IMG/VR virus record: IMGVR_UViG_3300020178_000002
Location: 124,001 to 188,000 of that record
Strand: one strand, 5' to 3'
DNA length: 64,000 nucleotides
Shown here: positions 1 to 64,000 of the stretch, piece after piece
Layout of the letters: the number at the start of each line of letters is the position of its first letter
Numbering within the stretch: position 1 is the first letter of the stretch
Position numbers and translations under genes: made by a program
Notes under the pieces: model-generated
Database searches by the model: none
What the model saw: only the letters and a program-made list of their open reading frames with translations
Told to the model about the DNA's origin: nothing

Positions 1-184
1 TTTCCTTTTTTTCTTTTGAAGTAAAAGTAAGTCTTTCTTCTTCTCAAGATACTCTAAGTTCTCAATGTTCTTTTCAAGCTCCTCTGAAAAATGATCTTTG
101 AGTTTAATTAGGTTTTCAAGCAAATCGCCTACTTGAGTACCCTCAAAGTTGACCTTAGTGCCCTCTGTCTGATTCCATTTATTC

Positions 185-3100
185 TCACTCATCTATGTCC
201 TCCAAAGCTTTTATGTCTGGGCTTGCCAGATCTATTCGAGAGAGCTTTTGTAAAGTACCCTCTACAGTATTAGTCCTTACCTTAATCCACCTGTTTCTCT
301 TCTCTCTAGCTTCCATAATAGAAAGACCAGAATTAAACAGTGAAGGCATACCTGTCACTAAAGTATGACCCTCATTAAGCATTTGAGGGTCTTCTACTAG
401 CAATCTTCTGTCTGGAACAGACAACATATCATCACTGAATGGGAATGAACCATCTCCAAGTATTGTCGAAATCAACAAATCATTTGAAGGGTGGGTGTTA
501 TCATTAACCCCTACCTTATCAATCAAATCTTCTGCTTCATATAAAGCCCAAGTTTGTCTTTCTAAAGGTATAGAGTTAAATTGCCTAATCTTATCAGCCC
601 AAGATAAGGTTCTCTCTCTAAAGAAGAAAACAAGAGCTGCTAAAGAATCATTAAGATAGGTCTTCCTCTTGTATATCTTGTAAGAGAATGGATGAATTGA
701 ATTAGGGTTAGCTGTGTAAGTTCCATTTTCAATACCAGATGTCACCCTTAGTTCATTTGAACTCACACCATTAACCAATGGTAAGAAATAATCTTCTGGA
801 TTATCATCTCCTGCATAAAACTCAACAGATATAGAGTTAGCTGTAAATGAAGTGATCTTATAAACACCTCTATTGTCATCCAAAGGACTAGGGCTACCAA
901 ACACCCCCTGTGAGTCATCACCTAAAGGTGGCTGACCATACTCATCTAAAGTGTTCGGAAGCAAACCTTGAGGATCTATGATCAAGTAATATAACTCTTG
1001 ATCATCTGCATTTAAGAGAAGATTGAAATCTACATTGGTGTCTGTTAGCTCATTTACTTGGTCTACACTTATCCCATCTACAGGCTCTGATGAATACACC
1101 TCTTCAAAGCCATGTGAGATGAACTTCTCAAAAGACTGTATTTCAGGTACTAAACTATCCCTAACCTCTACTTTAAAGTAAGAATGCAGGTCTGAAAGAG
1201 AACCCGAAACGACCTTACCTAATAAGTAGGTGTCGTCTACCTCTGAAACTCTAAACTTAAGAGTTTCATTGTCCTCTTCATCAAAACACCTTACTATATC
1301 TCCGATAGATACTGTGTCTGTAAAGAGACCTATGTTAGTACCCTGACCACTATAATCAAAGTAGTCCTCAACAGAAGCTAACCTTATTAAATCTCCCACT
1401 CTGTCTATCTGGCTAACAATCCCATATCTTTCATCATAAAGGAATCTAAAGCCTGTTAAAGTAGTATGAAGCCTTGTAAATAATTCACTAAATCTTCTAA
1501 GCCTACGAACTACAAAACCTACTTCTTCATAACCTACCCAACCTGTAGTGCCACTCACTGTGTAATCAGAAAAAGTCTTAACTTGTGAAGTAGGGTCACC
1601 CAATAAAACAGGCTCTGTACCTCTGTAATCTCTCCATAATTCTGGGAAAGAATTGTCTAAGTAAATACCCCTATAACTATTCACTGTGAATGTTATAATG
1701 TCCTCTGGTGTTATAAAGGCTTCACCATAGTCATTCCCTGCACCATCTAAGATGGAAGCAAAAGAAGCAGACCATGAACCCCCAAAAAGAACCCTCAAAG
1801 TATAAAGACCTGAAACTATAAAACCATCATATATGCTTGAAAGAGAACTTGAAGTACCTGTTAAACCACCAGCTACTTGTAAAGAGTAGTCAAAAGAACC
1901 CTCTACATCAACAATATGCAAAGAGCTGACTAAAGAAGTCTTAAGGGTATCAAATGAAAACTTATGAATACCAGCAATGGTCTGACCAGCACTGTCTAAA
2001 AGTGCTGGAAGCGAACTAAGAAGCAAAGATTGCCCATCTAAATACTCTGGGTCAGAACTTACCAAGAAAGAGCTTCCATCTAGGCTATCATATTCCAATC
2101 TCAATGCAGAAGTTGAGAAAGTCTGGTCATAAGCACCTAGAACCTCTGAACTTGGGGCAACAAGGTAATTGTCATTCAATAAGATTACAATCTCTCGATA
2201 GCCTGCATCATTGAAATGCAAACTTAGGTCTTCCATATCTGTCTCTATTCTGGCTACACCTAAGTCATAAGACACACTTGTTATGGTAGGGAATACAGCA
2301 CCTAATATAGAACTGTTTGTTAAAGATTCAGCAAAAGTTGATGAGTTATCTACCAACTCCACTGAACTTATTCTATGTGTTCCTGAGGCATGACCTTTAT
2401 CTAGATAAATTAAGTCTCCTATCTGAACATTCTCAAGGCTACCTAAATCTTCAGAAATCTCTCGAATGAAACCTCTAAAAGAAGAAAATGGAGCTAAAAC
2501 TGATGTGTATTTACCATACCTACCTGTACCTGATAAAATCTCACCAGACTCTTGTACCTCTGAGCCTACAAATAAAGATAAAGGAAGGTCAGACCTAGAT
2601 ATGTTGTGTAAAGATTTAAACCTAAGTCTATTTAAGTCAATGACCTCAATAAGCCCAGAATCAAACAGGTAAGGATCATAGCCCATCTTAGTGTTTGTAT
2701 TAATGTCTGACTCTATTAAAGTAAAACCACCACCCGACTCTTCTTTAACAAAAACACCAGAAGAAAGGATCTCAAAAACAGAGGTGACTTTCAGAGATGT
2801 CTGACCACCTCCTGCATCTAACAAGGTTTGTTCATTTGTGTTTGAATGTAAGGAGTTGAAATCGAAATCAGATATAAAATCAAGCCTGTTAGAATCAATA
2901 TAGTCAGAATTACTTAAGCCAAACTCAACATCAAGCCTGTAGTCTAAGTAGATTATAGGGTAATTATTGCCTAAGCCCATCTCTGCAACTCTTTCAGACC
3001 CTTGTCGAGTAAAGAATCTATATGCAATCACTGCACCCCAAAAATGAGATAAAGCTACTGAGTTGTAAAGCCAAGTTTCCCAAGCAGCATTAGATGGCCA

Positions 3101-6100
3101 ATTAACTTCCTCTGCCACAGTCAAGATGTTTGGTATCTGAGATTGTGTTATCTCTATGCTGTTAGCTGTATAGCCTGTCACTGATATGTTCTGTGCAAAA
3201 ACTTCTACACCATCATTGTTGACTGTTTTAATAAACCAACCAGCATCGTAAGTTAAAACAATCTGAAAAACAGAGTCTGGACCATAATAGTCATGGATCT
3301 TGATTGTTAAAGTACCACCATCAGTTGTTATCTTATCGAGTATTGAATCTATATTGTCATAGCCTGCAAATAAAATATCTGTAATTGAGCTATCCCAAGC
3401 AGATATTGAATTATTGTAGATCAACCTTTCTCTTACTGTCACACCTCTATCTAAATCTGATGCAAGCTCTACTGAAACATTTGTTAAAGAAAAAGAGTTT
3501 GCATCTGTGGGAGATTGGAAATGAGGCATTAGTAAATCCGTACCTTGTACCAAAGCCAACTCAGAGATCCCTGTAGCAGAACTACCTGCACCCAAAGACT
3601 CTGGCTTGATTAAGATCAAATCACCCTGTCTTGGACTTTGTAATGCATCTCCTGAAACAACAGAGAAATCTTCACTTGTAGTTAGGTAGCCAGATGCAAT
3701 CAGAGCACTGTTATCTCTTAAATCATCTGGGTAAACTGACTCTAAAACTCCATTATTACTTGCTTCAAGGAGAACTCTAGGGATTAACTTTTGGTTTTCA
3801 GCTAGTACATCTCTCTCGGAAAGACTCTTGAGATAAGGCAAGCTATAATCCCCTGCATCATTTACAGGCAATCCTTGTAAAGCTGGATATATAAAAGGGT
3901 CTACTGAATTATATACAAAGCTAGCCTTGCCCTCTAAAGCTGTAAGACCCTTTGGTACATTCTGATCTTCTATCTCTTTCCAAGGAAAGCTAGGGTCTTC
4001 AAAGCTAGGTAGAGAGATGTCTATGATTTCACCTGTGTTATACTTCAAGCCCACATCTGAACCGACTCTGTAAACATTCAGATTCTCCTCACTATCCAAG
4101 TCTTGATCTATGTTTTCAGATAAAGTGTCTCCAAGAACTATCTCTGCATCTGAAAGACTAACACCAGCCACCTCTAAAGTTCCTGAATTGCCATCTAAAA
4201 CAACCAAACACCCCGAAAGAAGCTTTGAGACTTTAGCTAATCTAGGCTTAGGTGGTACATCAAGACCAAACACAGAATCTAGCCTTGAAATATCACTAAC
4301 ATCAAGTATAGGCTGCATAAAATCTCCTACACTTAAAGAAAGATGTGTGCCTATACTCAAACCTTGAAAAACAAAGTCTGGGTTTCCTGTGGTAATGTCT
4401 GGTACAGAACCACCCTCTGAAATAAATCTAGCTGTATCTGGAAGCCCATTCAAATAAGGAAAATCATCAAGACTTACTGCTGATACAAGAAAAGTTGGCT
4501 GACCCTTAGATTGTAAATCAATCTCGGGAAAGCCATATGCAGAGTATGAAATAACCCTAAAGCGAGAAGGTCTTTTCTTTAATGTTAAAGAACTCAAGTT
4601 TGTTATCTGGCCTAGAGACAAGTTCTCTGCAAAAGCTATTACACTACCATTCGTGGTCTTGGCATCTCTGTCAGAATAAAGATCACCTGGAACAGTCACT
4701 GTTTGAATTTCTGTTTCAGTGGGAAATAGCCTACTGAAAATAGATGGCTCATAAGATTGCTGGTATTGAGGCAAATGACCATACCTCAAATGAGGATAAG
4801 GCAAAGTAATGTCTGTCTCTAAGCTTCTAGCCCAAGAGGTCATTACATAATCATCCATCTCATTCATGATAAGCTTCTTCTGATCCTCCATTAGACTCTT
4901 AAGAGTAGAAACATCTGGTGTCTTATCATCAACTTTAATTAAGTCAAATGCACTAGGATATAGATCAGAGTTTAAAGGATAAAGAAGCTCTTGTAGGACA
5001 TATCTAGGCTGAATCTCCCTTGTTAAAGGATCTTCTAAACCAGCACCGCCCCAATGACCTGCTTTCATTAAGTCAAACTTAAATCGACCATCTCTGTCTC
5101 CTACAACATCTCCTGTTGCCGTAGACATTATATCTTCAAGAGGTGAGACATATCCATCATAAAGCAGTACCCTAGATCGAGCCACCACATCTTCTGCAAG
5201 AATGTCATAGAAACTCAATGAACTACCATAGGTCACTGCACCATTTAATGTTCTCTTTGCACCATTCCCATTAGAGGATTGAACTCTCTTGATTAAATTG
5301 CCTGCAACTTCACCTGCATAAACATCCTCATCAACAACCCTTATGTTAAAGGTGTCTGGTGCATATACAAAACAACTAGTCTCTAAGTTTAAACCTTTAT
5401 ACTCAGAAGGCTGCTTAGAAGCCTTGTAGCTAATCTCATAACTTGGGTAACTTGCACGACCACCAGCTAAATAGATAGGGTTCAAACTTGTTAAAGCAGT
5501 ATGTAAGAAATAATAGCTTGTAGACTCTGAAACCCCTAAGCCTACGAGAATCACTAAACCTGTCTCTAAGTCTATCTTGTAGTCCTTGCCCTCTGATAAC
5601 TCGTAACCATAACCCTTCAAATGATCATATTTAATGAGGACATAAGGGTATTCAGAGATAACACCTGTTGAAACAGGCAAATTCTTCTCTCCCTCTTCCA
5701 ATATAGGTCTGTATGATACAATCAAAGAAGATGCGTCAGAAGTAAAACTGTGACCAAAACTAAATCCTTGTATAGTGATCAAGGTATAACCATCTTCGGT
5801 CAGTGTTGATTGTAGCACCTCATACAAAACACCCTCTACTCTCATCAGAGTTTGAGGCTTAAAGTAAGAAACAAAGTCTCCTTTGATTGTAAACTCTGGA
5901 CTCTTAGGCTTAGAGCGAAGCTCACAGCCCACTAAGGAAATAAATGCGTTTTGTCTGTCCACAGAGTCATAGGTCAATAGAGGTACTATAAACTTATAAA
6001 GCTTGCCTGCCTCTGTATTAGACCTACAAGGCAAAGTTGTTGTGATCTCGGATGATGAAACTGATGAAACCTCAAACCACTCAAGACCTACTTTGATCAA

Positions 6101-9100
6101 ATCCCCTGACTCAATCTCTCCTGTTAAGTCCACAGGTGTTAGGATTGTATTTGTGCCTTGGTCAATCTTAAACTTAGATGATAAAATCGAACCCGAAAGA
6201 CGAACCGCCTGTTCGCCCCCTATCGAACTTTTTACACCATAAGACACCTTGACCTTAGACTCAAGACTTACAGGCTCTCTAAAGGTAATCTGAGAGCCTG
6301 TAAAGGTGTATTCAAAACTTCTAAGCTTACGACTGTCTATATAAATAGATGGACTTAGATCAAACTCTACATCTCGACCCTCAGAATTGAATGTGTATCT
6401 CTTGTCTGATTGCCTAACGGCTTCCTCTCCCGAAACATAAAAAACCAATGTCTCAATCAAATCTTCACCATCAAGACTTGTATACAAAACCTCAAGACCA
6501 ATACCAGAATCCAAAGGCTCACTGAAACTTATAGAACCACTCGTTGGATTAAAGCTCACACCCAAAGTCTGAACCAAGAAAGAATCAAGACTTGCAAAAG
6601 GTGAACTAAGATCATCTCCAGATAAACTGACCTCTGCAATATCCTCTAAGTTTTCTCTAGGCTCTCTTATTAAGATTACATCTGATGTCACCCAATCTGA
6701 TTCAAACCAAGTCTCGCCATCCCACTCCTGAAAAACAAACCTGCCAGAGCTAGTAATAAACCTAAGATTGTCTACAGAAACTCCATCTCTATAATCAACA
6801 CCATCTACCCTAAGCCTATAAGAGTCTGACAATATATGAACGTCTTCTACATCATAATTGTAGTAAGGTGTCTTTTCCACATTCTCCTCTCGCAAAACCA
6901 CTAAAGGACAATCTTGCTCTCCACTCCTTATTAACAGCTTAGATTTAAAGTCTCTCACCTCGTCTAGTCTCAAAGTAGAGTAAACCTTATAAACCTCAAC
7001 ATCATCACTCGCTGAATAGGACTTCAAGACCTCTCCCGATAACCTAGTCAAGTCTGGTGTCTCTCCCTCAACTAAACCTTCCCTATAACCTCTCAAACAA
7101 GACCATATACCCTCTCCACTCACTAAGTCTGATGAACTTAAAGTAAACTGACCACCACCCATCACACTTTCTACTTTTACATAAAAGCTGCCCCAAGATA
7201 TAAAGTCACCTGCCCTAATTAAAGAAGAATCACCTAAAAGAGAATAAAGGCCAGAGCCTAAGTTTGTTAATGAATAACCTCGAGCTACCTCTGAACCAAG
7301 ATCTTTCTTTAATCTCAGAACTCCTTGCCTTATGTCATAGTCAACACCCTCTGTAAAAGTATCTTCTGTAAACCCTGCATCTCCAAAGTCACTCTTTACT
7401 TTTAAACTCGTACTGCCCTCAATTACACCATAGTCCAAGTTGATTGTAGATAAAGGCTCTCTTACTGAACCTCTCAAAGAACCTGAACCTATCCAATCAA
7501 AACCTAAACTGTTTACTCGATAGTCCTCTCCCTCTATTAACTTGTTCTCACCAGCCTTGTAATAACCACCATCACTATAACCACCTAAGTCTTGTCTAGG
7601 TCGGAAATTCAAAAACTGCTGCGTAGATACATCATTCACAACACCAATAGACTCTGAATCATATCTCTCATAACCCTTAACTGTACTGCCTAGCAGGTTC
7701 ATATATAAACCATTATGGCCACCTGGCATTAAACCCAATCCCTTTAACAAAATACGCTCTGACTCTGTAGATGGATAAGATACCTCATAACCCTCTTTGA
7801 TTAAAATATGACCACCTATGAAATCAACCCCATCACTACCAACAACACCTGACCTAGTGAAATCACAAACATCACCATTTGTTAGCCTAAAACTACCACT
7901 CTCCACTAACCAATTCTTCTCACTTAATTGGCTGGCATAAACTCCACCTAAACAACCTACACGACCACCATATAACTTATGACCCTCTGTCGAGACTAAC
8001 TTAGACCAACTACTCGCTAAATATACCCGACTGCCTAATATATAACCCACATTCCTATCCAACACCTTAGGCAAATCTTTAACAAATAAACACTCCAATA
8101 ACTCAGAGCCTATACCCACCCAATAACGCTTCTCACTGTAAGATAAAACTAACCTACTACCATCACTCTCAAAACCACTAGGCTCTACACCACTAGGCTC
8201 TACACCACTACCATCAGGTACAAAATCTAATGGTATATCCACTGAACCTACCACCTGACCTAAATCATAACCCACTAAGTCCAAACCACTGTGACCCAAT
8301 ACTAAACCATCATAAGATAAACCCTCTGATTCTATTGCACCATAGCTTATTCGACCATCTTCCAATAACTCCACAACTCCCCTCTCTATCTCCTCACTAA
8401 AATCTAAAACCCGAATAACCTCCATATAACCCCTATCACCATCTCTCAATAAAGGTGTCTCTATCACCGAAGGACAAGGAGATAAATATGAACCTCGACT
8501 TACCAAACTACCCTTTTCCTCTAAACCCTCTTGCCTTAAGTAAATCACTTCCTCTCCTAAATGACCCACTACTCCCAACTCTCCAGAGGGTGTATATACC
8601 ACCCCCTCTACTCCCTCTGGAATCTCACCACCATCACTTATTAAAGGGATCTCTAAACCACCTATCTCATAACTCTCTCCACCTAAAATTAATCGACCCT
8701 CTAAGCCCACAACCCCCAAATCATCACCAACTACTCCTATACTCTCTCCCTCTGTTCCCATCAATAATGACCAACTACTCCCTGACCAATAATACCTAGA
8801 ACGCTCTATGTCATTTCTAGTCCACCAAAAACCTAAACCCACTAAACCTAAACCAACATCTAAATCTGATCTGTCACTCTCTACTACTGTACCCCTATAC
8901 AATAACCTTAAACTACTACCCAAATCATCAAACACTTCCGATACAAGACCATCCCTCAAACCCGTACCATAATAATGCTTCTCTCCAACTGCATAAAGAT
9001 ATGTAAAAGATATATCCCGACTCTCTACCCCTATCTCCCCATCTCCTGCACTTATATATAAAATGTCTCCTAAATCTCCACCTATGAAATAATCCTCTCG

Positions 9101-9208
9101 ACCCTTTAATAAACCATCCTTATATGAATTGTCTAAACTCCTTAAAGCCAGAGAAGTTGAAGGACTATTGTCGTCACCACTGCGTACATCTAATATGATC
9201 TTGCTCAT
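185..9208 (-). CDS. Very large (3007 aa) putative virion structural protein (baseplate/tail-associated)
   Basis: 9 kb uninterrupted ORF, rich in G/S/D/V/L, with repeated beta-type segments (e.g. LIEGEDYRV, FTEGVDYDI, LSEGKDYKID); phage context. No enzyme motif recognised. Confidence 0.55.
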   Translation of the reverse strand: MSKIILDVRSGDDNSPSTSLALRSLDNSYKDGLLKGREDYFIGGDLGDILYISAGDGEIGVESRDISFTYLYAVGEKHYYGTGLRDGLVSEVFDDLGSSLRLLYRGTVVESDRSDLDVGLGLVGLGFWWTRNDIERSRYYWSGSSWSLLMGTEGESIGVVGDDLGVVGLEGRLILGGESYEIGGLEIPLISDGGEIPEGVEGVVYTPSGELGVVGHLGEEVIYLRQEGLEEKGSLVSRGSYLSPCPSVIETPLLRDGDRGYMEVIRVLDFSEEIERGVVELLEDGRISYGAIESEGLSYDGLVLGHSGLDLVGYDLGQVVGSVDIPLDFVPDGSGVEPSGVEPSGFESDGSRLVLSYSEKRYWVGIGSELLECLFVKDLPKVLDRNVGYILGSRVYLASSWSKLVSTEGHKLYGGRVGCLGGVYASQLSEKNWLVESGSFRLTNGDVCDFTRSGVVGSDGVDFIGGHILIKEGYEVSYPSTESERILLKGLGLMPGGHNGLYMNLLGSTVKGYERYDSESIGVVNDVSTQQFLNFRPRQDLGGYSDGGYYKAGENKLIEGEDYRVNSLGFDWIGSGSLRGSVREPLSTINLDYGVIEGSTSLKVKSDFGDAGFTEDTFTEGVDYDIRQGVLRLKKDLGSEVARGYSLTNLGSGLYSLLGDSSLIRAGDFISWGSFYVKVESVMGGGQFTLSSSDLVSGEGIWSCLRGYREGLVEGETPDLTRLSGEVLKSYSASDDVEVYKVYSTLRLDEVRDFKSKLLIRSGEQDCPLVVLREENVEKTPYYNYDVEDVHILSDSYRLRVDGVDYRDGVSVDNLRFITSSGRFVFQEWDGETWFESDWVTSDVILIREPRENLEDIAEVSLSGDDLSSPFASLDSFLVQTLGVSFNPTSGSISFSEPLDSGIGLEVLYTSLDGEDLIETLVFYVSGEEAVRQSDKRYTFNSEGRDVEFDLSPSIYIDSRKLRSFEYTFTGSQITFREPVSLESKVKVSYGVKSSIGGEQAVRLSGSILSSKFKIDQGTNTILTPVDLTGEIESGDLIKVGLEWFEVSSVSSSEITTTLPCRSNTEAGKLYKFIVPLLTYDSVDRQNAFISLVGCELRSKPKSPEFTIKGDFVSYFKPQTLMRVEGVLYEVLQSTLTEDGYTLITIQGFSFGHSFTSDASSLIVSYRPILEEGEKNLPVSTGVISEYPYVLIKYDHLKGYGYELSEGKDYKIDLETGLVILVGLGVSESTSYYFLHTALTSLNPIYLAGGRASYPSYEISYKASKQPSEYKGLNLETSCFVYAPDTFNIRVVDEDVYAGEVAGNLIKRVQSSNGNGAKRTLNGAVTYGSSLSFYDILAEDVVARSRVLLYDGYVSPLEDIMSTATGDVVGDRDGRFKFDLMKAGHWGGAGLEDPLTREIQPRYVLQELLYPLNSDLYPSAFDLIKVDDKTPDVSTLKSLMEDQKKLIMNEMDDYVMTSWARSLETDITLPYPHLRYGHLPQYQQSYEPSIFSRLFPTETEIQTVTVPGDLYSDRDAKTTNGSVIAFAENLSLGQITNLSSLTLKKRPSRFRVISYSAYGFPEIDLQSKGQPTFLVSAVSLDDFPYLNGLPDTARFISEGGSVPDITTGNPDFVFQGLSIGTHLSLSVGDFMQPILDVSDISRLDSVFGLDVPPKPRLAKVSKLLSGCLVVLDGNSGTLEVAGVSLSDAEIVLGDTLSENIDQDLDSEENLNVYRVGSDVGLKYNTGEIIDISLPSFEDPSFPWKEIEDQNVPKGLTALEGKASFVYNSVDPFIYPALQGLPVNDAGDYSLPYLKSLSERDVLAENQKLIPRVLLEASNNGVLESVYPDDLRDNSALIASGYLTTSEDFSVVSGDALQSPRQGDLILIKPESLGAGSSATGISELALVQGTDLLMPHFQSPTDANSFSLTNVSVELASDLDRGVTVRERLIYNNSISAWDSSITDILFAGYDNIDSILDKITTDGGTLTIKIHDYYGPDSVFQIVLTYDAGWFIKTVNNDGVEVFAQNISVTGYTANSIEITQSQIPNILTVAEEVNWPSNAAWETWLYNSVALSHFWGAVIAYRFFTRQGSERVAEMGLGNNYPIIYLDYRLDVEFGLSNSDYIDSNRLDFISDFDFNSLHSNTNEQTLLDAGGGQTSLKVTSVFEILSSGVFVKEESGGGFTLIESDINTNTKMGYDPYLFDSGLIEVIDLNRLRFKSLHNISRSDLPLSLFVGSEVQESGEILSGTGRYGKYTSVLAPFSSFRGFIREISEDLGSLENVQIGDLIYLDKGHASGTHRISSVELVDNSSTFAESLTNSSILGAVFPTITSVSYDLGVARIETDMEDLSLHFNDAGYREIVILLNDNYLVAPSSEVLGAYDQTFSTSALRLEYDSLDGSSFLVSSDPEYLDGQSLLLSSLPALLDSAGQTIAGIHKFSFDTLKTSLVSSLHIVDVEGSFDYSLQVAGGLTGTSSSLSSIYDGFIVSGLYTLRVLFGGSWSASFASILDGAGNDYGEAFITPEDIITFTVNSYRGIYLDNSFPELWRDYRGTEPVLLGDPTSQVKTFSDYTVSGTTGWVGYEEVGFVVRRLRRFSELFTRLHTTLTGFRFLYDERYGIVSQIDRVGDLIRLASVEDYFDYSGQGTNIGLFTDTVSIGDIVRCFDEEDNETLKFRVSEVDDTYLLGKVVSGSLSDLHSYFKVEVRDSLVPEIQSFEKFISHGFEEVYSSEPVDGISVDQVNELTDTNVDFNLLLNADDQELYYLIIDPQGLLPNTLDEYGQPPLGDDSQGVFGSPSPLDDNRGVYKITSFTANSISVEFYAGDDNPEDYFLPLVNGVSSNELRVTSGIENGTYTANPNSIHPFSYKIYKRKTYLNDSLAALVFFFRERTLSWADKIRQFNSIPLERQTWALYEAEDLIDKVGVNDNTHPSNDLLISTILGDGSFPFSDDMLSVPDRRLLVEDPQMLNEGHTLVTGMPSLFNSGLSIMEAREKRNRWIKVRTNTVEGTLQKLSRIDLASPDIKALEDIDE

Positions 9209-9217
9209 TATGTTTTC

Positions 9218-9793
9218 CTAATAAAGTAAAGCCTGTATCGGTAAAGAAGCTGGAGAAGATGGCTGACTCGGTACTCCTATTACCACTCCCGATAATACCT
9301 GACCAAGCTTCAGTAAGCTGTAGATACCTTGAGCTATACCAAAACAAATCTTCTCAGAGAAAATTATACCCTCTCCCTTTAACGAACTATTTAACAAAAC
9401 TTGCAAACTCCCTAAGTCGCAAACTAAGTTTAAACCCGTTCCTGTAAATGCCCCTACTCCCAAACCTGAAGATATACCACCAAGACTATAAGAACCCTTT
9501 ATACCCATTGTTAAAGATAAAGCTAAGTCCTTGGCCAATACTCCCTGTATACCATTACTCACAAAGCTACCTATCACAACATCTAGGCTTAAAGGTACTA
9601 TAAACTGACCCTGTATAGTTCCACTTAAACCCACTAAACCCTCTCCCTTTGTAGCTAACACCACTGTCTTAAGCCAACTCGAATAACCCAGAGAGATTCC
9701 TGTACTGACCATCTTCTGAAATTCAAAAGATGAAAGCCCTTTGACAGGATAACCATTAAAGCTACTCAAGCTTATGTCCAATATGCTTTTCAA
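9218..9793 (-). CDS. Gly-rich hypothetical protein, possibly baseplate/spike-associated
   Basis: 191-aa ORF co-oriented with, and 9 bp upstream of, the 3007-aa gene. TTG start is uncertain. Confidence 0.45.
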   Translation of the reverse strand: MKSILDISLSSFNGYPVKGLSSFEFQKMVSTGISLGYSSWLKTVVLATKGEGLVGLSGTIQGQFIVPLSLDVVIGSFVSNGIQGVLAKDLALSLTMGIKGSYSLGGISSGLGVGAFTGTGLNLVCDLGSLQVLLNSSLKGEGIIFSEKICFGIAQGIYSLLKLGQVLSGVVIGVPSQPSSPASLPIQALLY

Positions 9794-9967
9794 TGCTATA
9801 CCCTACCACTTTTTCAGTTGTCAATGCACCTTGTCTGTAAGACTCAGTGCAGGACACTGTTCTTTTTATAGCCTTAGTGCAGAATATAAATAAAGTACAA
9901 AATATATTAAACCCACAGAGAAAATGATCAAGGATTTTGATTTTTATTTTTGAACAGTTGCTAGGGC

Positions 9968-9992
9968 AAAAAAAAAGACCCCGAAGGGTCTT
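9968..9992 (-). terminator. Intrinsic terminator
   Basis: Minus strand reads AAGACCC-TTCG-GGGTCTT followed by a T run, just after the stop of 9999..10571. Confidence 0.9.
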
Positions 9993-9998
9993 GTAAGT

Positions 9999-10571
9999 CT
10001 ATATGAGTGTTACCTTTGAAATGGGTACTATACTAGACAAACCATAGTCATCAGCCCAATAAATAAATCCCATTGCGATACCATTAGGGTTAGTCTTCTC
10101 TTGTTGAAAAGGTCTCATAATATGGCCTATTGAGTTTGGTACATCTGTATGTTGTACTAAGGCATCTTTTGTATATAGGTTTATCGAGTCTGAGTGGGTA
10201 ATAGAAACAGCATTCTTTAGCAGGTCAGCTTGACCAGGTGCTGGTATAACAGGTTTCAATGTATCAGTTTTCTGTAATTTGAGATCACCTGTTTCGAGGC
10301 ATTGTATTCTAGTGAAGTTATCTTTGATCAGAGTAACGAAGTAAGTTTTGTTAACAAAGCAAAAGGTAGAGATTTCTTTTGGAGTATTTTGGGTTCTCCA
10401 TTCTCTTAGGAATTTGTTTACTTCTCTCTCATCAATGAGTTCTTTTACTAGTTCTGGATCAATGCCCCTGAAGGGGGCATGAGATGCATCTTTATATGGT
10501 TTGTGCTCTGGTTCTGTGCCATGAATGGCTTTGTATGTATTCAGAGCTTGTTCATATAGTAGAGTTTGCAT
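9999..10571 (-). CDS. Hypothetical protein, paralog of 10552..11238 (shared ~60-aa N-terminal module)
   Basis: N-terminus LYEQALNTYKAIHGTEPEHKPYKDASHAPFRGIDPELVKELIDEREVNKFLREW is nearly identical to the neighbour's. Confidence 0.8.
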   Translation of the reverse strand: MQTLLYEQALNTYKAIHGTEPEHKPYKDASHAPFRGIDPELVKELIDEREVNKFLREWRTQNTPKEISTFCFVNKTYFVTLIKDNFTRIQCLETGDLKLQKTDTLKPVIPAPGQADLLKNAVSITHSDSINLYTKDALVQHTDVPNSIGHIMRPFQQEKTNPNGIAMGFIYWADDYGLSSIVPISKVTLI

Positions 10572-11238
10572 CAGTAGAGATTTCCCCGATAAGGCAATGT
10601 TTAGAGTGATATGAGAACCATATTTTCACTATACCGTTTTCAAAAGGCTGTTTATAATCAATGCTGTGATATTGCATAGAAAGAATCCCTTTTCCTCTAT
10701 AAAAGAGTGTTGGTTGTTCTATGTGTTTAAAATGATTTTGATGGTAGTCTTTGCAAAAGATTTCCATAACACCTTTTTTTGGATAAAAGTATTTTTCAAC
10801 CAGATCTTTTTCTGAGGGTAGGAAGATTCGGCTTCTTAGAGAGCTTGCCTTTTCATAGCTAGTAAGCTGACCTACTGTATTAAAATCTTCGTTATAATCA
10901 GGGTCAGAGACTTTTTCATGGTAGGCTAGTAAGTCAATGGTTTTTACATGCACCTGGGATGTCTCTTGATTTGGCAAGCAAATGGAAGATGGCCGCCTTC
11001 GACTTTTAAAAGGTACAAAGTCATTGCTGGCATGGGCAAAGTCAATTTCTTGAGGTTTGTTTTCTTTCTTCCATTCTCTTAGGAACTTTTTTACTTCTCT
11101 TTCATCCACAAGTTCTTTTACTAGTTCAGGATCAATGCCCCTGAAGGGGGTATGAGAAGCATCTTTATATGGAAGATGGTCAGGTTCTGTGCCATGAATA
11201 GCTTTGTATGTGCTTAGAGCTTGGTTGTATAGGTTCAT
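10552..11238 (-). CDS. Hypothetical protein, paralog of 9999..10571
   Basis: Start moved to ATG 11238 (MNLYNQAL): TAATG overlap with the upstream stop, GGAG SD, and alignment with the paralog. Confidence 0.8.
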   Translation of the reverse strand: MNLYNQALSTYKAIHGTEPDHLPYKDASHTPFRGIDPELVKELVDEREVKKFLREWKKENKPQEIDFAHASNDFVPFKSRRRPSSICLPNQETSQVHVKTIDLLAYHEKVSDPDYNEDFNTVGQLTSYEKASSLRSRIFLPSEKDLVEKYFYPKKGVMEIFCKDYHQNHFKHIEQPTLFYRGKGILSMQYHSIDYKQPFENGIVKIWFSYHSKHCLIGEISTDANSTI

Positions 11239-11795
11239 TATTTTCTCCATTCGATAAGTATTGGTGTGCAATCAGGATGGACAATGCCCCATCCTTTATA
11301 ATGAGCCATTTGTTCACCGACTTTAATAGTTTTGCCTGTCAAGATGCATGAGATATCAGACTTACATTCATATAGTTTAAAGGAGTCCATTTTAATTTTC
11401 TTGGAAACCTTTAAGCCTTTGAATGAGAAGCCAGCCTTAACAGCTTTTTCTTCAAGAGCTGCTTTCTTAGAGCGAGTTTCTTTTCTTGATGCATTGAGTA
11501 CAATCTTTTTCTCTTTGCACATATCACTGATCATGCAGTTTGCACATTCAGAATTTTTTGGGCTATATTTTGAGAAGCATTTTGTCTCTTCTTTCATAAT
11601 GCTAATTGCAAAGTCTTTTTGGTAAAGGTATTCTTCAGCATCAATAACAGGCACAGGTGTTTCTTTTTGTAGTGTCAATTCAACCAAGTTAAAGTCTGGG
11701 TAAAAAGAATTGACTGTACAATTGACAGGTGTTGGAAGACCTTTAAATTCATCATTTAAGATCTTTGAGCTTTCAATTAGGTTTAAGATAGTCAT
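11238..11795 (-). CDS. Cys-rich putative zinc-binding protein
   Basis: CF-x8-ECANC-x5-C cluster and a C-terminal C..C..HxxC cluster; AAGGAG SD. Confidence 0.65.
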   Translation of the reverse strand: MTILNLIESSKILNDEFKGLPTPVNCTVNSFYPDFNLVELTLQKETPVPVIDAEEYLYQKDFAISIMKEETKCFSKYSPKNSECANCMISDMCKEKKIVLNASRKETRSKKAALEEKAVKAGFSFKGLKVSKKIKMDSFKLYECKSDISCILTGKTIKVGEQMAHYKGWGIVHPDCTPILIEWRK

Positions 11796-11806
11796 AGCAA
11801 GTCTCC

Positions 11807-12982
11807 TTATAGGTCAATAGGACACTTGTTTTGATCTCCACCATTATCTTGAGTAGTCTCATCTTCCTTTGTGACTAAGAATACTTTTACAGCAGTCTCT
11901 AATACGCTTCGAGTATCCTTATCAAAACAGTGACCTGTCAGAAAGTCTAGTGTTTCTAGTGCTGCTTCATTGAATTCCATGTCATAAATTGACATGAAGT
12001 CTTCAATATGACCCAACCATGCTAGTCCTTGTCGGATTGAGCAATCTAGTGCTAGGTATTCTTCTCGAACAGCTTTTCGTAATGCTCTAGAGCATTGAAC
12101 AATAGTTTTAATATTGTCATTATGAACCTCTGGGAAGCTTGCTTGTAAGATGTTTTCTTCAAACTTAGCACTAGGGTGTGGGATATAGATAGCACTCATA
12201 CGATTGCTCATAGAGGTATCTTTTGATTGGTAATTCATACCACGACCACCATCACCATCAACACCAGAGTTTGATGTAAAGATAAAGCGAGTGCCTTTTA
12301 GGACTTTGAACATTTCACCTGTCAATGGACAAGTAAGCATTTCTTTACCTAGCTCACAGGCTTGGCGAAGTGCTTCAATTTGCTCTGAACCAGCTCTGTC
12401 ATAGTCCGAGATAAGTATAATGGCTGGGATTTGAATAATTGCGATTACTTTGTTCTCTGTTCTCTTATCTAGATGTACAGTCCACCCCTCATTTTCCATT
12501 TCAGCCACTACATCTTGGATAGCTTGTTCATCTAGCTGATCACCGCCCTCTAAAAGTAGGCTTAGATCTCGTTTGATGGTAATTCCTTGACTAGCATGTC
12601 GAAGCATACCAGAAATTTCTTCTGTTACAGTAGCTCCATTTTCCTCTTTCATAGTCATTCGGTTGATCCAACCGCTAGCATCACCATTTGTGTTAAAGTT
12701 AAACTGTGCAAATGGCAGATTCTTTCTTGCTGCAAGGTTAATAACAAACTCGTCTTTTCCTGTACCTGTCTCACCATTGATAATGAGGTGTTGCTTTTTG
12801 CTAAAAATGACAGCTTTTTGGAATGGGTTCAGTCGAGTATCATCTTCAACGTAGTTCTTTGTGGCTTTTGCCTGTTGGAAACCTGCTTTTTCAAACTCTT
12901 CTGGGAAGATTGGTGAAACAACTTGAGGAACACCAAAAAAGTTGAGTTTCTTAATAGTATTTGTTGATGCTTTGCTACGCAT
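11807..12982 (-). CDS. MoxR/CbbQ/CobS-type AAA+ ATPase
   Basis: Walker A GETGTGKD, Walker B-like ILISDYDRA, sensor FIFTSN, arginine finger SNRM, C-terminal SIRQ; next to a VWA gene. Confidence 0.85.
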   Translation of the reverse strand: MRSKASTNTIKKLNFFGVPQVVSPIFPEEFEKAGFQQAKATKNYVEDDTRLNPFQKAVIFSKKQHLIINGETGTGKDEFVINLAARKNLPFAQFNFNTNGDASGWINRMTMKEENGATVTEEISGMLRHASQGITIKRDLSLLLEGGDQLDEQAIQDVVAEMENEGWTVHLDKRTENKVIAIIQIPAIILISDYDRAGSEQIEALRQACELGKEMLTCPLTGEMFKVLKGTRFIFTSNSGVDGDGGRGMNYQSKDTSMSNRMSAIYIPHPSAKFEENILQASFPEVHNDNIKTIVQCSRALRKAVREEYLALDCSIRQGLAWLGHIEDFMSIYDMEFNEAALETLDFLTGHCFDKDTRSVLETAVKVFLVTKEDETTQDNGGDQNKCPIDL

Positions 12983-13012
12983 ATTTAAATTCCTTTTCTT
13001 TAAAGTTTTAAC

Positions 13013-13103
13013 TACCTCTACTTATCAAATAGGGAGTAGGGGGTATTAAAAAAGTTTGTTAAAAAAATCATGCCCCCTCAGGCTCATTTGATAAGTAGAG
13101 GTA
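13013..13103. promoter_or_regulatory. Divergent promoter pair (CCCCC-N9-TTTGATAA on each strand) forming an 18-bp inverted repeat
   Basis: TACCTCTACTTATCAAAT (13013-13030) is the exact reverse complement of ATTTGATAAGTAGAGGTA (13086-13103); each copy has a C5 run 9 nt upstream of TTTGATAA; located between divergent genes. Confidence 0.7.
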
Positions 13104-13121
13104 TAGACGAAAGGAAATTAA

Positions 13122-14339
13122 ATGAAACGTAATCCATATGAACAAAAACACCCCTATTCCAACATTCGAGGGGCTTTTTACTCGGTATTAAGCCAGATGC
13201 CTCAAGATGTGAACACATCAGTGACTCATTCGGGTCAAACGTTTGCAATAAGTGGCACTTTTAAGTGGCTAGACTTTAGTAGATTCATTACTGATTGTCA
13301 CAAAGACCATGTATATTCTACTTTAATTAACAGAAGAATCGTGAAGAAAGATGTGACTCTTTATATTGCATCAGAGTTTGTGCTAAATGTGTGTGGTCTT
13401 TCTCAAAGTGAGGCAATTGCAGCAGGCTTACATGAAGGTGGACATGCTTTATGTGATATGGCTGGTTCAGACTACCCTAGTAGACAAGAATTCGACCAAC
13501 ATATCCTGCCTTACATCACTAATGAGCCAAGAGTATATTCAAATTCAGATCTAGGTAAATGGGTTAATGTACTCGCTGATGGTCGCCTTGAAAATGGAAT
13601 CAGCTTACAGTTTCCAGATGTTGAGAGGTACTTTTATGCAATTCAAAATTGGGTACACCGATTAGAAGCAGAGAATAGAGGTCAAGAGGCATCAAGTGAC
13701 TTTATGATGGCTCTTCGAGATGCTGTCAAAGGTTGGGATAATGAATCAGCGAGAGAGGTCTGGGAAGAATACTTGCCAGAAGCAAGAGATCTTGTAGAGA
13801 AACTAAAGCCAATTTGGTCAAAGGTTCTTCCAAAGAACACTAATTGGAATGAAACAGCTCATTTGCCACTCCAAGCAGCCTTAGAGATCGTCAATGCGAT
13901 CAAAGATGAGTTTGAAAATGAAAGCAAAAACCAACAGGGTCAAGATTCTCAAGATTCTGGTGGTCAAGGTTCTGGAGATCAAGATTCTGGTGGTCAAGGT
14001 TCTGATGATCAAGATTCTGATGATCAAGGCTCTGATGATCAAGATTCTGAAAGCCAAGATTCTGAAAGCCAAGATTCTGAAAGCCAAGATTCTGATGATC
14101 AAGGTCAACAAGGTCAAGACCAACAAGGTCAACAGGGTCAAGGTTCTCAAGATTCTCAAGGTTCAAGCAAAAAAGGCACACTTGAGATGTTAGAAGACCT
14201 CCTAAATGGAGAGGGCAAAGCCTTAGACCCAAATTCAGGTATGGCTGAAAACATGAGGCAAGTAGAAGAAAAACTTGGTCACAAGATTTATGTGCCAAAC
14301 AACAAACCAATAACAGAAGAAAAAAGAAGATTAAAATGA
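13122..14339 (+). CDS. CobT-N-like / HExxH metallopeptidase-like partner of the AAA+ ATPase, with acidic linker
   Basis: LHEGGH (HExxH) and NVLADGRLE motifs typical of VWA-associated N-terminal domains; QDS/QGS low-complexity tail. Confidence 0.7.
   Translation: MKRNPYEQKHPYSNIRGAFYSVLSQMPQDVNTSVTHSGQTFAISGTFKWLDFSRFITDCHKDHVYSTLINRRIVKKDVTLYIASEFVLNVCGLSQSEAIAAGLHEGGHALCDMAGSDYPSRQEFDQHILPYITNEPRVYSNSDLGKWVNVLADGRLENGISLQFPDVERYFYAIQNWVHRLEAENRGQEASSDFMMALRDAVKGWDNESAREVWEEYLPEARDLVEKLKPIWSKVLPKNTNWNETAHLPLQAALEIVNAIKDEFENESKNQQGQDSQDSGGQGSGDQDSGGQGSDDQDSDDQGSDDQDSESQDSESQDSESQDSDDQGQQGQDQQGQQGQGSQDSQGSSKKGTLEMLEDLLNGEGKALDPNSGMAENMRQVEEKLGHKIYVPNNKPITEEKRRLK
13941..14166 (+). repeat. Coding 15-bp tandem repeats (QDSDD/QDSES/QGSDD)
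   Basis: Units such as CAAGATTCTGAAAGC x3 and CAAGATTCTGATGAT. Confidence 0.9.
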
Positions 14340-15106
14340 GCAGCAGTATTGAATTAAAGGAAGTTAAAAAGAACCTATTAAAAGGCTCAAACCAAGTAAG
14401 AAGAGCATTAGAAGATTATGCTCGTGACCACACCACATATAAAGAGGGTGTGACTTTTAACAATAATAGAATGGTGTCTGGAGTAGCCAAGTCTAAACGA
14501 GGCTTAATCGACAACAAATTGTACAACACAAGAAAAAATGTAATCAAAGTGCAAGCAGGATTTAGTTTTGCCAGCGACCATAGTTCATCACTTAATTGGC
14601 ATGGCGATTGGGGTCAGATTTGTAAGCTAATTGGAGGTCTGCATGACCTCTCTGACAAGCTAAACATCAAGTCTCAATCAGCTCTAGTTAGGTTTGATTA
14701 TGATTGGGACATAGAGGGTTGTTCATCTCGGGCTATACCTCACATGGTTAGATTATTAGACCATAATCAAAAGTGGAAAGACTCATATCTTCCTCAAATC
14801 AAGAATATCCGCCCAAAAGGTGGCACAAGCCTTATCTCCTATGCAGAAGCTGCACTTAGATTAGCTAGGGAGATCCCTGATTGTACTCACAGAGTAGCTT
14901 TTTTCCTCACAGATGGAGAGTGTTCAGAAAAGGTCTACTTAGAGAGCTTGCGTCAATCTGCAGCAGCAGAGGGCATCCATCTAGTAGGTATTGGGCTAGG
15001 TGTAAAAGGTAAGGGATTACCTAATGGCATTGATGGAAGAAGTGCCGAAGAAATCAGTTTAAAGATGTGCAAGATTTTAACAGAAGTAATAAAAGGAAAG
15101 AAATAA
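14336..15106 (+). CDS. von Willebrand factor A (VWA) domain protein, CobT-C-like
   Basis: MIDAS elements DHSSS, GGT and FLTDGE, plus HLVGIGLG; ATGA overlap with the upstream gene. Confidence 0.85.
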   Translation: MSSSIELKEVKKNLLKGSNQVRRALEDYARDHTTYKEGVTFNNNRMVSGVAKSKRGLIDNKLYNTRKNVIKVQAGFSFASDHSSSLNWHGDWGQICKLIGGLHDLSDKLNIKSQSALVRFDYDWDIEGCSSRAIPHMVRLLDHNQKWKDSYLPQIKNIRPKGGTSLISYAEAALRLAREIPDCTHRVAFFLTDGECSEKVYLESLRQSAAAEGIHLVGIGLGVKGKGLPNGIDGRSAEEISLKMCKILTEVIKGKK

Positions 15107-15627
15107 TGAACCACCCACAAGTAGAATGTAGAAACAACAATTTAAATTACTTATTCACACTCAACCTCAAAGCTAGCTATAAAGACATCTTACAGCGTAG
15201 ACTAGCTATTCTGGAAGCTTGGGCTAGCAACCATAGCTTAGAGTCAGCCACAGAGCTAATCAATAACTCTATGAATGGCTACAGGGCAAAGCCAAAAGAG
15301 GTACAAAAAGCAATCTTTGGAACAAGAGGGATGATTACTTCAATCCGAAACTCTTTAAGTCGTCAAGGAAACTCTTACAATCCTTACCGACAAGTAAAGT
15401 TGGTTCGTAAAGAAGGTACTCCTTTCCTTGAAGAGCTAGGTACAAACCAACTCTGGATTCGAGGTGAGGTTATTAAAGGTCAAGCTCCACAGAAGAAAGT
15501 AAGTAATGTGCTGACTGCCATTAGACAGTGTGTAGAAAGCAACTTAAACCTACCTCTCTATATCCGCCATAAGATTGTAGAACATGATGAGACAGTTTGC
15601 CGAGATGCAAATGGAAACCCAGTATAA
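15106..15627 (+). CDS. Hypothetical protein
   Basis: Start moved to ATG 15106 (TAATG overlap with the VWA stop, AAAGGA SD). Confidence 0.7.
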   Translation: MNHPQVECRNNNLNYLFTLNLKASYKDILQRRLAILEAWASNHSLESATELINNSMNGYRAKPKEVQKAIFGTRGMITSIRNSLSRQGNSYNPYRQVKLVRKEGTPFLEELGTNQLWIRGEVIKGQAPQKKVSNVLTAIRQCVESNLNLPLYIRHKIVEHDETVCRDANGNPV

Positions 15628-15641
15628 AAGGAGATTAAACA

Positions 15642-16439
15642 ATGACTAGTTACTACAAAACAGTAAAAACAAATACATTCCTGATCCTAAATGAAAAAGG
15701 TCTGGCCATGACTAAGAAAGATATTGTAGCTGAATATCTAAGTCGTGATAGTTCACCAGAACACAACCAGGACAAGAAGCTATACAATAACATCAGTCAA
15801 GCTCTTAACAAGTTTAAGAAGCAAGGGTATATCATTAGCCCTGCTCGGGCTACCTATCAAATCAAAGAGGTTATTACAGACCTACAAACACTTGTAGACA
15901 GCAACAAAGACTTAGTGGCCACCAGCTTTGTTAGTCACAACCCTCAACCTACTACAACTACAGTAGTAGAGGAAGAAGCTACCACTACAGAGGAAGTACT
16001 CTATGTAGAGATCCCAGACCCTATTATTGAAGATCCTTTCTATATGGAGGAAGAAACAGTCATTCTTCCAGAGTGCGTATATTCCCCTCTGTCGCTAGAA
16101 GTTAGTCTGACTAATGGTAAGACCCTCACAGGAACTTATGAAGTGGCTAGACATGAAAATAACTTGCTTATTAAGAGTGGAGACAGAGTAGCGATTGTAT
16201 CTATGGAAGTAGAAGCCAATTCAGAGCATGATGCTATTAACACCTTTGTTGAGAAGGTAGTTGAAGACTTTCACCATGCACCTAATGATGTATATGGGGC
16301 TGAGAGATTCTGCAAAGTTCTTATGGTATGTGTTGACGCTCACAAGCATGACAGCCCATTAGGGGGGCTTGCTGATGACTGTCAAGACTCACTATGTCCT
16401 ATTCATAGCATTTGGTCTGATAAAGTAAAGATTGTCTAG
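15642..16439 (+). CDS. Protein with probable N-terminal winged-helix domain and C-terminal Cys/His cluster
   Basis: MTKKDIV...YNNISQALNKFKKQGYIISPARATYQI fits a wHTH pattern; C-terminal CVDAH...CQDSLCPIH; AAGGAG SD. Confidence 0.55.
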   Translation: MTSYYKTVKTNTFLILNEKGLAMTKKDIVAEYLSRDSSPEHNQDKKLYNNISQALNKFKKQGYIISPARATYQIKEVITDLQTLVDSNKDLVATSFVSHNPQPTTTTVVEEEATTTEEVLYVEIPDPIIEDPFYMEEETVILPECVYSPLSLEVSLTNGKTLTGTYEVARHENNLLIKSGDRVAIVSMEVEANSEHDAINTFVEKVVEDFHHAPNDVYGAERFCKVLMVCVDAHKHDSPLGGLADDCQDSLCPIHSIWSDKVKIV

Positions 16440-16448
16440 GAGGTTAAT

Positions 16449-16868
16449 ATGGAAGTTTTATATTGGGGTAAAGGAAGAGTTCGCTGCTTTGTAAATAGCA
16501 ACAGGAGCATCATTGTTCATTGGGGAAGAAAATCTGAACCTACTATAGAGATTAAAGGGGCTGAGATTCAGAGTGAAACAAAAGACTATATCTTATTGAG
16601 TGAACTGTCTTCTTCTGGAAGAGTCTCTGTGTCAGGTGCATCCTTTAGCTGGATGCCCGATGGCGATAGGACTCTTTTTGTCGATAACACAGGCCGAAAG
16701 CTATGGGCTAACTCTGTTGAGGTAGTAGAGGAAGAATACTTGACAGAAGAAGAAAAGCTGCAAGGGCTTAAGAAGCAACAGTTGAAAGCAAGATCTAATA
16801 GAGGTTCTCTTGTCGTTTCTTTCTGTATGCTTGCTCTTGTCGCTTACTTGCTAAGAGGATGTTTCTAA
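16449..16868 (+). CDS. Hypothetical protein with C-terminal membrane anchor
   Basis: AGGAGG SD; hydrophobic LVVSFCMLALVAYLL at the C-terminus. Confidence 0.7.
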   Translation: MEVLYWGKGRVRCFVNSNRSIIVHWGRKSEPTIEIKGAEIQSETKDYILLSELSSSGRVSVSGASFSWMPDGDRTLFVDNTGRKLWANSVEVVEEEYLTEEEKLQGLKKQQLKARSNRGSLVVSFCMLALVAYLLRGCF

Positions 16869-16869
16869 G

Positions 16870-16891
16870 CCCCCCCTGTTCTCTTTGATAA
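16870..16891 (+). promoter_or_regulatory. CCCCC-N9-TTTGATAA promoter-like motif
   Basis: Same motif as 13073-13094; 30 nt upstream of ATG 16921. Confidence 0.6.
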
Positions 16892-16920
16892 GGAGTGGTG
16901 AACATAGAAAGGATTTTATT

Positions 16921-17361
16921 ATGGTATACGATATGATTATGAACACGTTAGAGTCGCCCTTACTTTTGGGCACTGCTGCTTTCCTAGTGCTGACTGCTCT
17001 AGTGAAGCTACTAAGACCCAGCTCTGTTGAAGCACAGTTTAGAGATATGGTTGATCTCGATCTTTCCTCTCATGTTAGAGAGAAGATTCTTGAGATTCAG
17101 GAGAAGCACCCAGAGAGCTGTCGCTCTTGTTATGCCACTGCTACTAACCCTCTGTTCTTGACTGATGATTCCGAAGAGGAAGAGTGTCCTGATTGCTATG
17201 CGATTGGGCTTGACCCTTATGATACGGATAAGAAGCTGAAGAAGCAGGGTCAGTATATGGTGTCTACCCTGTATGGTGTAGATCCTCTTTACCGAGGGTA
17301 CTCGCTGCCAGGTGGTAAGCTACTTGCCATGATCGAAGATGATATGTCTGAAGATGATTGA
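16921..17361 (+). CDS. Membrane-anchored protein with two CxxC motifs
   Basis: Start moved to ATG 16921 (AAAGGA SD); N-terminal hydrophobic helix; CRSC and CPDC. Confidence 0.7.
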   Translation: MVYDMIMNTLESPLLLGTAAFLVLTALVKLLRPSSVEAQFRDMVDLDLSSHVREKILEIQEKHPESCRSCYATATNPLFLTDDSEEEECPDCYAIGLDPYDTDKKLKKQGQYMVSTLYGVDPLYRGYSLPGGKLLAMIEDDMSEDD

Positions 17362-17496
17362 GTCTCGCTTGAGTCTCGATCTCTCAGAACCCGAACAAAA
17401 AAACAATGGGCGGTTTGGGACTCCCCAAATAGCCATATTGAAAACGTATTGAAAATGACAGGTCGAATTTGAAACCATGTTTAAACGATGGTTTCC

Positions 17497-17534
17497 ATGC
17501 CCCTTTGAGCCGATGGCTCTGGGGGCATTTTTTT
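17497..17534 (+). terminator. Intrinsic terminator
   Basis: ATGCCCCT..GAGCC-GAT-GGCTC.GGGGGCAT followed by a T run. Confidence 0.8.
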
Positions 17535-17550
17535 ATAGAGAGGATTTATT

Positions 17551-17904
17551 ATGAAAGATAGAGAGTACACAGAGATTGTTAATGGCAAGAGAGTAGCTCA
17601 CCAAGAATTGATTTTATATTATTATCGTGAAGATCGCAAAGTGGTCATAAGCAAAGTGCTTAAAGAGTTGAATTTCGTAGAGGTTGAGGGCTTAGTATCT
17701 AATGATGTGTATTTCATTAACTCTAAGGACTGTGATCTTAGAGTTAAATGGACATTTCCTACTCAACTAGAAATTGGATTTTGTAGTATTGAGAAGGAAG
17801 TTTGGTTTGATGATGAAGAAGATTCTTATAGAGACTTCAAATTTGTGAAAAGGTTTATTGAGGCAGTTAGGCAATGTTGGGAGGGTGTAGAAGATGTTGG
17901 GTGA
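17551..17904 (+). CDS. YTExVNGKR...IRxxW family small protein
   Basis: YTEIVNGKRV, VLKELNF, VRQCW. Confidence 0.8.
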   Translation: MKDREYTEIVNGKRVAHQELILYYYREDRKVVISKVLKELNFVEVEGLVSNDVYFINSKDCDLRVKWTFPTQLEIGFCSIEKEVWFDDEEDSYRDFKFVKRFIEAVRQCWEGVEDVG

Positions 17905-18035
17905 TTATACGGAAGTAGTTAATGGTAAGAGAGTCCCTTTAAAGCATTTAAAGGGTGAGATACCATCGTATGTATCTTTATGACATAGTGAGTTGTATCC
18001 TTAGAGACATAAGAGCAGCTTGGGAAAAGGGTTAG
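17894..18035 (+). pseudogene. Internally deleted, frameshifted member of the YTExVNGKR...IRxxW family
   Basis: ATG 17894 gives MLGDYTEVVNGKRVPL... with a stop at 17983; the +1 frame reads ...ILRDIRAAWEKG-stop 18035. Confidence 0.7.
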
Positions 18036-18143
18036 TCTCTCAGGAGGGGGGGGTCTTATATATGAGCGTTTTTGGAAAAGCGGTGTTGAAGAAGTGGTCT
18101 CATATATTATTTGGGTTTGTGGATTTTGGGTTTGATTTTGAAA

Positions 18144-18196
18144 GGGGGTTTTAGATTTTTCTAAGCCCCCTTTTTTGTTTTGATAATAAGGGTAAA
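18144..18196 (+). promoter_or_regulatory. Terminator-like hairpin fused to the CCCC-N8/9-TTTGATAA promoter motif (copy 1)
   Basis: GGGGG..TTAG/CTAA.CCCCC hairpin plus T run; 18167-18196 is identical to 18982-19011 (30 bp). Confidence 0.65.
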
Positions 18197-18214
18197 CATA
18201 AGAAAGGATTTAAG

Positions 18215-18613
18215 ATGGTATTTATTTACAGCAACAATTTCGGACATCTTGCACATAAGAGATTTTTTGATGTCTTGGAAGTGAATGGGGGAGAGGTATT
18301 AGCAAAGCTTGACAGTGGTGAGGATTTGCTAGTTTGCTTTGATGGTTTCTTAACAGAATTAGCAAATGGTCATGTGGTTTATGATGTGGGAGTATTTGAC
18401 CCAGAGAAGAGTTATGAGGATCTGGACAAGTACTATGGTTTGATAGTGGGGGATGTCTTACATATCAGCAAGTCATTCTCTGAGATAGAGAATAAGGCTT
18501 TTGATATGGGAGAGGGTCTTAACTTGGACAAGGCTGGTTCAGAGTTGGACAAGATAGAGGATTTGGAATCAGAATTGAAGTTGAAGAAAGAGAGGCTTGG
18601 TTATGTTAGGTGA
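18215..18613 (+). CDS. Hypothetical protein
   Basis: 132-aa ORF with AAAGGA SD, downstream of the promoter motif. Confidence 0.75.
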   Translation: MVFIYSNNFGHLAHKRFFDVLEVNGGEVLAKLDSGEDLLVCFDGFLTELANGHVVYDVGVFDPEKSYEDLDKYYGLIVGDVLHISKSFSEIENKAFDMGEGLNLDKAGSELDKIEDLESELKLKKERLGYVR

Positions 18614-18941
18614 TTTTACTCAAGTGGTTGATGGTAAGAGGGTAGCTCTTGAGAGTTTGAAGAATGAGTTCTTTTCAGATGATATTTTTGATCTTCAATT
18701 TACTTTATTCAAAGAGCTTAATTTTATATTTGTTGGTGAGGAGTCTGGTCTTAGTACCTACAGACATGCAGTGGACTCGTCATTAGAGATAGTTTATGAA
18801 TATGATAACACTTTTGCTTTTAAGTATAAGGATAGTTTTTTAAGGATTGAGCTTAAGAATGGTATTTGTGTTTATGATGGTGTTGAGACTTTTCTATCGA
18901 GTATAAGATCTGTTTGGGCTAAGGGAAAAGACTCACATTAA
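18603..18941 (+). CDS. YTExVNGKR...IRxxW family small protein
   Basis: ATG 18603; FTQVVDGKRV, LFKELNF, IRSVW. Confidence 0.8.
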   Translation: MLGDFTQVVDGKRVALESLKNEFFSDDIFDLQFTLFKELNFIFVGEESGLSTYRHAVDSSLEIVYEYDNTFAFKYKDSFLRIELKNGICVYDGVETFLSSIRSVWAKGKDSH

Positions 18942-18959
18942 GTTTGTGGTTTTGGGAGT

Positions 18960-19011
18960 GGGGGGGTTTAGAAAAAACTAACCCCTTTTTTGTTTTGATA
19001 ATAAGGGTAAA
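18960..19011 (+). promoter_or_regulatory. Terminator-like hairpin fused to the promoter motif (copy 2)
   Basis: GGGGTTTAG-A6-CTAACCCC plus T run plus TTTGATAATAAGGGTAAA. Confidence 0.65.
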
Positions 19012-19037
19012 TGGAACGATTAAAGGAGATTAAGATT

Positions 19038-19283
19038 ATGGATAGATTTTTAAGTTTAGTATCTTTGTTCTTTTTCCTCTTGGGTATATCTTGTTTTGGC
19101 AATTTGCCTATGCCTTACAAGGGTGGTTCAACAGGATATATTTGTGAGGGTTACGAGGGTATTCAGTTAGTAGAGATGATGACAACGAACAGTAGAAAGT
19201 TTTTTGGAGAAGACAAGGTGCTGTCTTATGCCTATATATATAAGACATGTGAGATAGTGGAGTTACCGACAAATGGGAATTAA
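19038..19283 (+). CDS. Putative small lipoprotein
   Basis: Start moved to ATG 19038 (AAGGAG SD); hydrophobic signal ending LGISC (lipobox-like). Confidence 0.6.
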   Translation: MDRFLSLVSLFFFLLGISCFGNLPMPYKGGSTGYICEGYEGIQLVEMMTTNSRKFFGEDKVLSYAYIYKTCEIVELPTNGN

Positions 19284-19452
19284 GATAATTTACACAGTAT
19301 TAGCTTTTGTATTTGGTTACTTGGCATTGGGTTTCTTTTTAGAGAGGTCAATAAATAAGAATGGTTTTTGGAGTATGGCGAACTTGAAGTTGATCTTTTA
19401 TTTCAATGTTGTATTTGCTGGTTTGTTTTACTACTTGAGGTATTGGCTATGA
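19273..19452 (+). CDS. 59-aa two-helix membrane protein (not in the ORF track)
   Basis: Manual translation MGIKIIYTVLAFVFGYLALGFFLERSINKNGFWSMANLKLIFYFNVVFAGLFYYLRYWL; fills the gap, GGAG SD, ATGA overlap with the next gene. Confidence 0.65.
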   Translation: MGIKIIYTVLAFVFGYLALGFFLERSINKNGFWSMANLKLIFYFNVVFAGLFYYLRYWL

Positions 19453-19799
19453 GATACACAAAGGTAGAGAATGGCCAGAGGGTTTGGTCTTCAGATTCCG
19501 CAGCTATGACTTTATATCAAGATGCACGAATGGATGCAGGTGGTTTAGGTTCAAGTTATTTTAATGTTATGCTTAAACATGCTTTATTGGAGTGTGGTTT
19601 TAAAGAGCTTGCGGAGAATACTCTGATATATGTGCTTGGTGATCCTCCATTGGGTTCACCTCTTCTTGGAGGTCGTGTGCAGATAATGACTTACAATAAT
19701 TTGTATAGGAAGAAGATATCTGTAGCGAGTGAAAAAGGTTTGGAAGAGGTTAAGGACATATTGCAGTTATTTGATTTAATAAGGAGTCATTGGAAATGA
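19449..19799 (+). CDS. YTExVNGKR...IRxxW family small protein
   Basis: Start moved to ATG 19449 (GAGGT SD); YTKVENGQRVW, ALLECGF, IRSHWK. Confidence 0.8.
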   Translation: MRYTKVENGQRVWSSDSAAMTLYQDARMDAGGLGSSYFNVMLKHALLECGFKELAENTLIYVLGDPPLGSPLLGGRVQIMTYNNLYRKKISVASEKGLEEVKDILQLFDLIRSHWK

Positions 19800-20116
19800 G
19801 TTTAACAGAGGTAGTTAATGGTAAGAGGGATTGGGCTGAAGTGTTTTTGCCAGCATATCTAAACAGGACACTTATGGCATCTAATTTGGATATGCATATG
19901 ATAGGTGAGGTTTTAGAGGAGTGTGGCTTCTCGAAAGAGTATGGCAAAGAGCTTTGGTTTCTGGGAGAGCCTTTTTGTGATCATATGAGGGGTCAGATAG
20001 AAATACTCTCATCTGGTCAGGGTCAGGGGATTTCTATAAGGTCATCAGAGCACATGGAAACGATCACAGATTTTAATTTATTTTTTGAGAAGATTAGGGA
20101 ACATTGGGAGTTATGA
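19796..20116 (+). CDS. YTExVNGKR...IRxxW family small protein
   Basis: ATG 19796 (ATGA overlap); LTEVVNGKRDW, VLEECGF, IREHW. Confidence 0.8.
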   Translation: MSLTEVVNGKRDWAEVFLPAYLNRTLMASNLDMHMIGEVLEECGFSKEYGKELWFLGEPFCDHMRGQIEILSSGQGQGISIRSSEHMETITDFNLFFEKIREHWEL

Positions 20117-20454
20117 GTTTAACAGAGGTAGTTAATGGCAAGAGGGATTGGACAGATCTTAATTCAGTGGCAGGTAGGTATAAGGCTGCTCTTGAGTATG
20201 TTGATGCCACTAGTGATTTTAATGAAATACTTAAAGGAGCTTTGCTTGAGTGTGGTTTTAAGGAGGCAGAGAACAGGTATGTTTACAAACTTGGAGAGCC
20301 TATTAGTGAGGATCATGGTCATGCTCGAGTTATGGTTTATACTTATATGAGTTTGAAAACTTTTGGTTTTATTAAGGTGACGAGTAGAAATGGTATAGAA
20401 GAGGTTAATGATATATCAGAGTTATTTAATTTAATAAGGAGACATTGGAAATGA
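20113..20454 (+). CDS. YTExVNGKR...IRxxW family small protein
   Basis: ATG 20113 (ATGA overlap); LTEVVNGKRDW, ALLECGF, IRRHWK. Confidence 0.8.
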   Translation: MSLTEVVNGKRDWTDLNSVAGRYKAALEYVDATSDFNEILKGALLECGFKEAENRYVYKLGEPISEDHGHARVMVYTYMSLKTFGFIKVTSRNGIEEVNDISELFNLIRRHWK

Positions 20455-20828
20455 GTTTAACAGAGATTGTTAATGGTAAGAGAGATTGGACAAAAGAGGG
20501 TAAGCAGGTTATCCAGAACATTTTGAGTTGGGGCATGGACAAGGGCAACTATATGATGTTAGAGGACATTCTAACATTGGAGCTTGAGAAGACAGATTTC
20601 TCAAAAAAGGTATTGTGTGGAGATGGTAAGCGTAAGGCAATATGGGAGTCAGAGTGGGGTTGTTTGATTTACCTTGACTTGGACATGGAGACAGAGGTGG
20701 ATTCAACTTTCCATGTGAGCCTATTAAACTACAGGGGTTTTGATTCTACTAACATTCTGGATTTATGGGGTTTGATCAGACAAACTTGGGTTTGGAAGCA
20801 AAAGAACGATGCATGGGAAAACAGGTAA
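20451..20828 (+). CDS. YTExVNGKR...IRxxW family small protein
   Basis: ATG 20451 (ATGA overlap); LTEIVNGKRDW, LEKTDF, IRQTW. Confidence 0.8.
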   Translation: MSLTEIVNGKRDWTKEGKQVIQNILSWGMDKGNYMMLEDILTLELEKTDFSKKVLCGDGKRKAIWESEWGCLIYLDLDMETEVDSTFHVSLLNYRGFDSTNILDLWGLIRQTWVWKQKNDAWENR

Positions 20829-20921
20829 GCTTTTTCGATATCTTGTACCCCCCTCTTTCTTTCGATTCTTCAAAGTAATACCGATCAGGCAAGAGTTTGG
20901 TGTTTAAGTCCTTGAGTTTAG

Positions 20922-20950
20922 AAGCAGGCCATTAGGTCTGCTTTTTTTTT
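20922..20950 (+). terminator. Intrinsic terminator
   Basis: AAGCAGGCC-ATTA-GGTCTGCTT plus T run. Confidence 0.85.
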
Positions 20951-21023
20951 GTCTGGAGCTTGCCAATTTATAAGTCTGTGTGAAAGGATATAAGTATCCC
21001 ACTTTTTCAAAGGAGCATGAGTC

Positions 21024-21176
21024 ATGGAAATCATAATAACAGATAAGATGCTTGAAGACTTAAAGAGAGAGTCGGAGAGACCTTTTTTGCAACTACCCCT
21101 ACCAGAGCCAGACTTTAAAAAGAAGAAAGAGGCTAAGAAAAAAGAACCTAAGAGGGTGATAATTATAGACATTTAA
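21024..21176 (+). CDS. 50-aa hypothetical protein (not in the ORF track)
   Basis: AAGGAG SD; MEIIITDKMLEDLKRESERPFLQLPLPEPDFKKKKEAKKKEPKRVIIIDI. More credible than the antisense ORF 20918..21172. Confidence 0.65.
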   Translation: MEIIITDKMLEDLKRESERPFLQLPLPEPDFKKKKEAKKKEPKRVIIIDI

Positions 21177-21253
21177 TAAAGTTTTTTCGACCTTATTAAA
21201 AAAATTCTATAATAGATATCGTAGTTTTAATATTTTTAAAAGGTTGTTAAAAA

Positions 21254-21688
21254 ATGGTTTTAGATGAAATGAGTTTGTTTGATCACTTCTTCCAAACGTT
21301 ATACAGTTTGGGAGTCTCGACAGACAATGAGTTATATTACAGTGAGTCAGAAGATTGTATTGAGGGTAAATACCTTCTTGTGGACTTTAAGATTCCAGAT
21401 ATGGTGTGTCACCACAAAGCTTACTTAGAGGGTGGTGAGATTAAAGAGAAGACAGTTTACTATAGACCTCAAGAGGTTAGGATTTTAAACCTTCTGCGAT
21501 CTTCTTACCCTGACATTGAGTTTGAAGTATCTTTAAGAGAAGAGCATTTTTCAAGAATTAACCTTGAAGCTGACTTTGATGATGATCTGAATGACTTCTT
21601 CAATACCTTAGACATTAAGGGAGTGGAAGTTCCTACTTTTGGTAAACCTCTAAGTTATGTGAATATTGTGATTGATGGAAGAGATTGA
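21254..21688 (+). CDS. Acidic hypothetical protein
   Basis: 144-aa ORF with AAAGG SD. Confidence 0.7.
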   Translation: MVLDEMSLFDHFFQTLYSLGVSTDNELYYSESEDCIEGKYLLVDFKIPDMVCHHKAYLEGGEIKEKTVYYRPQEVRILNLLRSSYPDIEFEVSLREEHFSRINLEADFDDDLNDFFNTLDIKGVEVPTFGKPLSYVNIVIDGRD

Positions 21689-22088
21689 AGTTTCAGTTAG
21701 TTTAACAAAGCTTGAGGGGGATCAGGTTGTCTGGTTGCAACCTTCTTATAAAGCGTTGCCTTTTGACATGATTGCCCTTGAGGTAGCTTGTTATTTCGAC
21801 AGACATATAAAAAGCCCTGCCTTCCATGTTTTTGAGACAGATTACTCAGATTTCACTTTTAGGGTAGAGGTCTCTTTAGCGGATTGTTGGACAGTTTGCT
21901 TCAAGAAGAAGAAAAATAGGGAAAGTCTTAATTTCAAGGTTTGGGGAGCGATATATGGTTTCGACTTAGTATCAGAAGAAGAGTCAAAGACTTGGGCTTA
22001 CCCTTTTTTCTTTTCAGAAATCACAGAAGAAAGTTTCTGGGTTCACTTAGAAAATTTCAGTGGGAAGAAGTTAAGATGGAAGGGTTGA
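21672..22088 (+). CDS. Hypothetical protein, possible distant member of the YTExVNGKR family
   Basis: SLTKLEGDQVVW resembles SLTEVVNGKRDW, but the C-terminal IRxxW is absent. Confidence 0.6.
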   Translation: MMEEIEVSVSLTKLEGDQVVWLQPSYKALPFDMIALEVACYFDRHIKSPAFHVFETDYSDFTFRVEVSLADCWTVCFKKKKNRESLNFKVWGAIYGFDLVSEEESKTWAYPFFFSEITEESFWVHLENFSGKKLRWKG

Positions 22089-22133
22089 TTTACTTAACCT
22101 TATTTATAAGTTTTTTAATAGGGTTGTTTATTT

Positions 22134-22169
22134 AGGCAGGTTCTCATATGAGGCTCTGCCTTTTTTTTT
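22134..22169 (+). terminator. Intrinsic terminator
   Basis: AGGCAG..CTCA-TA-TGAG..CTGCCT plus T run. Confidence 0.8.
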
Positions 22170-22212
22170 GTTTATAGTCTCCATGCATTATTAATGTGAA
22201 AGGCATGGAACT

Positions 22213-23049
22213 ATGAACAAAATACAGAGATTAGAAGCAAGAGTAGCTAGGCTTGAAAAAGAGTCTTTTATTTCGGCTCAAAAAGTATGGGATACAGCAA
22301 ACAGCATACTCCCTCAATTAAACAGGCTTAAGGGTGCTGCGAAAGAGCTGATTAGACTAGTGACAGGTGCTATACGCAGTGTTTGGGCAGAGTTGAATTT
22401 AATAGTTCGCAAGAAGAACAAGAAGAAGATACTTGGTTATTTGGAAGCTTCTTTTGAAGAAACTATAAAGAATGCTTTCCAGCCATTTGTCTCGGTGTCA
22501 GAGCCACCAGAGCTTGTGGCATTCTTGCCAGGCAATCTATTAGGTTCTACTTTTAGGTTCAAGAATAGGAAGTATCAGCTTAAAGAGTTATTAAGGCATG
22601 ATGCTGTGACAGGTCAAGGTGCTTACAATGCATATAATGAGTGGGTCACAGAGTATGGGTTATACTTGGACTATATGATGGATAAGTACCCAAGACCAGA
22701 CAGCAAAGTGGGCAAGAAGGTTGTTTATCAGATGATGGAGAACCTGAAAATAGGGAGACTTAGCAAACTTGCTTGGAAGTTTTTTAACATTTGGATAAAG
22801 GTAAGTTCCCAGATTGGTTTAGTGGTTGGTTTAGCGACAGCTTTATCTGCACTTTCTTTAGCTGTGGGTGTGAGAGGGGCAGTGAAAACATTTACTACTC
22901 TCCTTAATAATAAGATAGACAAGGAGATAGGTAAGACAGACTTAGCTAGTAATCCTTTGTTTGACCCTAACAAGACAGCCTCTCAAAGGAAGCTTTCATC
23001 TTTAGCTTTAGTGACCTTAGTGTTAGAGGACATTCACTATTCTTATTAG
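22213..23049 (+). CDS. Leader-tagged protein, distant member of the 27.8-32.7 kb hydrophobic paralog family
   Basis: Leader MNKIQRLEARVARLEKES; AYNEWVTEY matches AYxSWxxDY; hydrophobic stretch; KTAS before a short C-terminal tail. Confidence 0.75.
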   Translation: MNKIQRLEARVARLEKESFISAQKVWDTANSILPQLNRLKGAAKELIRLVTGAIRSVWAELNLIVRKKNKKKILGYLEASFEETIKNAFQPFVSVSEPPELVAFLPGNLLGSTFRFKNRKYQLKELLRHDAVTGQGAYNAYNEWVTEYGLYLDYMMDKYPRPDSKVGKKVVYQMMENLKIGRLSKLAWKFFNIWIKVSSQIGLVVGLATALSALSLAVGVRGAVKTFTTLLNNKIDKEIGKTDLASNPLFDPNKTASQRKLSSLALVTLVLEDIHYSY

Positions 23050-23095
23050 TTTTTTTATTGTTGCCAATAGGCAGAATAAACTAAGGACAAGAGCC

Positions 23096-23431
23096 ATGAC
23101 ATCAGAGAACCAGAATAAAATGATAGAGTTGATATTCAAGATTTTGAGTGTCCTCGTAATTCCGTTTGGGGCATATATAATTTCAATGTCAACAGACATT
23201 AAGTTATTAGAGCAGAAGCTTCAATCTCAAGAAGAGAAAGTTTCCCAGATTATTTTAAAAGTAGAGAAGCTAGATAAAGATGTTGCAGAGGGTTGGAGCA
23301 ACATTAAGCTTAATACTCAAGAAGTACGACAGATGAAAGAGATGATCACAAATCAGTCTCAGATGGTTAGAGAAGTGTATGAGTATGTGCTGAGACAACA
23401 GGGGGGGAGAAGACAAGGCAGAGGAAACTAA
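23096..23431 (+). CDS. Membrane-anchored coiled-coil protein (possible lysis accessory)
   Basis: N-terminal TM (LIFKILSVLVIPFGAYII) followed by a heptad pattern. Confidence 0.6.
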   Translation: MTSENQNKMIELIFKILSVLVIPFGAYIISMSTDIKLLEQKLQSQEEKVSQIILKVEKLDKDVAEGWSNIKLNTQEVRQMKEMITNQSQMVREVYEYVLRQQGGRRQGRGN

Positions 23432-23432
23432 A

Positions 23433-23768
23433 ATGAAAAAGTTCCTCATATTGTCTCTTAGTCTAACTTTATTAATGTGCATTGCTGGTTTAAAAGCTCA
23501 GAGAGTAGAAAAAAAAGAAATTAAGTTGCTTGAATCTCAGGTTGAGGTGGTAGATATAAAGAAGAACCGAGAGGTTGAATCTTTAATGTATGAAACCCAA
23601 GCATTGATGAAAGAAACTTGTAAGCTTCATCAACTGCTTATAAAGGAAAAGACCAATGAGCAACGAAAGTCAAACACCAGTAGAACCACAGAGCGTAGGC
23701 ACACTCACAGAGGAAGAAATGGGTATGATTGCCCAGCTTCGTCAAGCAGCCACCCAACTTCTAAATAA
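23433..23768 (+). CDS. Protein with N-terminal signal/anchor sequence
   Basis: MKKFLILSLSLTLLMCIAG; 3' part overlaps the next gene by about 110 nt. Confidence 0.55.
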   Translation: MKKFLILSLSLTLLMCIAGLKAQRVEKKEIKLLESQVEVVDIKKNREVESLMYETQALMKETCKLHQLLIKEKTNEQRKSNTSRTTERRHTHRGRNGYDCPASSSSHPTSK

Positions 23769-23961
23769 TCTTGGTCAGCTTGAGCTTCGTAAGAGCCAGA
23801 TTGTAGCTCAACTTCAGAGAAATGAGGGGCAAGCCCAACAAATTCTTGTTGATGCTAAGAATCGTTTAGGTATTCCAGAGGGTGCTGCTTGGCAAGTACA
23901 AGAGAATGGTGAAGTTCTCGCTGTGATGCCTTCTGAAGAGGAGACTAGCACAGAGGGCTAA
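23656..23961 (+). CDS. Small coiled-coil hypothetical protein
   Basis: 101 aa, AAGGA SD, followed by a terminator. Confidence 0.75.
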   Translation: MSNESQTPVEPQSVGTLTEEEMGMIAQLRQAATQLLNNLGQLELRKSQIVAQLQRNEGQAQQILVDAKNRLGIPEGAAWQVQENGEVLAVMPSEEETSTEG

Positions 23962-23992
23962 TACTTTAATTGACCCTTTTATCTAGTGTTTT

Positions 23993-24035
23993 AAGAGCTC
24001 TATTGCCATCATGTTGGTAGTAGAGCTTTTTTTTT
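23993..24035 (+). terminator. Intrinsic terminator
   Basis: AAGAGCTCTATTGCCA / TGGTAGTAGAGCTTTT stem plus T run. Confidence 0.85.
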
Positions 24036-24072
24036 GTTTATTGATAGCCTTCTTATAAGATAAAGAAAGGCT

Positions 24073-24597
24073 ATGGTAATGAAAAAAGAGATTGAAAAAT
24101 TAAAAGAAAAGGCAGACCTTAGTTTGCATAGGAAAAGTAATATCTCTGTTCTCATAGAAGAGTTTAAAGAGATTACCATGACCTTAGCAGCAGATGTTCA
24201 TACTGAGAGGAATATGTTTGAGTTAAGGCAGTATCAGCATTTGATTGATCTGCTCAATAGCATTAGAAAAAGAAACTCTCTGATAGAAAGGCAAACCAAA
24301 CTACCTTTCTACAATCTGGTTCAAGCATACCATCTATCTTTATACTTCACTTCATTAAGATATGTCCTAAAAGATAACAAGTCTCCAGAATTTGAGAAAA
24401 TAGACGAGATCATGGAAGATGTGGACTTTATTTTAGAAGAAGGAAAAAAAGTCATTTCAAAGTTCCATCACCAGATGCTTGAAAGAAAAGCAAATGAAAC
24501 AAAGCAAGCAATCATAAAAAGGCTTTCCAGAATAGACCGATTATTAAATAGGTTTATGAGAAAGAAAGCAGCAGAACTGTCTAACTCAAAGCTGTAG
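24073..24597 (+). CDS. Helical hypothetical protein
   Basis: 174-aa ORF; C-terminal KKAA motif. Confidence 0.7.
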   Translation: MVMKKEIEKLKEKADLSLHRKSNISVLIEEFKEITMTLAADVHTERNMFELRQYQHLIDLLNSIRKRNSLIERQTKLPFYNLVQAYHLSLYFTSLRYVLKDNKSPEFEKIDEIMEDVDFILEEGKKVISKFHHQMLERKANETKQAIIKRLSRIDRLLNRFMRKKAAELSNSKL

Positions 24598-24606
24598 GGT
24601 ATTAGT

Positions 24607-25977
24607 ATGTCGCATGGTTGGTACAATAGTAGAAGTCCTTGGCCTCTACCACCTAAAAACACAGTAGCTGTTTCTCCTTTTAAAAAAGGAGAGATTGATG
24701 TCAGGTGGGATAACCCATCTCTCCTTCATGGTAACGAGGGCTGGATTATAAGAGGTGTAAATATATACCGCTCTAGTAACTCTGATAGAGGGATGTATCG
24801 GAGAGTTAATGTAGTTCCTGTTGGTGGTGGTCTATATAGAGATCAAATGCATACATGGACAGTACATGAAGAAGTGGTTGAGGGTTCTGCATGGATTAGT
24901 TTTGGAGATCAAGCAGAAGACCCTTATAGGTTTCAAACTAAGTTCCCTATAGCCAAACTTAATGGTGTGCATGAAGCAGGTGATTGCTCTAAAGATGTTG
25001 TAGTCACAATAGATGGAGAGGTAGTTCCTGTTTCTATGGTTCTTGGAGAGCTAAGACAAGTCATCTTGTATTATCTAGGTGTAGAGACTGACAATGCTAT
25101 TACTTTGAGAAAAGAAGCGAAGCTTGAGATAACAGAGAACTCTGTTGTTAAAGTAAGTTATCTTGCATATGACCCTAGCAGCAGGCTGGGTGTGGGTGTA
25201 GACAGAAGAGACTTCTATCGACTAACTACAGTTGCAGAAGATCCCCTAACAGGCAGACTTCACGAAACACCTTTAGATCAGTGTCAGCCTTTCTCAGATA
25301 GAGAGGTTGAAAAGATAGACTATATGTGGAGAGAAGGTATCCGAAGAAACAATTGGATATTAGAGCAAGGTGGTGAGAGAGTAAAGCTCTTTACTAGAAA
25401 GCAAGTAGGAGAGCCTTGTTTCTGTACTGCTTTCAACAGGGAAACCTTAGCTTACTCAAAGCAACCAGACAGTCTTTGCAAGATTTGTTTCGGTGTTGGT
25501 ATCAAGGGTGGCTATGAAGGTCCTTATGATATAATCATAGCTACAGATGAGACAGAGAAAAGAATTGTTCAGGAAGACAAGGGTCGGAGAAAAGAACACA
25601 GCTATGAGGTCTGGATAGGGCCTAGTCCTATTGTTTCTCAGAAAGACTTCATTGTTAAAGTGAACAATGACAGATACTCTATTGGTGCTGTGAGATACCC
25701 ATCTAACAGGGGTAATATTCTACAACAGCATTTTAACATAGCTTATTTAGACAGTGGAGACATTAGATATAACTTCCCTATAGAGGGAGTGCCTGTCTAT
25801 TGGGCAAAGACTCAATATGGCTATTGGCCTCAAAGAGATACTTACACAGCTCGTTCTGATGCAAAGTATCCTTTGGTTCAAGACACAGCTTACCCTACGG
25901 GGTCAAACAGACCAGATGTTGCTGACGCTTTGGAGAATAAAGGCAGGACAGCGACATGGGAAAATCAAAACTATTAG
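24607..25977 (+). CDS. Putative neck/head-closure protein with N-terminal FN3-like region
   Basis: IDVRWDNP...GVNIYRS and FYRLTTV (FN3-like); CFC...CKICFGVGIKGGY motif that I associate with large-myovirus neck proteins. Confidence 0.5.
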   Translation: MSHGWYNSRSPWPLPPKNTVAVSPFKKGEIDVRWDNPSLLHGNEGWIIRGVNIYRSSNSDRGMYRRVNVVPVGGGLYRDQMHTWTVHEEVVEGSAWISFGDQAEDPYRFQTKFPIAKLNGVHEAGDCSKDVVVTIDGEVVPVSMVLGELRQVILYYLGVETDNAITLRKEAKLEITENSVVKVSYLAYDPSSRLGVGVDRRDFYRLTTVAEDPLTGRLHETPLDQCQPFSDREVEKIDYMWREGIRRNNWILEQGGERVKLFTRKQVGEPCFCTAFNRETLAYSKQPDSLCKICFGVGIKGGYEGPYDIIIATDETEKRIVQEDKGRRKEHSYEVWIGPSPIVSQKDFIVKVNNDRYSIGAVRYPSNRGNILQQHFNIAYLDSGDIRYNFPIEGVPVYWAKTQYGYWPQRDTYTARSDAKYPLVQDTAYPTGSNRPDVADALENKGRTATWENQNY

Positions 25978-25986
25978 GAGAATAAA

Positions 25987-26799
25987 ATGAAAAGAACAAT
26001 AAGAGAACTTGAATCTAGGATTGCTAGACTCGAGAAACATTCATCAAAGAAAACTGCTATGAAGATAATTCACAGAGAGTTGATAGAATACCTGAAAAAG
26101 AAAAATCTTAAGAATGTGGGTAAGAGTGAGCCACTAGAATATGGTGGGCTATCGAGAAAAATAGGATTTGAATTTACGCTTATCCTTAACGACAATGAAT
26201 ACGAGGAGATGACTAAGTTCTTCAATAAGAATAAAAAATATAATAATGAGATAGTCATCAACGATGATGCTGTTGACGACATTATTGAACACCATTTAGA
26301 TGAAGACGAATACTTTGCACCTAGTAATGCTAGATACTCAGGGGGTAGTCCTTTTTGCATTCTTTCCCTATATAAAAATGGGTTGTTTACTCTTACAGTC
26401 GAAATGACTGTTCATAAGAAAAAAACTCCAAAGATTCCTACACCCCTTCAAAAGATTAACTTAGGGATAGGGAAAACTGTTTTTGATATCAAGAAATTGA
26501 CAACAGACTTGTGGATGCTTTTAAAAGACCAAATTGCATTCAAGCTAGAATCAATGGGTAGGGAAGAAGAAGAGCTAGAAGACCTTGCAAATCAGTATAT
26601 GATGAAAGTCCGTTTAGTTATGGATGCTGATGGGTTCTATTTTTTAAGGGTTAAGTCAGGAAGAAATCACTATATTCTTGACATGGAAGACACAGAAAAA
26701 CATGAGATTACAAACTCCAGAGGAAGATACACACAGAAAGCTCTAGAAAGACACCTAGACTTAAACTATGACGACTACACAAGATGGAAAGTAAAATGA
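25987..26799 (+). CDS. Leader-tagged hypothetical protein
   Basis: MKRTIRELESRIARLEKHSSKKTA leader; AGGAG SD. Confidence 0.8.
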   Translation: MKRTIRELESRIARLEKHSSKKTAMKIIHRELIEYLKKKNLKNVGKSEPLEYGGLSRKIGFEFTLILNDNEYEEMTKFFNKNKKYNNEIVINDDAVDDIIEHHLDEDEYFAPSNARYSGGSPFCILSLYKNGLFTLTVEMTVHKKKTPKIPTPLQKINLGIGKTVFDIKKLTTDLWMLLKDQIAFKLESMGREEEELEDLANQYMMKVRLVMDADGFYFLRVKSGRNHYILDMEDTEKHEITNSRGRYTQKALERHLDLNYDDYTRWKVK

Positions 26800-27230
26800 A
26801 AAGAACAGCACATGAAATAATTAGAAGTCTTGAACTTAGAGTAGCTAGACTTGAGAAGCAATCATCACATACAACATATAAGTTAAGTCCAGTTAGACCT
26901 GGACTTAAGAAGTACTTAGAAAATAAACTTAAGAGCATCCTTAGCGAAAGTGGCTATGGTGAAGATTCTTTTGAGGGGGTTGACAGAGTATTTCTTCAGT
27001 GGGATTTAGGAAATAGCTGGGGTGCAGATAACTACTTTGCAATTGGAGTAGACTCAGGTGCAGATACCTTTAGACTTATTTTGGATGATCATAAACCCAG
27101 TGACTTTGGAGATATAGATCCTTATGATGGAGATCCCAGAGGGCCTATTGATTGGACTCCTAAAAAAGTAAACCAAACTAAGCTAATGGATGCACTAGAA
27201 GAATACGATAATGATCTTTGGGAGATCTGA
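26796..27230 (+). CDS. Leader-tagged hypothetical protein
   Basis: Start moved to ATG 26796 (ATGA overlap); MKRTAHEIIRSLELRVARLEKQSS. Confidence 0.8.
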   Translation: MKRTAHEIIRSLELRVARLEKQSSHTTYKLSPVRPGLKKYLENKLKSILSESGYGEDSFEGVDRVFLQWDLGNSWGADNYFAIGVDSGADTFRLILDDHKPSDFGDIDPYDGDPRGPIDWTPKKVNQTKLMDALEEYDNDLWEI

Positions 27231-27790
27231 TGGTTTTTGATTTAAGAAAAGTTAAAAGAAAACCTGAGAGTAATCTTTTAAGTGACAAGAACAAATGGGA
27301 CTTGAGAACTTATAAGGTAAGACGAAATGTTTTTCCTAATGCAAAAGCTCTGGGTGAAAAAGGGATAGATAAAGAGATCATTAAGATCTTTGGGGAAGAG
27401 TTTGTTAAAGCTATTGTAGAAGAAGCAAAGAAAGCTTCTTCTAAAGGTGCGTCTATCCCTAAGTCAGAGGATTTTTATAACTCTTTCAGTTATGAGATAA
27501 CAAAGGGTGGGAAGATAAAGATACATAGCACATGGAAGTGGGTTAATAAGTACCTTCAAGCTAAGTCACCTTATGAGATGAACATCTATAGAAGAAGAGG
27601 TGAAAGCAAAGTAATTCCCTTAAGGACAAAAGATGGTGGTGTTGTTTTCAGGCAAGCACCTCTTATAGGTTCTAAAGGTTGGATTCACCCTGCAATCTTG
27701 AAATATAATTTCATTGAAGTAGGTCTCAAGAAAGGTGAGGAGAGAGCCATTCGAAGGGCTTTAACTTATATACAGACATCCAGATCTTAA
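27230..27790 (+). CDS. Basic protein, possible neck/tail-completion component
   Basis: Start moved to ATG 27230 (GGAG SD); C-terminal WIHPA...FIE pattern; morphogenesis context. Confidence 0.45.
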   Translation: MVFDLRKVKRKPESNLLSDKNKWDLRTYKVRRNVFPNAKALGEKGIDKEIIKIFGEEFVKAIVEEAKKASSKGASIPKSEDFYNSFSYEITKGGKIKIHSTWKWVNKYLQAKSPYEMNIYRRRGESKVIPLRTKDGGVVFRQAPLIGSKGWIHPAILKYNFIEVGLKKGEERAIRRALTYIQTSRS

Positions 27791-27846
27791 TATTCCATTT
27801 ATATCACCCTTAGCTTGTAAAAAGTGTAATCAGCGAGGGTTATATA

Positions 27847-28947
27847 ATGAATAAAGTATCTGCACAGCAAATCAGATCTCTTGAGGTCAGAATAGCTAGG
27901 CTTGAAAAAGAAGCTGGCTTTCAAGAGTTTATGGAAAGTGTCTCTAGTACATTTAAAAGCATAGTTAACATTCCTAAAAACATGGTGATTAGGATAATAA
28001 ATGCTTTTAAAGAAATTTTTACAACTGTAGAACTGTCATTAGAAGACGAAGAAAAAACAATTGAAAATGCACTTGGCTTTTTATTGGGTTCTCGCATCTT
28101 TAGAGCAATGGCTGGAGTCATAACAACAACAGATGATTTGCCTACGATTGTTAAATTCAATAGGAAGCAGCCTTTAAAGTCTACATTCACGGGTGGGCTT
28201 GCAGGAAAGGCTAAGGTTCAATTAAAGAACCTTATTAAGCGTTATAATGAAACAAACCAGACAAGAATGAAGTCTGCCTATCTTTCATGGTATTCAGATT
28301 TCAAGCACATCCTAAACCCAAAAATTAAAGAAGTTGAGGGTGTTGAATTTGCACTTCGAGAAATCAAGAAGGTCTCAAAGTTAGCATATAGGTTCTTGTC
28401 TTCAATCATCTCTGTATTAGGTGGTGTTGTTGCTATTAAAGGGACAGTGATCTCAACTCTGCTATTTATACTAGGTAGGATCTTTTTGCAGAAGTATGGT
28501 TTTCCAGTAGGAAGACCTAGTGAATGGACTCAAAATGAAGTTGTTTTTTCAAAGGTCACTGTTGAACCCGTAAATGCTACTATACATAGGAATGTAATAG
28601 ACGTTACCAGAGATAGATATAGTGATTATAAGAAACTTTCTCCTATACAAAAGCAGATTTTTGTTGAAAAAATACATGCTAAGGTAGAACAACACCCAAT
28701 GAAAAATTGGCAACCAGATTCAGCAGCTAACCTTCAAGATGTTAAGGATTGGATTAGATGGAAGCCTATTCAGTTTACCACAGCAATCTTGACACCTATT
28801 TTAGCACTCATTGAAACAATTATGTACAAGTGGGTGATTAAGACAGACGAATATGATGAAATGGTAAAAGAGCTAGAATCAAGAAATAAGAAAGCTTCTC
28901 AATACCCAACACTCTCTTATTTAACTCAGATTTTAGAAGGCAGGTGA
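27847..28947 (+). CDS. Leader-tagged hydrophobic paralog 1
   Basis: MNKVSAQQIRSLEVRIARLEKEAG; STFTGG; two hydrophobic segments; KKASQYP tail. Confidence 0.85.
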   Translation: MNKVSAQQIRSLEVRIARLEKEAGFQEFMESVSSTFKSIVNIPKNMVIRIINAFKEIFTTVELSLEDEEKTIENALGFLLGSRIFRAMAGVITTTDDLPTIVKFNRKQPLKSTFTGGLAGKAKVQLKNLIKRYNETNQTRMKSAYLSWYSDFKHILNPKIKEVEGVEFALREIKKVSKLAYRFLSSIISVLGGVVAIKGTVISTLLFILGRIFLQKYGFPVGRPSEWTQNEVVFSKVTVEPVNATIHRNVIDVTRDRYSDYKKLSPIQKQIFVEKIHAKVEQHPMKNWQPDSAANLQDVKDWIRWKPIQFTTAILTPILALIETIMYKWVIKTDEYDEMVKELESRNKKASQYPTLSYLTQILEGR

Positions 28948-28950
28948 GAC

Positions 28951-30051
28951 ATGAATAAGGTATCAGCACAACAAATTAGATCTCTTGAGCTTAGGATAGC
29001 TAGGCTTGAAAAAGAGGCTGGCTTTATAGATGATATGGTAGGTGTCTTTAAAAAGACACTCAACATACCTAAGAATATGTTCTTAAAGATACTTTATGCC
29101 TTCAAAGAAGTTTATGATGATGTTGTTGTATGGAACACAGAATCAGAATCTAAGGCTATGGATTCATTAGGTGCATTATTGGGCATAAGAATATTTAGAT
29201 CTTTAGCTGGTGTTATAACTACAAGTGAGGGTTTACCTAAAATTGTCAAGTTCAACTACTCTGACCCTTTAAGCTCAACCTTCACAGGTGGACTTGCAAT
29301 GAAGTCTAATATCCCTCTTAAGAAGCTTATCAATATGTATGAGGGTGAGAACCAGACCAGAATGAAGAGAGCTTACACTTCATGGTATGCAGACTATAAA
29401 GAAATCATAAACCCTTCTGTCTCTGATAGAGAAGCGATTGATATTTTCTTAGATCTTTGTAAAAGAGGTGGGAAGTGGCTCTATCGCTTAATGACTGCCC
29501 TTATAGGTTTGGTTGGTATAGCGACTCTTAAGTCCACAGTCATATTCAACATCATTATTATGGTTGTACAGAGATATGTGCAGATAGGGATGTTTGATTT
29601 TCGAAATATGGATAAGAGAATTCTGGACTTCCAAGAAACAACAGTAAAGTATATAGACATAAAATCTGTTAAGTATCTTGAAGCAGAGGGTGTTATTGAA
29701 AACACTCACAAATTCATATCTGATGTTCTGGTTGGTGGGAGAGGGTATGTTCCTCGAAAAGAAGTAAAGGAATTTACTCTCGCTATTGTTGAAAAGCCCT
29801 TGCAGAAATACCAACCTATTGATTTTGTGTCTTGGAAAAAAGTTAGAGAGTACATGACACAAAACTACACTACCTTTATTGGTGTTTTCCTAACAGGATT
29901 CTTAGCTCTACTTGAGAAAGCACTTTATAAATGGGTCTTTAAAACAGAAGACTATGAAAAGATGAAAGCTGAAAGTGATGCAATGGGCAAGACAGCTTCT
30001 AAATACCCTGCAATTGCTTATATGGCTAGAAAGCTAGAAAGCTATTTATGA
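28951..30051 (+). CDS. Leader-tagged hydrophobic paralog 2
   Basis: Same leader; STFTGG; KTASKYP tail. Confidence 0.85.
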   Translation: MNKVSAQQIRSLELRIARLEKEAGFIDDMVGVFKKTLNIPKNMFLKILYAFKEVYDDVVVWNTESESKAMDSLGALLGIRIFRSLAGVITTSEGLPKIVKFNYSDPLSSTFTGGLAMKSNIPLKKLINMYEGENQTRMKRAYTSWYADYKEIINPSVSDREAIDIFLDLCKRGGKWLYRLMTALIGLVGIATLKSTVIFNIIIMVVQRYVQIGMFDFRNMDKRILDFQETTVKYIDIKSVKYLEAEGVIENTHKFISDVLVGGRGYVPRKEVKEFTLAIVEKPLQKYQPIDFVSWKKVREYMTQNYTTFIGVFLTGFLALLEKALYKWVFKTEDYEKMKAESDAMGKTASKYPAIAYMARKLESYL

Positions 30052-30632
30052 TATACTCGCTTCAATGTACCTACTCAAATGGCATAAGAATAAACTCTTT
30101 AAATATATCACTTGCTAATGGACAGTCTTTCGATTGCCCAAAGCAAACATATGATACTAATAAAGAAATCCAAGCTCTGGTGTCCTCTGGTATGTTGAAG
30201 CTAAAAGTAAAAGAACACAAGTCTGGCCTTAGAGCGAACTCTAATAAACGAGTTTTACGAAGCAACCCGACTAATGAGAGAGTTGTAGAGAGAGTTGTAG
30301 AGAGAGTTGTTGAATCCCCAATAGACATGGATGCAATCACTAGGAATGTAGTTGAGCAAATAGGTGCTGTACTATCTCCTGAGATATTGGCTCAAGCAAT
30401 TGCAGCACAACTCCCTACTGTCCAAGCTAATTACCCACAGAAAAATGAGGGTAATAGTTCTTTTATGTCTTCTAGTGAAGACAATCTAATGTTTATCCCC
30501 TCTACTATTGTAGATAGAAATACTGTTGCTTCTAAATCCTCTGCCTCTGAAAGCATATCGGAAGACTCTGATGGTCTTGCTGATGCTATGGCTGCTTTAA
30601 AAGCAATGAAAAAGAAGAAAGGTCAAACCTAA
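30048..30632 (+). CDS. Hypothetical protein with ERVV x3 repeat
   Basis: 194 aa, overlapping both neighbours; 12-bp coding repeat GAGAGAGTTGTA. Confidence 0.75.
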   Translation: MIYSLQCTYSNGIRINSLNISLANGQSFDCPKQTYDTNKEIQALVSSGMLKLKVKEHKSGLRANSNKRVLRSNPTNERVVERVVERVVESPIDMDAITRNVVEQIGAVLSPEILAQAIAAQLPTVQANYPQKNEGNSSFMSSSEDNLMFIPSTIVDRNTVASKSSASESISEDSDGLADAMAALKAMKKKKGQT

Positions 30633-31564
30633 TGAATAAAGTATCTGCACAGCAAATCAGATCTCTTGAAATGAGAATTGCCAGACTCGAAAGAGAGGCT
30701 GGTCTTAAAGAAATCTTTGATGACATCTCTGGATTTGTTAAAGGTGTTGTTAACATTCCTAAAAACTTCATCAAGAAAATCATCAATGTTTTCAAAGATG
30801 TTGGAAACAACCTAACTGTCCTTCTTTCAAAACAAGAAGATAGGATTGTTAGAGCCCTTAAATCTGCATTGGGAATCCGAGTAGCTGCGACTCTTGAAGG
30901 CTTTGTTATAGATACTAGAGATCTTCCTATCATTGTAGACTTTAATCTTATGAATCCTATTAAGTCTACTTTCACAGGTGGCAATGCAGGATCTTCAAAA
31001 GTATCTTTGGACAAGTTGGCATCTCTCTATGATGGAGAAGAAGCTAGAAGAATTAAGTCAGCTTTCCTTTCATGGAAATCAGACTACCTTCCTTCTTTAA
31101 ATGCATTACAAGGAAAAGATGATGTTGGAGTTATTAAGGGCTTTCTAAAACTGATACAAAGGTCATCTAAACTGCTTTACAGATTCTTGAAGATTGCTCT
31201 AAGCATATTCAGCATTGCCCAGCTTATTGCAGCACCTTGGGGATCTTGGGTTTTAGGTTTAGCTATGGTCTTCATAGGGAATCATAATATGTTGCCTATA
31301 TCAGCCGACTATACTCTTCTAACAGATAAGAGTCTAGCTAATATTATGGATGCCAAAGACTTCTTACCTCGTAATGAAGTTCCATTGTTGAAATCTTTTG
31401 GTCCTGCTATTATCACTACTGTTCTTAAGATTCTTGAAAAAGCATTCTATCGCTATGGTGTTAATGTTGATGCCTTTGACGAGGAATCTATGGGTAGAAC
31501 AGCTTCTCAATTCCCAAGAGTTGCTTCTGTAACTAGAAGACTCGAACACTACGCTTACGCTTAA
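30632..31564 (+). CDS. Leader-tagged hydrophobic paralog 3
   Basis: Same leader; STFTGG; RTASQFPRVAS tail. Confidence 0.85.
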   Translation: MNKVSAQQIRSLEMRIARLEREAGLKEIFDDISGFVKGVVNIPKNFIKKIINVFKDVGNNLTVLLSKQEDRIVRALKSALGIRVAATLEGFVIDTRDLPIIVDFNLMNPIKSTFTGGNAGSSKVSLDKLASLYDGEEARRIKSAFLSWKSDYLPSLNALQGKDDVGVIKGFLKLIQRSSKLLYRFLKIALSIFSIAQLIAAPWGSWVLGLAMVFIGNHNMLPISADYTLLTDKSLANIMDAKDFLPRNEVPLLKSFGPAIITTVLKILEKAFYRYGVNVDAFDEESMGRTASQFPRVASVTRRLEHYAYA

Positions 31565-31615
31565 TATCTTATTTATCATTAGCTTCCTGTGAAAAAAACA
31601 CAGGGGGCTGATGAT

Positions 31616-31747
31616 ATGACAAGATACCAGATGAAAAGATTAGAGATGAGGATTTCCAGAAAACTCGAAAGGAAGTCCAAACTTCAACTTCAGCGTATCT
31701 ATCAGAGATTAGCTTCTTTAGAAAAAGAGGTTAAATCCAATGAATAA
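31616..31747 (+). CDS. 43-aa peptide made of two leader-like motifs (not in the ORF track)
   Basis: MTRYQMKRLEMRISRKLERKSKLQLQRIYQRLASLEKEVKSNE; AGGGGG SD; own TA-N5-TTTAT motif. Confidence 0.65.
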   Translation: MTRYQMKRLEMRISRKLERKSKLQLQRIYQRLASLEKEVKSNE

Positions 31748-32669
31748 AGTATCTGCACAGCAAATCAGATCTCTTGAAATGAGAATAGCTAGACTTGAAA
31801 GAGAAGCTAGCTTTCAAGATGTTTTGGATGACATCAGTGGTTTTGTTAAAGGTGTTGTTAATATCCCTAAGAACTTTATTAAAAACATCATCAATGTTTT
31901 GAAGGATGTAGGTAACAACCTTAAAGCAACTTTTGCTGAACAGCGTGAAGTTATTTGTGAAGCCCTAGAGTCTGCATTGGGAATCCGAGTAGCTGCTACT
32001 CTACAAAACTTTATTGTAGATACCAGAGACATGCCTGTTATCGTTGAGCTCAATGTAATGAACCCAATCAAGTCGATATTCACAGGTGGTAAAGCTGGTT
32101 CTTCAAAGTATGCTCTTGATAAGCTGGCATCTCTTTATGACCGTGAAAGGTCTAAAAGAATCAAGTCTGCATACCTCTCTTGGAAGTCAGACTACTCTTC
32201 TCAAATAGATATTCTTCAAGGAAAATTTGATGAGTCTAACTCTGTTAAAAGATTAATGAAGTTTCTTCAAAGAAGCTCTAAGGTTGCTTATAGATTTTTC
32301 AAAGTTCTTTTCAGCATAGTCTCTATGACAGAGGTTATTGCAGCACCTTGGGGCTCTTGGATTATTGACCTAGCAACAATTACAGTAGGGTCACTTGATC
32401 TAATACCATTTTTACCAAAAGAGTCATGGACTCTTAGTAAAGTTGAAAGTATCACTGGTTTATCTTTCACTACCAATACCCTGAGTAAAAGTGTGGTCAA
32501 GACAATCCCTGCTACAATAGTCACCTCTGTTCTTAAGCTTCTTGAAAAAGCATTCTATCGCTATGGTGTTAATGTTGACGCTTTTGACGAGGAATCTATG
32601 GGTAGAACAGCTTCTCAATTCCCAAGAGTTGCTTCTATAACTAGAAGACTTGAAAACTATATCCTTTAG
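31740..32669 (+). CDS. Leader-tagged hydrophobic paralog 4
   Basis: Same leader; close paralog of 30632..31564 with a near-identical 3' end. Confidence 0.85.
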   Translation: MNKVSAQQIRSLEMRIARLEREASFQDVLDDISGFVKGVVNIPKNFIKNIINVLKDVGNNLKATFAEQREVICEALESALGIRVAATLQNFIVDTRDMPVIVELNVMNPIKSIFTGGKAGSSKYALDKLASLYDRERSKRIKSAYLSWKSDYSSQIDILQGKFDESNSVKRLMKFLQRSSKVAYRFFKVLFSIVSMTEVIAAPWGSWIIDLATITVGSLDLIPFLPKESWTLSKVESITGLSFTTNTLSKSVVKTIPATIVTSVLKLLEKAFYRYGVNVDAFDEESMGRTASQFPRVASITRRLENYIL

Positions 32670-32683
32670 AAAGGCTCGAAAGA

Positions 32684-33091
32684 ATGAATAAAGTATCTGC
32701 ACAGCAAATCAGATCTCTTGAAATGAGAATAGCTAGACTCGAAAGAGAGGCTGGTCTTATAGACCATTTCTATAAATCTCCATACAAAGAAAAACTAAGC
32801 CCTGAAGATATAATAAAAGGCTTTATTAAAGTTTTTAATCGTGCTTGTAGACATGGAAGTGTTATGTCTATCTACTCAGACCCATATGAAAATGATTTCA
32901 TCCTTACCTTGAGACTTAACATCGGGATTGTAAAAATAAAAGTTTCTATAGATGGGGAATTGATAGAGGTCTATAAAAATGATGGTGCTGTATACACAAG
33001 GCTTATGGCATCTTTTGAATACAAAGATATTAAAAAGGGAATGGTCAAGGTTGTTAAAGCCCTTGAAGCTAAATCTATTTACTATGTATAA
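32684..33091 (+). CDS. Leader-tagged hypothetical protein with unrelated body
   Basis: Identical MNKVSAQQIRSLEMRIARLEREAG leader, then no visible similarity to paralogs 1-4. Confidence 0.8.
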   Translation: MNKVSAQQIRSLEMRIARLEREAGLIDHFYKSPYKEKLSPEDIIKGFIKVFNRACRHGSVMSIYSDPYENDFILTLRLNIGIVKIKVSIDGELIEVYKNDGAVYTRLMASFEYKDIKKGMVKVVKALEAKSIYYV

Positions 33092-33151
33092 AGCTTTTAT
33101 TGTTTAGAGGTATAATAATAACAAACCCCTAAAGAATAAGGAGACTCTATC

Positions 33152-34144
33152 ATGAGTAAAGGTGTAGGATTAGATATTGGAACTATGAACCTTGTTTCAT
33201 CAAGAATGAATAAGAAAGAAGTTTCAATCAGAAGAATGAGAGACTTGTTTATTGACCTGCCTGCTTCTGCAAAGAAAATGCTTAAGTTAGGTTCGGTTTC
33301 ATATATTGAGTCTGACGAGCATTTATTGGTTCTTGGCGATGAAGCTATGGAAGTTGCAAATATGTTCGGCAGAGAGGGTCGTAGACCCCTTAAAGCAGGT
33401 CTTGTCTCTCCAGACGAGATTGACTCCCTCACAGTTCTTGGTCACATGGTTAAAGATGTGCTTGGAGAGCCTTCACATGAGGGTGAGCATTGCTACTTCT
33501 CTATCCCAGCAGCACCTGTTGATGTTCAAATGGATGTTGTTTACCACAAGGGAGTATTTACTCGCATTGTTCAAGAATGTGGATATACCCCTCACCCAGC
33601 AAATGAAGCTATGGCTATTGTATTTGCAGAGACAGCTAAAGAGGGCTTCTCAGGCATTGGCATTAGTTTTGGTTCAGGTATGACCAACATTGCTCTTGCA
33701 ATTAACACCATTGAGGGTCTCAGCTTCTCAGTTGCTAGAGGTGGGGATTGGATTGACCAAGGTGCTGCAAGATCAGTTGGTGGTACAGCCTCTAAGATGT
33801 GTGCTGTCAAAGAGAAAGGCATTGACCTTAATGCACCTAAGAATAGAGAAGAAGAAGCAATCTCCTTTTACTATAAGGCTTTGATTGAACATGCTCTTGA
33901 TAACATTGCTCAACAGTTTGTAATGAAGGGTGGACACCTTACTCTCAACAAGCCTATTCCAATTGTAGTAGGTGGTGGAACAAGTCTAGCTGGTGGGTTC
34001 ATGGATTTCTTTAGAGAGGTCTTTGAAACTAAGCGTAAGCGTTTCCCTATCGAGATCTCTGAGGTACGTCATGCTTCTGACCCATTCCATGCAGTTAGCA
34101 AGGGTATGTTAGTTCTTGCCCAACAAGAGTATGACGAGGATTGA
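33152..34144 (+). CDS. Actin-fold (MreB/FtsA/ParM superfamily) ATPase
   Basis: Phosphate-1 GLDIGTMN, connect NEAMA, phosphate-2 GISFGSGMTNI, adenosine VVGGGTSL; AAGGAG SD. Confidence 0.85.
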   Translation: MSKGVGLDIGTMNLVSSRMNKKEVSIRRMRDLFIDLPASAKKMLKLGSVSYIESDEHLLVLGDEAMEVANMFGREGRRPLKAGLVSPDEIDSLTVLGHMVKDVLGEPSHEGEHCYFSIPAAPVDVQMDVVYHKGVFTRIVQECGYTPHPANEAMAIVFAETAKEGFSGIGISFGSGMTNIALAINTIEGLSFSVARGGDWIDQGAARSVGGTASKMCAVKEKGIDLNAPKNREEEAISFYYKALIEHALDNIAQQFVMKGGHLTLNKPIPIVVGGGTSLAGGFMDFFREVFETKRKRFPIEISEVRHASDPFHAVSKGMLVLAQQEYDED

Positions 34145-34150
34145 TTAAAC

Positions 34151-34196
34151 AAAAAAAGAAGCCCCACTCCCCAATTAAGGGAAGCAGGGCTTCTTT
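34151..34196. terminator. Bidirectional terminator between convergent genes
   Basis: A7-GAAGCCC..TCCC / GGGA..GGGCTTC-TTT. Confidence 0.75.
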
Positions 34197-34229
34197 AATA
34201 AAAATCGTAGGGCTTAATCCAAGTGGATG

Positions 34230-34523
34230 TTAGATAAGTTCAATGCCTTCAGAATCATATATATGATGACCCATTCTCTCGGAGAGAAGATGAAGAAGTA
34301 CCTTATCTGCTGGTAATGTTATAGTTTCAGAGTCACCATTTGAAAAATGGACTTTTCGGTTTCTTGAGTCAAACTCTATGAAACCGATATTACTTCCATC
34401 ATGGGAATCTTTTTCAACATGTCTTTGAAGTAAGTCAAAGTTGATCTTTACCGCAGCTTCTTTTTCGAGTCTAGCGATTCTCATTTCTAGTTCAGAAATA
34501 ATTTTTTGAGCTGATTTGTTCAT
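34230..34523 (-). CDS. Leader-tagged small hypothetical protein
   Basis: MNKSAQKIISELEMRIARLEKEAA; AAGGAG SD; TA-N5-TTTAT at 34562-34575 on the minus strand. Confidence 0.8.
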   Translation of the reverse strand: MNKSAQKIISELEMRIARLEKEAAVKINFDLLQRHVEKDSHDGSNIGFIEFDSRNRKVHFSNGDSETITLPADKVLLHLLSERMGHHIYDSEGIELI

Positions 34524-34577
34524 CAGTATCTCCTTATTGTTTGTTATGTTATGTAGTTTATATAAATAGATTATTAA

Positions 34578-35516
34578 TTAGAAGTTGAAGATACAATCCT
34601 CAGGAAGTTTATCTTCTCTCCAACGCTCTAAGATAGGGTGACGAATAGCACCTGTCGGGTACTGTCCATACCCTTTAATTTCAGCAACACGACCTACGAA
34701 CTTTTCCATTTGGTCTCGAGGTCCTGTCTCTCCAAGAGAACCTACAACACGAAGATTGCCTTCTTTGTCATAGAATCCATAGTTGAGTCCTACATAACCT
34801 TTTGACCAAGGATCTGTGTGAAGACCCTCTGGGTAGAGTTTGCCATCAGTGCCAACCTCTCCAGGTCGGACTCTCCACTCGCTTGGCTTTGCATTAGCGT
34901 CTACAATCACAACGTCATAGTTGTCAGTAAACTTTAACTTAGCCCAAGAAGAACGGCTATTTGCTTTGTAAGGTGCGTTCACATCTTTTAGCATAATACC
35001 CTCATGTCCTCGCTCTAAAGCGATTTGCATGAGATCCTCAGTGTTATTCTCTCCCATGCTGTAAATCTCTGAAAGACAAAGATTTGAGAATGAAGAATCG
35101 AAAACACTTTCAAGGATAGCTCTACGCTCTTTCCATGAGAGGTCTCCTACATATTGTCCGTTGTGATAAACAATATCGAAAGCTGAAAAAACAAGGCTCT
35201 CTGGAGACTCGGCTCTAAGGTTGGAAACTCGGTCAGAACCCTCTGCACCTTCTCTGGGGATAATCTCTCCATCAAGAAGTGTTCCTGCTGGAACTTCTGC
35301 TTGAGCATGACTTAGACACTTAATGTCTTTTCCGATTCGTGACCATGCCACGTTATTTGAAATAAGACATCGGTGTCCATCGAGCTTCATTTCAGCAATG
35401 TAGTCTGATGACCCATTAACTTTATCCACCAACTTTTCTTTTGCAGTCTTCGCAAGTTGGGGGCGAAGAAACTTATAAACACCACAAGGTGAACTTACAT
35501 CAATTTTCTTTGGCAT
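34578..35516 (-). CDS. lig: ATP-dependent DNA ligase
   Basis: Motif I EMKLDGHR (KxDG), III LDGEI, IIIa FDIV, IV EGIMLK, V KLK, and OB-fold IRHP...WREDK. Confidence 0.92.
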   Translation of the reverse strand: MPKKIDVSSPCGVYKFLRPQLAKTAKEKLVDKVNGSSDYIAEMKLDGHRCLISNNVAWSRIGKDIKCLSHAQAEVPAGTLLDGEIIPREGAEGSDRVSNLRAESPESLVFSAFDIVYHNGQYVGDLSWKERRAILESVFDSSFSNLCLSEIYSMGENNTEDLMQIALERGHEGIMLKDVNAPYKANSRSSWAKLKFTDNYDVVIVDANAKPSEWRVRPGEVGTDGKLYPEGLHTDPWSKGYVGLNYGFYDKEGNLRVVGSLGETGPRDQMEKFVGRVAEIKGYGQYPTGAIRHPILERWREDKLPEDCIFNF

Positions 35517-35552
35517 ATCTGATTTCCTTTTCTATCTGTTTGTTAATATTAC

Positions 35553-35574
35553 TTATCAAATAGATAGGTGGGGG
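35553..35574 (-). promoter_or_regulatory. CCCCC-N9-TTTGATAA promoter-like motif upstream of the ligase
   Basis: Reverse complement reads CCCCC-ACCTATCTA-TTTGATAA. Confidence 0.65.
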
Positions 35575-35583
35575 TCAGATATA

Positions 35584-36393
35584 TTAGATGTAAGGAACAG
35601 ATTTTGGTCTCTTGTCTACAATGCGATATTCGTTACCGAATTTATCTTTAACATAGAGACTTTTTAAGTCACTAGAAACTCTAAGCTTTCTCTTGTATTT
35701 CTTCATAGTTTCTACATTAATGAGTTCTACACTTTGATTCCTTTTGTAGTACTTATTAATCATGTAGACATTTGGGTGACTATCGCTTACAAGGAAAGCT
35801 CCTATGATGCCAATGCTTGTGTATTTACTATCTTTGAATCCCTCAAGCTGCTCAGGTGTAACATTTTTATTCTTATTTGCACGAACACCACTCATGTCAG
35901 TATTCATAAATATAGCATCTTTAAAACTATTATTAATAATAGTAGATCTTTCTAGGCTTGCCTCTCGAAAAGAGACTCCATTCAAATTATTATGCATAAA
36001 ACTTGAGTTGTCTAGTGAAGCAATGTTGAAATATGCCCCTGTAAGATTACTTTCGTCAAAGGTAGACCTCTGAAGGTCACAGCCCGAGAACTCTGCATAT
36101 ATAGCTTTACATTTGAAAAGATGAACATTACCTTTGCTTAATTGTAACTGTGTAGTTAGCATTGTGCAATTTATAAATTTGGTATCTTTAAAACTACATC
36201 GCCCTAAGTTTGCACCACTAAGGATACAATTTTTAAAAGTAGTGCCATGAAGTTTTGTCTCTGAAAGATTTGCACTTGTGAAATCCACACCTGTGAATGT
36301 CTTATTAGAGAGATCTATTTCTTCAAGACTTGCGTGTTGTAAGTTCTTATTTCCAGCCATTAGTTGGTCTACAGAAAATTGATGTGCTGACAT
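35584..36393 (-). CDS. Pentapeptide-repeat protein
   Basis: A[DN][LF]xx periodicity (ASLEE IDLSN...VDFTS ANLSE...ANLGR...SNLTG AYFNI ASLDN). Confidence 0.9.
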   Translation of the reverse strand: MSAHQFSVDQLMAGNKNLQHASLEEIDLSNKTFTGVDFTSANLSETKLHGTTFKNCILSGANLGRCSFKDTKFINCTMLTTQLQLSKGNVHLFKCKAIYAEFSGCDLQRSTFDESNLTGAYFNIASLDNSSFMHNNLNGVSFREASLERSTIINNSFKDAIFMNTDMSGVRANKNKNVTPEQLEGFKDSKYTSIGIIGAFLVSDSHPNVYMINKYYKRNQSVELINVETMKKYKRKLRVSSDLKSLYVKDKFGNEYRIVDKRPKSVPYI

Positions 36394-36459
36394 TTTTCAT
36401 TTCCTTTGTCTGTTTTGTATAGTGGGTAATAGATAGGTTATAAAATAGAGGTGTTCTTC

Positions 36460-36921
36460 ATGTGGAAAACAGGGTCTAACAGGAAAGTTATTTTCTCAGA
36501 CATACTTTCCTTTATAAGCAATTCTCTAAAGTACGAGAGCAGAGTAGTAGTAGGTACAGATAGCCAGCCTCACAGAGAAGGCTCTCTTTTCGTAACTGCC
36601 ATTACAGTAATGTCGGTTTCGGTAGACTATGATTGTAGATACTTCTACCTCAAACACCCACCAAAAGTAGCTCATGGTTTATTTGACAGATTGTTTAGTG
36701 AGACACAACACTCTTTAGATATTGCTTCTGAAATAAGAGAGAGCATACCCTCAGTGAGTATTGAGATTCACTTAGATATAAGTCCATCTGATTCCAAAAG
36801 CAGAACTTCTCAATATGCAAACTCTCTTGTATCTCTGGTTCATGGTTATGGTTATAATCAGGTTAAAGTTAAACCAGAGGCATGGTGTGCTAGTGCCATA
36901 GCAGATTTCCACTCTAAATAG
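36460..36921 (+). CDS. Ribonuclease H-like YkuK family protein
   Basis: VGTDSQ, RLFSETQHS, EIHLDI, KPEAWCASAIAD. Confidence 0.8.
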   Translation: MWKTGSNRKVIFSDILSFISNSLKYESRVVVGTDSQPHREGSLFVTAITVMSVSVDYDCRYFYLKHPPKVAHGLFDRLFSETQHSLDIASEIRESIPSVSIEIHLDISPSDSKSRTSQYANSLVSLVHGYGYNQVKVKPEAWCASAIADFHSK

Positions 36922-36960
36922 TCTAGGATTCATATAAGTCCTCTTAAAAGGAGACTTATA

Positions 36961-37332
36961 TTGAAATACACCGAAATAAAAAATGGCCTTAGAGTGCTTA
37001 CTGTGGATGCTATTGGGATAATCAATGAAGCAAAGTTCCAGGCTGAAGAAGAAAAGGCAATAGAAGTAGTTGTAGCTGCTTTAGAAGAAGCAGGGTTCAA
37101 AAAGAAAGATGAGTCCCAACCAGATCGTGTTTTGATTATGGTACATAATTCAGAAAGCTTCCCTATTGAGATTTACTTTTTCTTGCCAGCATACACAGGA
37201 GGTTTTGTTCTTCAAAGTGGCTGGGAGATTATAGGTTGGCATAATAATAGTCAAAGCATAAATGAGATGAAGAACATCTTCAGCCATATAAGATCTTGCT
37301 GGAAGCAACAGTTTAAGAAGGATTCTTTATAA
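36961..37332 (+). CDS. Dispersed member of the YTExVNGKR...IRxxW family
   Basis: YTEIKNGLRV, ALEEAGF, IRSCWK; AAGGAG SD. Confidence 0.75.
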   Translation: MKYTEIKNGLRVLTVDAIGIINEAKFQAEEEKAIEVVVAALEEAGFKKKDESQPDRVLIMVHNSESFPIEIYFFLPAYTGGFVLQSGWEIIGWHNNSQSINEMKNIFSHIRSCWKQQFKKDSL

Positions 37333-37681
37333 ACACATAGTGAAGATATACAGAGGACAGCAAGTAATAGCTTTCACTCTTATGTCTTTTAGACTTTGCT
37401 TTTGTTAAGAAGCCATCTGGGTCAAGTTCTAAAAACTTATACTTCTTTGCTATTCTCTTAAAAGTAGATACCATTCTTCTAATGACAGCTTTTCTTTCTG
37501 GAGTCGCAAGATAGCCATCAAAAGTAGTAAAGGTCTTAGAGGTTTCAAAAGCAAAGGGTCTGATTGAGATGCTGTATAAAACACCCTCTTCACGAATTCT
37601 TTCCAGCTTGAAAGTCACTTGTACTTTGTACTTTAAAGAAGATTTAAGCTCTTCTATGAACTCTTGAAGATAGTCTTCCAT
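37313..37681 (-). CDS. Hypothetical protein
   Basis: 122-aa ORF in a minus-strand operon. Confidence 0.7.
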   Translation of the reverse strand: MEDYLQEFIEELKSSLKYKVQVTFKLERIREEGVLYSISIRPFAFETSKTFTTFDGYLATPERKAVIRRMVSTFKRIAKKYKFLELDPDGFLTKAKSKRHKSESYYLLSSVYLHYVFIKNPS

Positions 37682-37684
37682 ACT

Positions 37685-38044
37685 TTATCTCCATGCAGTG
37701 CAGATTGTCTTGTAGGATTGTGCTTGTCGCTGTTGCTGTCTCTGTTGTTCCTGCTGCTGTTGTTCCTGTGGATGAGGTAAACGATAAGGAACTTTTACCT
37801 CATCTGGGTAAAGCGACAGCACATCTAGTTGCTCTGTTTTGAAATCTTTCTTGACCACCTTCTTAAACCTTAGATGGCACATAGGGTCTGGATCATAAAC
37901 TTCCACGAGAGTGTATGGCATTGCATGCCCACCACATTGTGGCAGGTGTCCACAGTGGGAGTGTTCTGGTCTGAATACATACTCAGGCAAAAGGTAAGTA
38001 CAAGAAGATAGTAGAGTAAAAAGCAAGATGTGTATCAGTCTCAT
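37685..38044 (-). CDS. Putative lipoprotein with Gln-rich stretch
   Basis: MRLIHILLFTLLSSC lipobox; HSHCGHLPQC; poly-Q region. Confidence 0.65.
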   Translation of the reverse strand: MRLIHILLFTLLSSCTYLLPEYVFRPEHSHCGHLPQCGGHAMPYTLVEVYDPDPMCHLRFKKVVKKDFKTEQLDVLSLYPDEVKVPYRLPHPQEQQQQEQQRQQQRQAQSYKTICTAWR

Positions 38045-38047
38045 ATT

Positions 38048-39163
38048 TTAGCCTTCCCACTCATCAAATTCCATGATGTCAACTTCAAGTTTTTCTATGG
38101 GTGTAAATTTTAGTTTAATCTTACCGAGAATCTTCTCAAGCTCATTTTGTGTATTTGCTCTGACTCTAGCTCTATTTGGTTTTAAGAACTCAACAGTGAT
38201 TCTATCTCCTGTACCCCATTCAAGAGTTCTGTCTCTACCAGCCATTTCTGTGACTCTAAAGAAAGCAAAGCCTGGTTTATCCTCATCATTTATAACAAGA
38301 GGATCACCATATTGGGTATCTAAGTAAACTTTGTAGCCCATATCTTTTAGTTTGTTATAAACATCTTCTGCTTTAGGTACATTTGTCTCATCATAGATAG
38401 CAAGTCCAAGACCTAGAACTTCGCTTATAAAGTATGCCAGATCCCAATTATCACTTGAGAACTTCATCTTTGGGTGGAAGATGTTTGTGATCACAGGTGT
38501 TGTTCCAACATGCTTTAGCTTCCTATCAATACCTAGATTTTCAAAGTTCCAATCTCGGTCATTCTTATTTTCATGGAATCCTTCAATTAGCTCTAACTTA
38601 TCTTCTAAAGTCTTCCCAGATGAGTTAATGGCTTTAGAAACTTCTCGAGTGTCTCGATCTCTCATGTCTTTAGAGATATCAACAACGACCTCTTTCAAAT
38701 CTTCCATGTCATTAACATCAACTTCACTCTCAAGCATTTCCTTGATTCTGTTTTTAACATTTGATGAAAGGGGGGTGTTTGCAGCCTTCATGTTCTCAAG
38801 TCTTGCAATCCTATTGCTTAACTCTTGAATCTTACTTTGTGAAGATAGACTTGAAACTCTCAGTTTGAGGTATTTCTTAAGAGTCATACCAGGCTCTTCT
38901 TGCCTAGAAGATAAAGAAAGTGGGAATTGATATGAGGGCAGGAAGCCTGACTTGAACTGTCCTGTATATAAACCACCTTCACCATCTATGTGTAAGACTA
39001 CTCTTTTAGTATATCCACTTTCTGAAGAAACTTCCAAATCCTGTGTGAGGTAAGGGTGGTCTTTATCTACACTTGGTCTACCCACAGGTTTTACAAAGTA
39101 CCCTGATGTTTCAAGGTGGTTGTTTAATGACATGATTGCAGGTACAAGATATTTCGTGATCAT
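38048..39163 (-). CDS. Two-part protein with an internal leader-like motif
   Basis: Internal SKIQELSNRIARLENMKAA at about residue 110-130. Confidence 0.75.
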   Translation of the reverse strand: MITKYLVPAIMSLNNHLETSGYFVKPVGRPSVDKDHPYLTQDLEVSSESGYTKRVVLHIDGEGGLYTGQFKSGFLPSYQFPLSLSSRQEEPGMTLKKYLKLRVSSLSSQSKIQELSNRIARLENMKAANTPLSSNVKNRIKEMLESEVDVNDMEDLKEVVVDISKDMRDRDTREVSKAINSSGKTLEDKLELIEGFHENKNDRDWNFENLGIDRKLKHVGTTPVITNIFHPKMKFSSDNWDLAYFISEVLGLGLAIYDETNVPKAEDVYNKLKDMGYKVYLDTQYGDPLVINDEDKPGFAFFRVTEMAGRDRTLEWGTGDRITVEFLKPNRARVRANTQNELEKILGKIKLKFTPIEKLEVDIMEFDEWEG

Positions 39164-39292
39164 AATTTCTTCCTTATCTTTTTATTTTAAAGACTCTAAC
39201 CATAAATAAGATACAAATCCTAGTTATTAGCACTCTTTCCTTATCCTATAGTTTATTTATTGTATAAGATAAGAAAAAAATAGGAGAAGAAA

Positions 39293-40195
39293 ATGAAAGT
39301 CAACTTCAAAGGAAGAGAGGTCTCTCTAACAACCGTTGAAAACTACGCTTCAGACAAGAGACATCCCGACCACAAAGACGCAGTTTCGTTCTTAAAGAAG
39401 AGTGAGAACGAAAAAAAGCCCTCACAGCAGAAGAAGCAGGTTGGATTCGACAACTACAAAAGACAGGGTGTTTCCGAATTGAGAGACCCTAAGAAGCTCC
39501 AAGAAATAGAGAGCCTCGCAAAGAAGCTAAAAGTGAAGCCAAATGCAGACGATGCTCATATGTCAGAAAGTTTGGTGCGTTCTGAAGGAGTTTTCAACGA
39601 CTACTCTTTGCAAAATGCAGGGGCTGAGAAGATATTTGAACCAGAGATGGAGGGAGAACTTCAAGATCTCCTTTATCCTGATGAAGCCCAAGTACATGAC
39701 TATGATGTGTACCACTTCGGAAAGATCAAAGTCCCCACTTTAAAAGAGCTTGAGTCTGCATATGAGGCAGATCTAGAAGCTGGTAAGTACGACAATGTTT
39801 ATGAAAAAGACCACGAAGCGGTGATCAAATATGTTAGGAAGAATTTTGAAGACATTAAAGCAGCCTTCGAGAAACAAAACCAAATTCGTGAGTTAAGGCA
39901 GCAGATCGAATCTGAAAAGAATGATGTACAAGAACGAGCCGAGACAAGATCAGACCAGCTAAAGAAGTTGATCGAGGTTTCTGAAAGCCTTGAAGACCTA
40001 AAGATGTTTGAGGATGAGATAGTAGAGTTGTCAAAGACTTATCTGGAAGGCGAGTCTCTTCTATCAGACAAGTCACTTGAAAAAACATTCAAGAAAAAGA
40101 GGAAAGGTCTTAAAAAGAATGCCTCTTTGAAGATAGCTTCCTATGTTCTCTCTCATATTAAAGAAGAGATAAAGAGCCTTAAGACCACCTTGTAA
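39293..40195 (+). CDS. Charged helical protein, probable head-internal protein
   Basis: K/E-rich; C-terminal KNASLKIAS tail; TA-N5-TTTAT upstream. Confidence 0.6.
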   Translation: MKVNFKGREVSLTTVENYASDKRHPDHKDAVSFLKKSENEKKPSQQKKQVGFDNYKRQGVSELRDPKKLQEIESLAKKLKVKPNADDAHMSESLVRSEGVFNDYSLQNAGAEKIFEPEMEGELQDLLYPDEAQVHDYDVYHFGKIKVPTLKELESAYEADLEAGKYDNVYEKDHEAVIKYVRKNFEDIKAAFEKQNQIRELRQQIESEKNDVQERAETRSDQLKKLIEVSESLEDLKMFEDEIVELSKTYLEGESLLSDKSLEKTFKKKRKGLKKNASLKIASYVLSHIKEEIKSLKTTL

Positions 40196-40270
40196 ATCTC
40201 CACTCTCTTTTAGATGATAGACTCTTTATAATTCACCTGAAGCGACAAACACAGCTAAGGAGGATTAAAG

Positions 40271-41374
40271 ATGTTTCATCATTTAACAATGGCCGTAAGA
40301 GATAGGATGATTAAAGAGTTAAAGACATACTGGCAAGATCACCCTAGATATGAAACCCTTGCTAAAAACATACAGGGGAAATATGCTTTTGATGAAAGGC
40401 CACAGTTTGGAATGGTAGTTAAAACTTCTGGAGCAAGCAATGTGGTATTGAGCCCAGATAACTTTATAGGTCACATAAAAGGCTTTACTACTCTTGCAAA
40501 AGTTAAGGGTAAAAAGAGTGTCTCTATTGAGTGGGTCAAGGAAGACAGAAACACAAAAGCTCAAGAGGGTATCTACCACATACAAGTACAAAAAGACTCT
40601 ATGGTTGAAGATCCTAATGCATATCTTTTTGTGATTCAAAGATATGTTTCACGAAAAGAGTCTGCACCTTTGTTTACAGATCCAAGCACAATAGAACTAA
40701 ACTATGTTCCTTTTGCTGACTCTTTAAGAATAAGAGAAGCCCCTTCTGGGAGGGTTTTAGGGGCTTCTGAGTATGCTATTAATGGTTCTACTATTACATT
40801 ACTAGAAGAAGTGCAAAGAGGCTTATCTTTAAGTGTGGAGTATACTAGCAAAGATGATTTCTTAGAAGGCCCTTTCAGTGTTTGTCCAGACCATGTTTAC
40901 AGGAACATCATTCCAGGCATAATGATTTCAGTAGGCAGGTGGATAGAAGCAGGGGATGAGCAGATAATAGTTGTGACAGAAAACTTAGAGCTTATTGCAA
41001 GAGAATATGGTGGCAGGTGGGATATAAGTGTAGACATAGACTTAGTTGCAAGAGATGTTCATTCTCAGGCAGACATATCTGATAGAACTGTTGTTTGGCT
41101 TTGGTCAACTTTAAGACCGAAGCTTGCTAATATGGGTCTTGAGATGTCGGATGTGAGTTTGGGTGGCGAGGGTGAAGAAGTATATGATGAGAATGGTGAT
41201 GATTACTTCTACACCGCTAGTATAAGCTTAAGCATACAAGCGGATTGGTTTATTCATTTCCCAGTTCTTATACCTATTAGAGGGGGTGCTGTGGACAGCA
41301 TTGCAGTAGAACAAATAGACTCACCTGTTGTTGGACTTGGGAACACCAACAGCTTCATTCAGAGGTTGATGTAA
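40271..41374 (+). CDS. Putative tail terminator/completion-like structural protein
   Basis: Just upstream of the sheath; C-terminal ISVDIDLVARD...YFYTASISLSIQADW pattern; AAGGAGG SD. Confidence 0.45.
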   Translation: MFHHLTMAVRDRMIKELKTYWQDHPRYETLAKNIQGKYAFDERPQFGMVVKTSGASNVVLSPDNFIGHIKGFTTLAKVKGKKSVSIEWVKEDRNTKAQEGIYHIQVQKDSMVEDPNAYLFVIQRYVSRKESAPLFTDPSTIELNYVPFADSLRIREAPSGRVLGASEYAINGSTITLLEEVQRGLSLSVEYTSKDDFLEGPFSVCPDHVYRNIIPGIMISVGRWIEAGDEQIIVVTENLELIAREYGGRWDISVDIDLVARDVHSQADISDRTVVWLWSTLRPKLANMGLEMSDVSLGGEGEEVYDENGDDYFYTASISLSIQADWFIHFPVLIPIRGGAVDSIAVEQIDSPVVGLGNTNSFIQRLM

Positions 41375-41647
41375 AAAATCTAAGAGTTTTTCTTTATCCT
41401 CTAATGAAACAAAGATTGGAGCTTTCTCTCCAACATAAGCTCCTTGTGTATTAAATTCAAAGTGATCTTCAGCCTCGAGATAAGCTTCTTCCTTAGAGAG
41501 AGTATTTGGGTTTCTCTTTAAAAACTCTTCTGCCCAATATTTAATAAGCTTATCTTTGTCATAAACAACTGCAAAAGGTTGATATGAGAGTCCGATAATC
41601 ATGTTGTTAAAAATATCTCTTGGTTCAAGTAAGATAAGTTTTTCCAT
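41321..41647 (-). CDS. Conserved small phage hypothetical protein
   Basis: AVVYD...EAEDHFEFNTQGAYVGEKAPIF motif recalled from other phage proteins; AAGGAG SD. Confidence 0.7.
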   Translation of the reverse strand: MEKLILLEPRDIFNNMIIGLSYQPFAVVYDKDKLIKYWAEEFLKRNPNTLSKEEAYLEAEDHFEFNTQGAYVGEKAPIFVSLEDKEKLLDFLHQPLNEAVGVPKSNNR

Positions 41648-41747
41648 ACCACTCTCCTTTGATTCATTTCTTTAACATACCATAGGGCTATCAATAGTTT
41701 ATTTATCTTATCACTACATAAGTGAACATCTTATAAGCTGGGTGGTT

Positions 41748-42182
41748 ATGCCAATACTAAAGTTTCAATGTCAATCTTGTGGTCTACTTCAAAGAAAAAG
41801 AGTTCCTACACAGAAAGAGTCTATAGACTGTTCATGTGGAGAGAAAGCTTTTTTAGAAGGAAGTACACCTAATTCTTCCGTTGGGTTTTCTGCTGATGTG
41901 GAAGGCACAATGAGGGTACAGACTTCAGGTATTGAATCTTTTGACCTAAACTTTGATAGAGTCATAGGCGAAGAATCGAAGCAAAGATGGGATACTATTT
42001 ATCAAAGAAGAAAAGATAAGTGGGACATAATCCATAGCAATGAAGGCACTAACGGCTATGACATCATGAGACTACCTGACGGACATTATGAGTCCTTGCC
42101 TAAGCAAGCTAAGATGTTCCGAGATGCCCGTGAGGAAAATATGAGCAAACTTAAATCTCAAAATAAATCAGTGAAGGAGTAG
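41748..42182 (+). CDS. FmdB-like zinc-ribbon protein
   Basis: MPILKFQCQSCG...CSCG. Confidence 0.7.
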   Translation: MPILKFQCQSCGLLQRKRVPTQKESIDCSCGEKAFLEGSTPNSSVGFSADVEGTMRVQTSGIESFDLNFDRVIGEESKQRWDTIYQRRKDKWDIIHSNEGTNGYDIMRLPDGHYESLPKQAKMFRDAREENMSKLKSQNKSVKE

Positions 42183-42186
42183 TCTA

Positions 42187-45100
42187 ATGGCTATCGAAGG
42201 AAGCAGCTATCTGCCACCTGGTGTCTATACCAACACCATTTTTGAAACACAAAACCAGAATCAAGCTCTGGTACAAGGTCGTGTGCCTACACTTATAGGT
42301 ACAGGTCGTGAAACAGTTATTAGTACAGGAAATATTCTTGTCAGAGGTTCATCTTCAACAGTAGATCAACGTATTGTAGAAGAAGACCCTACTGGAAGAA
42401 TGGTCTCTGGTGTAGATGGGAATGGAAATTACATCTACACTGATTATAGTGAGGGTGCTAACCAACTACAAGTTAGACACTTTCCTATTGTATCAGGAGA
42501 TGGTTCTGGAAGTACAACTAATGTCCCTAGCTCTGTAACAGTTTCTATTAATGGAACAAACACAGTCATTATCTCTTTAGATGGTGCAAATGGTTTGATC
42601 ACTTTAGCAGAAGCACCTAAAGAGGGTGATGATGTAAGAGTCTCTTACTTCTTTAATAGAACAGACACTTTGGTAGAGGGTGAAAACCTTTCAAGCCAAG
42701 TATCTCCTCAAGACACAGAGCTTTTGGGTAGCAACTCTAACTTTGTTATTGATGCAAGCTCAAATACTCTTATCCTTACTGTGGATGGCGAGACTGGTGT
42801 TATCACTCTCCCTAATGGAGCCGCTGGTGATAGAGCCAACTCTCTACAAAGAGTTATTGCTACTCTTAATGGTGCTGGTCTAGCAACCCTCGAAGCAGAC
42901 TCTTACACTGATGCAGAAGGCAATGACAATCTTATCCTTACTGCAAAAGGTTCTATTCTTGTAGGTAATGGTACAGCGAATTTCTCTGTTGGTGTTTATA
43001 ACAACCAAACAGGAACAGCTCGTAATCGTACTTTCTACACTCAATATGGACCTATTGTAGATGGAAGCAATGGTGGTGTGGTCACTACCGACACATCACT
43101 TGTCACTATCCGAGTTAATGGTGTTGAAGTGACACCTGCTTCTGTCGATGGTGCAAATGGATCTATTACTTTAGCTCTAGCTCCTGTAGTAGACTCAAGC
43201 ATTGAGGTTGATTACTACCACAATACATTCCAAGATCAGTTTGATTACATTCCAGGCAGAGACATTACCTCTATCGACAGAGTTTCTTTAGTTGCTTCTG
43301 GTGGTGGTGGACCATCTTTGTTTGTTCAAGATGTTGACTTTGTTCTTTCAGAGGATCGAATTGTCTGGGGATCTGCTTCTGTGGTATCTGCTGGTTCAAT
43401 TCAAGAGGGTGAAGTTGCTTTCGGAAGCAATCAAATCAGTTCTTCTTTAAGAGATGAGAAAGCATATCTTGTTGAATGTTCTTCTGTTTCAACAACAACT
43501 ATCCCACCTCGAGTTCTCTCAAATACTTTCAAGCTTCCTTTCCAACCTGTAGATGGTTCAGGTTTAGGTAAACCAACTAGAAGAACAGATCTCGTTGAAG
43601 TAAGAACTGGGGTTTCTTTAGCAGATGCTTTGGAGAGAAGTCCTGCCACAGTTGTTAAAGTAGACCCTGTAAATTCACAAGTGGTTCTATCCTCAGCAGT
43701 TCCAACAAACCATAAGGTTTTTGCAAGCTTCTACTACTCAAACATCCAAGACAGCTTTGGCACTTCAGCTTATGTTGTGGAGGTAGAGAGTGTTGGTGCT
43801 TCTGGCATTGGTACATATTCTCTTTCATCTCCTACTAGAACCTTCTATAGTGTTGATTTGGAGAGTAAGGGTGTAGATCTTCAAGAAGTTACTTTAACAT
43901 TCCCTTCTGGATCTGAAGCAAGATCTGGTGCTAGGATTGCTGATGGAACTCCTGTTTCAGAGAATGTGACTGTTGAAATCAGAAACTATGATGAAACACC
44001 TGCATTTTTCTTCTCTGAAGGCTTTGGTGACTACTTCCTAATTCAAGGTTCTTCTGACACCTTAGCGATGGAAATTGATCTTCAAGCAACTACTGTTGAT
44101 TTTTCTGCCCCAATGGGTGCTGGTAGAAATGGTAATATTACAACAGTTGTCGGTGGGGTTCTTCCTTATGATGCTGCATCTAACAATACCAACTATGGTG
44201 CAACAGCTTTAACAAGAGCTATGACTCTTACTGTTGATGGTATTACATTTGCAGAGGCTTCAATTAATGGTGTTGGTGATGATGTAGAAGATTGGGTTTC
44301 TGCAATCAATACTGTTGCTGATGCAGAAGCACCTGTTTACACTTCAATGTCAGCATTTGGTGCTTGGGAAGCTAAAGCCAACACCTATGCCTCTTTCAAG
44401 TTCAGATATGTAGGTGATAGCAATGGTTCAAGTGTTGCTACTGCTACTATCCAAGCTGCTGTGTATTTAAGTCAAACAGATCTTGCTAATGCTGTATCTA
44501 CAGCTATCACGAATGCAATCGCAAATGATATTGTAAATGCAAATGCAGACTTCACAGGGTTAAGCTTAACCTGTGGTGTAGATAGCTTGAGTAGATTGAC
44601 TTTCTCATTGGACTCGCTTCCTAATCTGAATGATACTTATGGCTTCATTGAGTTTATTTCAGATACAGATACCTCGTTCTTAACAATTGCTGGTATTGAC
44701 TATGATACTGAAAATAACACTACAAATGGAAATGGTACTCAGACTAAGTTCGGATATCTTCCTGTAGCAGCTTTCTCAAGAACAACCCTTACCTCTGGAG
44801 AGCTTAGAGATAGACTCATCCTTAAGGGCAGAACTGTGGTTGGTAATTCTTACTATCCTGTTTCTGACCTTGGTGTTTCAATTGATCAAGGTACAAGAGT
44901 AGAGGATGCTGGTTTTGAAGTTGGAACAGTAGTTCCTTCAGTAAGAACATCAGTAGTAGATGCTCCAAGTATTCTTTTGAGACTCGGTTGGTCAGAAGTT
45001 GATGGCGATGGTATACCTGCAAAGACTCTTTACAGCACAGGCAATGACCAGAACAACACTCTATCTTTAGAGATTGATGGTCAGACTATCAACATCACTC

Positions 45101-46998
45101 TAAATGATGCTACTGCTCAAGGTAATCTGACTTCAATTACAGATATCCTAACAGACATTTCTGGAGACTTGGCTGGAAGTGCTACTGCACATATTGAGGG
45201 TGCTGGTATTCGCATTGTAAATGCTAATGCAAACATCAGCTCTTACATTAAAGTTGGTGCAGGCACAGGGAACAGTGCATTTGGTGTCACAGAGGGAGAT
45301 TCTGTCTCTGCTGTGGGTGTAAGTGCTAAAGCTGTTGTTTCTTCTCTTATGAGTCATTCTGAAGCTAAAGCTAATTTCTCTACCTCTTTGTTCTCAACAG
45401 AGCCACAAGCAAATGCTGCTGTTGGTTATTATGCAGACAAAGCTGTTGCATATGTGTTCAAGAATCAAGTTGGCAGAGAGTATGTTGGATTTGAGAGTCT
45501 TTCTACAGGAAATTCATCTATCCTTGAAGTCACTGGTGGAAGAATTGCAACAACTAAGGGCAATGGTCTTAAGCTTGTTGTAGGCTCTGGTGCAGTAGGT
45601 GAGGAAGCATATCAAGGATTTGTTGTTACTTCAGACAATGCACAAGGTTCTGGTTCTGCAAACACCTCTCGACTAAATGATGCTGTTGGTGCAGATGGTA
45701 TCATTGGTCAAACATATATAGATGAAGTGACAGGCTTAACCTTTACTTTACTTGAGAGAGAAGGTGGTATTGATTATCCTACAGGTGCAGATGCACAGAT
45801 TAGTTTCAAGGTAGGTACTGTCTTCACATCTAATGCGAATATCCCGACTCCAGCTATTCCAGGTGTTTCATTGATTGTATCTAACACTTTAGATACTTCT
45901 ATTGGTGATACTGCATTGGTTGAAGTTTTTAATAAAGAAGGTAATGAGCCAAACTTAGGTCAGGTTTATTATGTTGACTTTACTAGAATTCGTACTGAGT
46001 TTAATACTCGTACCTTCTCTAGTCTTGCAGATGTCATTTCAACCTATGGTGAGATCAGCCCAAATAACTCTTTGAGTCTTGGTGCTTTGTTAGCTTTCTC
46101 AAATGGTGCAACTGCAATAGCCTGTAAGCAAGTTCAACTTGAAGCAGGAGAGTCAAGCTTAAGTGAAGATCAAGTGGTTCAAGCAATCCAAGACCTTGAG
46201 GGTGAGATTGTTCCAGGATTGACACCATCTGTTATTGTTCCTTTGTACCCAGCCACTACAGCGATTGTTTCTGCAATCTCTAACCACTGTGACATTCAGT
46301 CCTCTTTGCGTTATCGTTCAGAGCGTAGAGCTGTTTTGGGTGTAAGAGCTGGAACACAACCTAGAGAAGTACAGTCTCTAGCACAATCTGCAAACAACAC
46401 AAGAATCTGTATTGTCTATCCAGACCTTGCAAACGTTTCTTATGTAGATGGAAATGGTATCACTCAAACAATTCTTGTCGGTGGTGAGTATGTTGCTGTT
46501 GCAACAGCTTTAGCAACAAGCAATCCTTCTATTGATAGTGCTACTCCTTGGACAGGTCGTTCTATTGCAGGTATTTCTTCACTTGCTCGTCTACTTGACG
46601 AGGTAGATGCAAATGCAACTGCAAATGCAGGTGTTACAGTTCTTTCTCAAAGAGCTGATGGCATTAAGGTAAGACATGGCTTAACTACAAACATGACTTC
46701 TGTTCTTACAAAGACTCCTACTGTTATCCAGATTGCAGATGACGTTCAGATTCGCTCTAGGAACTTACTTTCACGCTATGTAGGGGTTAAGTTCGTACCT
46801 CAAGTGATTCAGCAAATAGAGGGTAGATTAAACGCTTTCTTTAAGCAACTTGTAAGAGATCAAATCATTTCAACTTACACAGGTCTTTCAGTGTCGAGAG
46901 ATGCAACTGACCCAACTCAGTTGAATGTTGAAGTTTTCTACAAGCCTGTTTACCCACTTCTATATATCCAATTTACTTTCACAGTACAGGGTAGCTAA
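42187..46998 (+). CDS. Contractile tail sheath protein (1603 aa, large insertions)
   Basis: N-terminal YLPPGVYT; C-terminal sheath domain (HCDIQSSLRYRSERRAV, VRHGLTT, YVGVKF, VEVFYKPVYPLLYIQFTFTV). Confidence 0.9.
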   Translation: MAIEGSSYLPPGVYTNTIFETQNQNQALVQGRVPTLIGTGRETVISTGNILVRGSSSTVDQRIVEEDPTGRMVSGVDGNGNYIYTDYSEGANQLQVRHFPIVSGDGSGSTTNVPSSVTVSINGTNTVIISLDGANGLITLAEAPKEGDDVRVSYFFNRTDTLVEGENLSSQVSPQDTELLGSNSNFVIDASSNTLILTVDGETGVITLPNGAAGDRANSLQRVIATLNGAGLATLEADSYTDAEGNDNLILTAKGSILVGNGTANFSVGVYNNQTGTARNRTFYTQYGPIVDGSNGGVVTTDTSLVTIRVNGVEVTPASVDGANGSITLALAPVVDSSIEVDYYHNTFQDQFDYIPGRDITSIDRVSLVASGGGGPSLFVQDVDFVLSEDRIVWGSASVVSAGSIQEGEVAFGSNQISSSLRDEKAYLVECSSVSTTTIPPRVLSNTFKLPFQPVDGSGLGKPTRRTDLVEVRTGVSLADALERSPATVVKVDPVNSQVVLSSAVPTNHKVFASFYYSNIQDSFGTSAYVVEVESVGASGIGTYSLSSPTRTFYSVDLESKGVDLQEVTLTFPSGSEARSGARIADGTPVSENVTVEIRNYDETPAFFFSEGFGDYFLIQGSSDTLAMEIDLQATTVDFSAPMGAGRNGNITTVVGGVLPYDAASNNTNYGATALTRAMTLTVDGITFAEASINGVGDDVEDWVSAINTVADAEAPVYTSMSAFGAWEAKANTYASFKFRYVGDSNGSSVATATIQAAVYLSQTDLANAVSTAITNAIANDIVNANADFTGLSLTCGVDSLSRLTFSLDSLPNLNDTYGFIEFISDTDTSFLTIAGIDYDTENNTTNGNGTQTKFGYLPVAAFSRTTLTSGELRDRLILKGRTVVGNSYYPVSDLGVSIDQGTRVEDAGFEVGTVVPSVRTSVVDAPSILLRLGWSEVDGDGIPAKTLYSTGNDQNNTLSLEIDGQTINITLNDATAQGNLTSITDILTDISGDLAGSATAHIEGAGIRIVNANANISSYIKVGAGTGNSAFGVTEGDSVSAVGVSAKAVVSSLMSHSEAKANFSTSLFSTEPQANAAVGYYADKAVAYVFKNQVGREYVGFESLSTGNSSILEVTGGRIATTKGNGLKLVVGSGAVGEEAYQGFVVTSDNAQGSGSANTSRLNDAVGADGIIGQTYIDEVTGLTFTLLEREGGIDYPTGADAQISFKVGTVFTSNANIPTPAIPGVSLIVSNTLDTSIGDTALVEVFNKEGNEPNLGQVYYVDFTRIRTEFNTRTFSSLADVISTYGEISPNNSLSLGALLAFSNGATAIACKQVQLEAGESSLSEDQVVQAIQDLEGEIVPGLTPSVIVPLYPATTAIVSAISNHCDIQSSLRYRSERRAVLGVRAGTQPREVQSLAQSANNTRICIVYPDLANVSYVDGNGITQTILVGGEYVAVATALATSNPSIDSATPWTGRSIAGISSLARLLDEVDANATANAGVTVLSQRADGIKVRHGLTTNMTSVLTKTPTVIQIADDVQIRSRNLLSRYVGVKFVPQVIQQIEGRLNAFFKQLVRDQIISTYTGLSVSRDATDPTQLNVEVFYKPVYPLLYIQFTFTVQGS

Positions 46999-47051
46999 TA
47001 CTTTCTTTATTAAAGGATCATTCTTAGTTTAAGATTAACTAGGAGTGATCC
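46997..47051 (+). promoter_or_regulatory. TA-N5-TTTAT motif followed by a 15-bp hairpin occluding the SD
   Basis: GGATCATTCTTAGTT (47015-47029) pairs with AACTAGGAGTGATCC (47037-47051), which contains AGGAG. Confidence 0.7.
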
Positions 47052-47054
47052 AAA

Positions 47055-47525
47055 ATGTTAGAAAGAAAATTAAGAAACCTTTTTCTGAGGGTTGCTAAAT
47101 TAGAAGCAGCTTCAGAAGAATCTGCATTCTTTGATAACCCTCTTAAAAAGAACGTTAGAGAGTTCGCAGAGTCAGAAGCTATCTCTAACGATCTGGAAGT
47201 TGCTCAGAATGCAACTCATGATGTAGGGCCTAAATCTCCCTTACTTATGAGAAGCGAAGCTCTTGTCGCTCCACCAACTCCTTCCGAGATAAAGAAGAAG
47301 CCAGGTGGGTCAGAGTTCTCTACTTTAAATCAATTGGTTATTGAGACAGAAGAAAAAGTACCTGTTCAAAAACCAAAAGGTTCAGAACCACCACCAGCAT
47401 CTTTGGCCGAAGGTAAGGAAAAAGATCTTGTTGAAAAGGCTAATGAGAGAGAAGAAGTCTCCAAAAGAGAGAAACTCAAGGCCATCAAAGAAGTAATGAA
47501 AAAGAAGTCTAAGTATAGGAGATAA
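47055..47525 (+). CDS. Leader-tagged low-complexity protein
   Basis: MLERKLRNLFLRVAKLEAAS. Confidence 0.75.
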   Translation: MLERKLRNLFLRVAKLEAASEESAFFDNPLKKNVREFAESEAISNDLEVAQNATHDVGPKSPLLMRSEALVAPPTPSEIKKKPGGSEFSTLNQLVIETEEKVPVQKPKGSEPPPASLAEGKEKDLVEKANEREEVSKREKLKAIKEVMKKKSKYRR

Positions 47526-47528
47526 GTC

Positions 47529-48089
47529 ATGTCTAACGAATTAAATATCACATCAGAAGATCTTCAAGTAATGAAACATGGAGATAGAAGCCCTGTGACA
47601 GCAGGTGCTTCATTAAGAAACACAGGTTGGAAAGCAGGTGTCTGGGTTAAATATGTCGAAGAAGAAAATACAGCATCTGAATATACAGTAGCTCTTTCTG
47701 ATGGTGTGTATGCTACTGGATTCCTCATGTATGGCAGTGAAGACTATTCAAATGCTAGACAAAGCACATATAGAAACTTTACCTCATATCAGCAAACAGG
47801 GCCTCTAGCTTCTGCTTCTGGTGCTGCTGTCCTAACAATGGTTATGGGTGGGGGTAGATTCTTATTTACCCAATATGAAAGATTCAATCTTGATGGTCAA
47901 GGTAATAGAACCATTCCTGCGAACTACCAACTTAATGAAAACTTAAAGGTTTCAGAAAATGGTCTGCTTTGTAATGATGGAGATGTTGCTCTATTAGCTA
48001 AAACAGGTGGAGCTATCTCTCTTCTAGTTGGAGTTTGCTGTAAGACTCCTAATACAGATGGGAAACTAGGCTTAGACCTTAAGTATTAG
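47529..48089 (+). CDS. Putative virion structural protein (decoration-like)
   Basis: 186 aa, Gly-rich beta type. Its C-terminal NENLKVSENGLLCND...VGV parallels GESLFASVNGYLTND...IGV in 55964..56545. Confidence 0.5.
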   Translation: MSNELNITSEDLQVMKHGDRSPVTAGASLRNTGWKAGVWVKYVEEENTASEYTVALSDGVYATGFLMYGSEDYSNARQSTYRNFTSYQQTGPLASASGAAVLTMVMGGGRFLFTQYERFNLDGQGNRTIPANYQLNENLKVSENGLLCNDGDVALLAKTGGAISLLVGVCCKTPNTDGKLGLDLKY

Positions 48090-48098
48090 GAGAGAATC

Positions 48099-48638
48099 AT
48101 GTTAAAGCTTTCATCTTTTGCACAGAAAATATTAGAAGAAGTAGAAAAAAGAGAAGCAGAACTAGAGAACCTTGTTAGAAGGTCTGCTATTCTTGAAGAC
48201 CAGAGATGGTTCTATCCTCTTTTGGCAGGCCACTTTGAAGAAGCGATTCAAAAAGCAAGTGACCCTAAAGTCAAAGATATAATAGAAGAGATAAGATCTA
48301 ATGTAGATGAGGGCTTAGATCCGATAGATGACTTTACATGGTTTATCTCTGTCCACCATAAGAAACTTCGTAAGAGAAACCTAAGAAAGAACATGGGCTT
48401 TTTAGACTTTATAAAGTCTATGAAGAAACTTGCTTCTGATATTAAGAAGAAAGGTCTTAGAGTAAAGTTTAATACTACCTACACACCTAATGGGTTTTCT
48501 TTATCTGGATTCATGGTTTCAGAAACTGATATGGATGACAAAGGTGTGTTCGATGTTAATGTTAAAGGGAACGCATACTCTAAGTCTGAAGTAGAAGACT
48601 TGCTTGAAGTTATTTTCCAAAGAGTAAGCTTCAACTAA
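48099..48638 (+). CDS. Hypothetical protein with weakly leader-like N-terminus
   Basis: AQKILEEVEKREAELENLVRRSA; internal KKLAS; AGGAG SD. Confidence 0.7.
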   Translation: MLKLSSFAQKILEEVEKREAELENLVRRSAILEDQRWFYPLLAGHFEEAIQKASDPKVKDIIEEIRSNVDEGLDPIDDFTWFISVHHKKLRKRNLRKNMGFLDFIKSMKKLASDIKKKGLRVKFNTTYTPNGFSLSGFMVSETDMDDKGVFDVNVKGNAYSKSEVEDLLEVIFQRVSFN

Positions 48639-49285
48639 GTCTCTGACCACTTAAAGAATCTGTCATTCTCTTTGTGAGTTATACCCTTACGCTTCACTTT
48701 ACCTGCTTTCTTCCCACGCACATATCTTTCAAAGTCGGTGAAGTGTTTCTTCTCTAAGGGTGTAAGGTCTTCCTTTTCTATCCCACCCTCAATGAATAAC
48801 CAAAATCTGGCAGAGGCTCTAGCAACCCAGAAAGCATCTGCTTGGTGATTGTTCCATCTTTTAGCACCTTGGCCTTCAGTAGCCTTCTTTGCAGCATCTA
48901 CCATATCTGCTTTACCCATTTTCCAGCCTTTTGGTCGATTGAGGAAATCTGCAGCATGGGCTTTAACTTGATTGGGTGAGAGATAAACTGTGTCTACCTT
49001 TTCAAGCATAAGGGCTTCATTGCTGTATAAAAACAATCCATACATACCCTCTGAATACAAGTCATTAAAGATTGGAGACTCTATCCCTACTCTTAATGTT
49101 TCTGTAGGGTGATTGCTTCTGAGTGTTTTAATAATCTCCATTAAACCATCTCTTAAATCTATATATCTTTTAACAAACAGTGTTGAGGTATCTGTTTTCA
49201 TAGTTCCTTTGTCCATGAACGCACCCTCATCAGAAATAAGAGTCCAGCCAAAGTTTCTTAGTGATGGGTCTAGTCCTAGAATCAT
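48635..49285 (-). CDS. ruvC: RuvC-like Holliday junction resolvase
   Basis: ILGLDPSLRNFGW (catalytic D), GIESP (E), PNQVK, KADMV, HQADAF. Confidence 0.85.
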   Translation of the reverse strand: MILGLDPSLRNFGWTLISDEGAFMDKGTMKTDTSTLFVKRYIDLRDGLMEIIKTLRSNHPTETLRVGIESPIFNDLYSEGMYGLFLYSNEALMLEKVDTVYLSPNQVKAHAADFLNRPKGWKMGKADMVDAAKKATEGQGAKRWNNHQADAFWVARASARFWLFIEGGIEKEDLTPLEKKHFTDFERYVRGKKAGKVKRKGITHKENDRFFKWSET

Positions 49286-49364
49286 ATCTTATTCTCCTTT
49301 GTTTACTTGGTTAGTATATTTATATTTTGTTTATATCTAAACCAAGAAAAAAAGGAGGTGGTCA

Positions 49365-49985
49365 ATGAGTAATGAGAAAGATATGGGTTTGTTGCCTATC
49401 ATGAGTCCCTTATACAATCTAAGGGAGATTACTAAACAAATGGCTCTACTAGAAGACCATTTGAACCACCCTCGAAAAAGATGTCCTGACTGTATCCGAA
49501 AACATTTTTTAACAATAGAAGCTCTTTTTGAAGAAGCAGTCTCCTTAGACAAAACATTTGAATATGGTGAATACTTGGATGGCAAAGCCCAGACTATGAG
49601 AGATATGCAAGCTCATTGGTTAGATAATGATGGTGATGATAGCTATCTAGAGCTTGCACAAGGACTCAGGGCAATCCGAAAAGACTTTGCCCCTATTTGT
49701 TTTGATGTTAGAAAAATGGCAAGTACAAGAAGTCACATCTGTTCTGTCTATAAAGGTCGGCTTTTTTTTTCAACAAAAACCACAACAGAGGTTGAGGAAG
49801 AGAAAATAGAGTCTCTTGTTAGAAAAAACCCTACAAAAAAGCCACCTCGAAAAGACCTTCGAAAAAATAGGTATGAAATGCCAGATCAAGATTTAGAGGG
49901 TACAGGCAGAGGCGATGGTGGAGACAGGGATTTGTCTCGCAGAGACCATAAGATGGCTAGGAACATTCTTAAAAGATGGTGTTGA
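49365..49985 (+). CDS. Two-part hypothetical protein with H/CxxC/H metal-binding N-domain
   Basis: NLREITKQMALLEDHL...RCPDCIRKHFLTIE; RKMAS linker; basic C-terminal part. Confidence 0.75.
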   Translation: MSNEKDMGLLPIMSPLYNLREITKQMALLEDHLNHPRKRCPDCIRKHFLTIEALFEEAVSLDKTFEYGEYLDGKAQTMRDMQAHWLDNDGDDSYLELAQGLRAIRKDFAPICFDVRKMASTRSHICSVYKGRLFFSTKTTTEVEEEKIESLVRKNPTKKPPRKDLRKNRYEMPDQDLEGTGRGDGGDRDLSRRDHKMARNILKRWC

Positions 49986-49986
49986 T

Positions 49987-52743
49987 ATGTTTGATCATAT
50001 ACTAAAAGAGCTAAGAGTCTCTAAAACTTTGCTGGATAAAACATCTGAAGCTCTTAGAAAGAGAGCTGAAGATAAAGAAATTCTTCAAAAAGCTAGAGAG
50101 TCCTTAAAGGATAAAAAATATAAAGACCCCGAGAACAATAAGGAGATCTCTTTTAGTACTGCATACAATAGGAAAGTACCTCAAGCCCAACAAGACCTCC
50201 AGAAAGCCCTCTCCAAAGTCAGGTCTGAAGGTCAAGAAGAAGGTTCAGTGGATACTAGTGGCCTAAATGAAGAACAAGTAGATCTTCTTGAAAGAATAGC
50301 GAAAGGTAAAAAGACCAGCGATATGTCTCTGGTTGAGCAGAGAACCTTAAGAGAGTCTTTGGCCTTACTTTTTGATGCTCAGGACACATTGAAAAAAGAT
50401 GGAGTTGAAGAACCTTTAAAGACAGCAGAGCCTAAGAAGAAAAAACAGTATGCTAAAAAGGTAAAAAAGAAAGTAGTCGAGAAGGGTGAGAAAGTTGTCA
50501 AAAGTCTTAAAAAAGAGAAAGATTTACCAGAAGACACTACCATAGAAGATATTGTAGATGTAGACACCCTAGCTGAAACACATTCTGAAGATGCAAATGC
50601 CATAGATACTACTTTAAAGAAGCAAGAGAGCAGCAGGAAAGATAAGCTTAAGAAGAGGTTTCAAGAGCAAGAACAGAAAGCAGACAAAGATAAAGGTGCA
50701 ATCTTAAAGAGTCTGGAGAAATCCATAGACTCTTTTTCTCAGAAAGCTATTGAAGACCTTGAGGATAAGATAAAAGATGTTAAAGAGTCTTTGCAAAACA
50801 AATCCCATTCTAAAGACAAGCTTGATGATCTTGAAGAACAGCTTGAAGATCTTGAGTACCAGAAAGACATAAGAGAGCTAAATGCAAAAAATACCCAAGC
50901 GAAGTATCAAAAATCATTAAAAGATGCATTGGAAAACATACCTGATTTTGATGATGAACAAACAAAGAAGCTTTCCGAGTCCTATGCTAAAATGGGTGGT
51001 GATCTAGTAAGGAAACTAGAGGATATAGAAGATCTCAAGAGCTTTGTAGATGATAACCTATCAGAGTTAGAAAACTTAGATGAGTCTAGTGAGGAGTATG
51101 CAGAAAATGTAGGTAAACTAATGGCTCTTAAAACAATGAAAGAGGAAGTTATTAGTGACCCTACATTTGGCTTTTCTCCACCAGCTAAGAATTCAAGTCC
51201 AGAATTCTTAGAGGAATACAAAGAGTTTTTAGGGGAAGAACAAAGAAAGAAGTTCAATTCTTTCACCCCCGAAGAAAGAAATTCTGCTAGTTCAAAGCTT
51301 GCGTATGAAAAAGAAGACTTAATGGACATAATAGATGACGCAAGTACTTCACCAGAAAAAAGAGAGGAAGCCCAAAGGAGACTTTTCTTAGTTAAAGAAA
51401 CCGAATCAGCTCTCAACACCTCTCGAATACTGAATGGAGAAGACCCTATAGATGGTTATTACTATGTGGATGAGAATCTTTTAAATATAGCTAAGACTGA
51501 TGATGGTGAATATAATGAAAGTCTAGTCAAAGCTATCTCTGTTATTTCAAAGACAGATGTTTCAAATGAAGAGATGAGAAGCATTGTAGATACTGCTCTA
51601 AAAGATATGCCATTAGAACAGTGGGAGTCCATAGTTGGAGATTCTGAAATATACAATAGTATGAAAGGTCCTTTAGATCCTCTTTACTGTCCCATACACC
51701 CAGACAATATAGCAAAGGGTGTTAGTGGAGAAACAGTAAACAGAAAAGAAGATTGTCCTAGACCTGTTAGTGAGGACATGATCAACACTATCAAAGACAC
51801 TATCAACAAATCCTATTTAGATATACAGACCTCATTTAAAGCTCAATCTAAGAAGAAGTCTCTAACAACTCGTAAGAACAAAAACCTATCTAAGTTTCTA
51901 CATGAAAACCAAGATGATTTTATGGAGAAGCTAGTAAGTGGGGTAGGAAAAGATGGCAATCCAATAACAGACGAAGAAAAGGAAGACTTCATGAATTTCT
52001 TCTTCATGAAGATAAGAGGACTCAGTGTTTTGAATCTTGACCTGCAAGGTGAAAAGATCACAGGTGTTCGAGACATTATGAAGCAACTAAATCGTGTTCG
52101 AAAATTGGATGGGGCAGAGAAGATAAGAGCAACAGAAGAGCTTAAGAAGGTTTTTCTTGATTTAATGGAGAAAGATCCTATCGAAAAGCAGTCTTCTTTT
52201 AATAATCTATTTATTGACTATACTAATACCTATGGAGGTGTATTCATGCACAAAAAATCAACAACATACCAAGACTACCAGAAAAGAAGTAAAGACTTCA
52301 AAGTAGGTATGAAAGTATATTACTTTTGGGAGGGCAACAGTAGCCAACCTGGAGTAGTTGTTGCTGTCTACCCTTCTATTGGTATGGTAGATGTCGAATA
52401 CCCTCATGGCAGTCAAAGAATCCCTGTCGAAGAACTTATCGTTGATGCTTCAGGAGATGTCAAGGCATTGCCTGAGTCAACGATTCCAGGTGGCAGGGGG
52501 GTTGTTCCTGTAAGTGCGAGAGTAGCAAATAACTACTTGAAAAAAGCTATTTATTGGAGAAATATAAATAGAAGATACAAGCTATGTAAAGGTGAAGACC
52601 CCAACAAGCCAAACTGCCCAAAGTGTAAAACCCAAATGGGTAAAACAGTTTATAAGAGAAGAGACTCACAGAGCGAAAGACTATTTGCCTGCCCTAGTTG
52701 TCTCTTTGTTATCAAGTCCTCTGATATTGAAGGAGCAAACTAA
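49987..52743 (+). CDS. Large charged coiled-coil head-region protein with C-terminal SH3-like and zinc-ribbon domains
   Basis: Start moved to ATG 49987; K/E/D-rich; C-terminal FKVGMKV...PGVVVAV and CPKC...CPSC; probable in-frame internal start at 52246. Confidence 0.7.
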   Translation: MFDHILKELRVSKTLLDKTSEALRKRAEDKEILQKARESLKDKKYKDPENNKEISFSTAYNRKVPQAQQDLQKALSKVRSEGQEEGSVDTSGLNEEQVDLLERIAKGKKTSDMSLVEQRTLRESLALLFDAQDTLKKDGVEEPLKTAEPKKKKQYAKKVKKKVVEKGEKVVKSLKKEKDLPEDTTIEDIVDVDTLAETHSEDANAIDTTLKKQESSRKDKLKKRFQEQEQKADKDKGAILKSLEKSIDSFSQKAIEDLEDKIKDVKESLQNKSHSKDKLDDLEEQLEDLEYQKDIRELNAKNTQAKYQKSLKDALENIPDFDDEQTKKLSESYAKMGGDLVRKLEDIEDLKSFVDDNLSELENLDESSEEYAENVGKLMALKTMKEEVISDPTFGFSPPAKNSSPEFLEEYKEFLGEEQRKKFNSFTPEERNSASSKLAYEKEDLMDIIDDASTSPEKREEAQRRLFLVKETESALNTSRILNGEDPIDGYYYVDENLLNIAKTDDGEYNESLVKAISVISKTDVSNEEMRSIVDTALKDMPLEQWESIVGDSEIYNSMKGPLDPLYCPIHPDNIAKGVSGETVNRKEDCPRPVSEDMINTIKDTINKSYLDIQTSFKAQSKKKSLTTRKNKNLSKFLHENQDDFMEKLVSGVGKDGNPITDEEKEDFMNFFFMKIRGLSVLNLDLQGEKITGVRDIMKQLNRVRKLDGAEKIRATEELKKVFLDLMEKDPIEKQSSFNNLFIDYTNTYGGVFMHKKSTTYQDYQKRSKDFKVGMKVYYFWEGNSSQPGVVVAVYPSIGMVDVEYPHGSQRIPVEELIVDASGDVKALPESTIPGGRGVVPVSARVANNYLKKAIYWRNINRRYKLCKGEDPNKPNCPKCKTQMGKTVYKRRDSQSERLFACPSCLFVIKSSDIEGAN

Positions 52744-52744
52744 G

Positions 52745-54133
52745 ATGGCATTTTTAAGGTACGCAAAAGCTAATGTAGTTCGCCCTCAAGTACACGGGCT
52801 AGATTGGGACAAAGTAAGAGTTGCTTCTGGTAATAGGCAACTAAACCAATCTTTAAAGAAAAAAGCTGAAGATATTCTAGGGGAGGCATTTACCCCAGAT
52901 AGATTTCTTTTAACACATGCTACTATCGTATGTTCTGTAGATTCTGTAACGCCTCCAAATACAAAAACAGGATCTATTAAAGAAGGTGGCTTTACTATAA
53001 ACAGAAAGTATTCTGATTACAGAATCTCAAAGGAGACTGACAAGTATATTAATAATAACCTAGACTCATGGTCTAGAGGTGTTATTAAAAGATCTTATCA
53101 GACTTTCATAGGTTCTCATAACTTTGTAGAGCATGTTCAAGTAGAAGAGCTTTCTAAGGGCAAAATCATTGATGCTGTTTTAAGAGACATTGGTGAAAGC
53201 CTCTATGTAGATATTCTAGTAGCTACTGATAGGAAACACAAAGACCTTGTAGAGCAGATTCTCTCTGGCCAGATGAACTCTATGTCTATGGGTTGTTCAG
53301 TCGATTTTACTATTTGTACTAAATGTGGTCACGTTGCAGCAGACGAAACTGAAATGTGTTCACATGTGAAGTATGAAAAAGGAAATACATTCTTTGATGA
53401 CCAAGGCAATAAGCACAGAGTTGCTGAGTTATGTGGTCACGAAGATGTGGGTGAGACTGCTGGTGTTACTTTTATTGAGGCTTCTTGGGTTGCAACTCCT
53501 GCTTTTCCAGGTGCGGTTGCTAGAAATACCATTGAAATACCCTCTTCTGATAACCCCTCAGAAGTTCCTTCAAAATGGGTAGATAAATCTGCAAGCCTTT
53601 CTTTAACTTCTGCTTTTGGAATGGAAGAAGAAGAAGAATCTGAAGAAGGTGGAGATAAAGAACCAGCAGACGAGTCTCTCCTTAAGAAGCTAGATTCAGT
53701 ATATGAGCAAGCTATCATAGACAGATTCAAGAATAAGCTTGAAACTGAGATGAAGAAAGAGAAAGCTCAAGAGAAACTCTATCCTCCCACAAGTCAATCT
53801 TCTGTAGCCCAGAACGACACTGTGATTAAAGAAGGAAAGAAAGTCTCAACCAGAGAGTATACTAAAGCATTAGATATTTCTGTAAAGACAGCTTCTAATT
53901 TAGAAGAAGCACTCTTTAACATTGCTTTAGTAAACAATCACTTTGGTGTCAGCATCCCTTCTCACCTTTATAAGATAGCCAGTAAGCTAGGAAGCACTTC
54001 TAAATATGCATCTGTTCAAGATTATATTGAGAAAGCTGTAAGCCTACATGGTAAAGCATTATCGGAGAAAGATTCTTTCATCTTAATTCGGTTAGCAAAA
54101 ATAACATCCCTTAACAACTTCGGGCAGAAATAA
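52745..54133 (+). CDS. Prohead maturation protease (HK97/herpes assemblin-like) with Zn-binding insertion
   Basis: Start moved to ATG 52745 (AAGGAG SD); NFVEH, GKIIDA, SMSMGC, CTKCGH...CSH, FIEASWVATPAFPGA; upstream of scaffold and capsid genes. Confidence 0.8.
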   Translation: MAFLRYAKANVVRPQVHGLDWDKVRVASGNRQLNQSLKKKAEDILGEAFTPDRFLLTHATIVCSVDSVTPPNTKTGSIKEGGFTINRKYSDYRISKETDKYINNNLDSWSRGVIKRSYQTFIGSHNFVEHVQVEELSKGKIIDAVLRDIGESLYVDILVATDRKHKDLVEQILSGQMNSMSMGCSVDFTICTKCGHVAADETEMCSHVKYEKGNTFFDDQGNKHRVAELCGHEDVGETAGVTFIEASWVATPAFPGAVARNTIEIPSSDNPSEVPSKWVDKSASLSLTSAFGMEEEEESEEGGDKEPADESLLKKLDSVYEQAIIDRFKNKLETEMKKEKAQEKLYPPTSQSSVAQNDTVIKEGKKVSTREYTKALDISVKTASNLEEALFNIALVNNHFGVSIPSHLYKIASKLGSTSKYASVQDYIEKAVSLHGKALSEKDSFILIRLAKITSLNNFGQK

Positions 54134-54169
54134 AGTCTTGCCCTCTACGATATGAAAGGACTATGCCTT

Positions 54170-55819
54170 ATGTCTAGGTATTCCCGTTCTAAGTCTCGCA
54201 TGACTTCAGCTCGAAAAAGTCGTGTTCGCAAAGCAACCTCATCAGTTCCAGGTTATGATAATCTAGGTTGGGATCACTTCGGTCACCCTGCTTCAGCAGA
54301 ACAACCAGATCTTGAAGAATATGGTATTGATTCTGATTTCGGTGAAGGTGTTCGCAAAGGTCCTTATGAGGACAGCCCTGCACCTGCTTCTTACTCATGG
54401 GAGCCTGATCACCCTGCACACTCAAAGAAAGCTCTAAAGAGTGCTATGGAGCGTAAAGCTGCTAAGTGCATTCGTATTGCTGAGTCTCGTCTTGGTAAGT
54501 TTGCTTCTCAACGTGAGATCGAAGATCTTGCACTTCGCTTCATGGATCTTCCTAACAGTGTAATCAACTCAAGAGTTGCTAGCATTGAAGACCCAATGGC
54601 TGAAGAAATTGATGCTATGCATGATATGTATGCAGAAGACATTGATCCAATGGCTGAAGAAGTCGAAGGTATGATGTACGCAGAAGACCCTATGGCTGAA
54701 GAGGTTGAAGGCATGATGTATGCTGAAGACCCTATGGCTGACCTTATGTATGACGACATGGATGACGACATGGGTATGATGGCAGACCTTATGGATGACT
54801 CTATGGATGATTCTATGGATATGATGGCAGACCTTATGGATGACTCTATGGATGATTCTATGGATATGATGGCAGACCTTATGGATGATTCTATTGATGA
54901 CGACATGGATATGATGGCTGACCTTATGGATGATGACATGGGTGATTCTATTGATGACGACATGGGTATGATGGCTGAAAGTCTTTTCGCTATGGAGCAT
55001 GACGCTATGGAGCATGACGCTATGGAGCATGGCATGTTTGCAAGCATTGATGAGCCTGTAGCAGACGACATGGGCGACATCATGGCAGACTTGTTTGGAG
55101 AAGAAACTGAGAGTGAAGCTGATATCCTAGCTGACGAAGTTGCTAGTCTTAAAGCTGCAAATGCCAGACTAGCTCGCAAAGTAAGAAATCTTAGCAGAAC
55201 TGTAAACGCTTCTAAAGCAGAGGAAGTAAAAGCAGAAGAGACTGAGGCAGAAGAAACTGAAAGCACCGAAGAGAAAGTAGCTCGTATCGAGAGACTTGCA
55301 AACGCTTTAGCTGACTACATGGCTGAGATGGAGCGTACTGCTGCTGAAGAGGAAGAAGCTAAAGAGGAAGAAGCTCCTAAAGAAGAAGCTAAAGAAGAAG
55401 CTCCTAAAGAGGAAGCTAAAGAAGAAGCTCCTGCTGAGAAGAAAGCTTATAACTCAATGGCAGATATTCTTGCAGAGCTTGAAGTAGAGAGTGAAGAAGT
55501 TGATCCTATGGCAGAAGAGCTTGAGCCTGTAGCTGAAGACCCAATGGGACTAGACAGTGTGGCTGACATGCAAATTGATGCTCGTCTTGCTTCTATCTTC
55601 ACTGCTGGTGAAGAAGGTGAAGTTGCAGAAGAAACTGAAGCAGAAGAAACTGAAGCAGAAGAAACTGATGCTGGTAAGAAAGCTTCATATCGCCCAAGCA
55701 CTCAAGCTCGTCAAGCATCTGTAAAGACTCTTGGAAACATCAGTCGTGAAGCTTCAAGCTCTGATGAACTCAGCAAGCTTTGGGAATCTGCTCCAGACGT
55801 AAGCAAATTCTTCGGTTAA
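54170..55819 (+). CDS. Capsid scaffold-like acidic protein with Met/Asp repeats
   Basis: Start moved to ATG 54170; highly acidic, low complexity, coiled coil; between protease and capsid genes. Confidence 0.75.
   Translation: MSRYSRSKSRMTSARKSRVRKATSSVPGYDNLGWDHFGHPASAEQPDLEEYGIDSDFGEGVRKGPYEDSPAPASYSWEPDHPAHSKKALKSAMERKAAKCIRIAESRLGKFASQREIEDLALRFMDLPNSVINSRVASIEDPMAEEIDAMHDMYAEDIDPMAEEVEGMMYAEDPMAEEVEGMMYAEDPMADLMYDDMDDDMGMMADLMDDSMDDSMDMMADLMDDSMDDSMDMMADLMDDSIDDDMDMMADLMDDDMGDSIDDDMGMMAESLFAMEHDAMEHDAMEHGMFASIDEPVADDMGDIMADLFGEETESEADILADEVASLKAANARLARKVRNLSRTVNASKAEEVKAEETEAEETESTEEKVARIERLANALADYMAEMERTAAEEEEAKEEEAPKEEAKEEAPKEEAKEEAPAEKKAYNSMADILAELEVESEEVDPMAEELEPVAEDPMGLDSVADMQIDARLASIFTAGEEGEVAEETEAEETEAEETDAGKKASYRPSTQARQASVKTLGNISREASSSDELSKLWESAPDVSKFFG
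54590..55030 (+). repeat. Coding tandem repeats (EDPMAEEVEGMMYA; 45-bp MADLMDDSMDDSMDM; 15-bp AMEHD)
   Basis: Exact 45-bp units at 54779-54823 and 54824-54868, plus degenerate copies. Confidence 0.9.
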
Positions 55820-55963
55820 TCCGAGAATTGTTTAATAGTTTGTTTATAGCAAACGCATAACTAATGGAACTATTGGGGTTGGGTTTTGACCCACCTCTTC
55901 TTTTATTAACACACTACTCACTTGATTACAGTGAGTATGAGCAAATCACATAGGAGATTAACT

Positions 55964-56545
55964 ATGGCTCTACTTGGACAAGCAAGTGGTGGGTTCACTG
56001 AGAGCAGCTCTGCTCTTCGTATTTTGCACGTTGGTGTTCGTAACACTGTCGGTCAACTTACAGAAGACAGCTTCACTCAGACCAACCCCCCAATCGAAAC
56101 TACTGCTGCTAGAGTAAGTACTTCAGCAGGTCTTTTAACCAACGCTCTTGGTATTCTTTCAGGCTCTATTGCATTCGCAAGACCTGACGAGGGTGCTAAC
56201 TATCATGGTGGTCCTTCTGCAAGAGTTGCTGCTAGCGACCGTGTTCTTGGTGTTTTCATCAACAATGCTTCTGGCAATGCTTTTGAGAACCAACCTGGTG
56301 TAGCAAGCAACAGAGGACCTTATGTTTCAGCACAAGGTACTTATGCTAACCGTCTTTATGAGACATCACAAACAGGTGCTGATGTTGCTCTCACTTACAC
56401 CATTGGTGAATCACTATTTGCTTCTGTAAATGGTTACTTAACTAATGACACAAATGAGAGAGCTTTTGATGAGACTGTTATCGGTGTTCTTAAAATCTCT
56501 CCGGACTCTAGCTCAGACGAGTTGGTTTACGATCAACGCATCTGA
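55964..56545 (+). CDS. Putative capsid decoration/cement protein
   Basis: Start moved to ATG 55964 (AGGAG SD); immediately upstream of the major capsid gene; Gly/Ser/Ala-rich. Confidence 0.6.
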   Translation: MALLGQASGGFTESSSALRILHVGVRNTVGQLTEDSFTQTNPPIETTAARVSTSAGLLTNALGILSGSIAFARPDEGANYHGGPSARVAASDRVLGVFINNASGNAFENQPGVASNRGPYVSAQGTYANRLYETSQTGADVALTYTIGESLFASVNGYLTNDTNERAFDETVIGVLKISPDSSSDELVYDQRI

Positions 56546-56563
56546 TAGGAAAGGAAGTATATT

Positions 56564-57442
56564 ATGAGTAATACAGTTGATAATTCAGTAAAACAAAAGA
56601 TCATTAGCGACTACATCAAGACCCCTCAAGGTCGTGCAAAGCTAGCTGCTTCAATGACTCAACCTCTTCGTCTTCGCCGTGACTATACAAGCGTTGGTCG
56701 TAAGACCTTCCTTGTTGAGCAACTTCCTGATGGTGCGTTGCCTATTTACGACAAAGACCCAGACGTAACAGCTTTCGTAGTTGGTGAAGAAGGCGAGAAC
56801 ATTCTTGCTATCACCAAGCCTCGTCGTGTTATCTTCCCTCTCTTTGAGATTGCTTCTAACCCTGAGATTCCTTTAACTCAGATCAAGGAAAGACGCTTCG
56901 ATCTTATCGAGAGAGCACAGGATCTTGCTAGAGCACAAATTCAGGCTGCTGAAGACGAGCGTGTATTCGCTATTCTTGACGCAGTTGCAGCTAATGGTTT
57001 CGACAGCGTTTCTGGTCAAACCAATGCTGACATTCCTGTTATCGCTCCTCTTAATGGTGCTGTTCTTGCTGACGCATACAGCCTAATTGAGAGACATGAC
57101 CTTAGAGTTGCCCGTGTATTTATGAATGCTAGAGACTATGCTGACATTCGTAAGTTCGGTCGTGACATTCTCGATATCGAGAGTCAAGCAGCCCTTCTCA
57201 AGACAGGTCTACAAGCAACTCTTTGGGGTGCTCAAATCATCACAAGTCGTCTTGTTCCTGTTGGTACAGTTTATGTTTGTTGTGAGCCAGAAATGTTCGG
57301 TCGTATCCCTGTTCGTACAGAGTTGACTGTTCTTTCTGCTGACGATCCAAAAGCTCGTACAATCGGCTTCTCTTGCTTCGAGAATCTAGGTATCGGTGCT
57401 TATAACCCTCGTGGTCTTGCTAGACTTACTGTTACTCGCTAA
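56564..57442 (+). CDS. Major capsid protein (HK97 fold)
   Basis: 292 aa; PLFEIASNPEI...RRFDLIERAQ...IQAAEDERVF, VFMNARDYADIRK, LWGAQIITSRLVPVG; strongly biased codons; terminator follows. Confidence 0.88.
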   Translation: MSNTVDNSVKQKIISDYIKTPQGRAKLAASMTQPLRLRRDYTSVGRKTFLVEQLPDGALPIYDKDPDVTAFVVGEEGENILAITKPRRVIFPLFEIASNPEIPLTQIKERRFDLIERAQDLARAQIQAAEDERVFAILDAVAANGFDSVSGQTNADIPVIAPLNGAVLADAYSLIERHDLRVARVFMNARDYADIRKFGRDILDIESQAALLKTGLQATLWGAQIITSRLVPVGTVYVCCEPEMFGRIPVRTELTVLSADDPKARTIGFSCFENLGIGAYNPRGLARLTVTR

Positions 57443-57492
57443 TCATTAGCTAAGTAAATGACCTAGAGTCTAGGTCAAGGGTTATCGAAATT

Positions 57493-57527
57493 AAACCTCA
57501 ACTTCTTCTGGGAGTTGGGGTTTTTTT
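57493..57527 (+). terminator. Intrinsic terminator of the capsid operon
   Basis: AAACCTCAACTTC / GGAGTTGGGGTTT stem plus T run. Confidence 0.85.
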
Positions 57528-57628
57528 ATTTATAGTCCTCCTTAGCTTTGATACTACTTAAAACTTGATCATTCCAAACCCTAGTATTTCGTTTATAGCT
57601 CCCATAGACAAAACAAGGAGTAAAAAAA

Positions 57629-58231
57629 ATGAAGCTGTTCAATACAAAAAGAAGCCTAGCAATACATCCAGGTAGTCTTAGACTAAACCACACCAAGTTC
57701 TTAAACGATTGGTCTAGAAGTAAAGCAGGACCTAAAGATTTTGTTATCTTCTTTAAAGGTGGAAAGTACCTTAAAGTCTCTTTCAACCAGAACTCTCCTC
57801 ACTATAAGAGATCTGTACCGAAGTTTGACAGAAATAAGGTGTTTGGTCTTGCTACTAAAATTCCAAGAGATGGGAAATGGCAATTTGTAGCTTATGTTTA
57901 TGACAATGAACATAATCTGAGACAACTAACTGTCACAGGAGAAACCACTGCCAGAAAAGCTCTCAAAAAAGGTATTCTTGAAATGAGAGAGTATTATGTT
58001 CGCATAAACGGACTCCTTTTAAGAAGTCCAGAAAAAAAACTAGAAGATGCCCTCAAGTCACATGATTGGTGGCACATGATGAGCGATGACCATAGAGTAT
58101 GGAGAGCTGGTGAGAGTAGTATGGAGAAAATCAAGAGCCTGTTAGATAAAGTGGACGATGCCACAGGTAAAGAACTTTGGTTAAAGTATGCACCAGATCA
58201 GTTTAAAGGTTATTATAGTAACAACTCTTAA
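57629..58231 (+). CDS. Hypothetical protein with C-terminal HDW...SDD motif
   Basis: LKSHDWWHMMSDDHRVWRAG; AAGGAG SD; TA-N5-TTTAT upstream. Confidence 0.7.
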   Translation: MKLFNTKRSLAIHPGSLRLNHTKFLNDWSRSKAGPKDFVIFFKGGKYLKVSFNQNSPHYKRSVPKFDRNKVFGLATKIPRDGKWQFVAYVYDNEHNLRQLTVTGETTARKALKKGILEMREYYVRINGLLLRSPEKKLEDALKSHDWWHMMSDDHRVWRAGESSMEKIKSLLDKVDDATGKELWLKYAPDQFKGYYSNNS

Positions 58232-58249
58232 CTTTAAGGAGATGACTCA

Positions 58250-58786
58250 ATGAGGATCTTTCTGTTTTTACTATTCTTGACCCTTCCCTTATCTGCTCAT
58301 GCAGAAGAAGAACCTATACATAGACCTTGGGAAGCTAGTCTTGGTAATACCCAAATGTTTATTGGCTGGTATAAAAAGGGTTCTTACCCTGTACCAACTT
58401 CTTCTGCCACTTTAATTCTTTCAAGAGAAGTGGTTTTTGACTTCTCATTGTGGGCTGTATTCAATCTCCCTCTTAATTCTAACAGAAGAGTTACAGAAGA
58501 GGGTTTACTTGTAGAGAGCCAAACACCACCTACTTTTATGTTAGGTCTTAGTTATGAGTTTATCAGGTATGGAATGAGTGAGGGTAGGAGTCTAGGTCTT
58601 GATGCAGGATTTTCTGTAGGTAGACCTCTAACTCTTGAGGGTCAACTCTTTCCTGTAGGTGCGTTTAGATTAAAACTCCTTACAAAACAAGATAGCTCTA
58701 TGTATGCTGGAATAACAACCTCACCTTATAACCCAGAGGGTGATTTGGTTTGGGGCTTGATCTCTGGCATGGGATATAAGTTTTAA
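58250..58786 (+). CDS. Secreted, probable outer-membrane beta-barrel protein
   Basis: Signal peptide ending AHA; alternating amphipathic strands; C-terminal GMGYKF. Confidence 0.6.
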   Translation: MRIFLFLLFLTLPLSAHAEEEPIHRPWEASLGNTQMFIGWYKKGSYPVPTSSATLILSREVVFDFSLWAVFNLPLNSNRRVTEEGLLVESQTPPTFMLGLSYEFIRYGMSEGRSLGLDAGFSVGRPLTLEGQLFPVGAFRLKLLTKQDSSMYAGITTSPYNPEGDLVWGLISGMGYKF

Positions 58787-58852
58787 AAAAAAGTACCCCC
58801 CTTTAATTAATCAGATAACAATAAGTATCTATTTTATTAAAGGAGAAAAATT

Positions 58853-59113
58853 ATGAATGAGAAGATTGTATTAAGTATTTTGTTTGTTCTAGGTATTGCA
58901 GCACTTGTCTATGGTCTTAATAGAGAGAGCCTTGAAAGTGCTGTAGGTGAGGACAAGACATACAGCATTAGCTGTGAAACCCCAAAGGGTTGGGTAGAGT
59001 ACAAGACCCACAGAAAACCTTTTGAAGCAAGTTGGAGGCGAGGTGGGGTTTGGTATTTTGAAACCCTAGAGGGTAAGAACATTACCTCTACCAAGTGTCA
59101 CAGCGAAGAATAA
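58853..59113 (+). CDS. Small membrane-anchored protein
   Basis: N-terminal TM; two Cys; AAGGAG SD; variant CCCCCC-N9-TCAGATAA upstream (58796-58818). Confidence 0.7.
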   Translation: MNEKIVLSILFVLGIAALVYGLNRESLESAVGEDKTYSISCETPKGWVEYKTHRKPFEASWRRGGVWYFETLEGKNITSTKCHSEE

Positions 59114-59198
59114 TAAGTTATCTCTCTAAAATAAGAAACCCCATAGGTTTTTTTGATAATAGGCTTATTAGCAGTCATTAATCAAAGGAGTGTAAAAG

Positions 59199-59765
59199 AT
59201 GAAGAAATCTGCAAATGAAATTATTCAAAATCTTGAAACCAGAGTAGCCCAGCTTGAAAAGAAGTCTGCTCGAAAGTTCTCCCTATCCGCAGACTACCAT
59301 TATGTGTTTAAGCGTAGTTATTATGCTAAGTCTGTAGAGCGAGTAGACCATTCTAAGGTTCTCTTTGAGGGCCCTAAAAAGAAGTTTATTCCTCAAGGTT
59401 GGTCATATGGAGTTGATGAGATCAATTCTTTTGTTGAGAGAGATTTGATTCAGGAGATTGGTAAGATCCAAAAAGAGATCGAGGAAGTTTTTTATGCAAG
59501 TGGAGTTGACCCAACAGAGTTAAGGGAAGATTTCGAGGACTCTGGCAACAAGTTTGAGTGGGTGTTGGTTGCTCAAGGTCGTGCGTATGAGGGAGAGGTT
59601 TTGAAACTCGCCTATGTACGCATTAAAGATAAGACCTACAACTTCTATGTAGCACCCTCAATCGAAATTAAGGTTCTCAACACAAAAGGCAGGGCTGTTA
59701 AGGCAAACTACATCCTTAATACCCTAGCATCCGAGCTAGGTATGAGAACTGTCCGTATCGGTTAA
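59199..59765 (+). CDS. Leader-tagged hypothetical protein
   Basis: MKKSANEIIQNLETRVAQLEKKSA; AAGGAG SD. Confidence 0.8.
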   Translation: MKKSANEIIQNLETRVAQLEKKSARKFSLSADYHYVFKRSYYAKSVERVDHSKVLFEGPKKKFIPQGWSYGVDEINSFVERDLIQEIGKIQKEIEEVFYASGVDPTELREDFEDSGNKFEWVLVAQGRAYEGEVLKLAYVRIKDKTYNFYVAPSIEIKVLNTKGRAVKANYILNTLASELGMRTVRIG

Positions 59766-59808
59766 GAACGTCTAGTAGGTTTGGACTATGAAAGTGGTCA
59801 GCTAAATT

Positions 59809-59847
59809 AAGCCCTGCTACCCTTATTGGGTGGTGGGGGTTTTTTTT
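59809..59847 (+). terminator. Intrinsic terminator (direct-repeat copy 1)
   Basis: AAGCCCTGCTACCC-TTATT-GGGTGGTGGGGGTTT plus T run. Confidence 0.85.
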
Positions 59848-59902
59848 GTTTGTTTATAGTCCTAGGTGTCGTGTACCCTCACCAATACCATAAGGATTAG
59901 CT

Positions 59903-60802
59903 ATGAGAAGAATAGCATCAGAAATACTCAGAGAATTAGAGATAAGAGTAGCCCATTTAGAGGGTATGAGCCAAGATGACATGAGAAAGTCTATTGAGGT
60001 TGTGATAGAAAAAACTCCATCAAAGGTAAGAATAGATTATGTTGAGTTCCCTAAAACCCAAGAAGAGTTTTTAGAGATAGAAGCAAAGAACTTACCTGTT
60101 GTTTTTTATAATTGCCCTCTTGGAACAGAGATGGCAAGCCGATTAGATTTATTTAAGTCAGGCTTTAATCCTGTTGTGCAAGCAAGGCTTGCAGACAGAA
60201 AAAGCAAAGATATTGGTGAGGAAGTAGATATTAATCTCAAAGACCTTTTAAGGTCAAATTTTAACAATGGTACTCGATATGTAGGAAAACAACGTCTTAT
60301 GAAAGTAGGTTTGAAAAAACTGTTGGGTGTCAATCTTTATGAGAGAGGTCAGATTCTAGATGGGATGGAGGTGAGTTCTGCAAATATGTGGTGTGGGCCT
60401 AAAGGTTGTATTACACCATTACACCTCGACACAATTAACAACTTAGCATGGAACATATACGGACAAAAAACATGGTTTTTAGTGAGCCCAGAAGATATGT
60501 ACCACAATGCTTACTTAGAGCCATTCAAAGAGCCTTATGAAGAAGACTACAAAGGTGATTGGGATAGGAATGATAATAAAAGATCCCCTACTTTTTCAAA
60601 GATGACAGGGAATCCTTTAAAAAGCTTCGATAAGTTCCCGAAAGCTAGGGATATAAAATACCACAAGGTTGTTTTTCGGGAAAATGAGATACTGTATCTT
60701 CCTGCCTATTGGGGGCATTATGTTAAGACCGACTCTGACTCTTTGATGATTAACCACTGGTATGATGAAGTGCCAATTATTCTTAGATCTGAAAGAAAAT
60801 AA
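59903..60802 (+). CDS. Leader-tagged JmjC/cupin Fe(II)-2-oxoglutarate oxygenase
   Basis: NMWCG...TPLHLD (HxD), GQKTW, ILYLPAYWGHYV (distal H), INHW; leader MRRIASEILRELEIRVAHLEG. Confidence 0.88.
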   Translation: MRRIASEILRELEIRVAHLEGMSQDDMRKSIEVVIEKTPSKVRIDYVEFPKTQEEFLEIEAKNLPVVFYNCPLGTEMASRLDLFKSGFNPVVQARLADRKSKDIGEEVDINLKDLLRSNFNNGTRYVGKQRLMKVGLKKLLGVNLYERGQILDGMEVSSANMWCGPKGCITPLHLDTINNLAWNIYGQKTWFLVSPEDMYHNAYLEPFKEPYEEDYKGDWDRNDNKRSPTFSKMTGNPLKSFDKFPKARDIKYHKVVFRENEILYLPAYWGHYVKTDSDSLMINHWYDEVPIILRSERK

Positions 60803-60810
60803 ATTAGAAG

Positions 60811-60850
60811 AAGCCCTGCTACCCTTATTGGGTGGTAGGGGTTTTTTTTT
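60811..60850 (+). terminator. Intrinsic terminator (direct-repeat copy 2)
   Basis: AAGCCCTGCTACCC-TTATT-GGGTGGTAGGGGTTT plus T run; one mismatch to copy 1. Confidence 0.85.
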
Positions 60851-60899
60851 GTTTATTAACTTGTGTTATAAGTAAAGAGAATAACACAAGGGGATAATC

Positions 60900-62267
60900 A
60901 TGGAAGCTCCAGAAATAGACAAAAGAACTTTAAACTTCAAAGACAGGTCTTTGTCAGAGTTTCAAAAGTTAATCAAGTCTCTAAAAAAGTACTCTGATCA
61001 GATTAAATCAGAAATAGATGAGGACACCAAGAGACTTAGAGAACTGAAGATTCTTTTAGAGAGCCTTCCTCAAGTTAGAAACTATATTAGAAAGTTTGTA
61101 GGTCCTCTTAGAGAAGATACGTTTAAGTCAAAGAGGAATAAGACCCTGAAGCTATTAGCTGAGAACCTGTTAGGTCTGAAAACTTTAGAAGAGGTCTTGG
61201 CTGAAAAGGAAAAGATTGCTCTCAAGTCTAGGAGAGACATTCAACTTTATAAAGGTCAGAAAGAATACTTGAAGATCATACCTAAAGAGATAAGGGTATT
61301 CTTGCCAGATACTATCACAATAGATGTAGATTCAGAGGGTAGGGTAAAGAGAATAGGTGAGTTGTTTGCGAACAAGACTTATACGCTCACAGAAAAGCTC
61401 TCTAATCAACGAAAACTCTTAGAGAGGTATAGTGACATAAGTTCCTCACTAAAAAGCGGTCTAAGCTCAAATAAAGAGCAGGAGAGGATTTCATCACTTA
61501 TTAGCTTAATAATATTAGAGACAGGTATTCGACCAGGTAGAAAAGGAAACAGAATCTTAAAAGATGAAGATGAGATTCAGACATTTGGTGCAACTACTCT
61601 AAGAAGAAGCCATGTTAAGTTTTTGAGTGATGGTACAGCCCAGCTTACTTTTAAAGGTAAGAAAGGTGCAACAAACAAAGCCATTGTTAGAGACTCTGAT
61701 GTGGTTTCAGAGTTAAAAAGAATCTCAAAGAGTTGTAAGGGGGAAGACTGTCTCTTTAAGTATGAAGATGGTTCAGATTACACTTACTCCCACCTCAAAG
61801 ATTTCTTTAACAAAAACTTTGAGGGTCTAAAGATCACAGACTTTAGAAAGTTAAGAGCAACAGAAGAAGTATTTAACTTACTCAAAGAAGAAAGAAACAA
61901 CTTACTTTCAAAAATAAAATCCTATTCTGACTTAGAAGCAGCAGAGGCAGAGAAGAAGACTGTAGCTGAAATCTGTAAGGTTTTAACTAAAGCCCATGAG
62001 CAGGCACAGATAGCCCTGTCACATGATTCTTCTAGGACTACAAAACAATCTTACATAAACCCAGAAGTCATTCTTCACTTCTTAAGCACGGCAAACTTGA
62101 AAGGGTCTTTAAAAGACACTATTCTAAAAGGAAAGACGAAACTACACTTTGATCCTCAAATGTTTTTAAGGCAGTCTCAAAGAGTAGCTTCGTCTTTTAA
62201 ATTTTCTGGTGAAGTATCAGGGTTCACCCTACATAACATGGTAGAATTGTTAGAACACATTATTTAA
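60900..62267 (+). CDS. DNA topoisomerase IB (poxvirus/bacterial type)
   Basis: Catalytic pentad visible in GIRPG, FKGKKG, DFRKLRAT, LSH and KQSYINP; FGATTL motif. Confidence 0.88.
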   Translation: MEAPEIDKRTLNFKDRSLSEFQKLIKSLKKYSDQIKSEIDEDTKRLRELKILLESLPQVRNYIRKFVGPLREDTFKSKRNKTLKLLAENLLGLKTLEEVLAEKEKIALKSRRDIQLYKGQKEYLKIIPKEIRVFLPDTITIDVDSEGRVKRIGELFANKTYTLTEKLSNQRKLLERYSDISSSLKSGLSSNKEQERISSLISLIILETGIRPGRKGNRILKDEDEIQTFGATTLRRSHVKFLSDGTAQLTFKGKKGATNKAIVRDSDVVSELKRISKSCKGEDCLFKYEDGSDYTYSHLKDFFNKNFEGLKITDFRKLRATEEVFNLLKEERNNLLSKIKSYSDLEAAEAEKKTVAEICKVLTKAHEQAQIALSHDSSRTTKQSYINPEVILHFLSTANLKGSLKDTILKGKTKLHFDPQMFLRQSQRVASSFKFSGEVSGFTLHNMVELLEHII

Positions 62268-62277
62268 GGGGTTTTTT

Positions 62278-62838
62278 ATGAGTAATGACTTTGGTGGGGG
62301 TAATGAAAGATCTCTCTATATTCCAATGAGTGAAATAGAGATGGAGTTTATCCATAGACTTGTAGAGGCAAAAGAAATCTATGTAGAGATACATGGCTGG
62401 GGTCACATCAACCAACCAACTATTACCTTTGGAGATAAGAATCTTCATGTTGGTTTTAAGATGTTCTTTGACAGACCAAACTTTCCAATGCCTGTTTACT
62501 TCTTTGATATGGAACTTAAGACTAGATCAAACATTACTCTTTTTAGGGAGAAGATGTCTGCCATGTATGGGGGAGAGCCTTTGAGTGTAATGGAGGGCTT
62601 AGAGCTTGATATGGTCTGGGATATATCTATCAAATACATAGACCCTAAACTAATAAAAGCCTTGATGCCAAACACTTTAGGTTTAACAACAAGGCTTCAA
62701 GATACTGCCACTCATGATATTACAGTGACAGGTAATATGTCTCTGAATCGAGACTTAAAAGAAAAGGCTTACCATTTAGATCAAATGGAAAAACTAATAA
62801 AGGCCGATAACATGCGAAAGATAAAGACTAACTCTTAA
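62278..62838 (+). CDS. Hypothetical protein
   Basis: 186-aa ORF co-oriented with topoisomerase IB. Confidence 0.7.
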   Translation: MSNDFGGGNERSLYIPMSEIEMEFIHRLVEAKEIYVEIHGWGHINQPTITFGDKNLHVGFKMFFDRPNFPMPVYFFDMELKTRSNITLFREKMSAMYGGEPLSVMEGLELDMVWDISIKYIDPKLIKALMPNTLGLTTRLQDTATHDITVTGNMSLNRDLKEKAYHLDQMEKLIKADNMRKIKTNS

Positions 62839-64000
62839 AGAGACTTGGATAGTACAGTACTAACTGTCTCCCATACTTTCTTAGGGTAGACCAAACATAC
62901 TTTTGAAGATCCACATCGTTTTCAAGTAGTCCACTAATACGAATATGTCTCATATTGTGAGAGTCTGGCTTATTGAAACCAACATTATCTTTCAAGGAAG
63001 CACCATCGCAACGCTCTAGCATTAGATTTAATGCGTCAAAAATATCTTGAGCTTGCTGAGAGTCTGGTGTAGGCAATAGCTTCGAATCGCCAAGAGATTT
63101 CTTAATAGATTTAACTTTCAATGAAGCTTGAGCTTTCATGAGCTTATCAGAAGCTCTTTTAATTGCTTTTTCTCGAGCTTTCATTCTAGCTTCTCTATCT
63201 AAAACACTCTCTTCTTTGATTTGAGAACTAAGGCCATTCTGGTTGCTATTTGGTGTATATTCAATAGAGCCTTCTGCATCAATTGCAGCGTGGATCATTT
63301 TAGCCTTACTATCTAAGATGTTGTATAAGTGAACATCAAGAGAGCAGTTGCTTACTAATCTGATATATTGAAGATTAGAAGCAGTCTGACCGATACGACA
63401 AATTCGATCTTCAGCTTGTAGATTAAGAGCAGGATTCCACTCTAGGTCTACAAAAATCATCTTACTTGCATTTGTAAGAGTAAGACCAACACCACCAGCT
63501 TTGATTGTTAAGGCAATGCCTTTTAGAAATCCATCTTGAAATTTATGAACAAGGTTATTTCTTTCTACAAGACTAGTATCAGATGTAATCACACCCCATC
63601 CATCTCTGACAGAAAGAGCTTCTACAGGTGCTTTATGTGCAGAGAAAACAACTAGAGGTTCATCAGCTTCTTCAAAACTCTCAACAAGATTTAACAAAGC
63701 TGGGATCTTATCTTTAGCAAGCTTTGCCCTTGCTTCTGAGAACTCTTGGAAGTCTGGCAAGCTATCTTGGACTCGAACATCTTTAATCTTCTCATATGCA
63801 ATCTCTAGCATCTGGAAAAGACTTTGATCTTTCACTTCTACAAGCATATCTTGATATTGCTTAGGTGGCAAGTCAGTTAAAACATCAGACTTGAGTCTGC
63901 GTTTCATAACTTTCTTTAACAATAAAGGAACTTCATTAGTAGGTGTTCCAAATTTCCAGCCATACATTCCTTTAGAAGCATTCATGCTAGAGGTGAAGTG
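62828..64000 (-). CDS. SNF2/HARP-like helicase, C-terminal part (5' end outside the window)
   Basis: RRLKSDVLTDLPPK, LVVFSAH, AGGVGLTLT, WNPALNLQAEDRICRIGQ; the frame stays open to position 64000. Confidence 0.9.
   Translation of the reverse strand, partial: HFTSSMNASKGMYGWKFGTPTNEVPLLLKKVMKRRLKSDVLTDLPPKQYQDMLVEVKDQSLFQMLEIAYEKIKDVRVQDSLPDFQEFSEARAKLAKDKIPALLNLVESFEEADEPLVVFSAHKAPVEALSVRDGWGVITSDTSLVERNNLVHKFQDGFLKGIALTIKAGGVGLTLTNASKMIFVDLEWNPALNLQAEDRICRIGQTASNLQYIRLVSNCSLDVHLYNILDSKAKMIHAAIDAEGSIEYTPNSNQNGLSSQIKEESVLDREARMKAREKAIKRASDKLMKAQASLKVKSIKKSLGDSKLLPTPDSQQAQDIFDALNLMLERCDGASLKDNVGFNKPDSHNMRHIRISGLLENDVDLQKYVWSTLRKYGRQLVLYYPSLFKS

What the first reader, a model, noticed from the sequence alone, without database searches (positions are those of the whole stretch)
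22213..60802. Portable coiled-coil tag on ~13 largely unrelated proteins: candidate capsid cargo-loading system
Seen: the motif I-x-x-L-E-x-R-[IV]-A-[RQKH]-L-E, usually followed by [KR]-x-[AS], starts the proteins at 22213, 25987, 26796, 27847, 28951, 30632, 31740, 32684, 34523(-), 47055, 59199 and 59903. It also occurs internally in 38048..39163 (KIQELSNRIARLENMKAA). Apart from one five-member family, the bodies are unrelated in size and sequence, and one is a recognisable JmjC enzyme that does not normally carry such an extension. All lie in or around the morphogenesis region, and none is in the 10-22 kb accessory block. The scaffold has similar heptad segments (EVASLKAANARLARKV, EKVARIERLA). 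Established: T4 internal proteins use a short N-terminal capsid-targeting sequence removed by protease gp21, and phiKZ-like phages process many head proteins. Inference: the tag docks cargo on the scaffold core, is clipped at maturation, and the cargo is ejected into the host with the DNA.
Basis: partly seen in the sequence, partly recalled or inferred. Interest (0 to 1): 0.92.

Follow-up and report, generated by a model that had tools for sequence, protein, structure and literature searches.

The report
Shared N-terminal address tag, jumbo phage
An uncultured jumbo phage puts the same 24-residue helical tag on the start of at least 18 otherwise unrelated small proteins, which most likely marks them for loading into the phage head and trimming there, so the proteins this phage delivers with its DNA could be read from sequence.

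Summary
Eleven ORFs in the window start with one tag, consensus in relatives M-R-R-S/T-A-S-E-I/V-I/L-R-x-L-E-x-R-I/V-A-R-L-E-K/R-Q-A/S. A profile scores them at 30-44 bits, and nothing else in six frames exceeds 14 bits. A twelfth copy is internal (38048-39163). The copy at 47055 is only a degenerate look-alike.

The window belongs to a 312-kb myophage distantly related to Bacillus phage G, and that contig carries at least 18 tagged genes. Among 1.84 billion cluster representatives, 1060 match, and 140 of the best 150 match at residue 1. Bodies are small (median 120 aa) and almost all unrelated. Conservation stops four residues after the invariant L-E. Internal half-sites keep only R-[IVT]-A-R-L-E-[KR]-Q-[AS]-S, which looks like a linear recognition or processing site.

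Tagged genes sit just downstream of the major capsid gene in 26 of 45 relatives. A sister genome has no such tag but carries a different N-terminal tag on 11 unrelated proteins.

Best reading: a capsid-targeting propeptide working like the phage T4 one. Packaging, cleavage and ejection are inferred, not shown. The claimed scaffold similarity is not significant. I found no description of either tag in the literature.

The parts
22213..23049 (+). Tagged ORF, 278 aa (tag 22213-22269). Distant member of the paralog family; basic, with one TM-like segment.
   Evidence: HMM 30.6 bits; BLAST E 2e-4 to 27847; pI 9.8
25987..26799 (+). Tagged ORF, 270 aa (tag 25987-26046). Body of unknown family.
   Evidence: HMM 32.6 bits; no Pfam or PHROG match
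26796..27230 (+). Tagged ORF, 144 aa (tag 26796-26867). Acidic body. Its start overlaps the stop of the upstream gene.
   Evidence: HMM 44.3 bits; pI 4.5
27847..28947 (+). Tagged paralog 1, 366 aa (tag 27847-27918). Basic, with TM-like segments and a conserved C-terminal motif G-[RK]-T-A-S...L-E.
28951..30051 (+). Tagged paralog 2, 366 aa (tag 28951-29022).
30632..31564 (+). Tagged paralog 3, 310 aa (tag 30632-30703).
31740..32669 (+). Tagged paralog 4, 309 aa (tag 31740-31811).
32684..33091 (+). Tagged ORF, 135 aa (tag 32684-32755). Its first 25 residues are identical to those of 30632, but the body is unrelated.
34230..34523 (-). Tagged ORF, 97 aa, on the minus strand (tag 34452-34523).
   Evidence: HMM 37.3 bits
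38048..39163 (-). 371-aa ORF with an internal tag copy (residues about 105-127, 38783-38851). A 269-aa homolog carries the motif at its N-terminus, so a domain of about 100 aa was added upstream here.
47055..47525 (+). 156-aa ORF with a degenerate look-alike N-terminus (L-R-N-L-F-L-R-V-A-K-L-E-A-A-S). Membership is uncertain.
   Evidence: 6.8 and 11.5 bits; its ortholog is equally degenerate
59199..59765 (+). Tagged ORF, 188 aa (tag 59199-59270), 1.8 kb downstream of the capsid gene.
   Evidence: HMM 39.6 bits
59903..60802 (+). Tagged Cupin_8/JmjC-type hydroxylase, 299 aa (tag 59903-59974).
   Evidence: HMM 37.8 bits; Pfam PF13621 E 2.8e-22
52745..54133 (+). Predicted prohead (head maturation) protease, 462 aa. 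Protease domain about residues 4-264, then an acidic linker and a helical C-terminal domain. It is the candidate enzyme that trims the tag.
   Evidence: PHROG 18299 E 1.6e-16; hhalign probability 100% to Tunturi_5 gp331, annotated head maturation protease; 1683 homologs
54152..55819 (+). Candidate scaffold, 555 aa, extremely acidic and D/M/E-rich. Two conserved central helices (L-K-A-A-N-A-R-L-A-R-K-V-R and I-E-R-L-A-x-A-L-x-x-Y-M). It is the candidate docking partner; this is inferred.
   Evidence: position between protease and capsid genes; helices conserved in 59 of 80 related loci and absent in LR745208.1
55964..56545 (+). Protein of about 193 aa just upstream of the capsid gene, where phage G encodes its capsid decoration protein. 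Context only.
   Evidence: gene order as in phage G; 55% identity to the LR745208.1 counterpart
56564..57442 (+). Major capsid protein, 292 aa. It anchors the head module next to which tagged genes cluster.
   Evidence: PHROG 2522 E 8.5e-51; 38% identity to the phage G protein annotated major head protein

Best explanation
The tag is a portable N-terminal address and propeptide. It has two parts. The first 13 residues or so (M-R-R-S-A-S-E-I-I-R-N-L-E in relatives) occur only at protein starts. Together with the following residues they form a 2.5-heptad amphipathic helix. The second part is a 10-residue linear core, R-[IV]-A-R-L-E-[KR]-Q-[AS]-S. I propose that late in infection the tag docks each tagged protein onto one phage-encoded receptor inside the assembling prohead. 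The most likely receptor is the acidic scaffold core. The prohead protease (52745-54133) then cuts at or just after the invariant L-E. The tag-free cargo stays in the head and enters the host with the DNA. The cargo consists of small proteins, about half basic and a third acidic, and includes a JmjC hydroxylase, pentapeptide-repeat proteins, a WGR protein and a family of TM-like paralogs. Shown here: the tag exists, is under peptide-level selection, is bound to the N-terminus, is portable across at least 70 unrelated body families, is restricted to one clade, and clusters beside the capsid gene. Inferred: the destination (head), the receptor (scaffold), the cleavage and the ejection.
For: (1) In the window, 11 N-terminal copies score 30-44 bits and nothing else exceeds 14 bits. 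(2) Codons inside the tag vary synonymously. (3) Related contigs give 100 distinct tagged proteins. 95 of them have the tag 0-4 residues after the Met, and the 93 bodies of 70 aa or more form 70 BLAST clusters. (4) 1060 clusters at 50% identity match at E<=1e-3, and 140 of the best 150 match at residue 1. (5) Information content is 2-4.3 bits per position from -19 to +3, 1.1 bits at +4, and under 0.5 bits from +5. 23 internal half-sites keep only positions -5 to +4, some in clearly non-helical context such as G-Y-G-R-T-A-R-L-E-K-Q-S-S. That pattern fits a linear enzyme-recognition site. (6) The genome encodes a prohead protease homolog and an acidic scaffold directly upstream of the capsid gene. 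(7) A co-oriented tagged gene lies within 4 kb downstream of the capsid gene in 26 of 45 relatives and within 4 kb upstream in 0 of 48. 63 of 67 tags are co-oriented with the capsid gene, and the bodies at that position differ between relatives. (8) The sister genome LR745208.1 (capsid protein 89% identical) has no tag A (best 7.7 bits). It carries a different N-terminal tag on 11 mutually unrelated proteins. Its scaffold centre is different and its protease is only 42% identical. (9) Precedent: phage T4 internal proteins are diverse defence-countering proteins that share only a capsid targeting sequence, which puts them into the scaffolding core (PMC3012670). The giant phage SPN3US removes N-terminal propeptides of 20-254 residues after Glu (PMC10052503).
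Against: No virion proteomics exists for any member, so packaging, cleavage and ejection are untested. The scaffold, protease and capsid protein contain no copy of the core site. If the protease also degrades the scaffold, it must accept other sites. The protease shows no detectable similarity to T4 gp21 (hhalign probability 0.3%) and matches no Pfam, NCBIfam or PDB family. Its structure model was poor (pLDDT 49). Glu-specific cutting is therefore only an analogy. At least 7 tagged genes on the same contig lie among genes that do not look structural. The core [IV]-A-R-L-E fits neither the A-x-E rule reported for SPN3US nor, from my own knowledge, the T4 rule.
Confidence: 0.5

Rival explanations
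1. The tag is an address tag for a destination other than the head. It would dock its proteins onto another phage structure or compartment, such as the tail or baseplate, an intracellular assembly, or the filament of the actin-like protein encoded among the tagged genes.
For: Sequence alone does not name the receptor. Tagged genes also flank tail genes, and a Volactin-family gene (33152-34144, E 5e-74) sits between two tagged genes. At least 7 tagged genes lie outside structural regions. No head protein carries the core site.
Against: In relatives the strongest positional association is with the capsid gene (26 of 45 loci). The cargo is small and diverse, with enzymes and pentapeptide-repeat proteins, which resembles known internal head proteins more than tail parts. 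The processing-like core needs a protease, and the only one recognised in the window is the prohead protease.
Confidence: 0.2
2. The tag is a processing-only leader. A phage protease would remove it to activate or release the proteins in the cytoplasm, polyprotein-style, with no targeting role.
For: Internal half-sites lie between two domains in about 14 of the best 150 hits. Conservation has a sharp boundary at +4.
Against: A pure cleavage site does not explain the 13 extra residues conserved only at N-termini, with a fixed distance from the Met and an a/d heptad pattern. It also does not explain why a sister phage with a homologous protease uses a wholly different 28-residue tag.
Confidence: 0.12
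3. The tag is a generic short coiled coil that only dimerises or trimerises each protein, with no common partner.
For: The a/d heptad pattern is clean. The string R-I-A-R-L-E also occurs in papers on the Jun/Fos leucine zipper.
Against: Non-heptad positions (R at -5, A at -3, E at 0, +1 to +3) are as conserved as the core positions. 140 of the best 150 matches are at residue 1. Half-sites occur in non-helical context. Generic coiled coils in the window, including the 942-aa K/E-rich protein and the scaffold, do not match. An identical zipper on 18 proteins would in any case make them associate with each other.
Confidence: 0.08
4. The conservation lies in the nucleic acid: a shared translation-initiation region, a regulatory RNA element, or a recombination cassette boundary.
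For: The paralogs share nearly identical DNA in the tag. 32684 and 30632 share their first 25 codons before unrelated bodies, which suggests recombination within the tag.
Against: Synonymous variation occurs at nearly every codon among non-paralogous copies. The peptide is conserved across relatives whose loci range from 32% to 46% GC. Internal half-sites are conserved as peptide.
Confidence: 0.02

Closest known systems
Capsid targeting sequence (CTS) of phage T4 internal proteins, trimmed by prohead protease gp21
   Same: A short conserved N-terminal leader is the only thing shared by a diverse, fast-changing set of small proteins. In T4 it encapsidates them into the scaffolding core, and they act on the host after ejection (PMC3012670). 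Here too the leader ends in an invariant Glu, the genome has a prohead protease and a scaffold, and the cargo genes differ between relatives at a conserved locus.
   Different: The sequences are unrelated. This tag is about 24 residues with a heptad pattern. It occurs on at least 18 genes per genome and in over 1000 protein clusters. The protease has no detectable similarity to gp21. The capsid protein is a small one of 292 aa, of the phage G type. Nothing has been shown experimentally.
Propeptide processing of head and ejection proteins in phiKZ-like giant phages (SPN3US gp245)
   Same: Many head proteins carry N-terminal propeptides, two of them short (20 and 24 residues), and cleavage is after Glu. 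Abundant ejection proteins there include paralogs such as gp53 and gp54 (PMC10052503). Here the largest tagged group is a family of four paralogs with a distant fifth member.
   Different: In SPN3US no single shared leader sequence is reported, and most of its propeptides are long (111-254 residues). Its site rule is A-x-E, whereas the core here is [IV]-A-R-L-E-[KR]-Q-[AS]. [quoted passage not shown]
Cargo-loading peptides of encapsulins and encapsulation peptides of bacterial microcompartments (from my own knowledge)
   Same: A short terminal peptide followed by a flexible linker directs unrelated cargo into a protein shell.
   Different: To my knowledge those peptides bind the shell protein itself and are not removed. 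Here the capsid protein is 89% identical between genomes that use different tags, which argues against the shell as receptor. A processing-like core is also present.
N-terminal packing signals of extracellular contractile injection system payloads (from my own knowledge)
   Same: A transferable N-terminal signal on diverse effectors loads them into a phage-tail-like particle.
   Different: To my knowledge those signals are longer and disordered and load the tube lumen. Here the particle is a DNA-filled myophage. No test was possible.

Membership tests
T4-type capsid targeting sequence system | A short conserved N-terminal leader shared by otherwise unrelated proteins | tested here: met
   11 copies in the window. 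100 tagged proteins in relatives; the 93 bodies of 70 aa or more form 70 clusters. 140 of the best 150 global matches are at residue 1.
T4-type capsid targeting sequence system | The leader ends at a prohead-protease site and is removed | tested here: inconclusive
   Invariant L-E, a conservation boundary at +4, and 23 internal half-sites keeping only the core. There are no proteomic data, and the protease specificity is unknown.
T4-type capsid targeting sequence system | Tagged proteins are in the prohead core and virion and are ejected | not testable with these tools
   All members are uncultured. No record among 50,697 phage genomes carries the tag.
T4-type capsid targeting sequence system | Prohead protease and scaffolding core encoded with the capsid gene | tested here: met
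   PHROG 18299, hhalign probability 100% to Tunturi_5 gp331, and an acidic 555-aa protein between the protease and capsid genes.
T4-type capsid targeting sequence system | Homology of the machinery (protease of the gp21 family) | tested here: not met
   hhalign of the protease profile against T4 gp21 gives probability 0.3%. This is therefore an analogue at most, not a member.
phiKZ/SPN3US-type propeptide processing | Cleavage C-terminal to A-x-E | tested here: not met
   The core is [IV]-A-R-L-E. An A-S-E triplet is common at residues 5-7 in relatives (87% E) but absent from most window copies (PMC10052503).
Generic coiled coil / leucine zipper | Heptad a/d hydrophobic pattern with no positional or non-core constraint | tested here: not met
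   The heptad pattern is present. However, the position is fixed at the N-terminus, non-core residues are invariant, and other coiled coils in the window do not match.
Sec or Tat signal peptide | Hydrophobic h-region after the charged N-terminal region | tested here: not met
   The tag is charged throughout (R and E at most non-a/d positions) and has no hydrophobic stretch.
Encapsulin-type cargo-loading peptide | The peptide binds the inner face of the HK97-fold shell protein | not testable with these tools
   Indirect argument against: genomes that use different tags have capsid proteins 89% identical.

The most novel reading that the evidence does not exclude
Jumbo phages of this phage-G-related group use interchangeable, lineage-specific N-terminal address tags. 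There are at least two unrelated ones: tag A here, and tag B (M-T-T-L-R-S-K-L-I-R-L-A-H-E-N-P-A-L-R-P-Q-L-L-P-L-L-K-E-A) in LR745208.1. Each tag would mark a large, fast-turning-over set of proteins for packaging and co-injection. Tag A alone occurs in over 1000 protein clusters. The injected protein set of uncultured phages could then be listed directly from metagenomes, and the tag would be a ready-made handle for loading foreign proteins into large capsids.
Probability: 0.4. Interest if true: 0.9.

Novelty: new variant of a known kind. Interest (0 to 1): 0.78.

Why it matters
Which proteins a phage carries in its head and delivers with its DNA is normally learned only by mass spectrometry of purified virions, and that is impossible for uncultured phages. 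If this tag is a head-loading signal, the delivered set can be read from sequence. That would mean at least 18 genes in this genome and over 1000 protein clusters in public data, almost all of unknown function. The few with recognised domains are a JmjC hydroxylase, pentapeptide-repeat proteins (some members of that fold are known DNA mimics) and a WGR protein. It would give a large candidate list for early-acting and counter-defence proteins. It would also be a second, independent example of the principle found in phage T4. The sister lineage with a different tag offers a natural specificity-swap experiment for finding the receptor.

Tried and rejected
- Two short tag A queries (24 and 34 aa) run by tblastn against 50,697 phage records found nothing. 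The tag B query found only LR745208.1.
- Pfam and PHROGs gave no family for any tagged window protein except the JmjC one. The ten tag B proteins scanned had no significant Pfam match.
- The protease family stayed unresolved. phmmer and a profile search against PDB gave only low-complexity noise. Pfam and NCBIfam gave nothing. The AlphaFold model was poor (mean pLDDT 49; only the C-terminal helical domain was confident). The Foldseek search on it was therefore meaningless. hhalign against T4 gp21 was negative.
- Look-ups of contigs encoding two database hits returned only contigs of 2.6-2.8 kb.
- A de novo search for any shared N-terminal motif recovered tag A in the window. It found none in phage G 1-50 kb or in the Tunturi_5 structural 50 kb. 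Only part of each of those genomes was examined.
- Upstream regions show a recurrent T-T-T-G-T-T-T-A-T-A-G-like motif after terminator-like hairpins. It precedes tagged and untagged genes alike, so it does not discriminate.
- The scaffold segment V-A-R-I-E-R-L-A looked like the core by eye but scores under 8 bits.
- Tag B bodies have no homologs among tag A bodies or in the window, so no case of one cargo carrying either tag was found.
- The second structure job was not used. Only 16 relatives of the paralog family were available, too few for a reliable model, and single-chain models cannot test docking.

Full report
**What the window is.** The window is part of a 312-kb viral contig, IMGVR_UViG_3300020178_000002; locus L001 overlaps it exactly.
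- The contig encodes a 1603-aa protein whose C-terminal end is a tail-sheath domain (PHROG 2839).
- It has a head module in canonical order. First comes a predicted prohead protease (52745-54133, PHROG 18299). Next is a very acidic 555-aa scaffold-like protein (54152-55819), then a protein of about 193 aa at the position of phage G's decoration gene, then the 292-aa major capsid protein (56564-57442, PHROG 2522).
- The capsid protein is 38% identical to that of Bacillus phage G and 47% to that of Tunturiibacter phage Tunturi_5. It is 89% identical to that of the uncultured 485-kb genome LR745208.1.
- 574 viral contigs encode relatives of the capsid protein.
- The protease domain is clearly homologous to Tunturi_5 gp331, annotated head maturation protease (hhalign probability 100%).

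- A 24-column HMM scores these 11 at 30.6-44.3 bits.
- The internal copy in 38048-39163(-) scores 13.2 bits and 47055 scores 6.8 bits. Everything else scores at most 5.2 bits.
- A 10-residue core matrix gives 12 sites above 20 bits and 47055 at 11.5 bits. No other site in the window exceeds 8 bits. That includes the scaffold, the protease, the capsid protein and the long K/E-rich 942-aa protein.
- Codons inside the tag vary synonymously, so the conserved object is the peptide.
- With the tag removed, four ORFs are clear paralogs and 22213 is a distant fifth. The remaining bodies are unrelated.
- 59903 is a Cupin_8/JmjC protein.
- 47055 and its one ortholog share a degenerate form, so I treat it as a look-alike.
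- In a 269-aa homolog of the 38048-39163 protein the motif is N-terminal. The window protein has therefore gained a domain of about 100 aa upstream.

**How far the tag extends.**
- A degenerate DNA pattern for the motif found 54 stretches in 2.9 million viral contigs.
- With those and the capsid-gene loci, the HMM finds 100 distinct tagged proteins. 95 of them have the tag starting 0-4 residues after the Met.
- The 93 bodies of 70 aa or more fall into 70 BLAST clusters.
- The window's own contig has at least 18 canonical tagged genes, 7 of them outside the window, among genes that do not look structural. Two partial relatives have at least 15 each.
- A profile of 86 tags searched against 1.84 billion cluster representatives found 1060 proteins at E<=1e-3. 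140 of the best 150 match at residue 1. A few more start at residues 5-13, probably from miscalled starts. One is a repeat-protein false positive.
- Among the 93 tagged proteins, Pfam recognises only two pentapeptide-repeat proteins, two JmjC proteins and one WGR protein.
- Bodies are small (median 120 aa). 49% have pI above 8 and 37% below 6.
- No PHROG family and no record among 50,697 phage genomes carries the tag.
- Full-text searches for the motif strings found no phage paper.

**Anatomy of the tag.** Counting from the E of the final L-E as position 0:
- Information content is 2-4.3 bits per position from -19 (the Met) to +3.
- It is 1.1 bits at +4 and under 0.5 bits from +5 on.
- Hydrophobic residues at -15, -11, -8, -4 and -1 form a clean a/d heptad pattern.
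- R at -5, A at -3, E at 0 and K/R, Q, A/S at +1 to +3 are equally conserved.
- About 14 of the best 150 database proteins have a second, internal site, and 23 distinct internal sites were collected. These keep only R-[IVT]-A-R-L-E-[KR]-Q-[AS]-S. Several have a clearly non-helical upstream context.

So the tag has two parts: a segment of about 13 residues found only at N-termini, and a 10-residue linear core. A linear core conserved on both sides of an invariant Glu, followed by a polar variable linker, is what a protease recognition site looks like. A docking epitope cannot be excluded.

The paralog family also has an invariant motif at its very C-terminus, G-[RK]-T-A-S, then about 12 residues, then L-E, then 2-5 residues. 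Its role is unexplained.

**Link to the head.**
- In 26 of 45 related loci with enough sequence, a co-oriented tagged gene lies within 4 kb downstream of the capsid gene.
- In 0 of 48 does one lie within 4 kb upstream.
- 63 of 67 tags are co-oriented with the capsid gene.
- The bodies at that position differ from relative to relative. This recalls the diverse internal proteins of T-even phages, which share only their capsid targeting sequence (PMC3012670).

**A sister genome with a different tag.**
- LR745208.1 was scanned in ten pieces. It has no tag A (best 7.7 bits).
- Eleven of its proteins, 93-351 aa long, start with a different conserved 28-residue motif, here called tag B, and are scattered over the genome. 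In ten of them the motif begins 1-3 residues after the Met.
- Their bodies are unrelated to each other and to tag A bodies.
- Between the two genomes the capsid protein is 89% identical, but the protease is only 42% identical. The scaffold is alignable only at its ends.
- The two central scaffold helices conserved in 59 of 80 tag-A-clade loci are missing from the LR745208.1 scaffold.
- This argues that the receptor is not the capsid protein. It is compatible with the scaffold or the protease C-terminal domain, but it rests on a single tag-B-only genome.
- Tag-B-like motifs also occur on large proteins in some tag A relatives.

**Interpretation.** The shown facts establish a portable, N-terminus-specific, clade-restricted peptide tag with a processing-like core, genetically associated with the head module.
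- The most economical mechanism works like the phage T4 capsid targeting sequence. The tag docks cargo in the prohead core, the prohead protease trims it, and the cargo leaves with the DNA (PMC3012670).
- Giant phages such as SPN3US also remove N-terminal propeptides after Glu (PMC10052503).
- This is an analogy of mechanism, not membership. The protease has no detectable similarity to T4 gp21, and the core does not follow the A-x-E rule.
- Packaging, cleavage, receptor identity and ejection are all inferred. I put 0.5 on the head-loading model. I put about 0.85 on the weaker statement that this is an address or recognition tag read by one common phage-encoded partner.

**Limits.**
- The protease family and specificity could not be determined.
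- No head protein carries the core site.
- Several tagged genes lie far from structural genes.
- Only parts of the phage G and Tunturi_5 genomes were examined for tags of their own.

Noticed in passing
LR745208.1 (loci L137, L140-L149); also L033, L035, L036: A second, unrelated N-terminal tag (M-T-T-L-R-S-K-L-I-R-L-A-H-E-N-P-A-L-R-P-Q-L-L-P-L-L-K-E-A) starts 11 mutually unrelated proteins in this 485-kb sister genome, which has no tag A. A similar motif starts a 575-aa protein in some tag A relatives.
   Followed up: yes
L056, L058, L059 (ORFs of about 547 aa, 1-2 kb downstream of the capsid gene): Large proteins carry two or three tandem copies of a tag-B-like motif (L-I-K-V-A-Y-E-N-E-D-I-R-G-L-L-L-P...).
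   Followed up: no
window 33152-34144 (+): A phage-encoded actin-like protein matches Pfam Volactin (PF25216) over its full length (E 5e-74). It lies between two tagged genes.
   Followed up: no
window 27847-32669 and relatives (alignment A5): The tagged paralog family also has an invariant motif at the extreme C-terminus (G-[RK]-T-A-S, about 12 residues, L-E, then 2-5 residues). It may be a second site or docking helix and is unexplained.
   Followed up: partly
window 30632 and 32684: The first 25 residues are identical, with nearly identical DNA, before completely unrelated bodies. This suggests recombination within the tag that shuffles cargo.
   Followed up: partly
window 31583-31740 (+), between two paralogs: A short reading frame holds weak tag-like strings (M-K-R-L-E-M-R-I-S-R-K-L-E-R-K and R-L-A-S-L-E-K-E, 3-4 bits). 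It may be a decayed tag remnant.
   Followed up: no
window 56564-57442 compared with L069, L076, L010 and L137: The capsid protein stays 89-98% identical across loci whose GC content ranges from 32% to 55%. Between the window and LR745208.1 the protease is only 42% identical and the scaffold is barely alignable.
   Followed up: partly
window 185-9208 (-): A 3007-aa ORF has no Pfam match.
   Followed up: no
window 42187-46998 (+): A 1603-aa protein has a tail-sheath domain only in its last 330 residues or so. The first 1270 residues have no significant match.
   Followed up: no
window 60900-62267 (+): A type IB topoisomerase (Pfam eukaryotic topoisomerase I catalytic core, E 3.6e-17) lies directly after the tagged JmjC gene.
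   Followed up: no
window 54152-55819 (+): The scaffold-like protein has long Asp/Met-rich repeats (M-M-A-D-L-M-D-D-S-M-D-D-S-M-D) and repeated P-M-A-E-E units.
   Followed up: no
window, upstream of 22213, 24073, 49365, 57629, 59903 and 60900: A recurrent T-T-T-G-T-T-T-A-T-A-G-like motif follows terminator-like hairpins. It may be a promoter element shared by tagged and untagged genes.
   Followed up: no
window 58250-58786 and 58853-59113 (+): A protein with a signal-peptide-like start and a small protein with one hydrophobic segment lie between the capsid gene and the tagged genes.
   Followed up: no
window 35584-36393 (-) and 34578-35516 (-): An untagged pentapeptide-repeat protein and an ATP-dependent DNA ligase lie next to the tagged block. 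Pentapeptide-repeat proteins do carry the tag in relatives.
   Followed up: partly

What the first reader, a model, noticed from the sequence alone, without database searches (positions are those of the whole stretch)
27847..32669. Doubly tagged paralog family with two hydrophobic segments and a hypervariable insert
Seen: four tandem paralogs (plus the distant 22213 gene) share the leader, a core (NIPKN, LGxR, FTGG, A[YF]xSWxxD), a long hydrophobic segment, a region of very different sequence and length (longer by ~55 aa in the first two), a second hydrophobic helix and a [KR]xAS tail. Inference: head-packaged proteins that insert into the host membrane after ejection (DNA-entry conduit, exclusion or anti-defence), with a diversifying loop.
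Basis: partly seen in the sequence, partly recalled or inferred. Interest (0 to 1): 0.65.

Follow-up and report, generated by a model that had tools for sequence, protein, structure and literature searches.

The report
Leader-tagged jumbo-phage head cargo family
A coastal-marine jumbo phage carries eight copies of a previously undescribed protein that wears the same short address tag at its front as about a dozen other phage proteins and a conserved clip-site motif near its end, most likely so that it is loaded into the virus head and trimmed there; this is a new variation on a packaging trick known from phage T4.

Summary
Four tandem genes (27847-32669) plus 22213-23049 and three more copies elsewhere in the 312-kb phage genome form one family with no Pfam, PHROG or fold match. 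All share a 23-residue heptad leader that about 18 proteins of this phage carry, a helical core, a Gly/Ala-rich hydrophobic stretch, a variable region, an amphipathic helix and an invariant [KR]-x-A-S about 20 residues from the end. The leader also ends in K-x-[AS]-[GS]. [KR]xAS is twice as frequent as expected across the proteome, clusters in the acidic scaffold-like protein and behind the catalytic domain of the head protease, and sits in that place in the proteases of Tunturi_5 and phage G. My best reading is head-targeted cargo trimmed at both ends by the prohead protease. It resembles T4 internal proteins and Alt but uses a different tag and site. Nothing here shows virion presence or cleavage. 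Membrane insertion is doubtful, because the hydrophobic stretch is only marginally TM-like. The "diversifying loop" fails for copies A, B and D (dN/dS 0.02-0.19). Only copy C is variable between populations. I rate it a new variant of a known kind, of moderate interest.

The parts
27847..28947 (+). Paralog A (366 aa): leader aa 1-23 (27847-27915), helical core, hydrophobic stretch aa ~173-215 (28363-28491), long variable region aa ~216-305 (28492-28761), amphipathic helix, K-K-A-S at aa 348-351 (28888-28899), 15-aa tail ending in LE-GR
27797..27804 (+). Promoter-like ATTTATAT 50 nt before the start of A. It belongs to a motif class found 37-52 nt before about 35 starts, including head-cluster genes.
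28951..30051 (+). Paralog B (366 aa), same plan as A; K-T-A-S at aa 347-350
30048..30632 (+). Intervening 194-aa ORF with no leader and low-complexity sequence. It overlaps the stop of B and the start of C and is conserved at this place in relatives (190-195 aa). Its role is unknown.
30632..31564 (+). Paralog C (310 aa): leader 30632-30700, hydrophobic stretch with a central A-P-W-G aa ~179-219 (31166-31288), short variable region aa ~220-253 (31289-31390), R-T-A-S aa 289-292 (31496-31507). It is the one copy whose variable region differs strongly between populations.
31565..31739 (+). C-D spacer: a terminator-like hairpin just after C and a 52-codon leader-like ORF (31589-31747) that may be a relic of duplication
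31740..32669 (+). Paralog D (309 aa). It is absent from one relative (L001) and lies before C in another (L005). Its leader ends in R-E-A-S.
22213..23049 (+). Distant paralog E (278 aa) with the strongest hydrophobic stretch of the window copies, no variable insert, and K-T-A-S 21 aa from the end
32684..33091 (+). 135-aa protein that carries the identical leader but is not a family member (soluble, no hydrophobic stretch)
25987..27230 (+). Two further leader-bearing, non-family proteins (270 aa and about 144-148 aa)
34230..34523 (-). 97-aa leader-bearing, non-family protein
52745..54133 (+). Head maturation protease (phrog_18299; its start is inferred from orthologues). It has four [KR]xAS after the catalytic domain, two of them conserved in position in relatives.
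54152..55819 (+). Acidic scaffold-like protein with six [KR]xAS, three of them in the last 50 aa. Its C-terminal K-K-A-S-Y-R-P resembles the family's tail.
56564..57442 (+). Major capsid protein (phrog_2522), 98-99% identical in relatives whose copies of the family are about 40% identical

Best explanation
The genes encode a phage-specific family of head-internal cargo proteins. Shown: every member starts with a 23-residue amphipathic heptad leader (hydrophobic residues at positions 9, 12, 16, 19 and 23) that about 18 otherwise unrelated proteins of this phage also carry, and every member ends with an invariant [KR]-x-A-S followed by a helix of about 20 residues. Inferred: the leader docks the precursor onto the scaffolding core of the prohead, in the way a T4-type capsid-targeting sequence does. 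The prohead protease then cuts at K-x-[AS]|[GS], both at the end of the leader and at the C-terminal [KR]-x-A|S. This releases a mature protein of about 250-320 residues (helical bundle, Gly/Ala-rich hydrophobic hairpin, amphipathic helix) inside the head. More speculative: the mature protein leaves the head with the DNA, and its buried, marginally hydrophobic hairpin lets it associate with the host membrane. The tandem array changes by duplication, loss and exchange at the repeated leader-coding and tail-coding ends, with copy C the fast-changing member.
For: Family and leader. All 41 cluster representatives found among 1.84 billion proteins align from residue ~22-32 onward, so all carry a leader, and distant members keep both the leader and the [KR]xAS tail. 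The same leader heads small unrelated ORFs on other 60-227 kb viral contigs. The constraint on the leader is mainly on the protein: synonymous differences exist (leader dS 0.35-0.73 between paralogs). Site motif: the leader ends in K/R-[EQH]-[AS]-[GSA] and the tail carries [KR]-x-A-S. [KR]xAS occurs 117 times against 60 expected outside the family, and the excess is specific to K/R, A and S at those positions. A leaderless relative gives an observed/expected ratio of 1.18. There are 6 copies in the scaffold-like protein (P 7e-5 at the proteome rate) and 5 in the protease, 4 of them after the catalytic domain. Several of these sit in conserved islands in orthologues that are only 42-74% identical. 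The same motif lies just after the protease domain in Tunturi_5 gp331 and phage G gp19, 4 times in the Tunturi_5 scaffold-like gp332 and 5 times in its annotated 'DNA ejection protein'. Context: the sheath, protease, scaffold and MCP genes are in the same window, and a promoter-like motif is shared with head genes. Precedent: T4 CTS propeptides on diverse internal proteins, and Alt processed at both termini (PMC9026906); paralogous cleaved ejection proteins in SPN3US (PMC10052503); many non-structural proteins reported in phage G particles (PMC12484599). The family evolves far faster than the capsid (about 40% against 98-99% identity).
Against: No proteomic, N-terminal or structural data exist for this phage or a close relative, so virion presence and cleavage are inference. 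[KR]xAS is short. It also occurs 6 times in a UvrD-like helicase and 9 times in an unknown 783-aa protein, and a profile of the whole tail finds no significant match outside the family (best E 0.46). The T4 rule L/I-x-E is not what the leader shows. Other cuts, for instance after the L-E of the leader and the final L-E of the tail, which is enriched in leader proteins, fit equally well. The hydrophobic stretch is too weak for a classical TM helix. No pore-former or known ejection-protein fold was found. The MCP-tail co-fold gave no verdict.
Confidence: 0.5

Rival explanations
1. The proteins are head-internal assembly components that stay in the head, such as a core or 'inner body' or DNA-organising proteins. 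They carry the same tags and undergo the same trimming, but they have no role in the host after ejection.
For: The same evidence as for head targeting applies. T4 IPIII and the phiKZ-type inner-body paralog families show that tagged, cleaved internal proteins can serve assembly. A, B, D and E are under strong purifying selection and are nearly identical between strains, which suits a structural role.
Against: There are eight divergent copies, copy number and order vary between strains, and the divergence is very fast relative to the capsid. These look more like host-facing cargo. Two relatives with a homologous capsid lack the family altogether: LR745208.1 by my own scan of its whole sequence, and Tunturi_5 only by a search that found no candidates and had no positive control.
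Confidence: 0.2
2. These are late proteins that never enter the virion. The leader is a coiled-coil oligomerisation or localisation tag for an intracellular structure, such as an assembly site, a membrane patch or the phage's actin-like filament, and [KR]xAS has another meaning such as a modification site.
For: The leader is a generic three-heptad coiled coil. A volactin-like actin homologue lies next to the array. [KR]xAS is also enriched in DNA enzymes. The motif has the basic-residue-at-minus-3 form of many Ser kinase sites (own knowledge).
Against: No protein kinase domain was found in the genome. The motif clusters exactly where phage proteases process themselves and their scaffolds, in three related lineages. 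The leader is followed by a conserved small-residue junction, which is typical of a removable propeptide.
Confidence: 0.15
3. These are integral membrane proteins of the infected cell, for example holin-like, superinfection-exclusion or anti-defence proteins, inserted co-translationally.
For: The proteins have a hydrophobic stretch plus an amphipathic helix. The nearest language-model neighbours include a TrbL-containing cluster and picornavirus 2B, but at scores (0.80-0.83) that shuffled proteins also reach.
Against: The best 19-mers have positive apparent insertion energies, and many members have none below +2.5 kcal/mol. There is no signal peptide. The N-terminus is a charged coiled coil that soluble small proteins also carry.
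Confidence: 0.1

Closest known systems
T4 internal proteins IPI/IPII/IPIII and Alt with their capsid targeting sequence (CTS)
   Same: A short conserved N-terminal propeptide is shared by otherwise unrelated proteins. It ends at a putative prohead-protease site. The genes are variable between related phages. Alt is processed at both termini (PMC9026906).
   Different: The leader here has 23 residues and a heptad pattern, against 10-19 residues in T4. There is no sequence similarity (PHROG 'internal head protein' E 0.21). The junction is K-x-A/S|G/S rather than L/I-x-E. The protease family is different (phrog_18299, phage G lineage). The mature proteins are larger and carry a hydrophobic hairpin. 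Nothing has been shown experimentally.
phiKZ/SPN3US ejection and inner-body paralog families cleaved by the prohead protease
   Same: These are jumbo phages with multi-copy paralog families of head-internal proteins that carry protease-removed propeptides (PMC10052503).
   Different: In SPN3US all substrate propeptides are N-terminal except that of the protease itself, and a different cleavage motif is used. There is no homology and the capsid lineage is different.
Herpesvirus assemblin and scaffold maturation site (consensus V/L-x-A|S; own knowledge)
   Same: An Ala-Ser scissile pair lies about 20-25 residues from the C-terminus of the scaffold, and a site follows the protease domain. The protease belongs to the wider prohead-protease world.
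   Different: P3 is basic here rather than hydrophobic. The similarity is by analogy only and no cleavage has been shown.
T7 gp14/15/16 and P22 gp7/16/20 ejection proteins
   Different: Those proteins have no shared leader. No fold or sequence similarity was found. This phage has a contractile tail.

Membership tests
T4-type CTS internal proteins | Conserved N-terminal propeptide shared by unrelated proteins of one phage | tested here: met
   About 18 ORFs genome-wide carry the leader, 8 of them family members
T4-type CTS internal proteins | Propeptide ends at the T4 gp21 consensus L/I-x-E | tested here: not met
   The leader has S-L-E and R-L-E (x-L-E) and ends in K-E-A-G/S
T4-type CTS internal proteins | Sequence homology to IPI/II/III or Alt | tested here: not met
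   No PHROG or Pfam hit; phrog_5750 scores E 0.21
T4-type CTS internal proteins | Present in the mature head and cleaved by the prohead protease | not testable with these tools
   No proteome is available; only the motif distribution bears on this
Integral membrane (TM helix) proteins | At least one segment of about 19-23 residues with favourable insertion energy | tested here: inconclusive
   Kyte-Doolittle peaks are 1.4-2.25, but the simplified apparent energy is +0.6 to above +2.5 kcal/mol in the window copies, and only 2 of 39 homologues fall below 0
Diversity-generated or positively selected hypervariable proteins | A reverse transcriptase/DGR, or dN/dS above 1 in the variable region | tested here: not met
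   No RVT_1 domain in the genome. dN/dS is 0.02-0.19 in A, B and D and 0.5-0.97 in C on few sites
Tape measure proteins | A significant profile match | tested here: not met
   Only E 0.16-0.41 matches to TMP PHROGs
Alpha-helical pore formers (ClyA/AhlC, colicin-like) | Fold similarity | tested here: not met
   ClyA and AhlC appear only at Foldseek E 0.6-1.2 with TM about 0.1. The best VIA Z is 5.6

The most novel reading that the evidence does not exclude
A clade of coastal-marine jumbo phages with an almost invariant capsid protein uses a two-ended address-and-release code to load a large and changeable cargo into the head. The code is an N-terminal heptad leader and a C-terminal [KR]-x-A|S tail, both read by the scaffold and the prohead protease. 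The cargo includes this family, pentapeptide DNA mimics and DNA enzymes. The eight-member family is the membrane-active part of that cargo and opens or guards the entry route after ejection.
Probability: 0.15. Interest if true: 0.75.

Novelty: new variant of a known kind. Interest (0 to 1): 0.55.

Why it matters
If the two tags work as proposed, they give a simple rule, readable from sequence, for predicting the packaged proteome of an uncultured group of jumbo phages. They would also be a portable tag for loading foreign proteins into large capsids, as the T4 CTS has been. The contrast between a frozen capsid (98-99% identity) and a fast-changing tagged cargo (about 40%) points to where these phages adapt to their hosts. 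The family itself has no known fold relative despite a confident model, so its structure and activity are open questions.

Tried and rejected
- Pfam and PHROG scans of all members gave nothing below E 0.002.
- blastn and tblastn against 50,697 GenBank phage records gave no match.
- The family profile and leader were absent from LR745208.1 by my own scan of its whole sequence. The genome search on LR745208.1 and Tunturi_5 found no candidates and had no positive control, so it says little about Tunturi_5.
- The AF2 model of copy A was poor (pLDDT 55). Its VIA search gave only generic helical bundles (Z below 8).
- The good model of copy C (pLDDT 79) found no relative: Foldseek PDB best E 0.3, VIA wide best Z 5.6, BFVD best E 0.15, ESM Atlas TM at most 0.30.
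- Atlas feature search gave only sub-threshold leads, TrbL and picornavirus 2B at 0.80-0.83.
- Complex prediction of the MCP with the C-terminal 49 residues of copy C gave no verdict (score 0.00). I do not count it either way.
- A profile of the tail alone found no significant hit outside the family. I therefore dropped the idea of a long shared C-terminal module and kept only the four-residue motif statistics.
- A DGR was rejected because the genome has no RT.
- A kinase-motif reading was weakened because no Pkinase domain was found.
- The search for related loci with the wide alignment failed for lack of a conserved stretch.
- The TTTATAG heptamer is not enriched genome-wide (98 against 105 expected). 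Only its position before starts is notable.
- The phage G multi-omics paper gives no cleavage sites.
Full report
WHERE WE ARE. The window is bases 124001-188000 of a single 312,136-bp contig with 38% GC. It is an IMG/VR virus record with direct terminal repeats, judged 100% complete. The window holds a 1603-aa tail sheath, a head maturation protease (phrog_18299), an acidic scaffold-like protein and a 292-aa major capsid protein (phrog_2522). Among cultured phages, the capsid protein's relatives are Tunturiibacter phage Tunturi_5 (47% identity) and Bacillus phage G (38%). Near-identical DNA occurs in salt-marsh, estuary, seawater and marine metagenomes. This is therefore a coastal-marine jumbo myophage of the phage G capsid lineage, and its host is unknown.

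THE OBSERVATION. It is correct. Four ORFs fill 27847-32669: A (366 aa), B (366 aa), C (310 aa) and D (309 aa). A 194-aa unrelated ORF lies between B and C, and a 175-bp spacer lies between C and D. Together with the 278-aa gene at 22213 they align end to end, with 27-40% identity to A and 63% between C and D. A profile built from them also finds three further members elsewhere in the genome, at 9039-9935, 90020-90868 and 91547-92425. The family therefore has eight paralogs.

The shared plan of a family member is as follows:
- a 23-residue leader;
- a stretch of about 40 residues rich in Gly, Ala, Ser, Thr and aliphatic residues;
- a region of very different length and sequence, about 90 aa in A and B, about 34 aa in C and D, and almost none in E;
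- an amphipathic helix;
- an acidic turn;
- an invariant [KR]-x-A-S;
- a final helix of about 17-22 residues that ends in L-E plus two to five residues.

HOW NEW THE FAMILY IS. Pfam and PHROGs give nothing, and GenBank phages give nothing. The word-index search found 14 metagenomic proteins. The exhaustive profile search of 1.84 billion representatives found only 41 clusters. All full-length hits align from their residue 22-32 onward, so all have a leader, and the sequences I read keep both a recognisable leader variant and the [KR]xAS tail. With a 39-sequence alignment AlphaFold2 gave a usable model of C (pLDDT 78.8, pTM 0.69). It has long helices, a tiny beta element at residues 100-115, and several shorter helices through the hydrophobic stretch. 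No library returned a convincing fold relative: Foldseek PDB best E 0.3, VIA-align best Z 5.6, BFVD best E 0.15, ESM Atlas TM at most 0.30. The model of A was poor.

THE LEADER IS A PROTEOME-WIDE TAG. A scan of all six frames of the genome finds the leader core (R-[IV]-A-[RK]-L-E) at the N-terminus of about 18 ORFs. Inside the window these are the five family genes plus 25987, 26784, 32684 and 34523(-). The latter four are small, soluble-looking proteins unrelated to the family. Hydrophobic residues sit at positions 9, 12, 16, 19 and 23, which is an a/d heptad pattern, and the model makes the leader a helix. Synonymous differences exist between the leader-coding segments (dS 0.35-0.73), so the constraint is mainly on the peptide. 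The lower dS at both gene ends than in the core (1.1-1.3) also suggests exchange between copies. The same leader heads small ORFs on other viral contigs of 60-227 kb. It is absent from LR745208.1, a 485-kb phage with an 89% identical capsid protein.

THE TAIL MOTIF AND A LIKELY PROTEASE SITE. The leader always ends in K/R-[EQH]-[AS] followed by G, S or A, and the tail carries [KR]-x-A-S. The following observations point to this motif as a processing site:
- In the whole proteome [KR]xAS occurs 132 times against 62 expected. Without the family it occurs 117 times against 60 expected. The excess is specific to K/R at the first position, A at the third and S at the fourth. In LR745208.1 the ratio is 1.18.
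- Outside the family the motif is over-represented 5-40 residues from C-termini (27 against 14.3 expected, P 8e-4).
- It clusters in the scaffold-like protein (6 copies, 3 of them in the last 50 residues; P 7e-5) and in the protease (5 copies, 4 behind the catalytic domain; P 3e-4).
- In two other phages the protease is 67-74% and the scaffold 42-50% identical to ours. There, several of these sites sit in conserved islands within otherwise variable acidic sequence.
- In Tunturi_5 the protease has K-V-A-S 23 residues from its end, the acidic gp332 has four copies, and the annotated 'DNA ejection protein' gp328 has five.
- Phage G protease gp19 has two copies, both behind its catalytic domain, and one of them reads L-E-K-V-A-S, much like the end of our leader.

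Prohead proteases typically process themselves and their scaffolds at just these places (PMC10052503; PMC9026906). Herpesvirus assemblin cuts at Ala|Ser (own knowledge). I therefore infer that K-x-A|S/G is the cleavage site of this protease lineage and that the family is trimmed at both ends.

This remains inference, for three reasons. The motif is short. It also abounds in a UvrD-like helicase and in an unknown 783-aa protein. A profile of the entire tail finds nothing significant outside the family. An alternative or additional site is the L-E found in the leader and close to the C-terminus of 11 of 20 leader proteins, against 106 of 924 other ORFs (seven of the eleven are family members, so they are not independent).

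THE HYDROPHOBIC SEGMENTS. Kyte-Doolittle peaks of 1.4-2.25 confirm a hydrophobic stretch. On a simplified biological scale (values recalled from Hessa et al. 2005) the best 19-mers of the window copies score +0.6 to above +2.5 kcal/mol. Only 2 of 39 homologues fall below zero. Nineteen clear membrane segments of the same phage score -4.4 to +0.4. In C and D the stretch is broken by a conserved A-P-W-G, and the model splits it into short helices. The picture is a marginally hydrophobic helical hairpin that could be buried in a soluble bundle. That would suit a protein that must travel in a capsid, and it leaves later membrane association possible but unproven. The second 'hydrophobic helix' is amphipathic.

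THE VARIABLE REGION. It is saturated between paralogs, but between orthologues it is not diversifying. Against two related phages (L001, L005) dN/dS in that region is 0.15-0.19 for A, 0.10-0.12 for B and 0.02 for D, and A, B and E are 96-100% identical between strains. The genome has no reverse transcriptase.

Copy C is the exception. Its dN/dS is 0.97 and 0.51 on few sites. In one marine population about 170 nt of exactly this region are replaced by 182 unalignable nt, while the flanks stay 88-97% identical.

The C/D end of the array is also structurally unstable. D is missing in L001, D precedes C in L005, and marine contigs lack D. Public contigs often break at the leader repeats. Compared with the capsid protein (98-99% identical in G001 and G002), the family has diverged to about 40%.

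EXPRESSION AND REGULATION. A promoter-like T(A/G)TTTATA(T/G) lies 37-52 nt before about 35 starts. These include A, E, 34523(-), three other leader genes, and the head-cluster genes 55922, 57629 and 59903. A, B, the 194-aa ORF and C abut or overlap, and a hairpin follows C, so A to C look like one late operon. Contigs from a salt-marsh metatranscriptome match parts of A, B and the 194-aa ORF perfectly, but DNA carry-over cannot be excluded.

VERDICT. The most likely explanation is head-targeted cargo with a removable N-terminal address tag and a C-terminal trimmed tail. In kind it resembles the T4 CTS proteins, with Alt as the doubly processed precedent, and the cleaved paralog families of phiKZ-like phages. 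It differs from them in tag, site, protease lineage and protein fold. I put head targeting and processing at about 0.5-0.6, post-ejection membrane activity at about 0.3, and a generally diversifying loop at under 0.1. The co-fold test of tail against capsid protein gave no verdict and is not used.

Noticed in passing
window 33152-34144 (+): A 330-aa actin homologue matches Pfam Volactin (PF25216) at E 5e-74 right beside the array. The gene is kept at this place in relatives.
   Followed up: partly
window 56564-57442; L097, L098; LR745208.1: The capsid protein is 98-99% identical in two other jumbo contigs (GC 43-45%) whose protease is 67-74% and scaffold 42-50% identical. It is 89% identical in a 485-kb phage of 55% GC. 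This is an unusually frozen capsid across very different genomes.
   Followed up: partly
whole genome G000: The tetrapeptide [KR]-x-A-S is about twice as frequent as composition predicts (117 against 60 outside the family) and is enriched near C-termini. One unknown 783-aa protein (G000 257191-259542, minus strand) has nine copies.
   Followed up: partly
window 19790-20828 (+): Three tandem small ORFs (108, 116 and 127 aa) share another conserved N-terminal stretch of about 15 residues (S-L-T-E-[VI]-V-N-G-K-R-D-W). This is a second, different paralog set with a common head.
   Followed up: no
about 35 gene starts, e.g. window 27797, 22170, 55842, 57591, 59852: A promoter-like T(A/G)TTTATA(T/G) lies 37-52 nt before start codons. 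TATTTATA occurs 14 times in upstream regions against 1.6 expected. It is shared by leader genes and head genes.
   Followed up: partly
window 31565-31747: The spacer after gene C holds a stem-loop (CCTGTG, seven A, CACAGG) and a 52-codon ORF with two degenerate leader-like repeats. It may be a duplication relic.
   Followed up: no
window 52592-54133: The longest ORF of the protease starts at a GTG inside the previous gene. Orthologues start at the Met 51 codons later (52745), which is the likelier start.
   Followed up: yes
window 38048-39163 (-) and G000 8355-9212 (-): Two ORFs carry the leader internally (residues ~106-128 and ~114). Either their real starts are downstream or the leader can be internal. 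The second ORF also has a clear TM segment and K-Q-A-S 12 residues from its end.
   Followed up: no
window 60900-62267, 35584-36393; G000 291060-291995, 305492-306769, 201998-205123: A eukaryotic-type topoisomerase IB-like protein, several pentapeptide-repeat proteins and a UvrD-like helicase carry [KR]xAS close to their C-termini. Phage G particles are reported to contain many DNA-metabolism proteins (PMC12484599).
   Followed up: partly
window 185-9208 (-): A 3007-aa ORF has no PHROG match.
   Followed up: no
window 27868-27915, 30640-30711, 31755-31808: Contigs of public assemblies end or switch to other leader genes at the leader-coding repeats, so the leader acts as a dispersed DNA repeat that fragments assemblies.
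   Followed up: partly

What the first reader, a model, noticed from the sequence alone, without database searches (positions are those of the whole stretch)
30632..33091. DNA-level identity of tag and tail points to recent grafting or gene conversion
Seen: ATGAATAAAGTATCTGCACAGCAAATCAGATCTCTTGAAATGAGAAT (47 bp) is identical at 30632, 31740 and 32684, and its first 38 bp also at 27847. The gene at 32684 has a body unrelated to the others. The last ~110 coding bp of 30632 and 31740 are nearly identical while their middles have diverged. Inference: the tag moves as a DNA module, and homologous ends allow payload swapping, which would explain how new cargo is recruited.
Basis: partly seen in the sequence, partly recalled or inferred. 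Interest (0 to 1): 0.68.

Follow-up and report, generated by a model that had tools for sequence, protein, structure and literature searches.

The report
Leader-tagged gene cassettes shuffled by recombination
In a 312-kb marine giant phage, neighbouring genes that share a 22-residue N-terminal "address" peptide have recently copied that peptide's DNA (and a shared 3' tail) onto one another, and related phages show whole genes gained, lost or moved exactly at these shared ends, much as the injected internal-protein genes of T4-like phages are shuffled.

Summary
The 47-nt leader is identical at 30632, 31740 and 32684, and its first 38 nt recur at 27847. None is expected by chance. Genes C (30632) and D (31740) have almost no synonymous differences in the leader and in the last ~130 nt. 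Their middles are near saturation.

Selection on the nucleotides does not explain this. Other leader copies in this genome and in relatives differ at about 20% of sites. An assembly error is unlikely, because 21 independent contigs carry the same gene order.

Relatives show the D gene as a 944-nt unit in three states: before E, before C, or absent. The breakpoints lie inside the leaders. D's leader in the window matches its neighbours (1-3 mismatches in 60) better than its own orthologue (6 in 60).

Recent grafting of the leader onto an untagged body is not supported. Every E orthologue is tagged, and an exhaustive search found no untagged homologue.

The leader sits on about 25-28 ORFs. These include a membrane-protein family, a JmjC-like enzyme and a pentapeptide-repeat protein. 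Many lie near head genes. I infer a capsid-targeting role like the T4 leader, but this is untested.

The parts
30632..30678 (+). 47-nt leader tract of gene C, identical to the tracts at 31740 and 32684
31740..31786 (+). 47-nt leader tract of gene D. It is identical to E's leader for 58 nt.
32684..32730 (+). 47-nt leader tract of gene E
27847..28947 (+). Gene A (366 aa), a leader-tagged paralogue with hydrophobic segments. The first 38 nt are identical to C, D and E.
28951..30051 (+). Gene B (366 aa), a leader-tagged paralogue. Its leader peptide is almost the same (Leu for Met at codon 14) but differs at 9-12 of 60 nt, which shows that synonymous sites are free to vary.
30048..30632 (+). Untagged 194-aa gene conserved in all relatives. 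Its stop codon overlaps the start of C.
30632..31564 (+). Gene C (310 aa), a leader-tagged paralogue. Its body is replaced by a divergent allele in relative L001.
31404..31551 (+). 3' tail of C, 92% identical to the tail of D, with excess synonymous identity
31617..31747 (+). Small conserved ORF (43 aa from the inner ATG, 52 aa from GTG at 31589) with degenerate leader-like heptads. Its stop codon is formed by codons 2-3 of the next gene's leader.
31740..32683 (+). The 944-nt D cassette: leader, 309-aa body, tail and 14-nt spacer. It is absent in L001-L010 and L012, sits before E here and in L024, and sits before C in L011.
32512..32659 (+). 3' tail of D
32684..33091 (+). Gene E (135 aa): leader helix, a disordered linker, then a compact alpha/beta domain. 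The body is unrelated to A-D and has no homologues outside this phage group.
25987..27230 (+). Two more leader-tagged genes (270 aa and 148 aa). The 148-aa gene is absent in L001. In L011 an extra 152-aa tagged gene is inserted ahead of the 270-aa gene.
22213..23049 (+). Leader-tagged 278-aa distant member of the membrane-protein family
34230..34523 (-). Leader-tagged 97-aa gene between the actin-like gene and the ligase gene. It is present or absent among relatives.
59199..60802 (+). Two leader-tagged genes just downstream of the capsid gene: 188 aa, and 299 aa with a Cupin_8/JmjC domain
52592..57442 (+). Head module: maturation protease, acidic scaffold-like protein (555 aa, zipper motif at residues 326-347), decoration-like protein and major capsid protein

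Best explanation
The window lies in a complete 312,136-bp phage genome with terminal repeats, from marine or estuarine metagenomes.

SHOWN:
- About 25-28 of its ORFs begin with one ~22-residue leucine-zipper-like leader (consensus M-R-R-S-A-S-E-I-I-R-N-L-E-x-R-I-A-R-L-E). Conservation stops sharply after the invariant L-E.
- Ten of these ORFs form an array at 22-34 kb of the window, and two more lie just after the capsid gene.
- Within the array, the leaders of A, C, D and E, and the 3' tails of C and D, have been homogenised at the DNA level by short-tract homologous exchange (gene conversion). The bodies kept their old divergence.
- Among closely related genomes, the leader and the tail are the places where cassettes are inserted, deleted or relocated and where divergent alleles are swapped in.

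INFERRED (mechanism of exchange): ordinary phage homologous recombination between these direct repeats produces the exchanges. It could act within one genome or between co-infecting relatives, possibly through excised circles as shown for T4-type PeSL cassettes.

INFERRED (role of the leader): the leader directs proteins into the assembling head, and may be removed after the invariant Glu by the head maturation protease. On this reading the array is a fast-evolving repertoire of packaged, probably injected, proteins.
For: Tract-limited loss of synonymous divergence:
- Leader 13/14 identical codons, tail 35/38, middle 72/131.
- The tail excess is seen in three genomes: 32/36, 29/35 and 26/35 identical codons.

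Concerted-evolution sites:
- They are concentrated in the leader and tail (p = 2.8e-4 and 1.5e-4).
- The window's D leader differs from E and C by 1 and 3 of 60 nt, but from its L024 orthologue by 6 of 60, with bodies 95.6% identical.
- D reads Leu-Glu-Met like the window's C and E, where both D orthologues read Leu-Glu-Ile.

E leader variation:
- It exists in three forms among orthologues. The window's form is nucleotide-identical to its neighbours.

Cassette polymorphism with breakpoints in the leaders:
- Window 31740-31814 and 32684-32758 both align to the single leader at L001 10001-10075.
- The same 944-nt D unit lies before C in L011 and before E in the window and L024.
- A 152-aa tagged gene is inserted at the start of the next tagged gene in L011.

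Tail as a junction:
- Identity between the window and L001 drops to 50-75% inside C and returns to 93-100% at the tail.
- A 38-nt tail repeat flanks an inserted pentapeptide gene in L024.

Baseline for leader DNA:
- Leaders encoding nearly the same peptide differ at 12-31 of 66 nt in relatives, and widely in this genome.

Independent assemblies:
- The exact D protein is on 21 contigs; the 4 distinct places shown, from JGI and ENA assemblies, share the gene order, and 17 similar places were not shown.

Leader function:
- The leader sits on unrelated bodies, including Cupin_8/JmjC (2.8e-22) and a pentapeptide-repeat protein whose adjacent paralogue is untagged.
- Tagged genes flank the capsid gene in two clades but have unrelated bodies.
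- The E model has a separate N-terminal helix, a disordered linker and a globular domain.
- A scaffold zipper motif is conserved in tag-bearing relatives and missing in the tag-less LR745208.1.
- An upstream motif is shared by six tagged genes and the decoration gene.
Against: - No read-level check was possible.
- The L011 gene order rests on a single contig.
- The number of informative concerted sites is small (3-5 per comparison). The direction and number of events are not resolved.
- The tail is conserved at synonymous sites in all lineages. Some nucleotide-level selection there cannot be excluded.
- Several other tagged cassettes (97 aa, 216 aa, 148 aa) come and go without a second leader next to them. 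Leader-leader exchange is therefore not the only route.
- For the capsid-targeting role there is no proteomic or structural evidence.
- LR745208.1 has an 89% identical capsid protein yet no leader at all.
- The leader does not match the published T4 or phiKZ cleavage motifs (my own knowledge).
Confidence: 0.72

Rival explanations
1. The identity reflects selection on the nucleotide sequence itself, such as a translation-initiation signal, an RNA structure or a regulatory site. No recombination is involved.
For: Identity starts exactly at the ATG. The tail is conserved at synonymous sites in every lineage examined.
Against: Leaders encoding nearly the same peptide use many different codons in this genome, for example gene B (9-12 of 60 nt different), and in relatives (12-31 of 66 nt). 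The D orthologue in L024 differs at 6 of 60 nt. There is no Rfam match and no promoter or terminator enrichment. Sites grouping by genome rather than by orthology need exchange.
Confidence: 0.08
2. C and D are a recent tandem duplication, and their middles diverged fast under diversifying selection. The identical ends are simply what has not yet changed.
For: The genes are adjacent and similar in length. pN is high in the middle.
Against: Synonymous divergence in the middle is near saturation: pS is mostly 0.4-1.0 and dS is 0.85 overall. D has orthologues 90-96% identical in L011 and L024, while C and D differ by about 36% of middle nucleotides in all three genomes. The duplication is therefore old.
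Confidence: 0.04
3. The repeat identity or the gene order is an artefact of metagenome assembly, through collapse or chimerism at repeats.
For: The genome is a short-read metagenome assembly. The L011 order comes from one contig.
Against: The exact D protein occurs on 21 contigs, ten of them 0.2-1 Mb. The 4 distinct places shown, from JGI and ENA assemblies of different samples, have the same order C, small ORF, D, E. The D-less order is seen in four independent assemblies plus six Logan contigs. The exact repeats are only 47-58 nt long, which is shorter than usual reads (my inference).
Confidence: 0.03
4. The leader was recently grafted onto a formerly untagged gene E.
For: The E body is unrelated to its neighbours. 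The 5' part of its leader differs between orthologues. Elsewhere in the genome a tagged pentapeptide protein has an untagged paralogue next to it, so leaders are gained or lost over longer times.
Against: All five E orthologue clusters (71-98% identical) carry a leader. HMMER over 1.84 billion representatives found no untagged or distant homologue.
Confidence: 0.05

Closest known systems
Internal-protein (IP) loci of T-even phages with the capsid targeting sequence (Repoila et al. 1994, as described in PMC2839356, PMC3012670 and PMC12373910)
   Same: Unrelated small proteins share only an N-terminal leader. The genes sit in hypervariable loci whose content differs between close relatives. Conserved flanking or leader sequences are thought to mediate the shuffling. 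The cargo includes anti-defence proteins that are packaged and injected.
   Different: The leader here is about 22 residues, zipper-like and unrelated in sequence. The phage belongs to the phage G / Tunturi_5 capsid lineage, not to T4. No T4-type protease or capsid family was detected. Packaging, cleavage and injection are unproven. About 25-28 genes carry the leader, including a membrane-protein family of at least 7 members.
PeSL promoter/stem-loop cassettes and mini-circles of T4-type phages (Arbiol et al. 2010, PMC2839356; PMC4122927)
   Same: Short repeated sequences that flank non-essential genes act as homologous-recombination sites. They give insertion, deletion and replacement between near-identical genomes. 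A cassette found at two alternative positions fits an excised circular intermediate.
   Different: Here the repeats are coding sequence (the N-terminal leader and the C-terminal tail), not promoter/terminator units. There is no sigma-70-like promoter enrichment. Circles have not been looked for.
Polymorphic toxin loci (Rhs, CdiA) with conserved handles and orphan cassettes
   Same: A conserved coding 'handle' joined to variable payloads, with recombination at the handle swapping payloads (my own knowledge).
   Different: In those systems the conserved delivery part is N-terminal and very large, and the payload is a C-terminal toxin paired with an immunity gene. No such organisation is seen here.
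Propeptides of head proteins in phiKZ-like giant phages, and encapsulin cargo-loading peptides
   Same: Many different proteins are brought into an HK97-fold shell by short terminal peptides. In phiKZ-like phages the propeptides are removed after Glu (my own knowledge; PMC5694885 and PMC7411985 for SPN3US).
   Different: The sequence motif differs. No cleavage data exist. Encapsulin peptides are mostly C-terminal.

Membership tests
Gene conversion / concerted evolution between paralogues | Loss of synonymous divergence confined to a tract while the rest of the genes stays diverged | tested here: met
   leader 13/14 identical codons, tail 32-35 of 36-38, middle about 55%
Gene conversion / concerted evolution between paralogues | Within the tract, paralogues of one genome are more alike than orthologues of different genomes | tested here: met
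   D to E 1 of 60 against D to D(L024) 6 of 60; genome-type sites enriched in the ends, p = 2.8e-4 and 1.5e-4
Gene conversion / concerted evolution between paralogues | The sequence is real (spanning reads or independent assemblies) | tested here: inconclusive
   Independent assemblies agree.
T4-type capsid-targeting-sequence internal-protein loci | Unrelated proteins share only an N-terminal leader | tested here: met
T4-type capsid-targeting-sequence internal-protein loci | Hypervariable loci in which bodies are exchanged between conserved leader or flank sequences | tested here: met
T4-type capsid-targeting-sequence internal-protein loci | T4-type head machinery (gp21 Peptidase_S77 protease, gp23 capsid protein) and the T4 leader sequence | tested here: not met
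   No PF03420 or PF07068 match in the genome, although the controls did not ring either. The capsid protein belongs to the phage G / Tunturi_5 group. The protease matches phrog_18299 only.
T4-type capsid-targeting-sequence internal-protein loci | The leader is cleaved by the prohead protease, and the proteins are found in the head and injected | not testable with these tools
   Needs virion proteomics or packaging assays.
PeSL-type mobile regulatory cassettes | Flanking units made of an early promoter plus a stem-loop terminator | tested here: not met
   promoter-like sites are below the shuffle expectation (17 against 28.8). Only one hairpin is seen, after gene C.
PeSL-type mobile regulatory cassettes | Excised circular forms of the cassette | not testable with these tools
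   Would need reads or inverse PCR.

The most novel reading that the evidence does not exclude
The zipper-like leader is a previously undescribed general cargo-loading address of a widespread clade of aquatic giant phages whose capsid protein is nearly invariant. It would dock about 25-28 different proteins (enzymes, DNA mimics, membrane-inserting proteins) onto a complementary basic zipper in the scaffold, for packaging and injection. Because the address is encoded by a repeated DNA stretch, it would also serve as the recombination site through which the cargo repertoire is reshuffled, like an integron but without an integrase.
Probability: 0.3. Interest if true: 0.8.

Novelty: new variant of a known kind. 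Interest (0 to 1): 0.58.

Why it matters
It gives a concrete, datable example of how giant phages renew a set of accessory proteins that are probably injected. The shared coding ends act as homology handles, so whole genes move, vanish or are replaced between genomes that are otherwise 94-100% identical. If the leader is a packaging address, it marks about 25-28 proteins per genome as candidate virion cargo in a group with no cultured member, and hundreds of contigs share the capsid gene. It would also be a simple tag for loading foreign proteins into large capsids. The tagged/untagged pentapeptide pair and the tagged JmjC-like enzyme are direct starting points for experiments.

Tried and rejected
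Function searches that gave nothing:
- Pfam and PHROGs gave nothing for A-E, the 194-aa gene or most tagged genes.
- Atlas look-alike searches for E and C gave only sub-threshold leads.
- The C model had pLDDT 51 and was not searched.
- The E model's best matches were weak and in the range of chance: Csm1 at E 5.6e-3 and TM 0.36, and a phage P1 head chain at Z 7.2. No function was inferred.

Complex prediction:
- One job was run with the scaffold zipper segment (residues 312-400) and the first 45 residues of E. It returned no verdict and counts neither for nor against binding.

Searches for the leader elsewhere:
- tblastn of the leader and of C against cultured-phage records found no match.
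- The leader pattern and profile were absent from LR745208.1, Tunturi_5 and phage G.
- The protease had no PDB or Pfam match by sequence.
- A literature search for the motif string found only c-Jun zipper papers.
- Repoila et al. 1994 is not held. It is cited through later papers and my memory.

Searches for more copies of D:
- The metagenome scan with the family alignment returned only 10 loci and no new D arrangement.
- The IMG/VR scan for D found only the window's own type.

Other:
- Rfam and promoter/terminator scans were negative.
- Rejected readings: recent duplication, nucleotide-level selection, assembly artefact and recent grafting onto E (see rival explanations).
Full report
OBSERVATION

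The 47-nt string is present without mismatch at 30632, 31740 and 32684. It is present with three mismatches at 27847, where the first 38 nt are exact. No shuffle of the window gave any match. Each copy is the start of an ORF on the + strand: A (27847-28947, 366 aa), C (30632-31564, 310 aa), D (31740-32669, 309 aa) and E (32684-33091, 135 aa). B (28951-30051, 366 aa) has almost the same leader peptide (Leu for Met at codon 14) but different codons. Identity starts at the ATG, and the bases upstream differ.

A, B, C and D, together with genome ORFs at 9039, 90020 and 91547, form one protein family. C and D are 63% identical. With the leader removed, E has no significant similarity to C or D.

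The 3' ends of C and D share 148 nt at 92% identity, with exact runs of 54 and 40 nt. None of 20000 permutations of the mismatches gave runs as long as the observed 54 and 47 nt.

IS IT MORE THAN PROTEIN-LEVEL CONSERVATION?

Yes. In sliding windows, synonymous divergence between C and D is 0 in codons 1-15 and 0-0.22 in codons 261-300. Across the middle it is mostly 0.4-1.0. At residues conserved between the two proteins, the codon is identical in 13 of 14 cases in the leader and 35 of 38 in the tail, against 72 of 131 in the middle (p = 0.004 and 8e-6).

The same leader peptide is encoded very differently elsewhere:
- B differs from C, D and E at 9-12 of 60 nt.
- The roughly 20 other leaders in the genome use many alternative Arg, Leu and Ala codons.
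- In a second clade of related phages, leaders on adjacent genes differ at 12-31 of 66 nt, with identical runs of only 7-27 nt.

The exact identity is therefore a local and recent event, not a property of the leader as such.

WHAT THE GENOME IS

The window is bases 124001-188000 of a single 312,136-bp virus record with direct terminal repeats, rated complete. It is JGI metagenome contig Ga0181599_1000001.

The window holds a tail sheath gene, a head maturation protease, an acidic scaffold-like protein, a decoration-like protein and the major capsid protein. The capsid protein is 89% identical to that of the uncultured 485-kb phage LR745208.1, 47% to Tunturiibacter phage Tunturi_5 and 38% to Bacillus phage G. 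In 573 IMG/VR contigs that encode a relative, the best 80 are 91-100% identical.

THE LEADER

A profile of 20 leaders has invariant Leu12, Arg15, Ala17, Leu19 and Glu20, and conservation ends right after Leu-Glu. It finds about 25-28 ORFs in this genome and none in LR745208.1, Tunturi_5 or phage G.

The bodies behind the leader are diverse:
- the family with hydrophobic, membrane-like segments;
- a Cupin_8/JmjC-like protein at 59903-60802 (2.8e-22);
- a pentapeptide-repeat protein at genome 225808-226434, whose adjacent 44%-identical paralogue has no leader;
- many small proteins with no known relatives.

An IMG/VR scan with a degenerate leader pattern found 33 stretches. Among them is a second clade with the variant M-R-R-S-A-S-E-I-I-R-N-L-E on more than 20 different bodies. 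These contigs share the 98%-identical capsid gene and also carry tagged genes just downstream of it, but with bodies unrelated to the window's.

The AlphaFold model of E (pLDDT 77) shows the leader as a separate helix (residues 3-30), a disordered linker and a compact alpha/beta domain.

COMPARATIVE EVIDENCE FOR EXCHANGE AT THE LEADER AND TAIL

Gene orders in relatives:

| Genome | Gene order |
|---|---|
| Window, and the 4 places shown of 21 contigs with the exact D protein | A, B, 194-aa gene, C, small ORF, D, E, actin-like gene |
| L001-L004 (about 94% nucleotide identity overall; 98-99% in A, B and E) | Same, but no D |
| L005-L010 (more distant Logan contigs) | C-like gene, small ORF, E, actin-like gene: no D |
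| L011 | A, B, 192-aa gene, D, C, small ORF, E |
| L024 | C, an inserted 261-aa pentapeptide gene, small ORF, D, E |
| L012 | Neither D nor E |
| L014 | One A-like and one C-like gene only |

In L001-L004, window 31740-31814 and 32684-32758 both align to the single leader at L001 10001-10075. The indel boundaries therefore lie inside the leaders. D is the same 944-nt unit in the window, L011 and L024.

An extra 152-aa tagged gene in L011 sits directly ahead of the next tagged gene. About 22 nt around the start codon are present on both sides of it.

The tail is also a junction:
- Identity between the window and L001 is 100% up to about 30260. It falls to 50-75% inside the C body and returns to 93-100% from about 31450, where the tail begins.
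- In L024 the inserted pentapeptide gene is flanked by a 38-nt direct repeat of the tail end. The downstream copy matches the window's C tail.

CONCERTED EVOLUTION

The window's D leader differs from E by 1 and from C by 3 of 60 nt. It differs from its L024 orthologue by 6 of 60, although the D bodies are 95.6% identical. In L011, the D and C leaders differ by 2. At codon 14 the window's C, D and E all read ATG, whereas D reads ATT or ATC in L024 and L011. This points to conversion of D by an E- or C-type leader after the split from L024.

I counted sites where C and D of one genome agree with each other and differ from the pair in another genome:
- Window against L024: 3 of 16 informative sites in leader plus tail, against 0 of 213 in the middle (p = 2.8e-4).
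- Window against L011: 5 of 13, against 5 of 173 (p = 1.5e-4).

The tail shows excess synonymous identity between C and D in all three genomes: 32/36, 29/35 and 26/35 identical codons, against about 55% in the middle. Homogenisation, or some added constraint on the DNA, is therefore recurrent.

The E leader occurs in three forms among orthologues whose bodies are 71-98% identical. These begin M-N-K-V-S-A-Q-Q, M-N-R-T-S-A and M-D-K-V-S-A-Q-K-L. The window's form is nucleotide-identical to its neighbours.

WHAT IS NOT SUPPORTED

E was not recently given a leader. All its orthologues have one. A HMMER search with the body alone over 1.84 billion representatives returned only its own cluster. C and D are not a recent duplicate pair, because D has its own orthologues and the middles differ by about 36% in every genome. 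An assembly artefact is unlikely, given independent assemblies from several samples and pipelines. The L011 order rests on one contig.

MECHANISM

Shown: short tracts of the leader and tail have been copied between neighbouring paralogues, and cassette gain, loss and relocation break in these shared sequences.

Inferred: homologous recombination between these direct repeats produces these events. It could act within a replicating genome or between co-infecting relatives. A circle excised by leader-leader exchange and re-inserted at another leader would explain the two positions of D in one step. This is the model proposed for PeSL cassettes in T4-type phages (PMC2839356).

Leader-leader exchange is not the only route. 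The 97-aa, 216-aa and 148-aa tagged genes vary without a second leader beside them.

ROLE OF THE LEADER (INFERENCE, ABOUT 45% CONFIDENCE)

I read the leader as a head-targeting address, possibly removed after the invariant Glu. Points in favour:
- The cargo is diverse.
- Tagged genes cluster around head genes in two clades.
- The leader is a detachable helix on a linker.
- A tagged and an untagged paralogue lie side by side.
- An upstream motif (TTTATAG followed by T or C) is shared by six tagged genes, the decoration gene and the gene after the capsid gene.
- A basic zipper motif in the scaffold-like protein (residues 326-347) is conserved in tag-bearing relatives and missing in tag-less LR745208.1.

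Points against, or missing:
- There are no proteomic data.
- The capsid protein of tag-less LR745208.1 is 89% identical.
- The motif differs from known T4 and phiKZ cleavage sites.

The one complex prediction gave no verdict and is not used as evidence.

COMPARISON WITH KNOWN SYSTEMS

The closest precedent is the pair of internal-protein loci of T-even phages. There, unrelated injected proteins share only the capsid targeting leader, and the loci are hypervariable (PMC3012670, PMC12373910, and PMC2839356 citing Repoila et al. 1994).

This case works like that one in the features I could test, but it is not a member:
- the leader sequence is different;
- the capsid lineage is different;
- no T4-type head families were detected;
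- the repeated unit is coding sequence at both ends of the gene.

I therefore rate it a new variant of a known kind.

Table 11 was used throughout.

Noticed in passing
whole genome (G000); window 22213-34523 and 59199-60802: About 25-28 ORFs (roughly 7% of genes, my estimate) start with the same zipper-like leader. The core R-I-A-R-L-E is the string that opens the c-Jun leucine zipper. No phage literature was found for it.
   Followed up: partly
window 59903-60802: A leader-tagged protein with a Cupin_8/JmjC hydroxylase domain (2.8e-22) lies just downstream of the capsid gene. It is a candidate packaged enzyme.
   Followed up: partly
genome 225808-227127 (locus L148): Two adjacent pentapeptide-repeat paralogues are 44% identical. 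One has the leader and one does not. The window's own pentapeptide gene (35584-36393, minus strand) is untagged. L024 has a further pentapeptide gene inserted between C and the small ORF.
   Followed up: partly
window 54152-55819: An acidic, repeat-rich scaffold-like protein has a basic zipper motif (L-K-A-A-N-A-R-L-A-R-K-V-R at about residues 336-348, inside the 326-347 motif) that resembles the leader with charges reversed. The motif is conserved in tag-bearing relatives, repeated three times or more in L126, and missing in tag-less LR745208.1.
   Followed up: partly
window 56564-57442: The major capsid protein is 91-100% identical in the best 80 of 573 IMG/VR contigs that encode a relative, while neighbouring genes are far less conserved (protease 42-70%; scaffold 35-64% over the part that aligns). 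This is unusually strong conservation, or repeated exchange, of one gene.
   Followed up: no
window 31589-31747: A small ORF (43-52 aa) is conserved in all relatives and contains degenerate leader-like heptads. Its stop codon is supplied by codons 2-3 of whichever tagged gene follows. A hairpin (CCTGTG, seven A, CACAGG) lies just upstream at 31587-31605.
   Followed up: partly
genome-wide; e.g. window 22171, 55843, 57529-57592, 59853: The motif TTTATAG followed by T or C lies 15-110 nt upstream of 11 ORFs. Six of these are tagged, and two are head-module genes (the decoration gene and the gene after the capsid gene). It may be a late promoter element. It often follows a hairpin plus a run of T.
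   Followed up: partly
window 33152-34144: An actin-like gene of the Volactin family (5e-74) is 99-100% identical in protein among relatives whose neighbouring genes vary. It is 62% identical in LR745208.1.
   Followed up: no
window 185-9208 (minus strand): A 3007-aa ORF that I did not examine.
   Followed up: no
locus L019 (LR745208.1 330000-375000): In the tag-less 485-kb cousin, the interval between the 456-aa structural gene and the actin-like gene holds only two small genes. The whole tagged array is missing there.
   Followed up: partly
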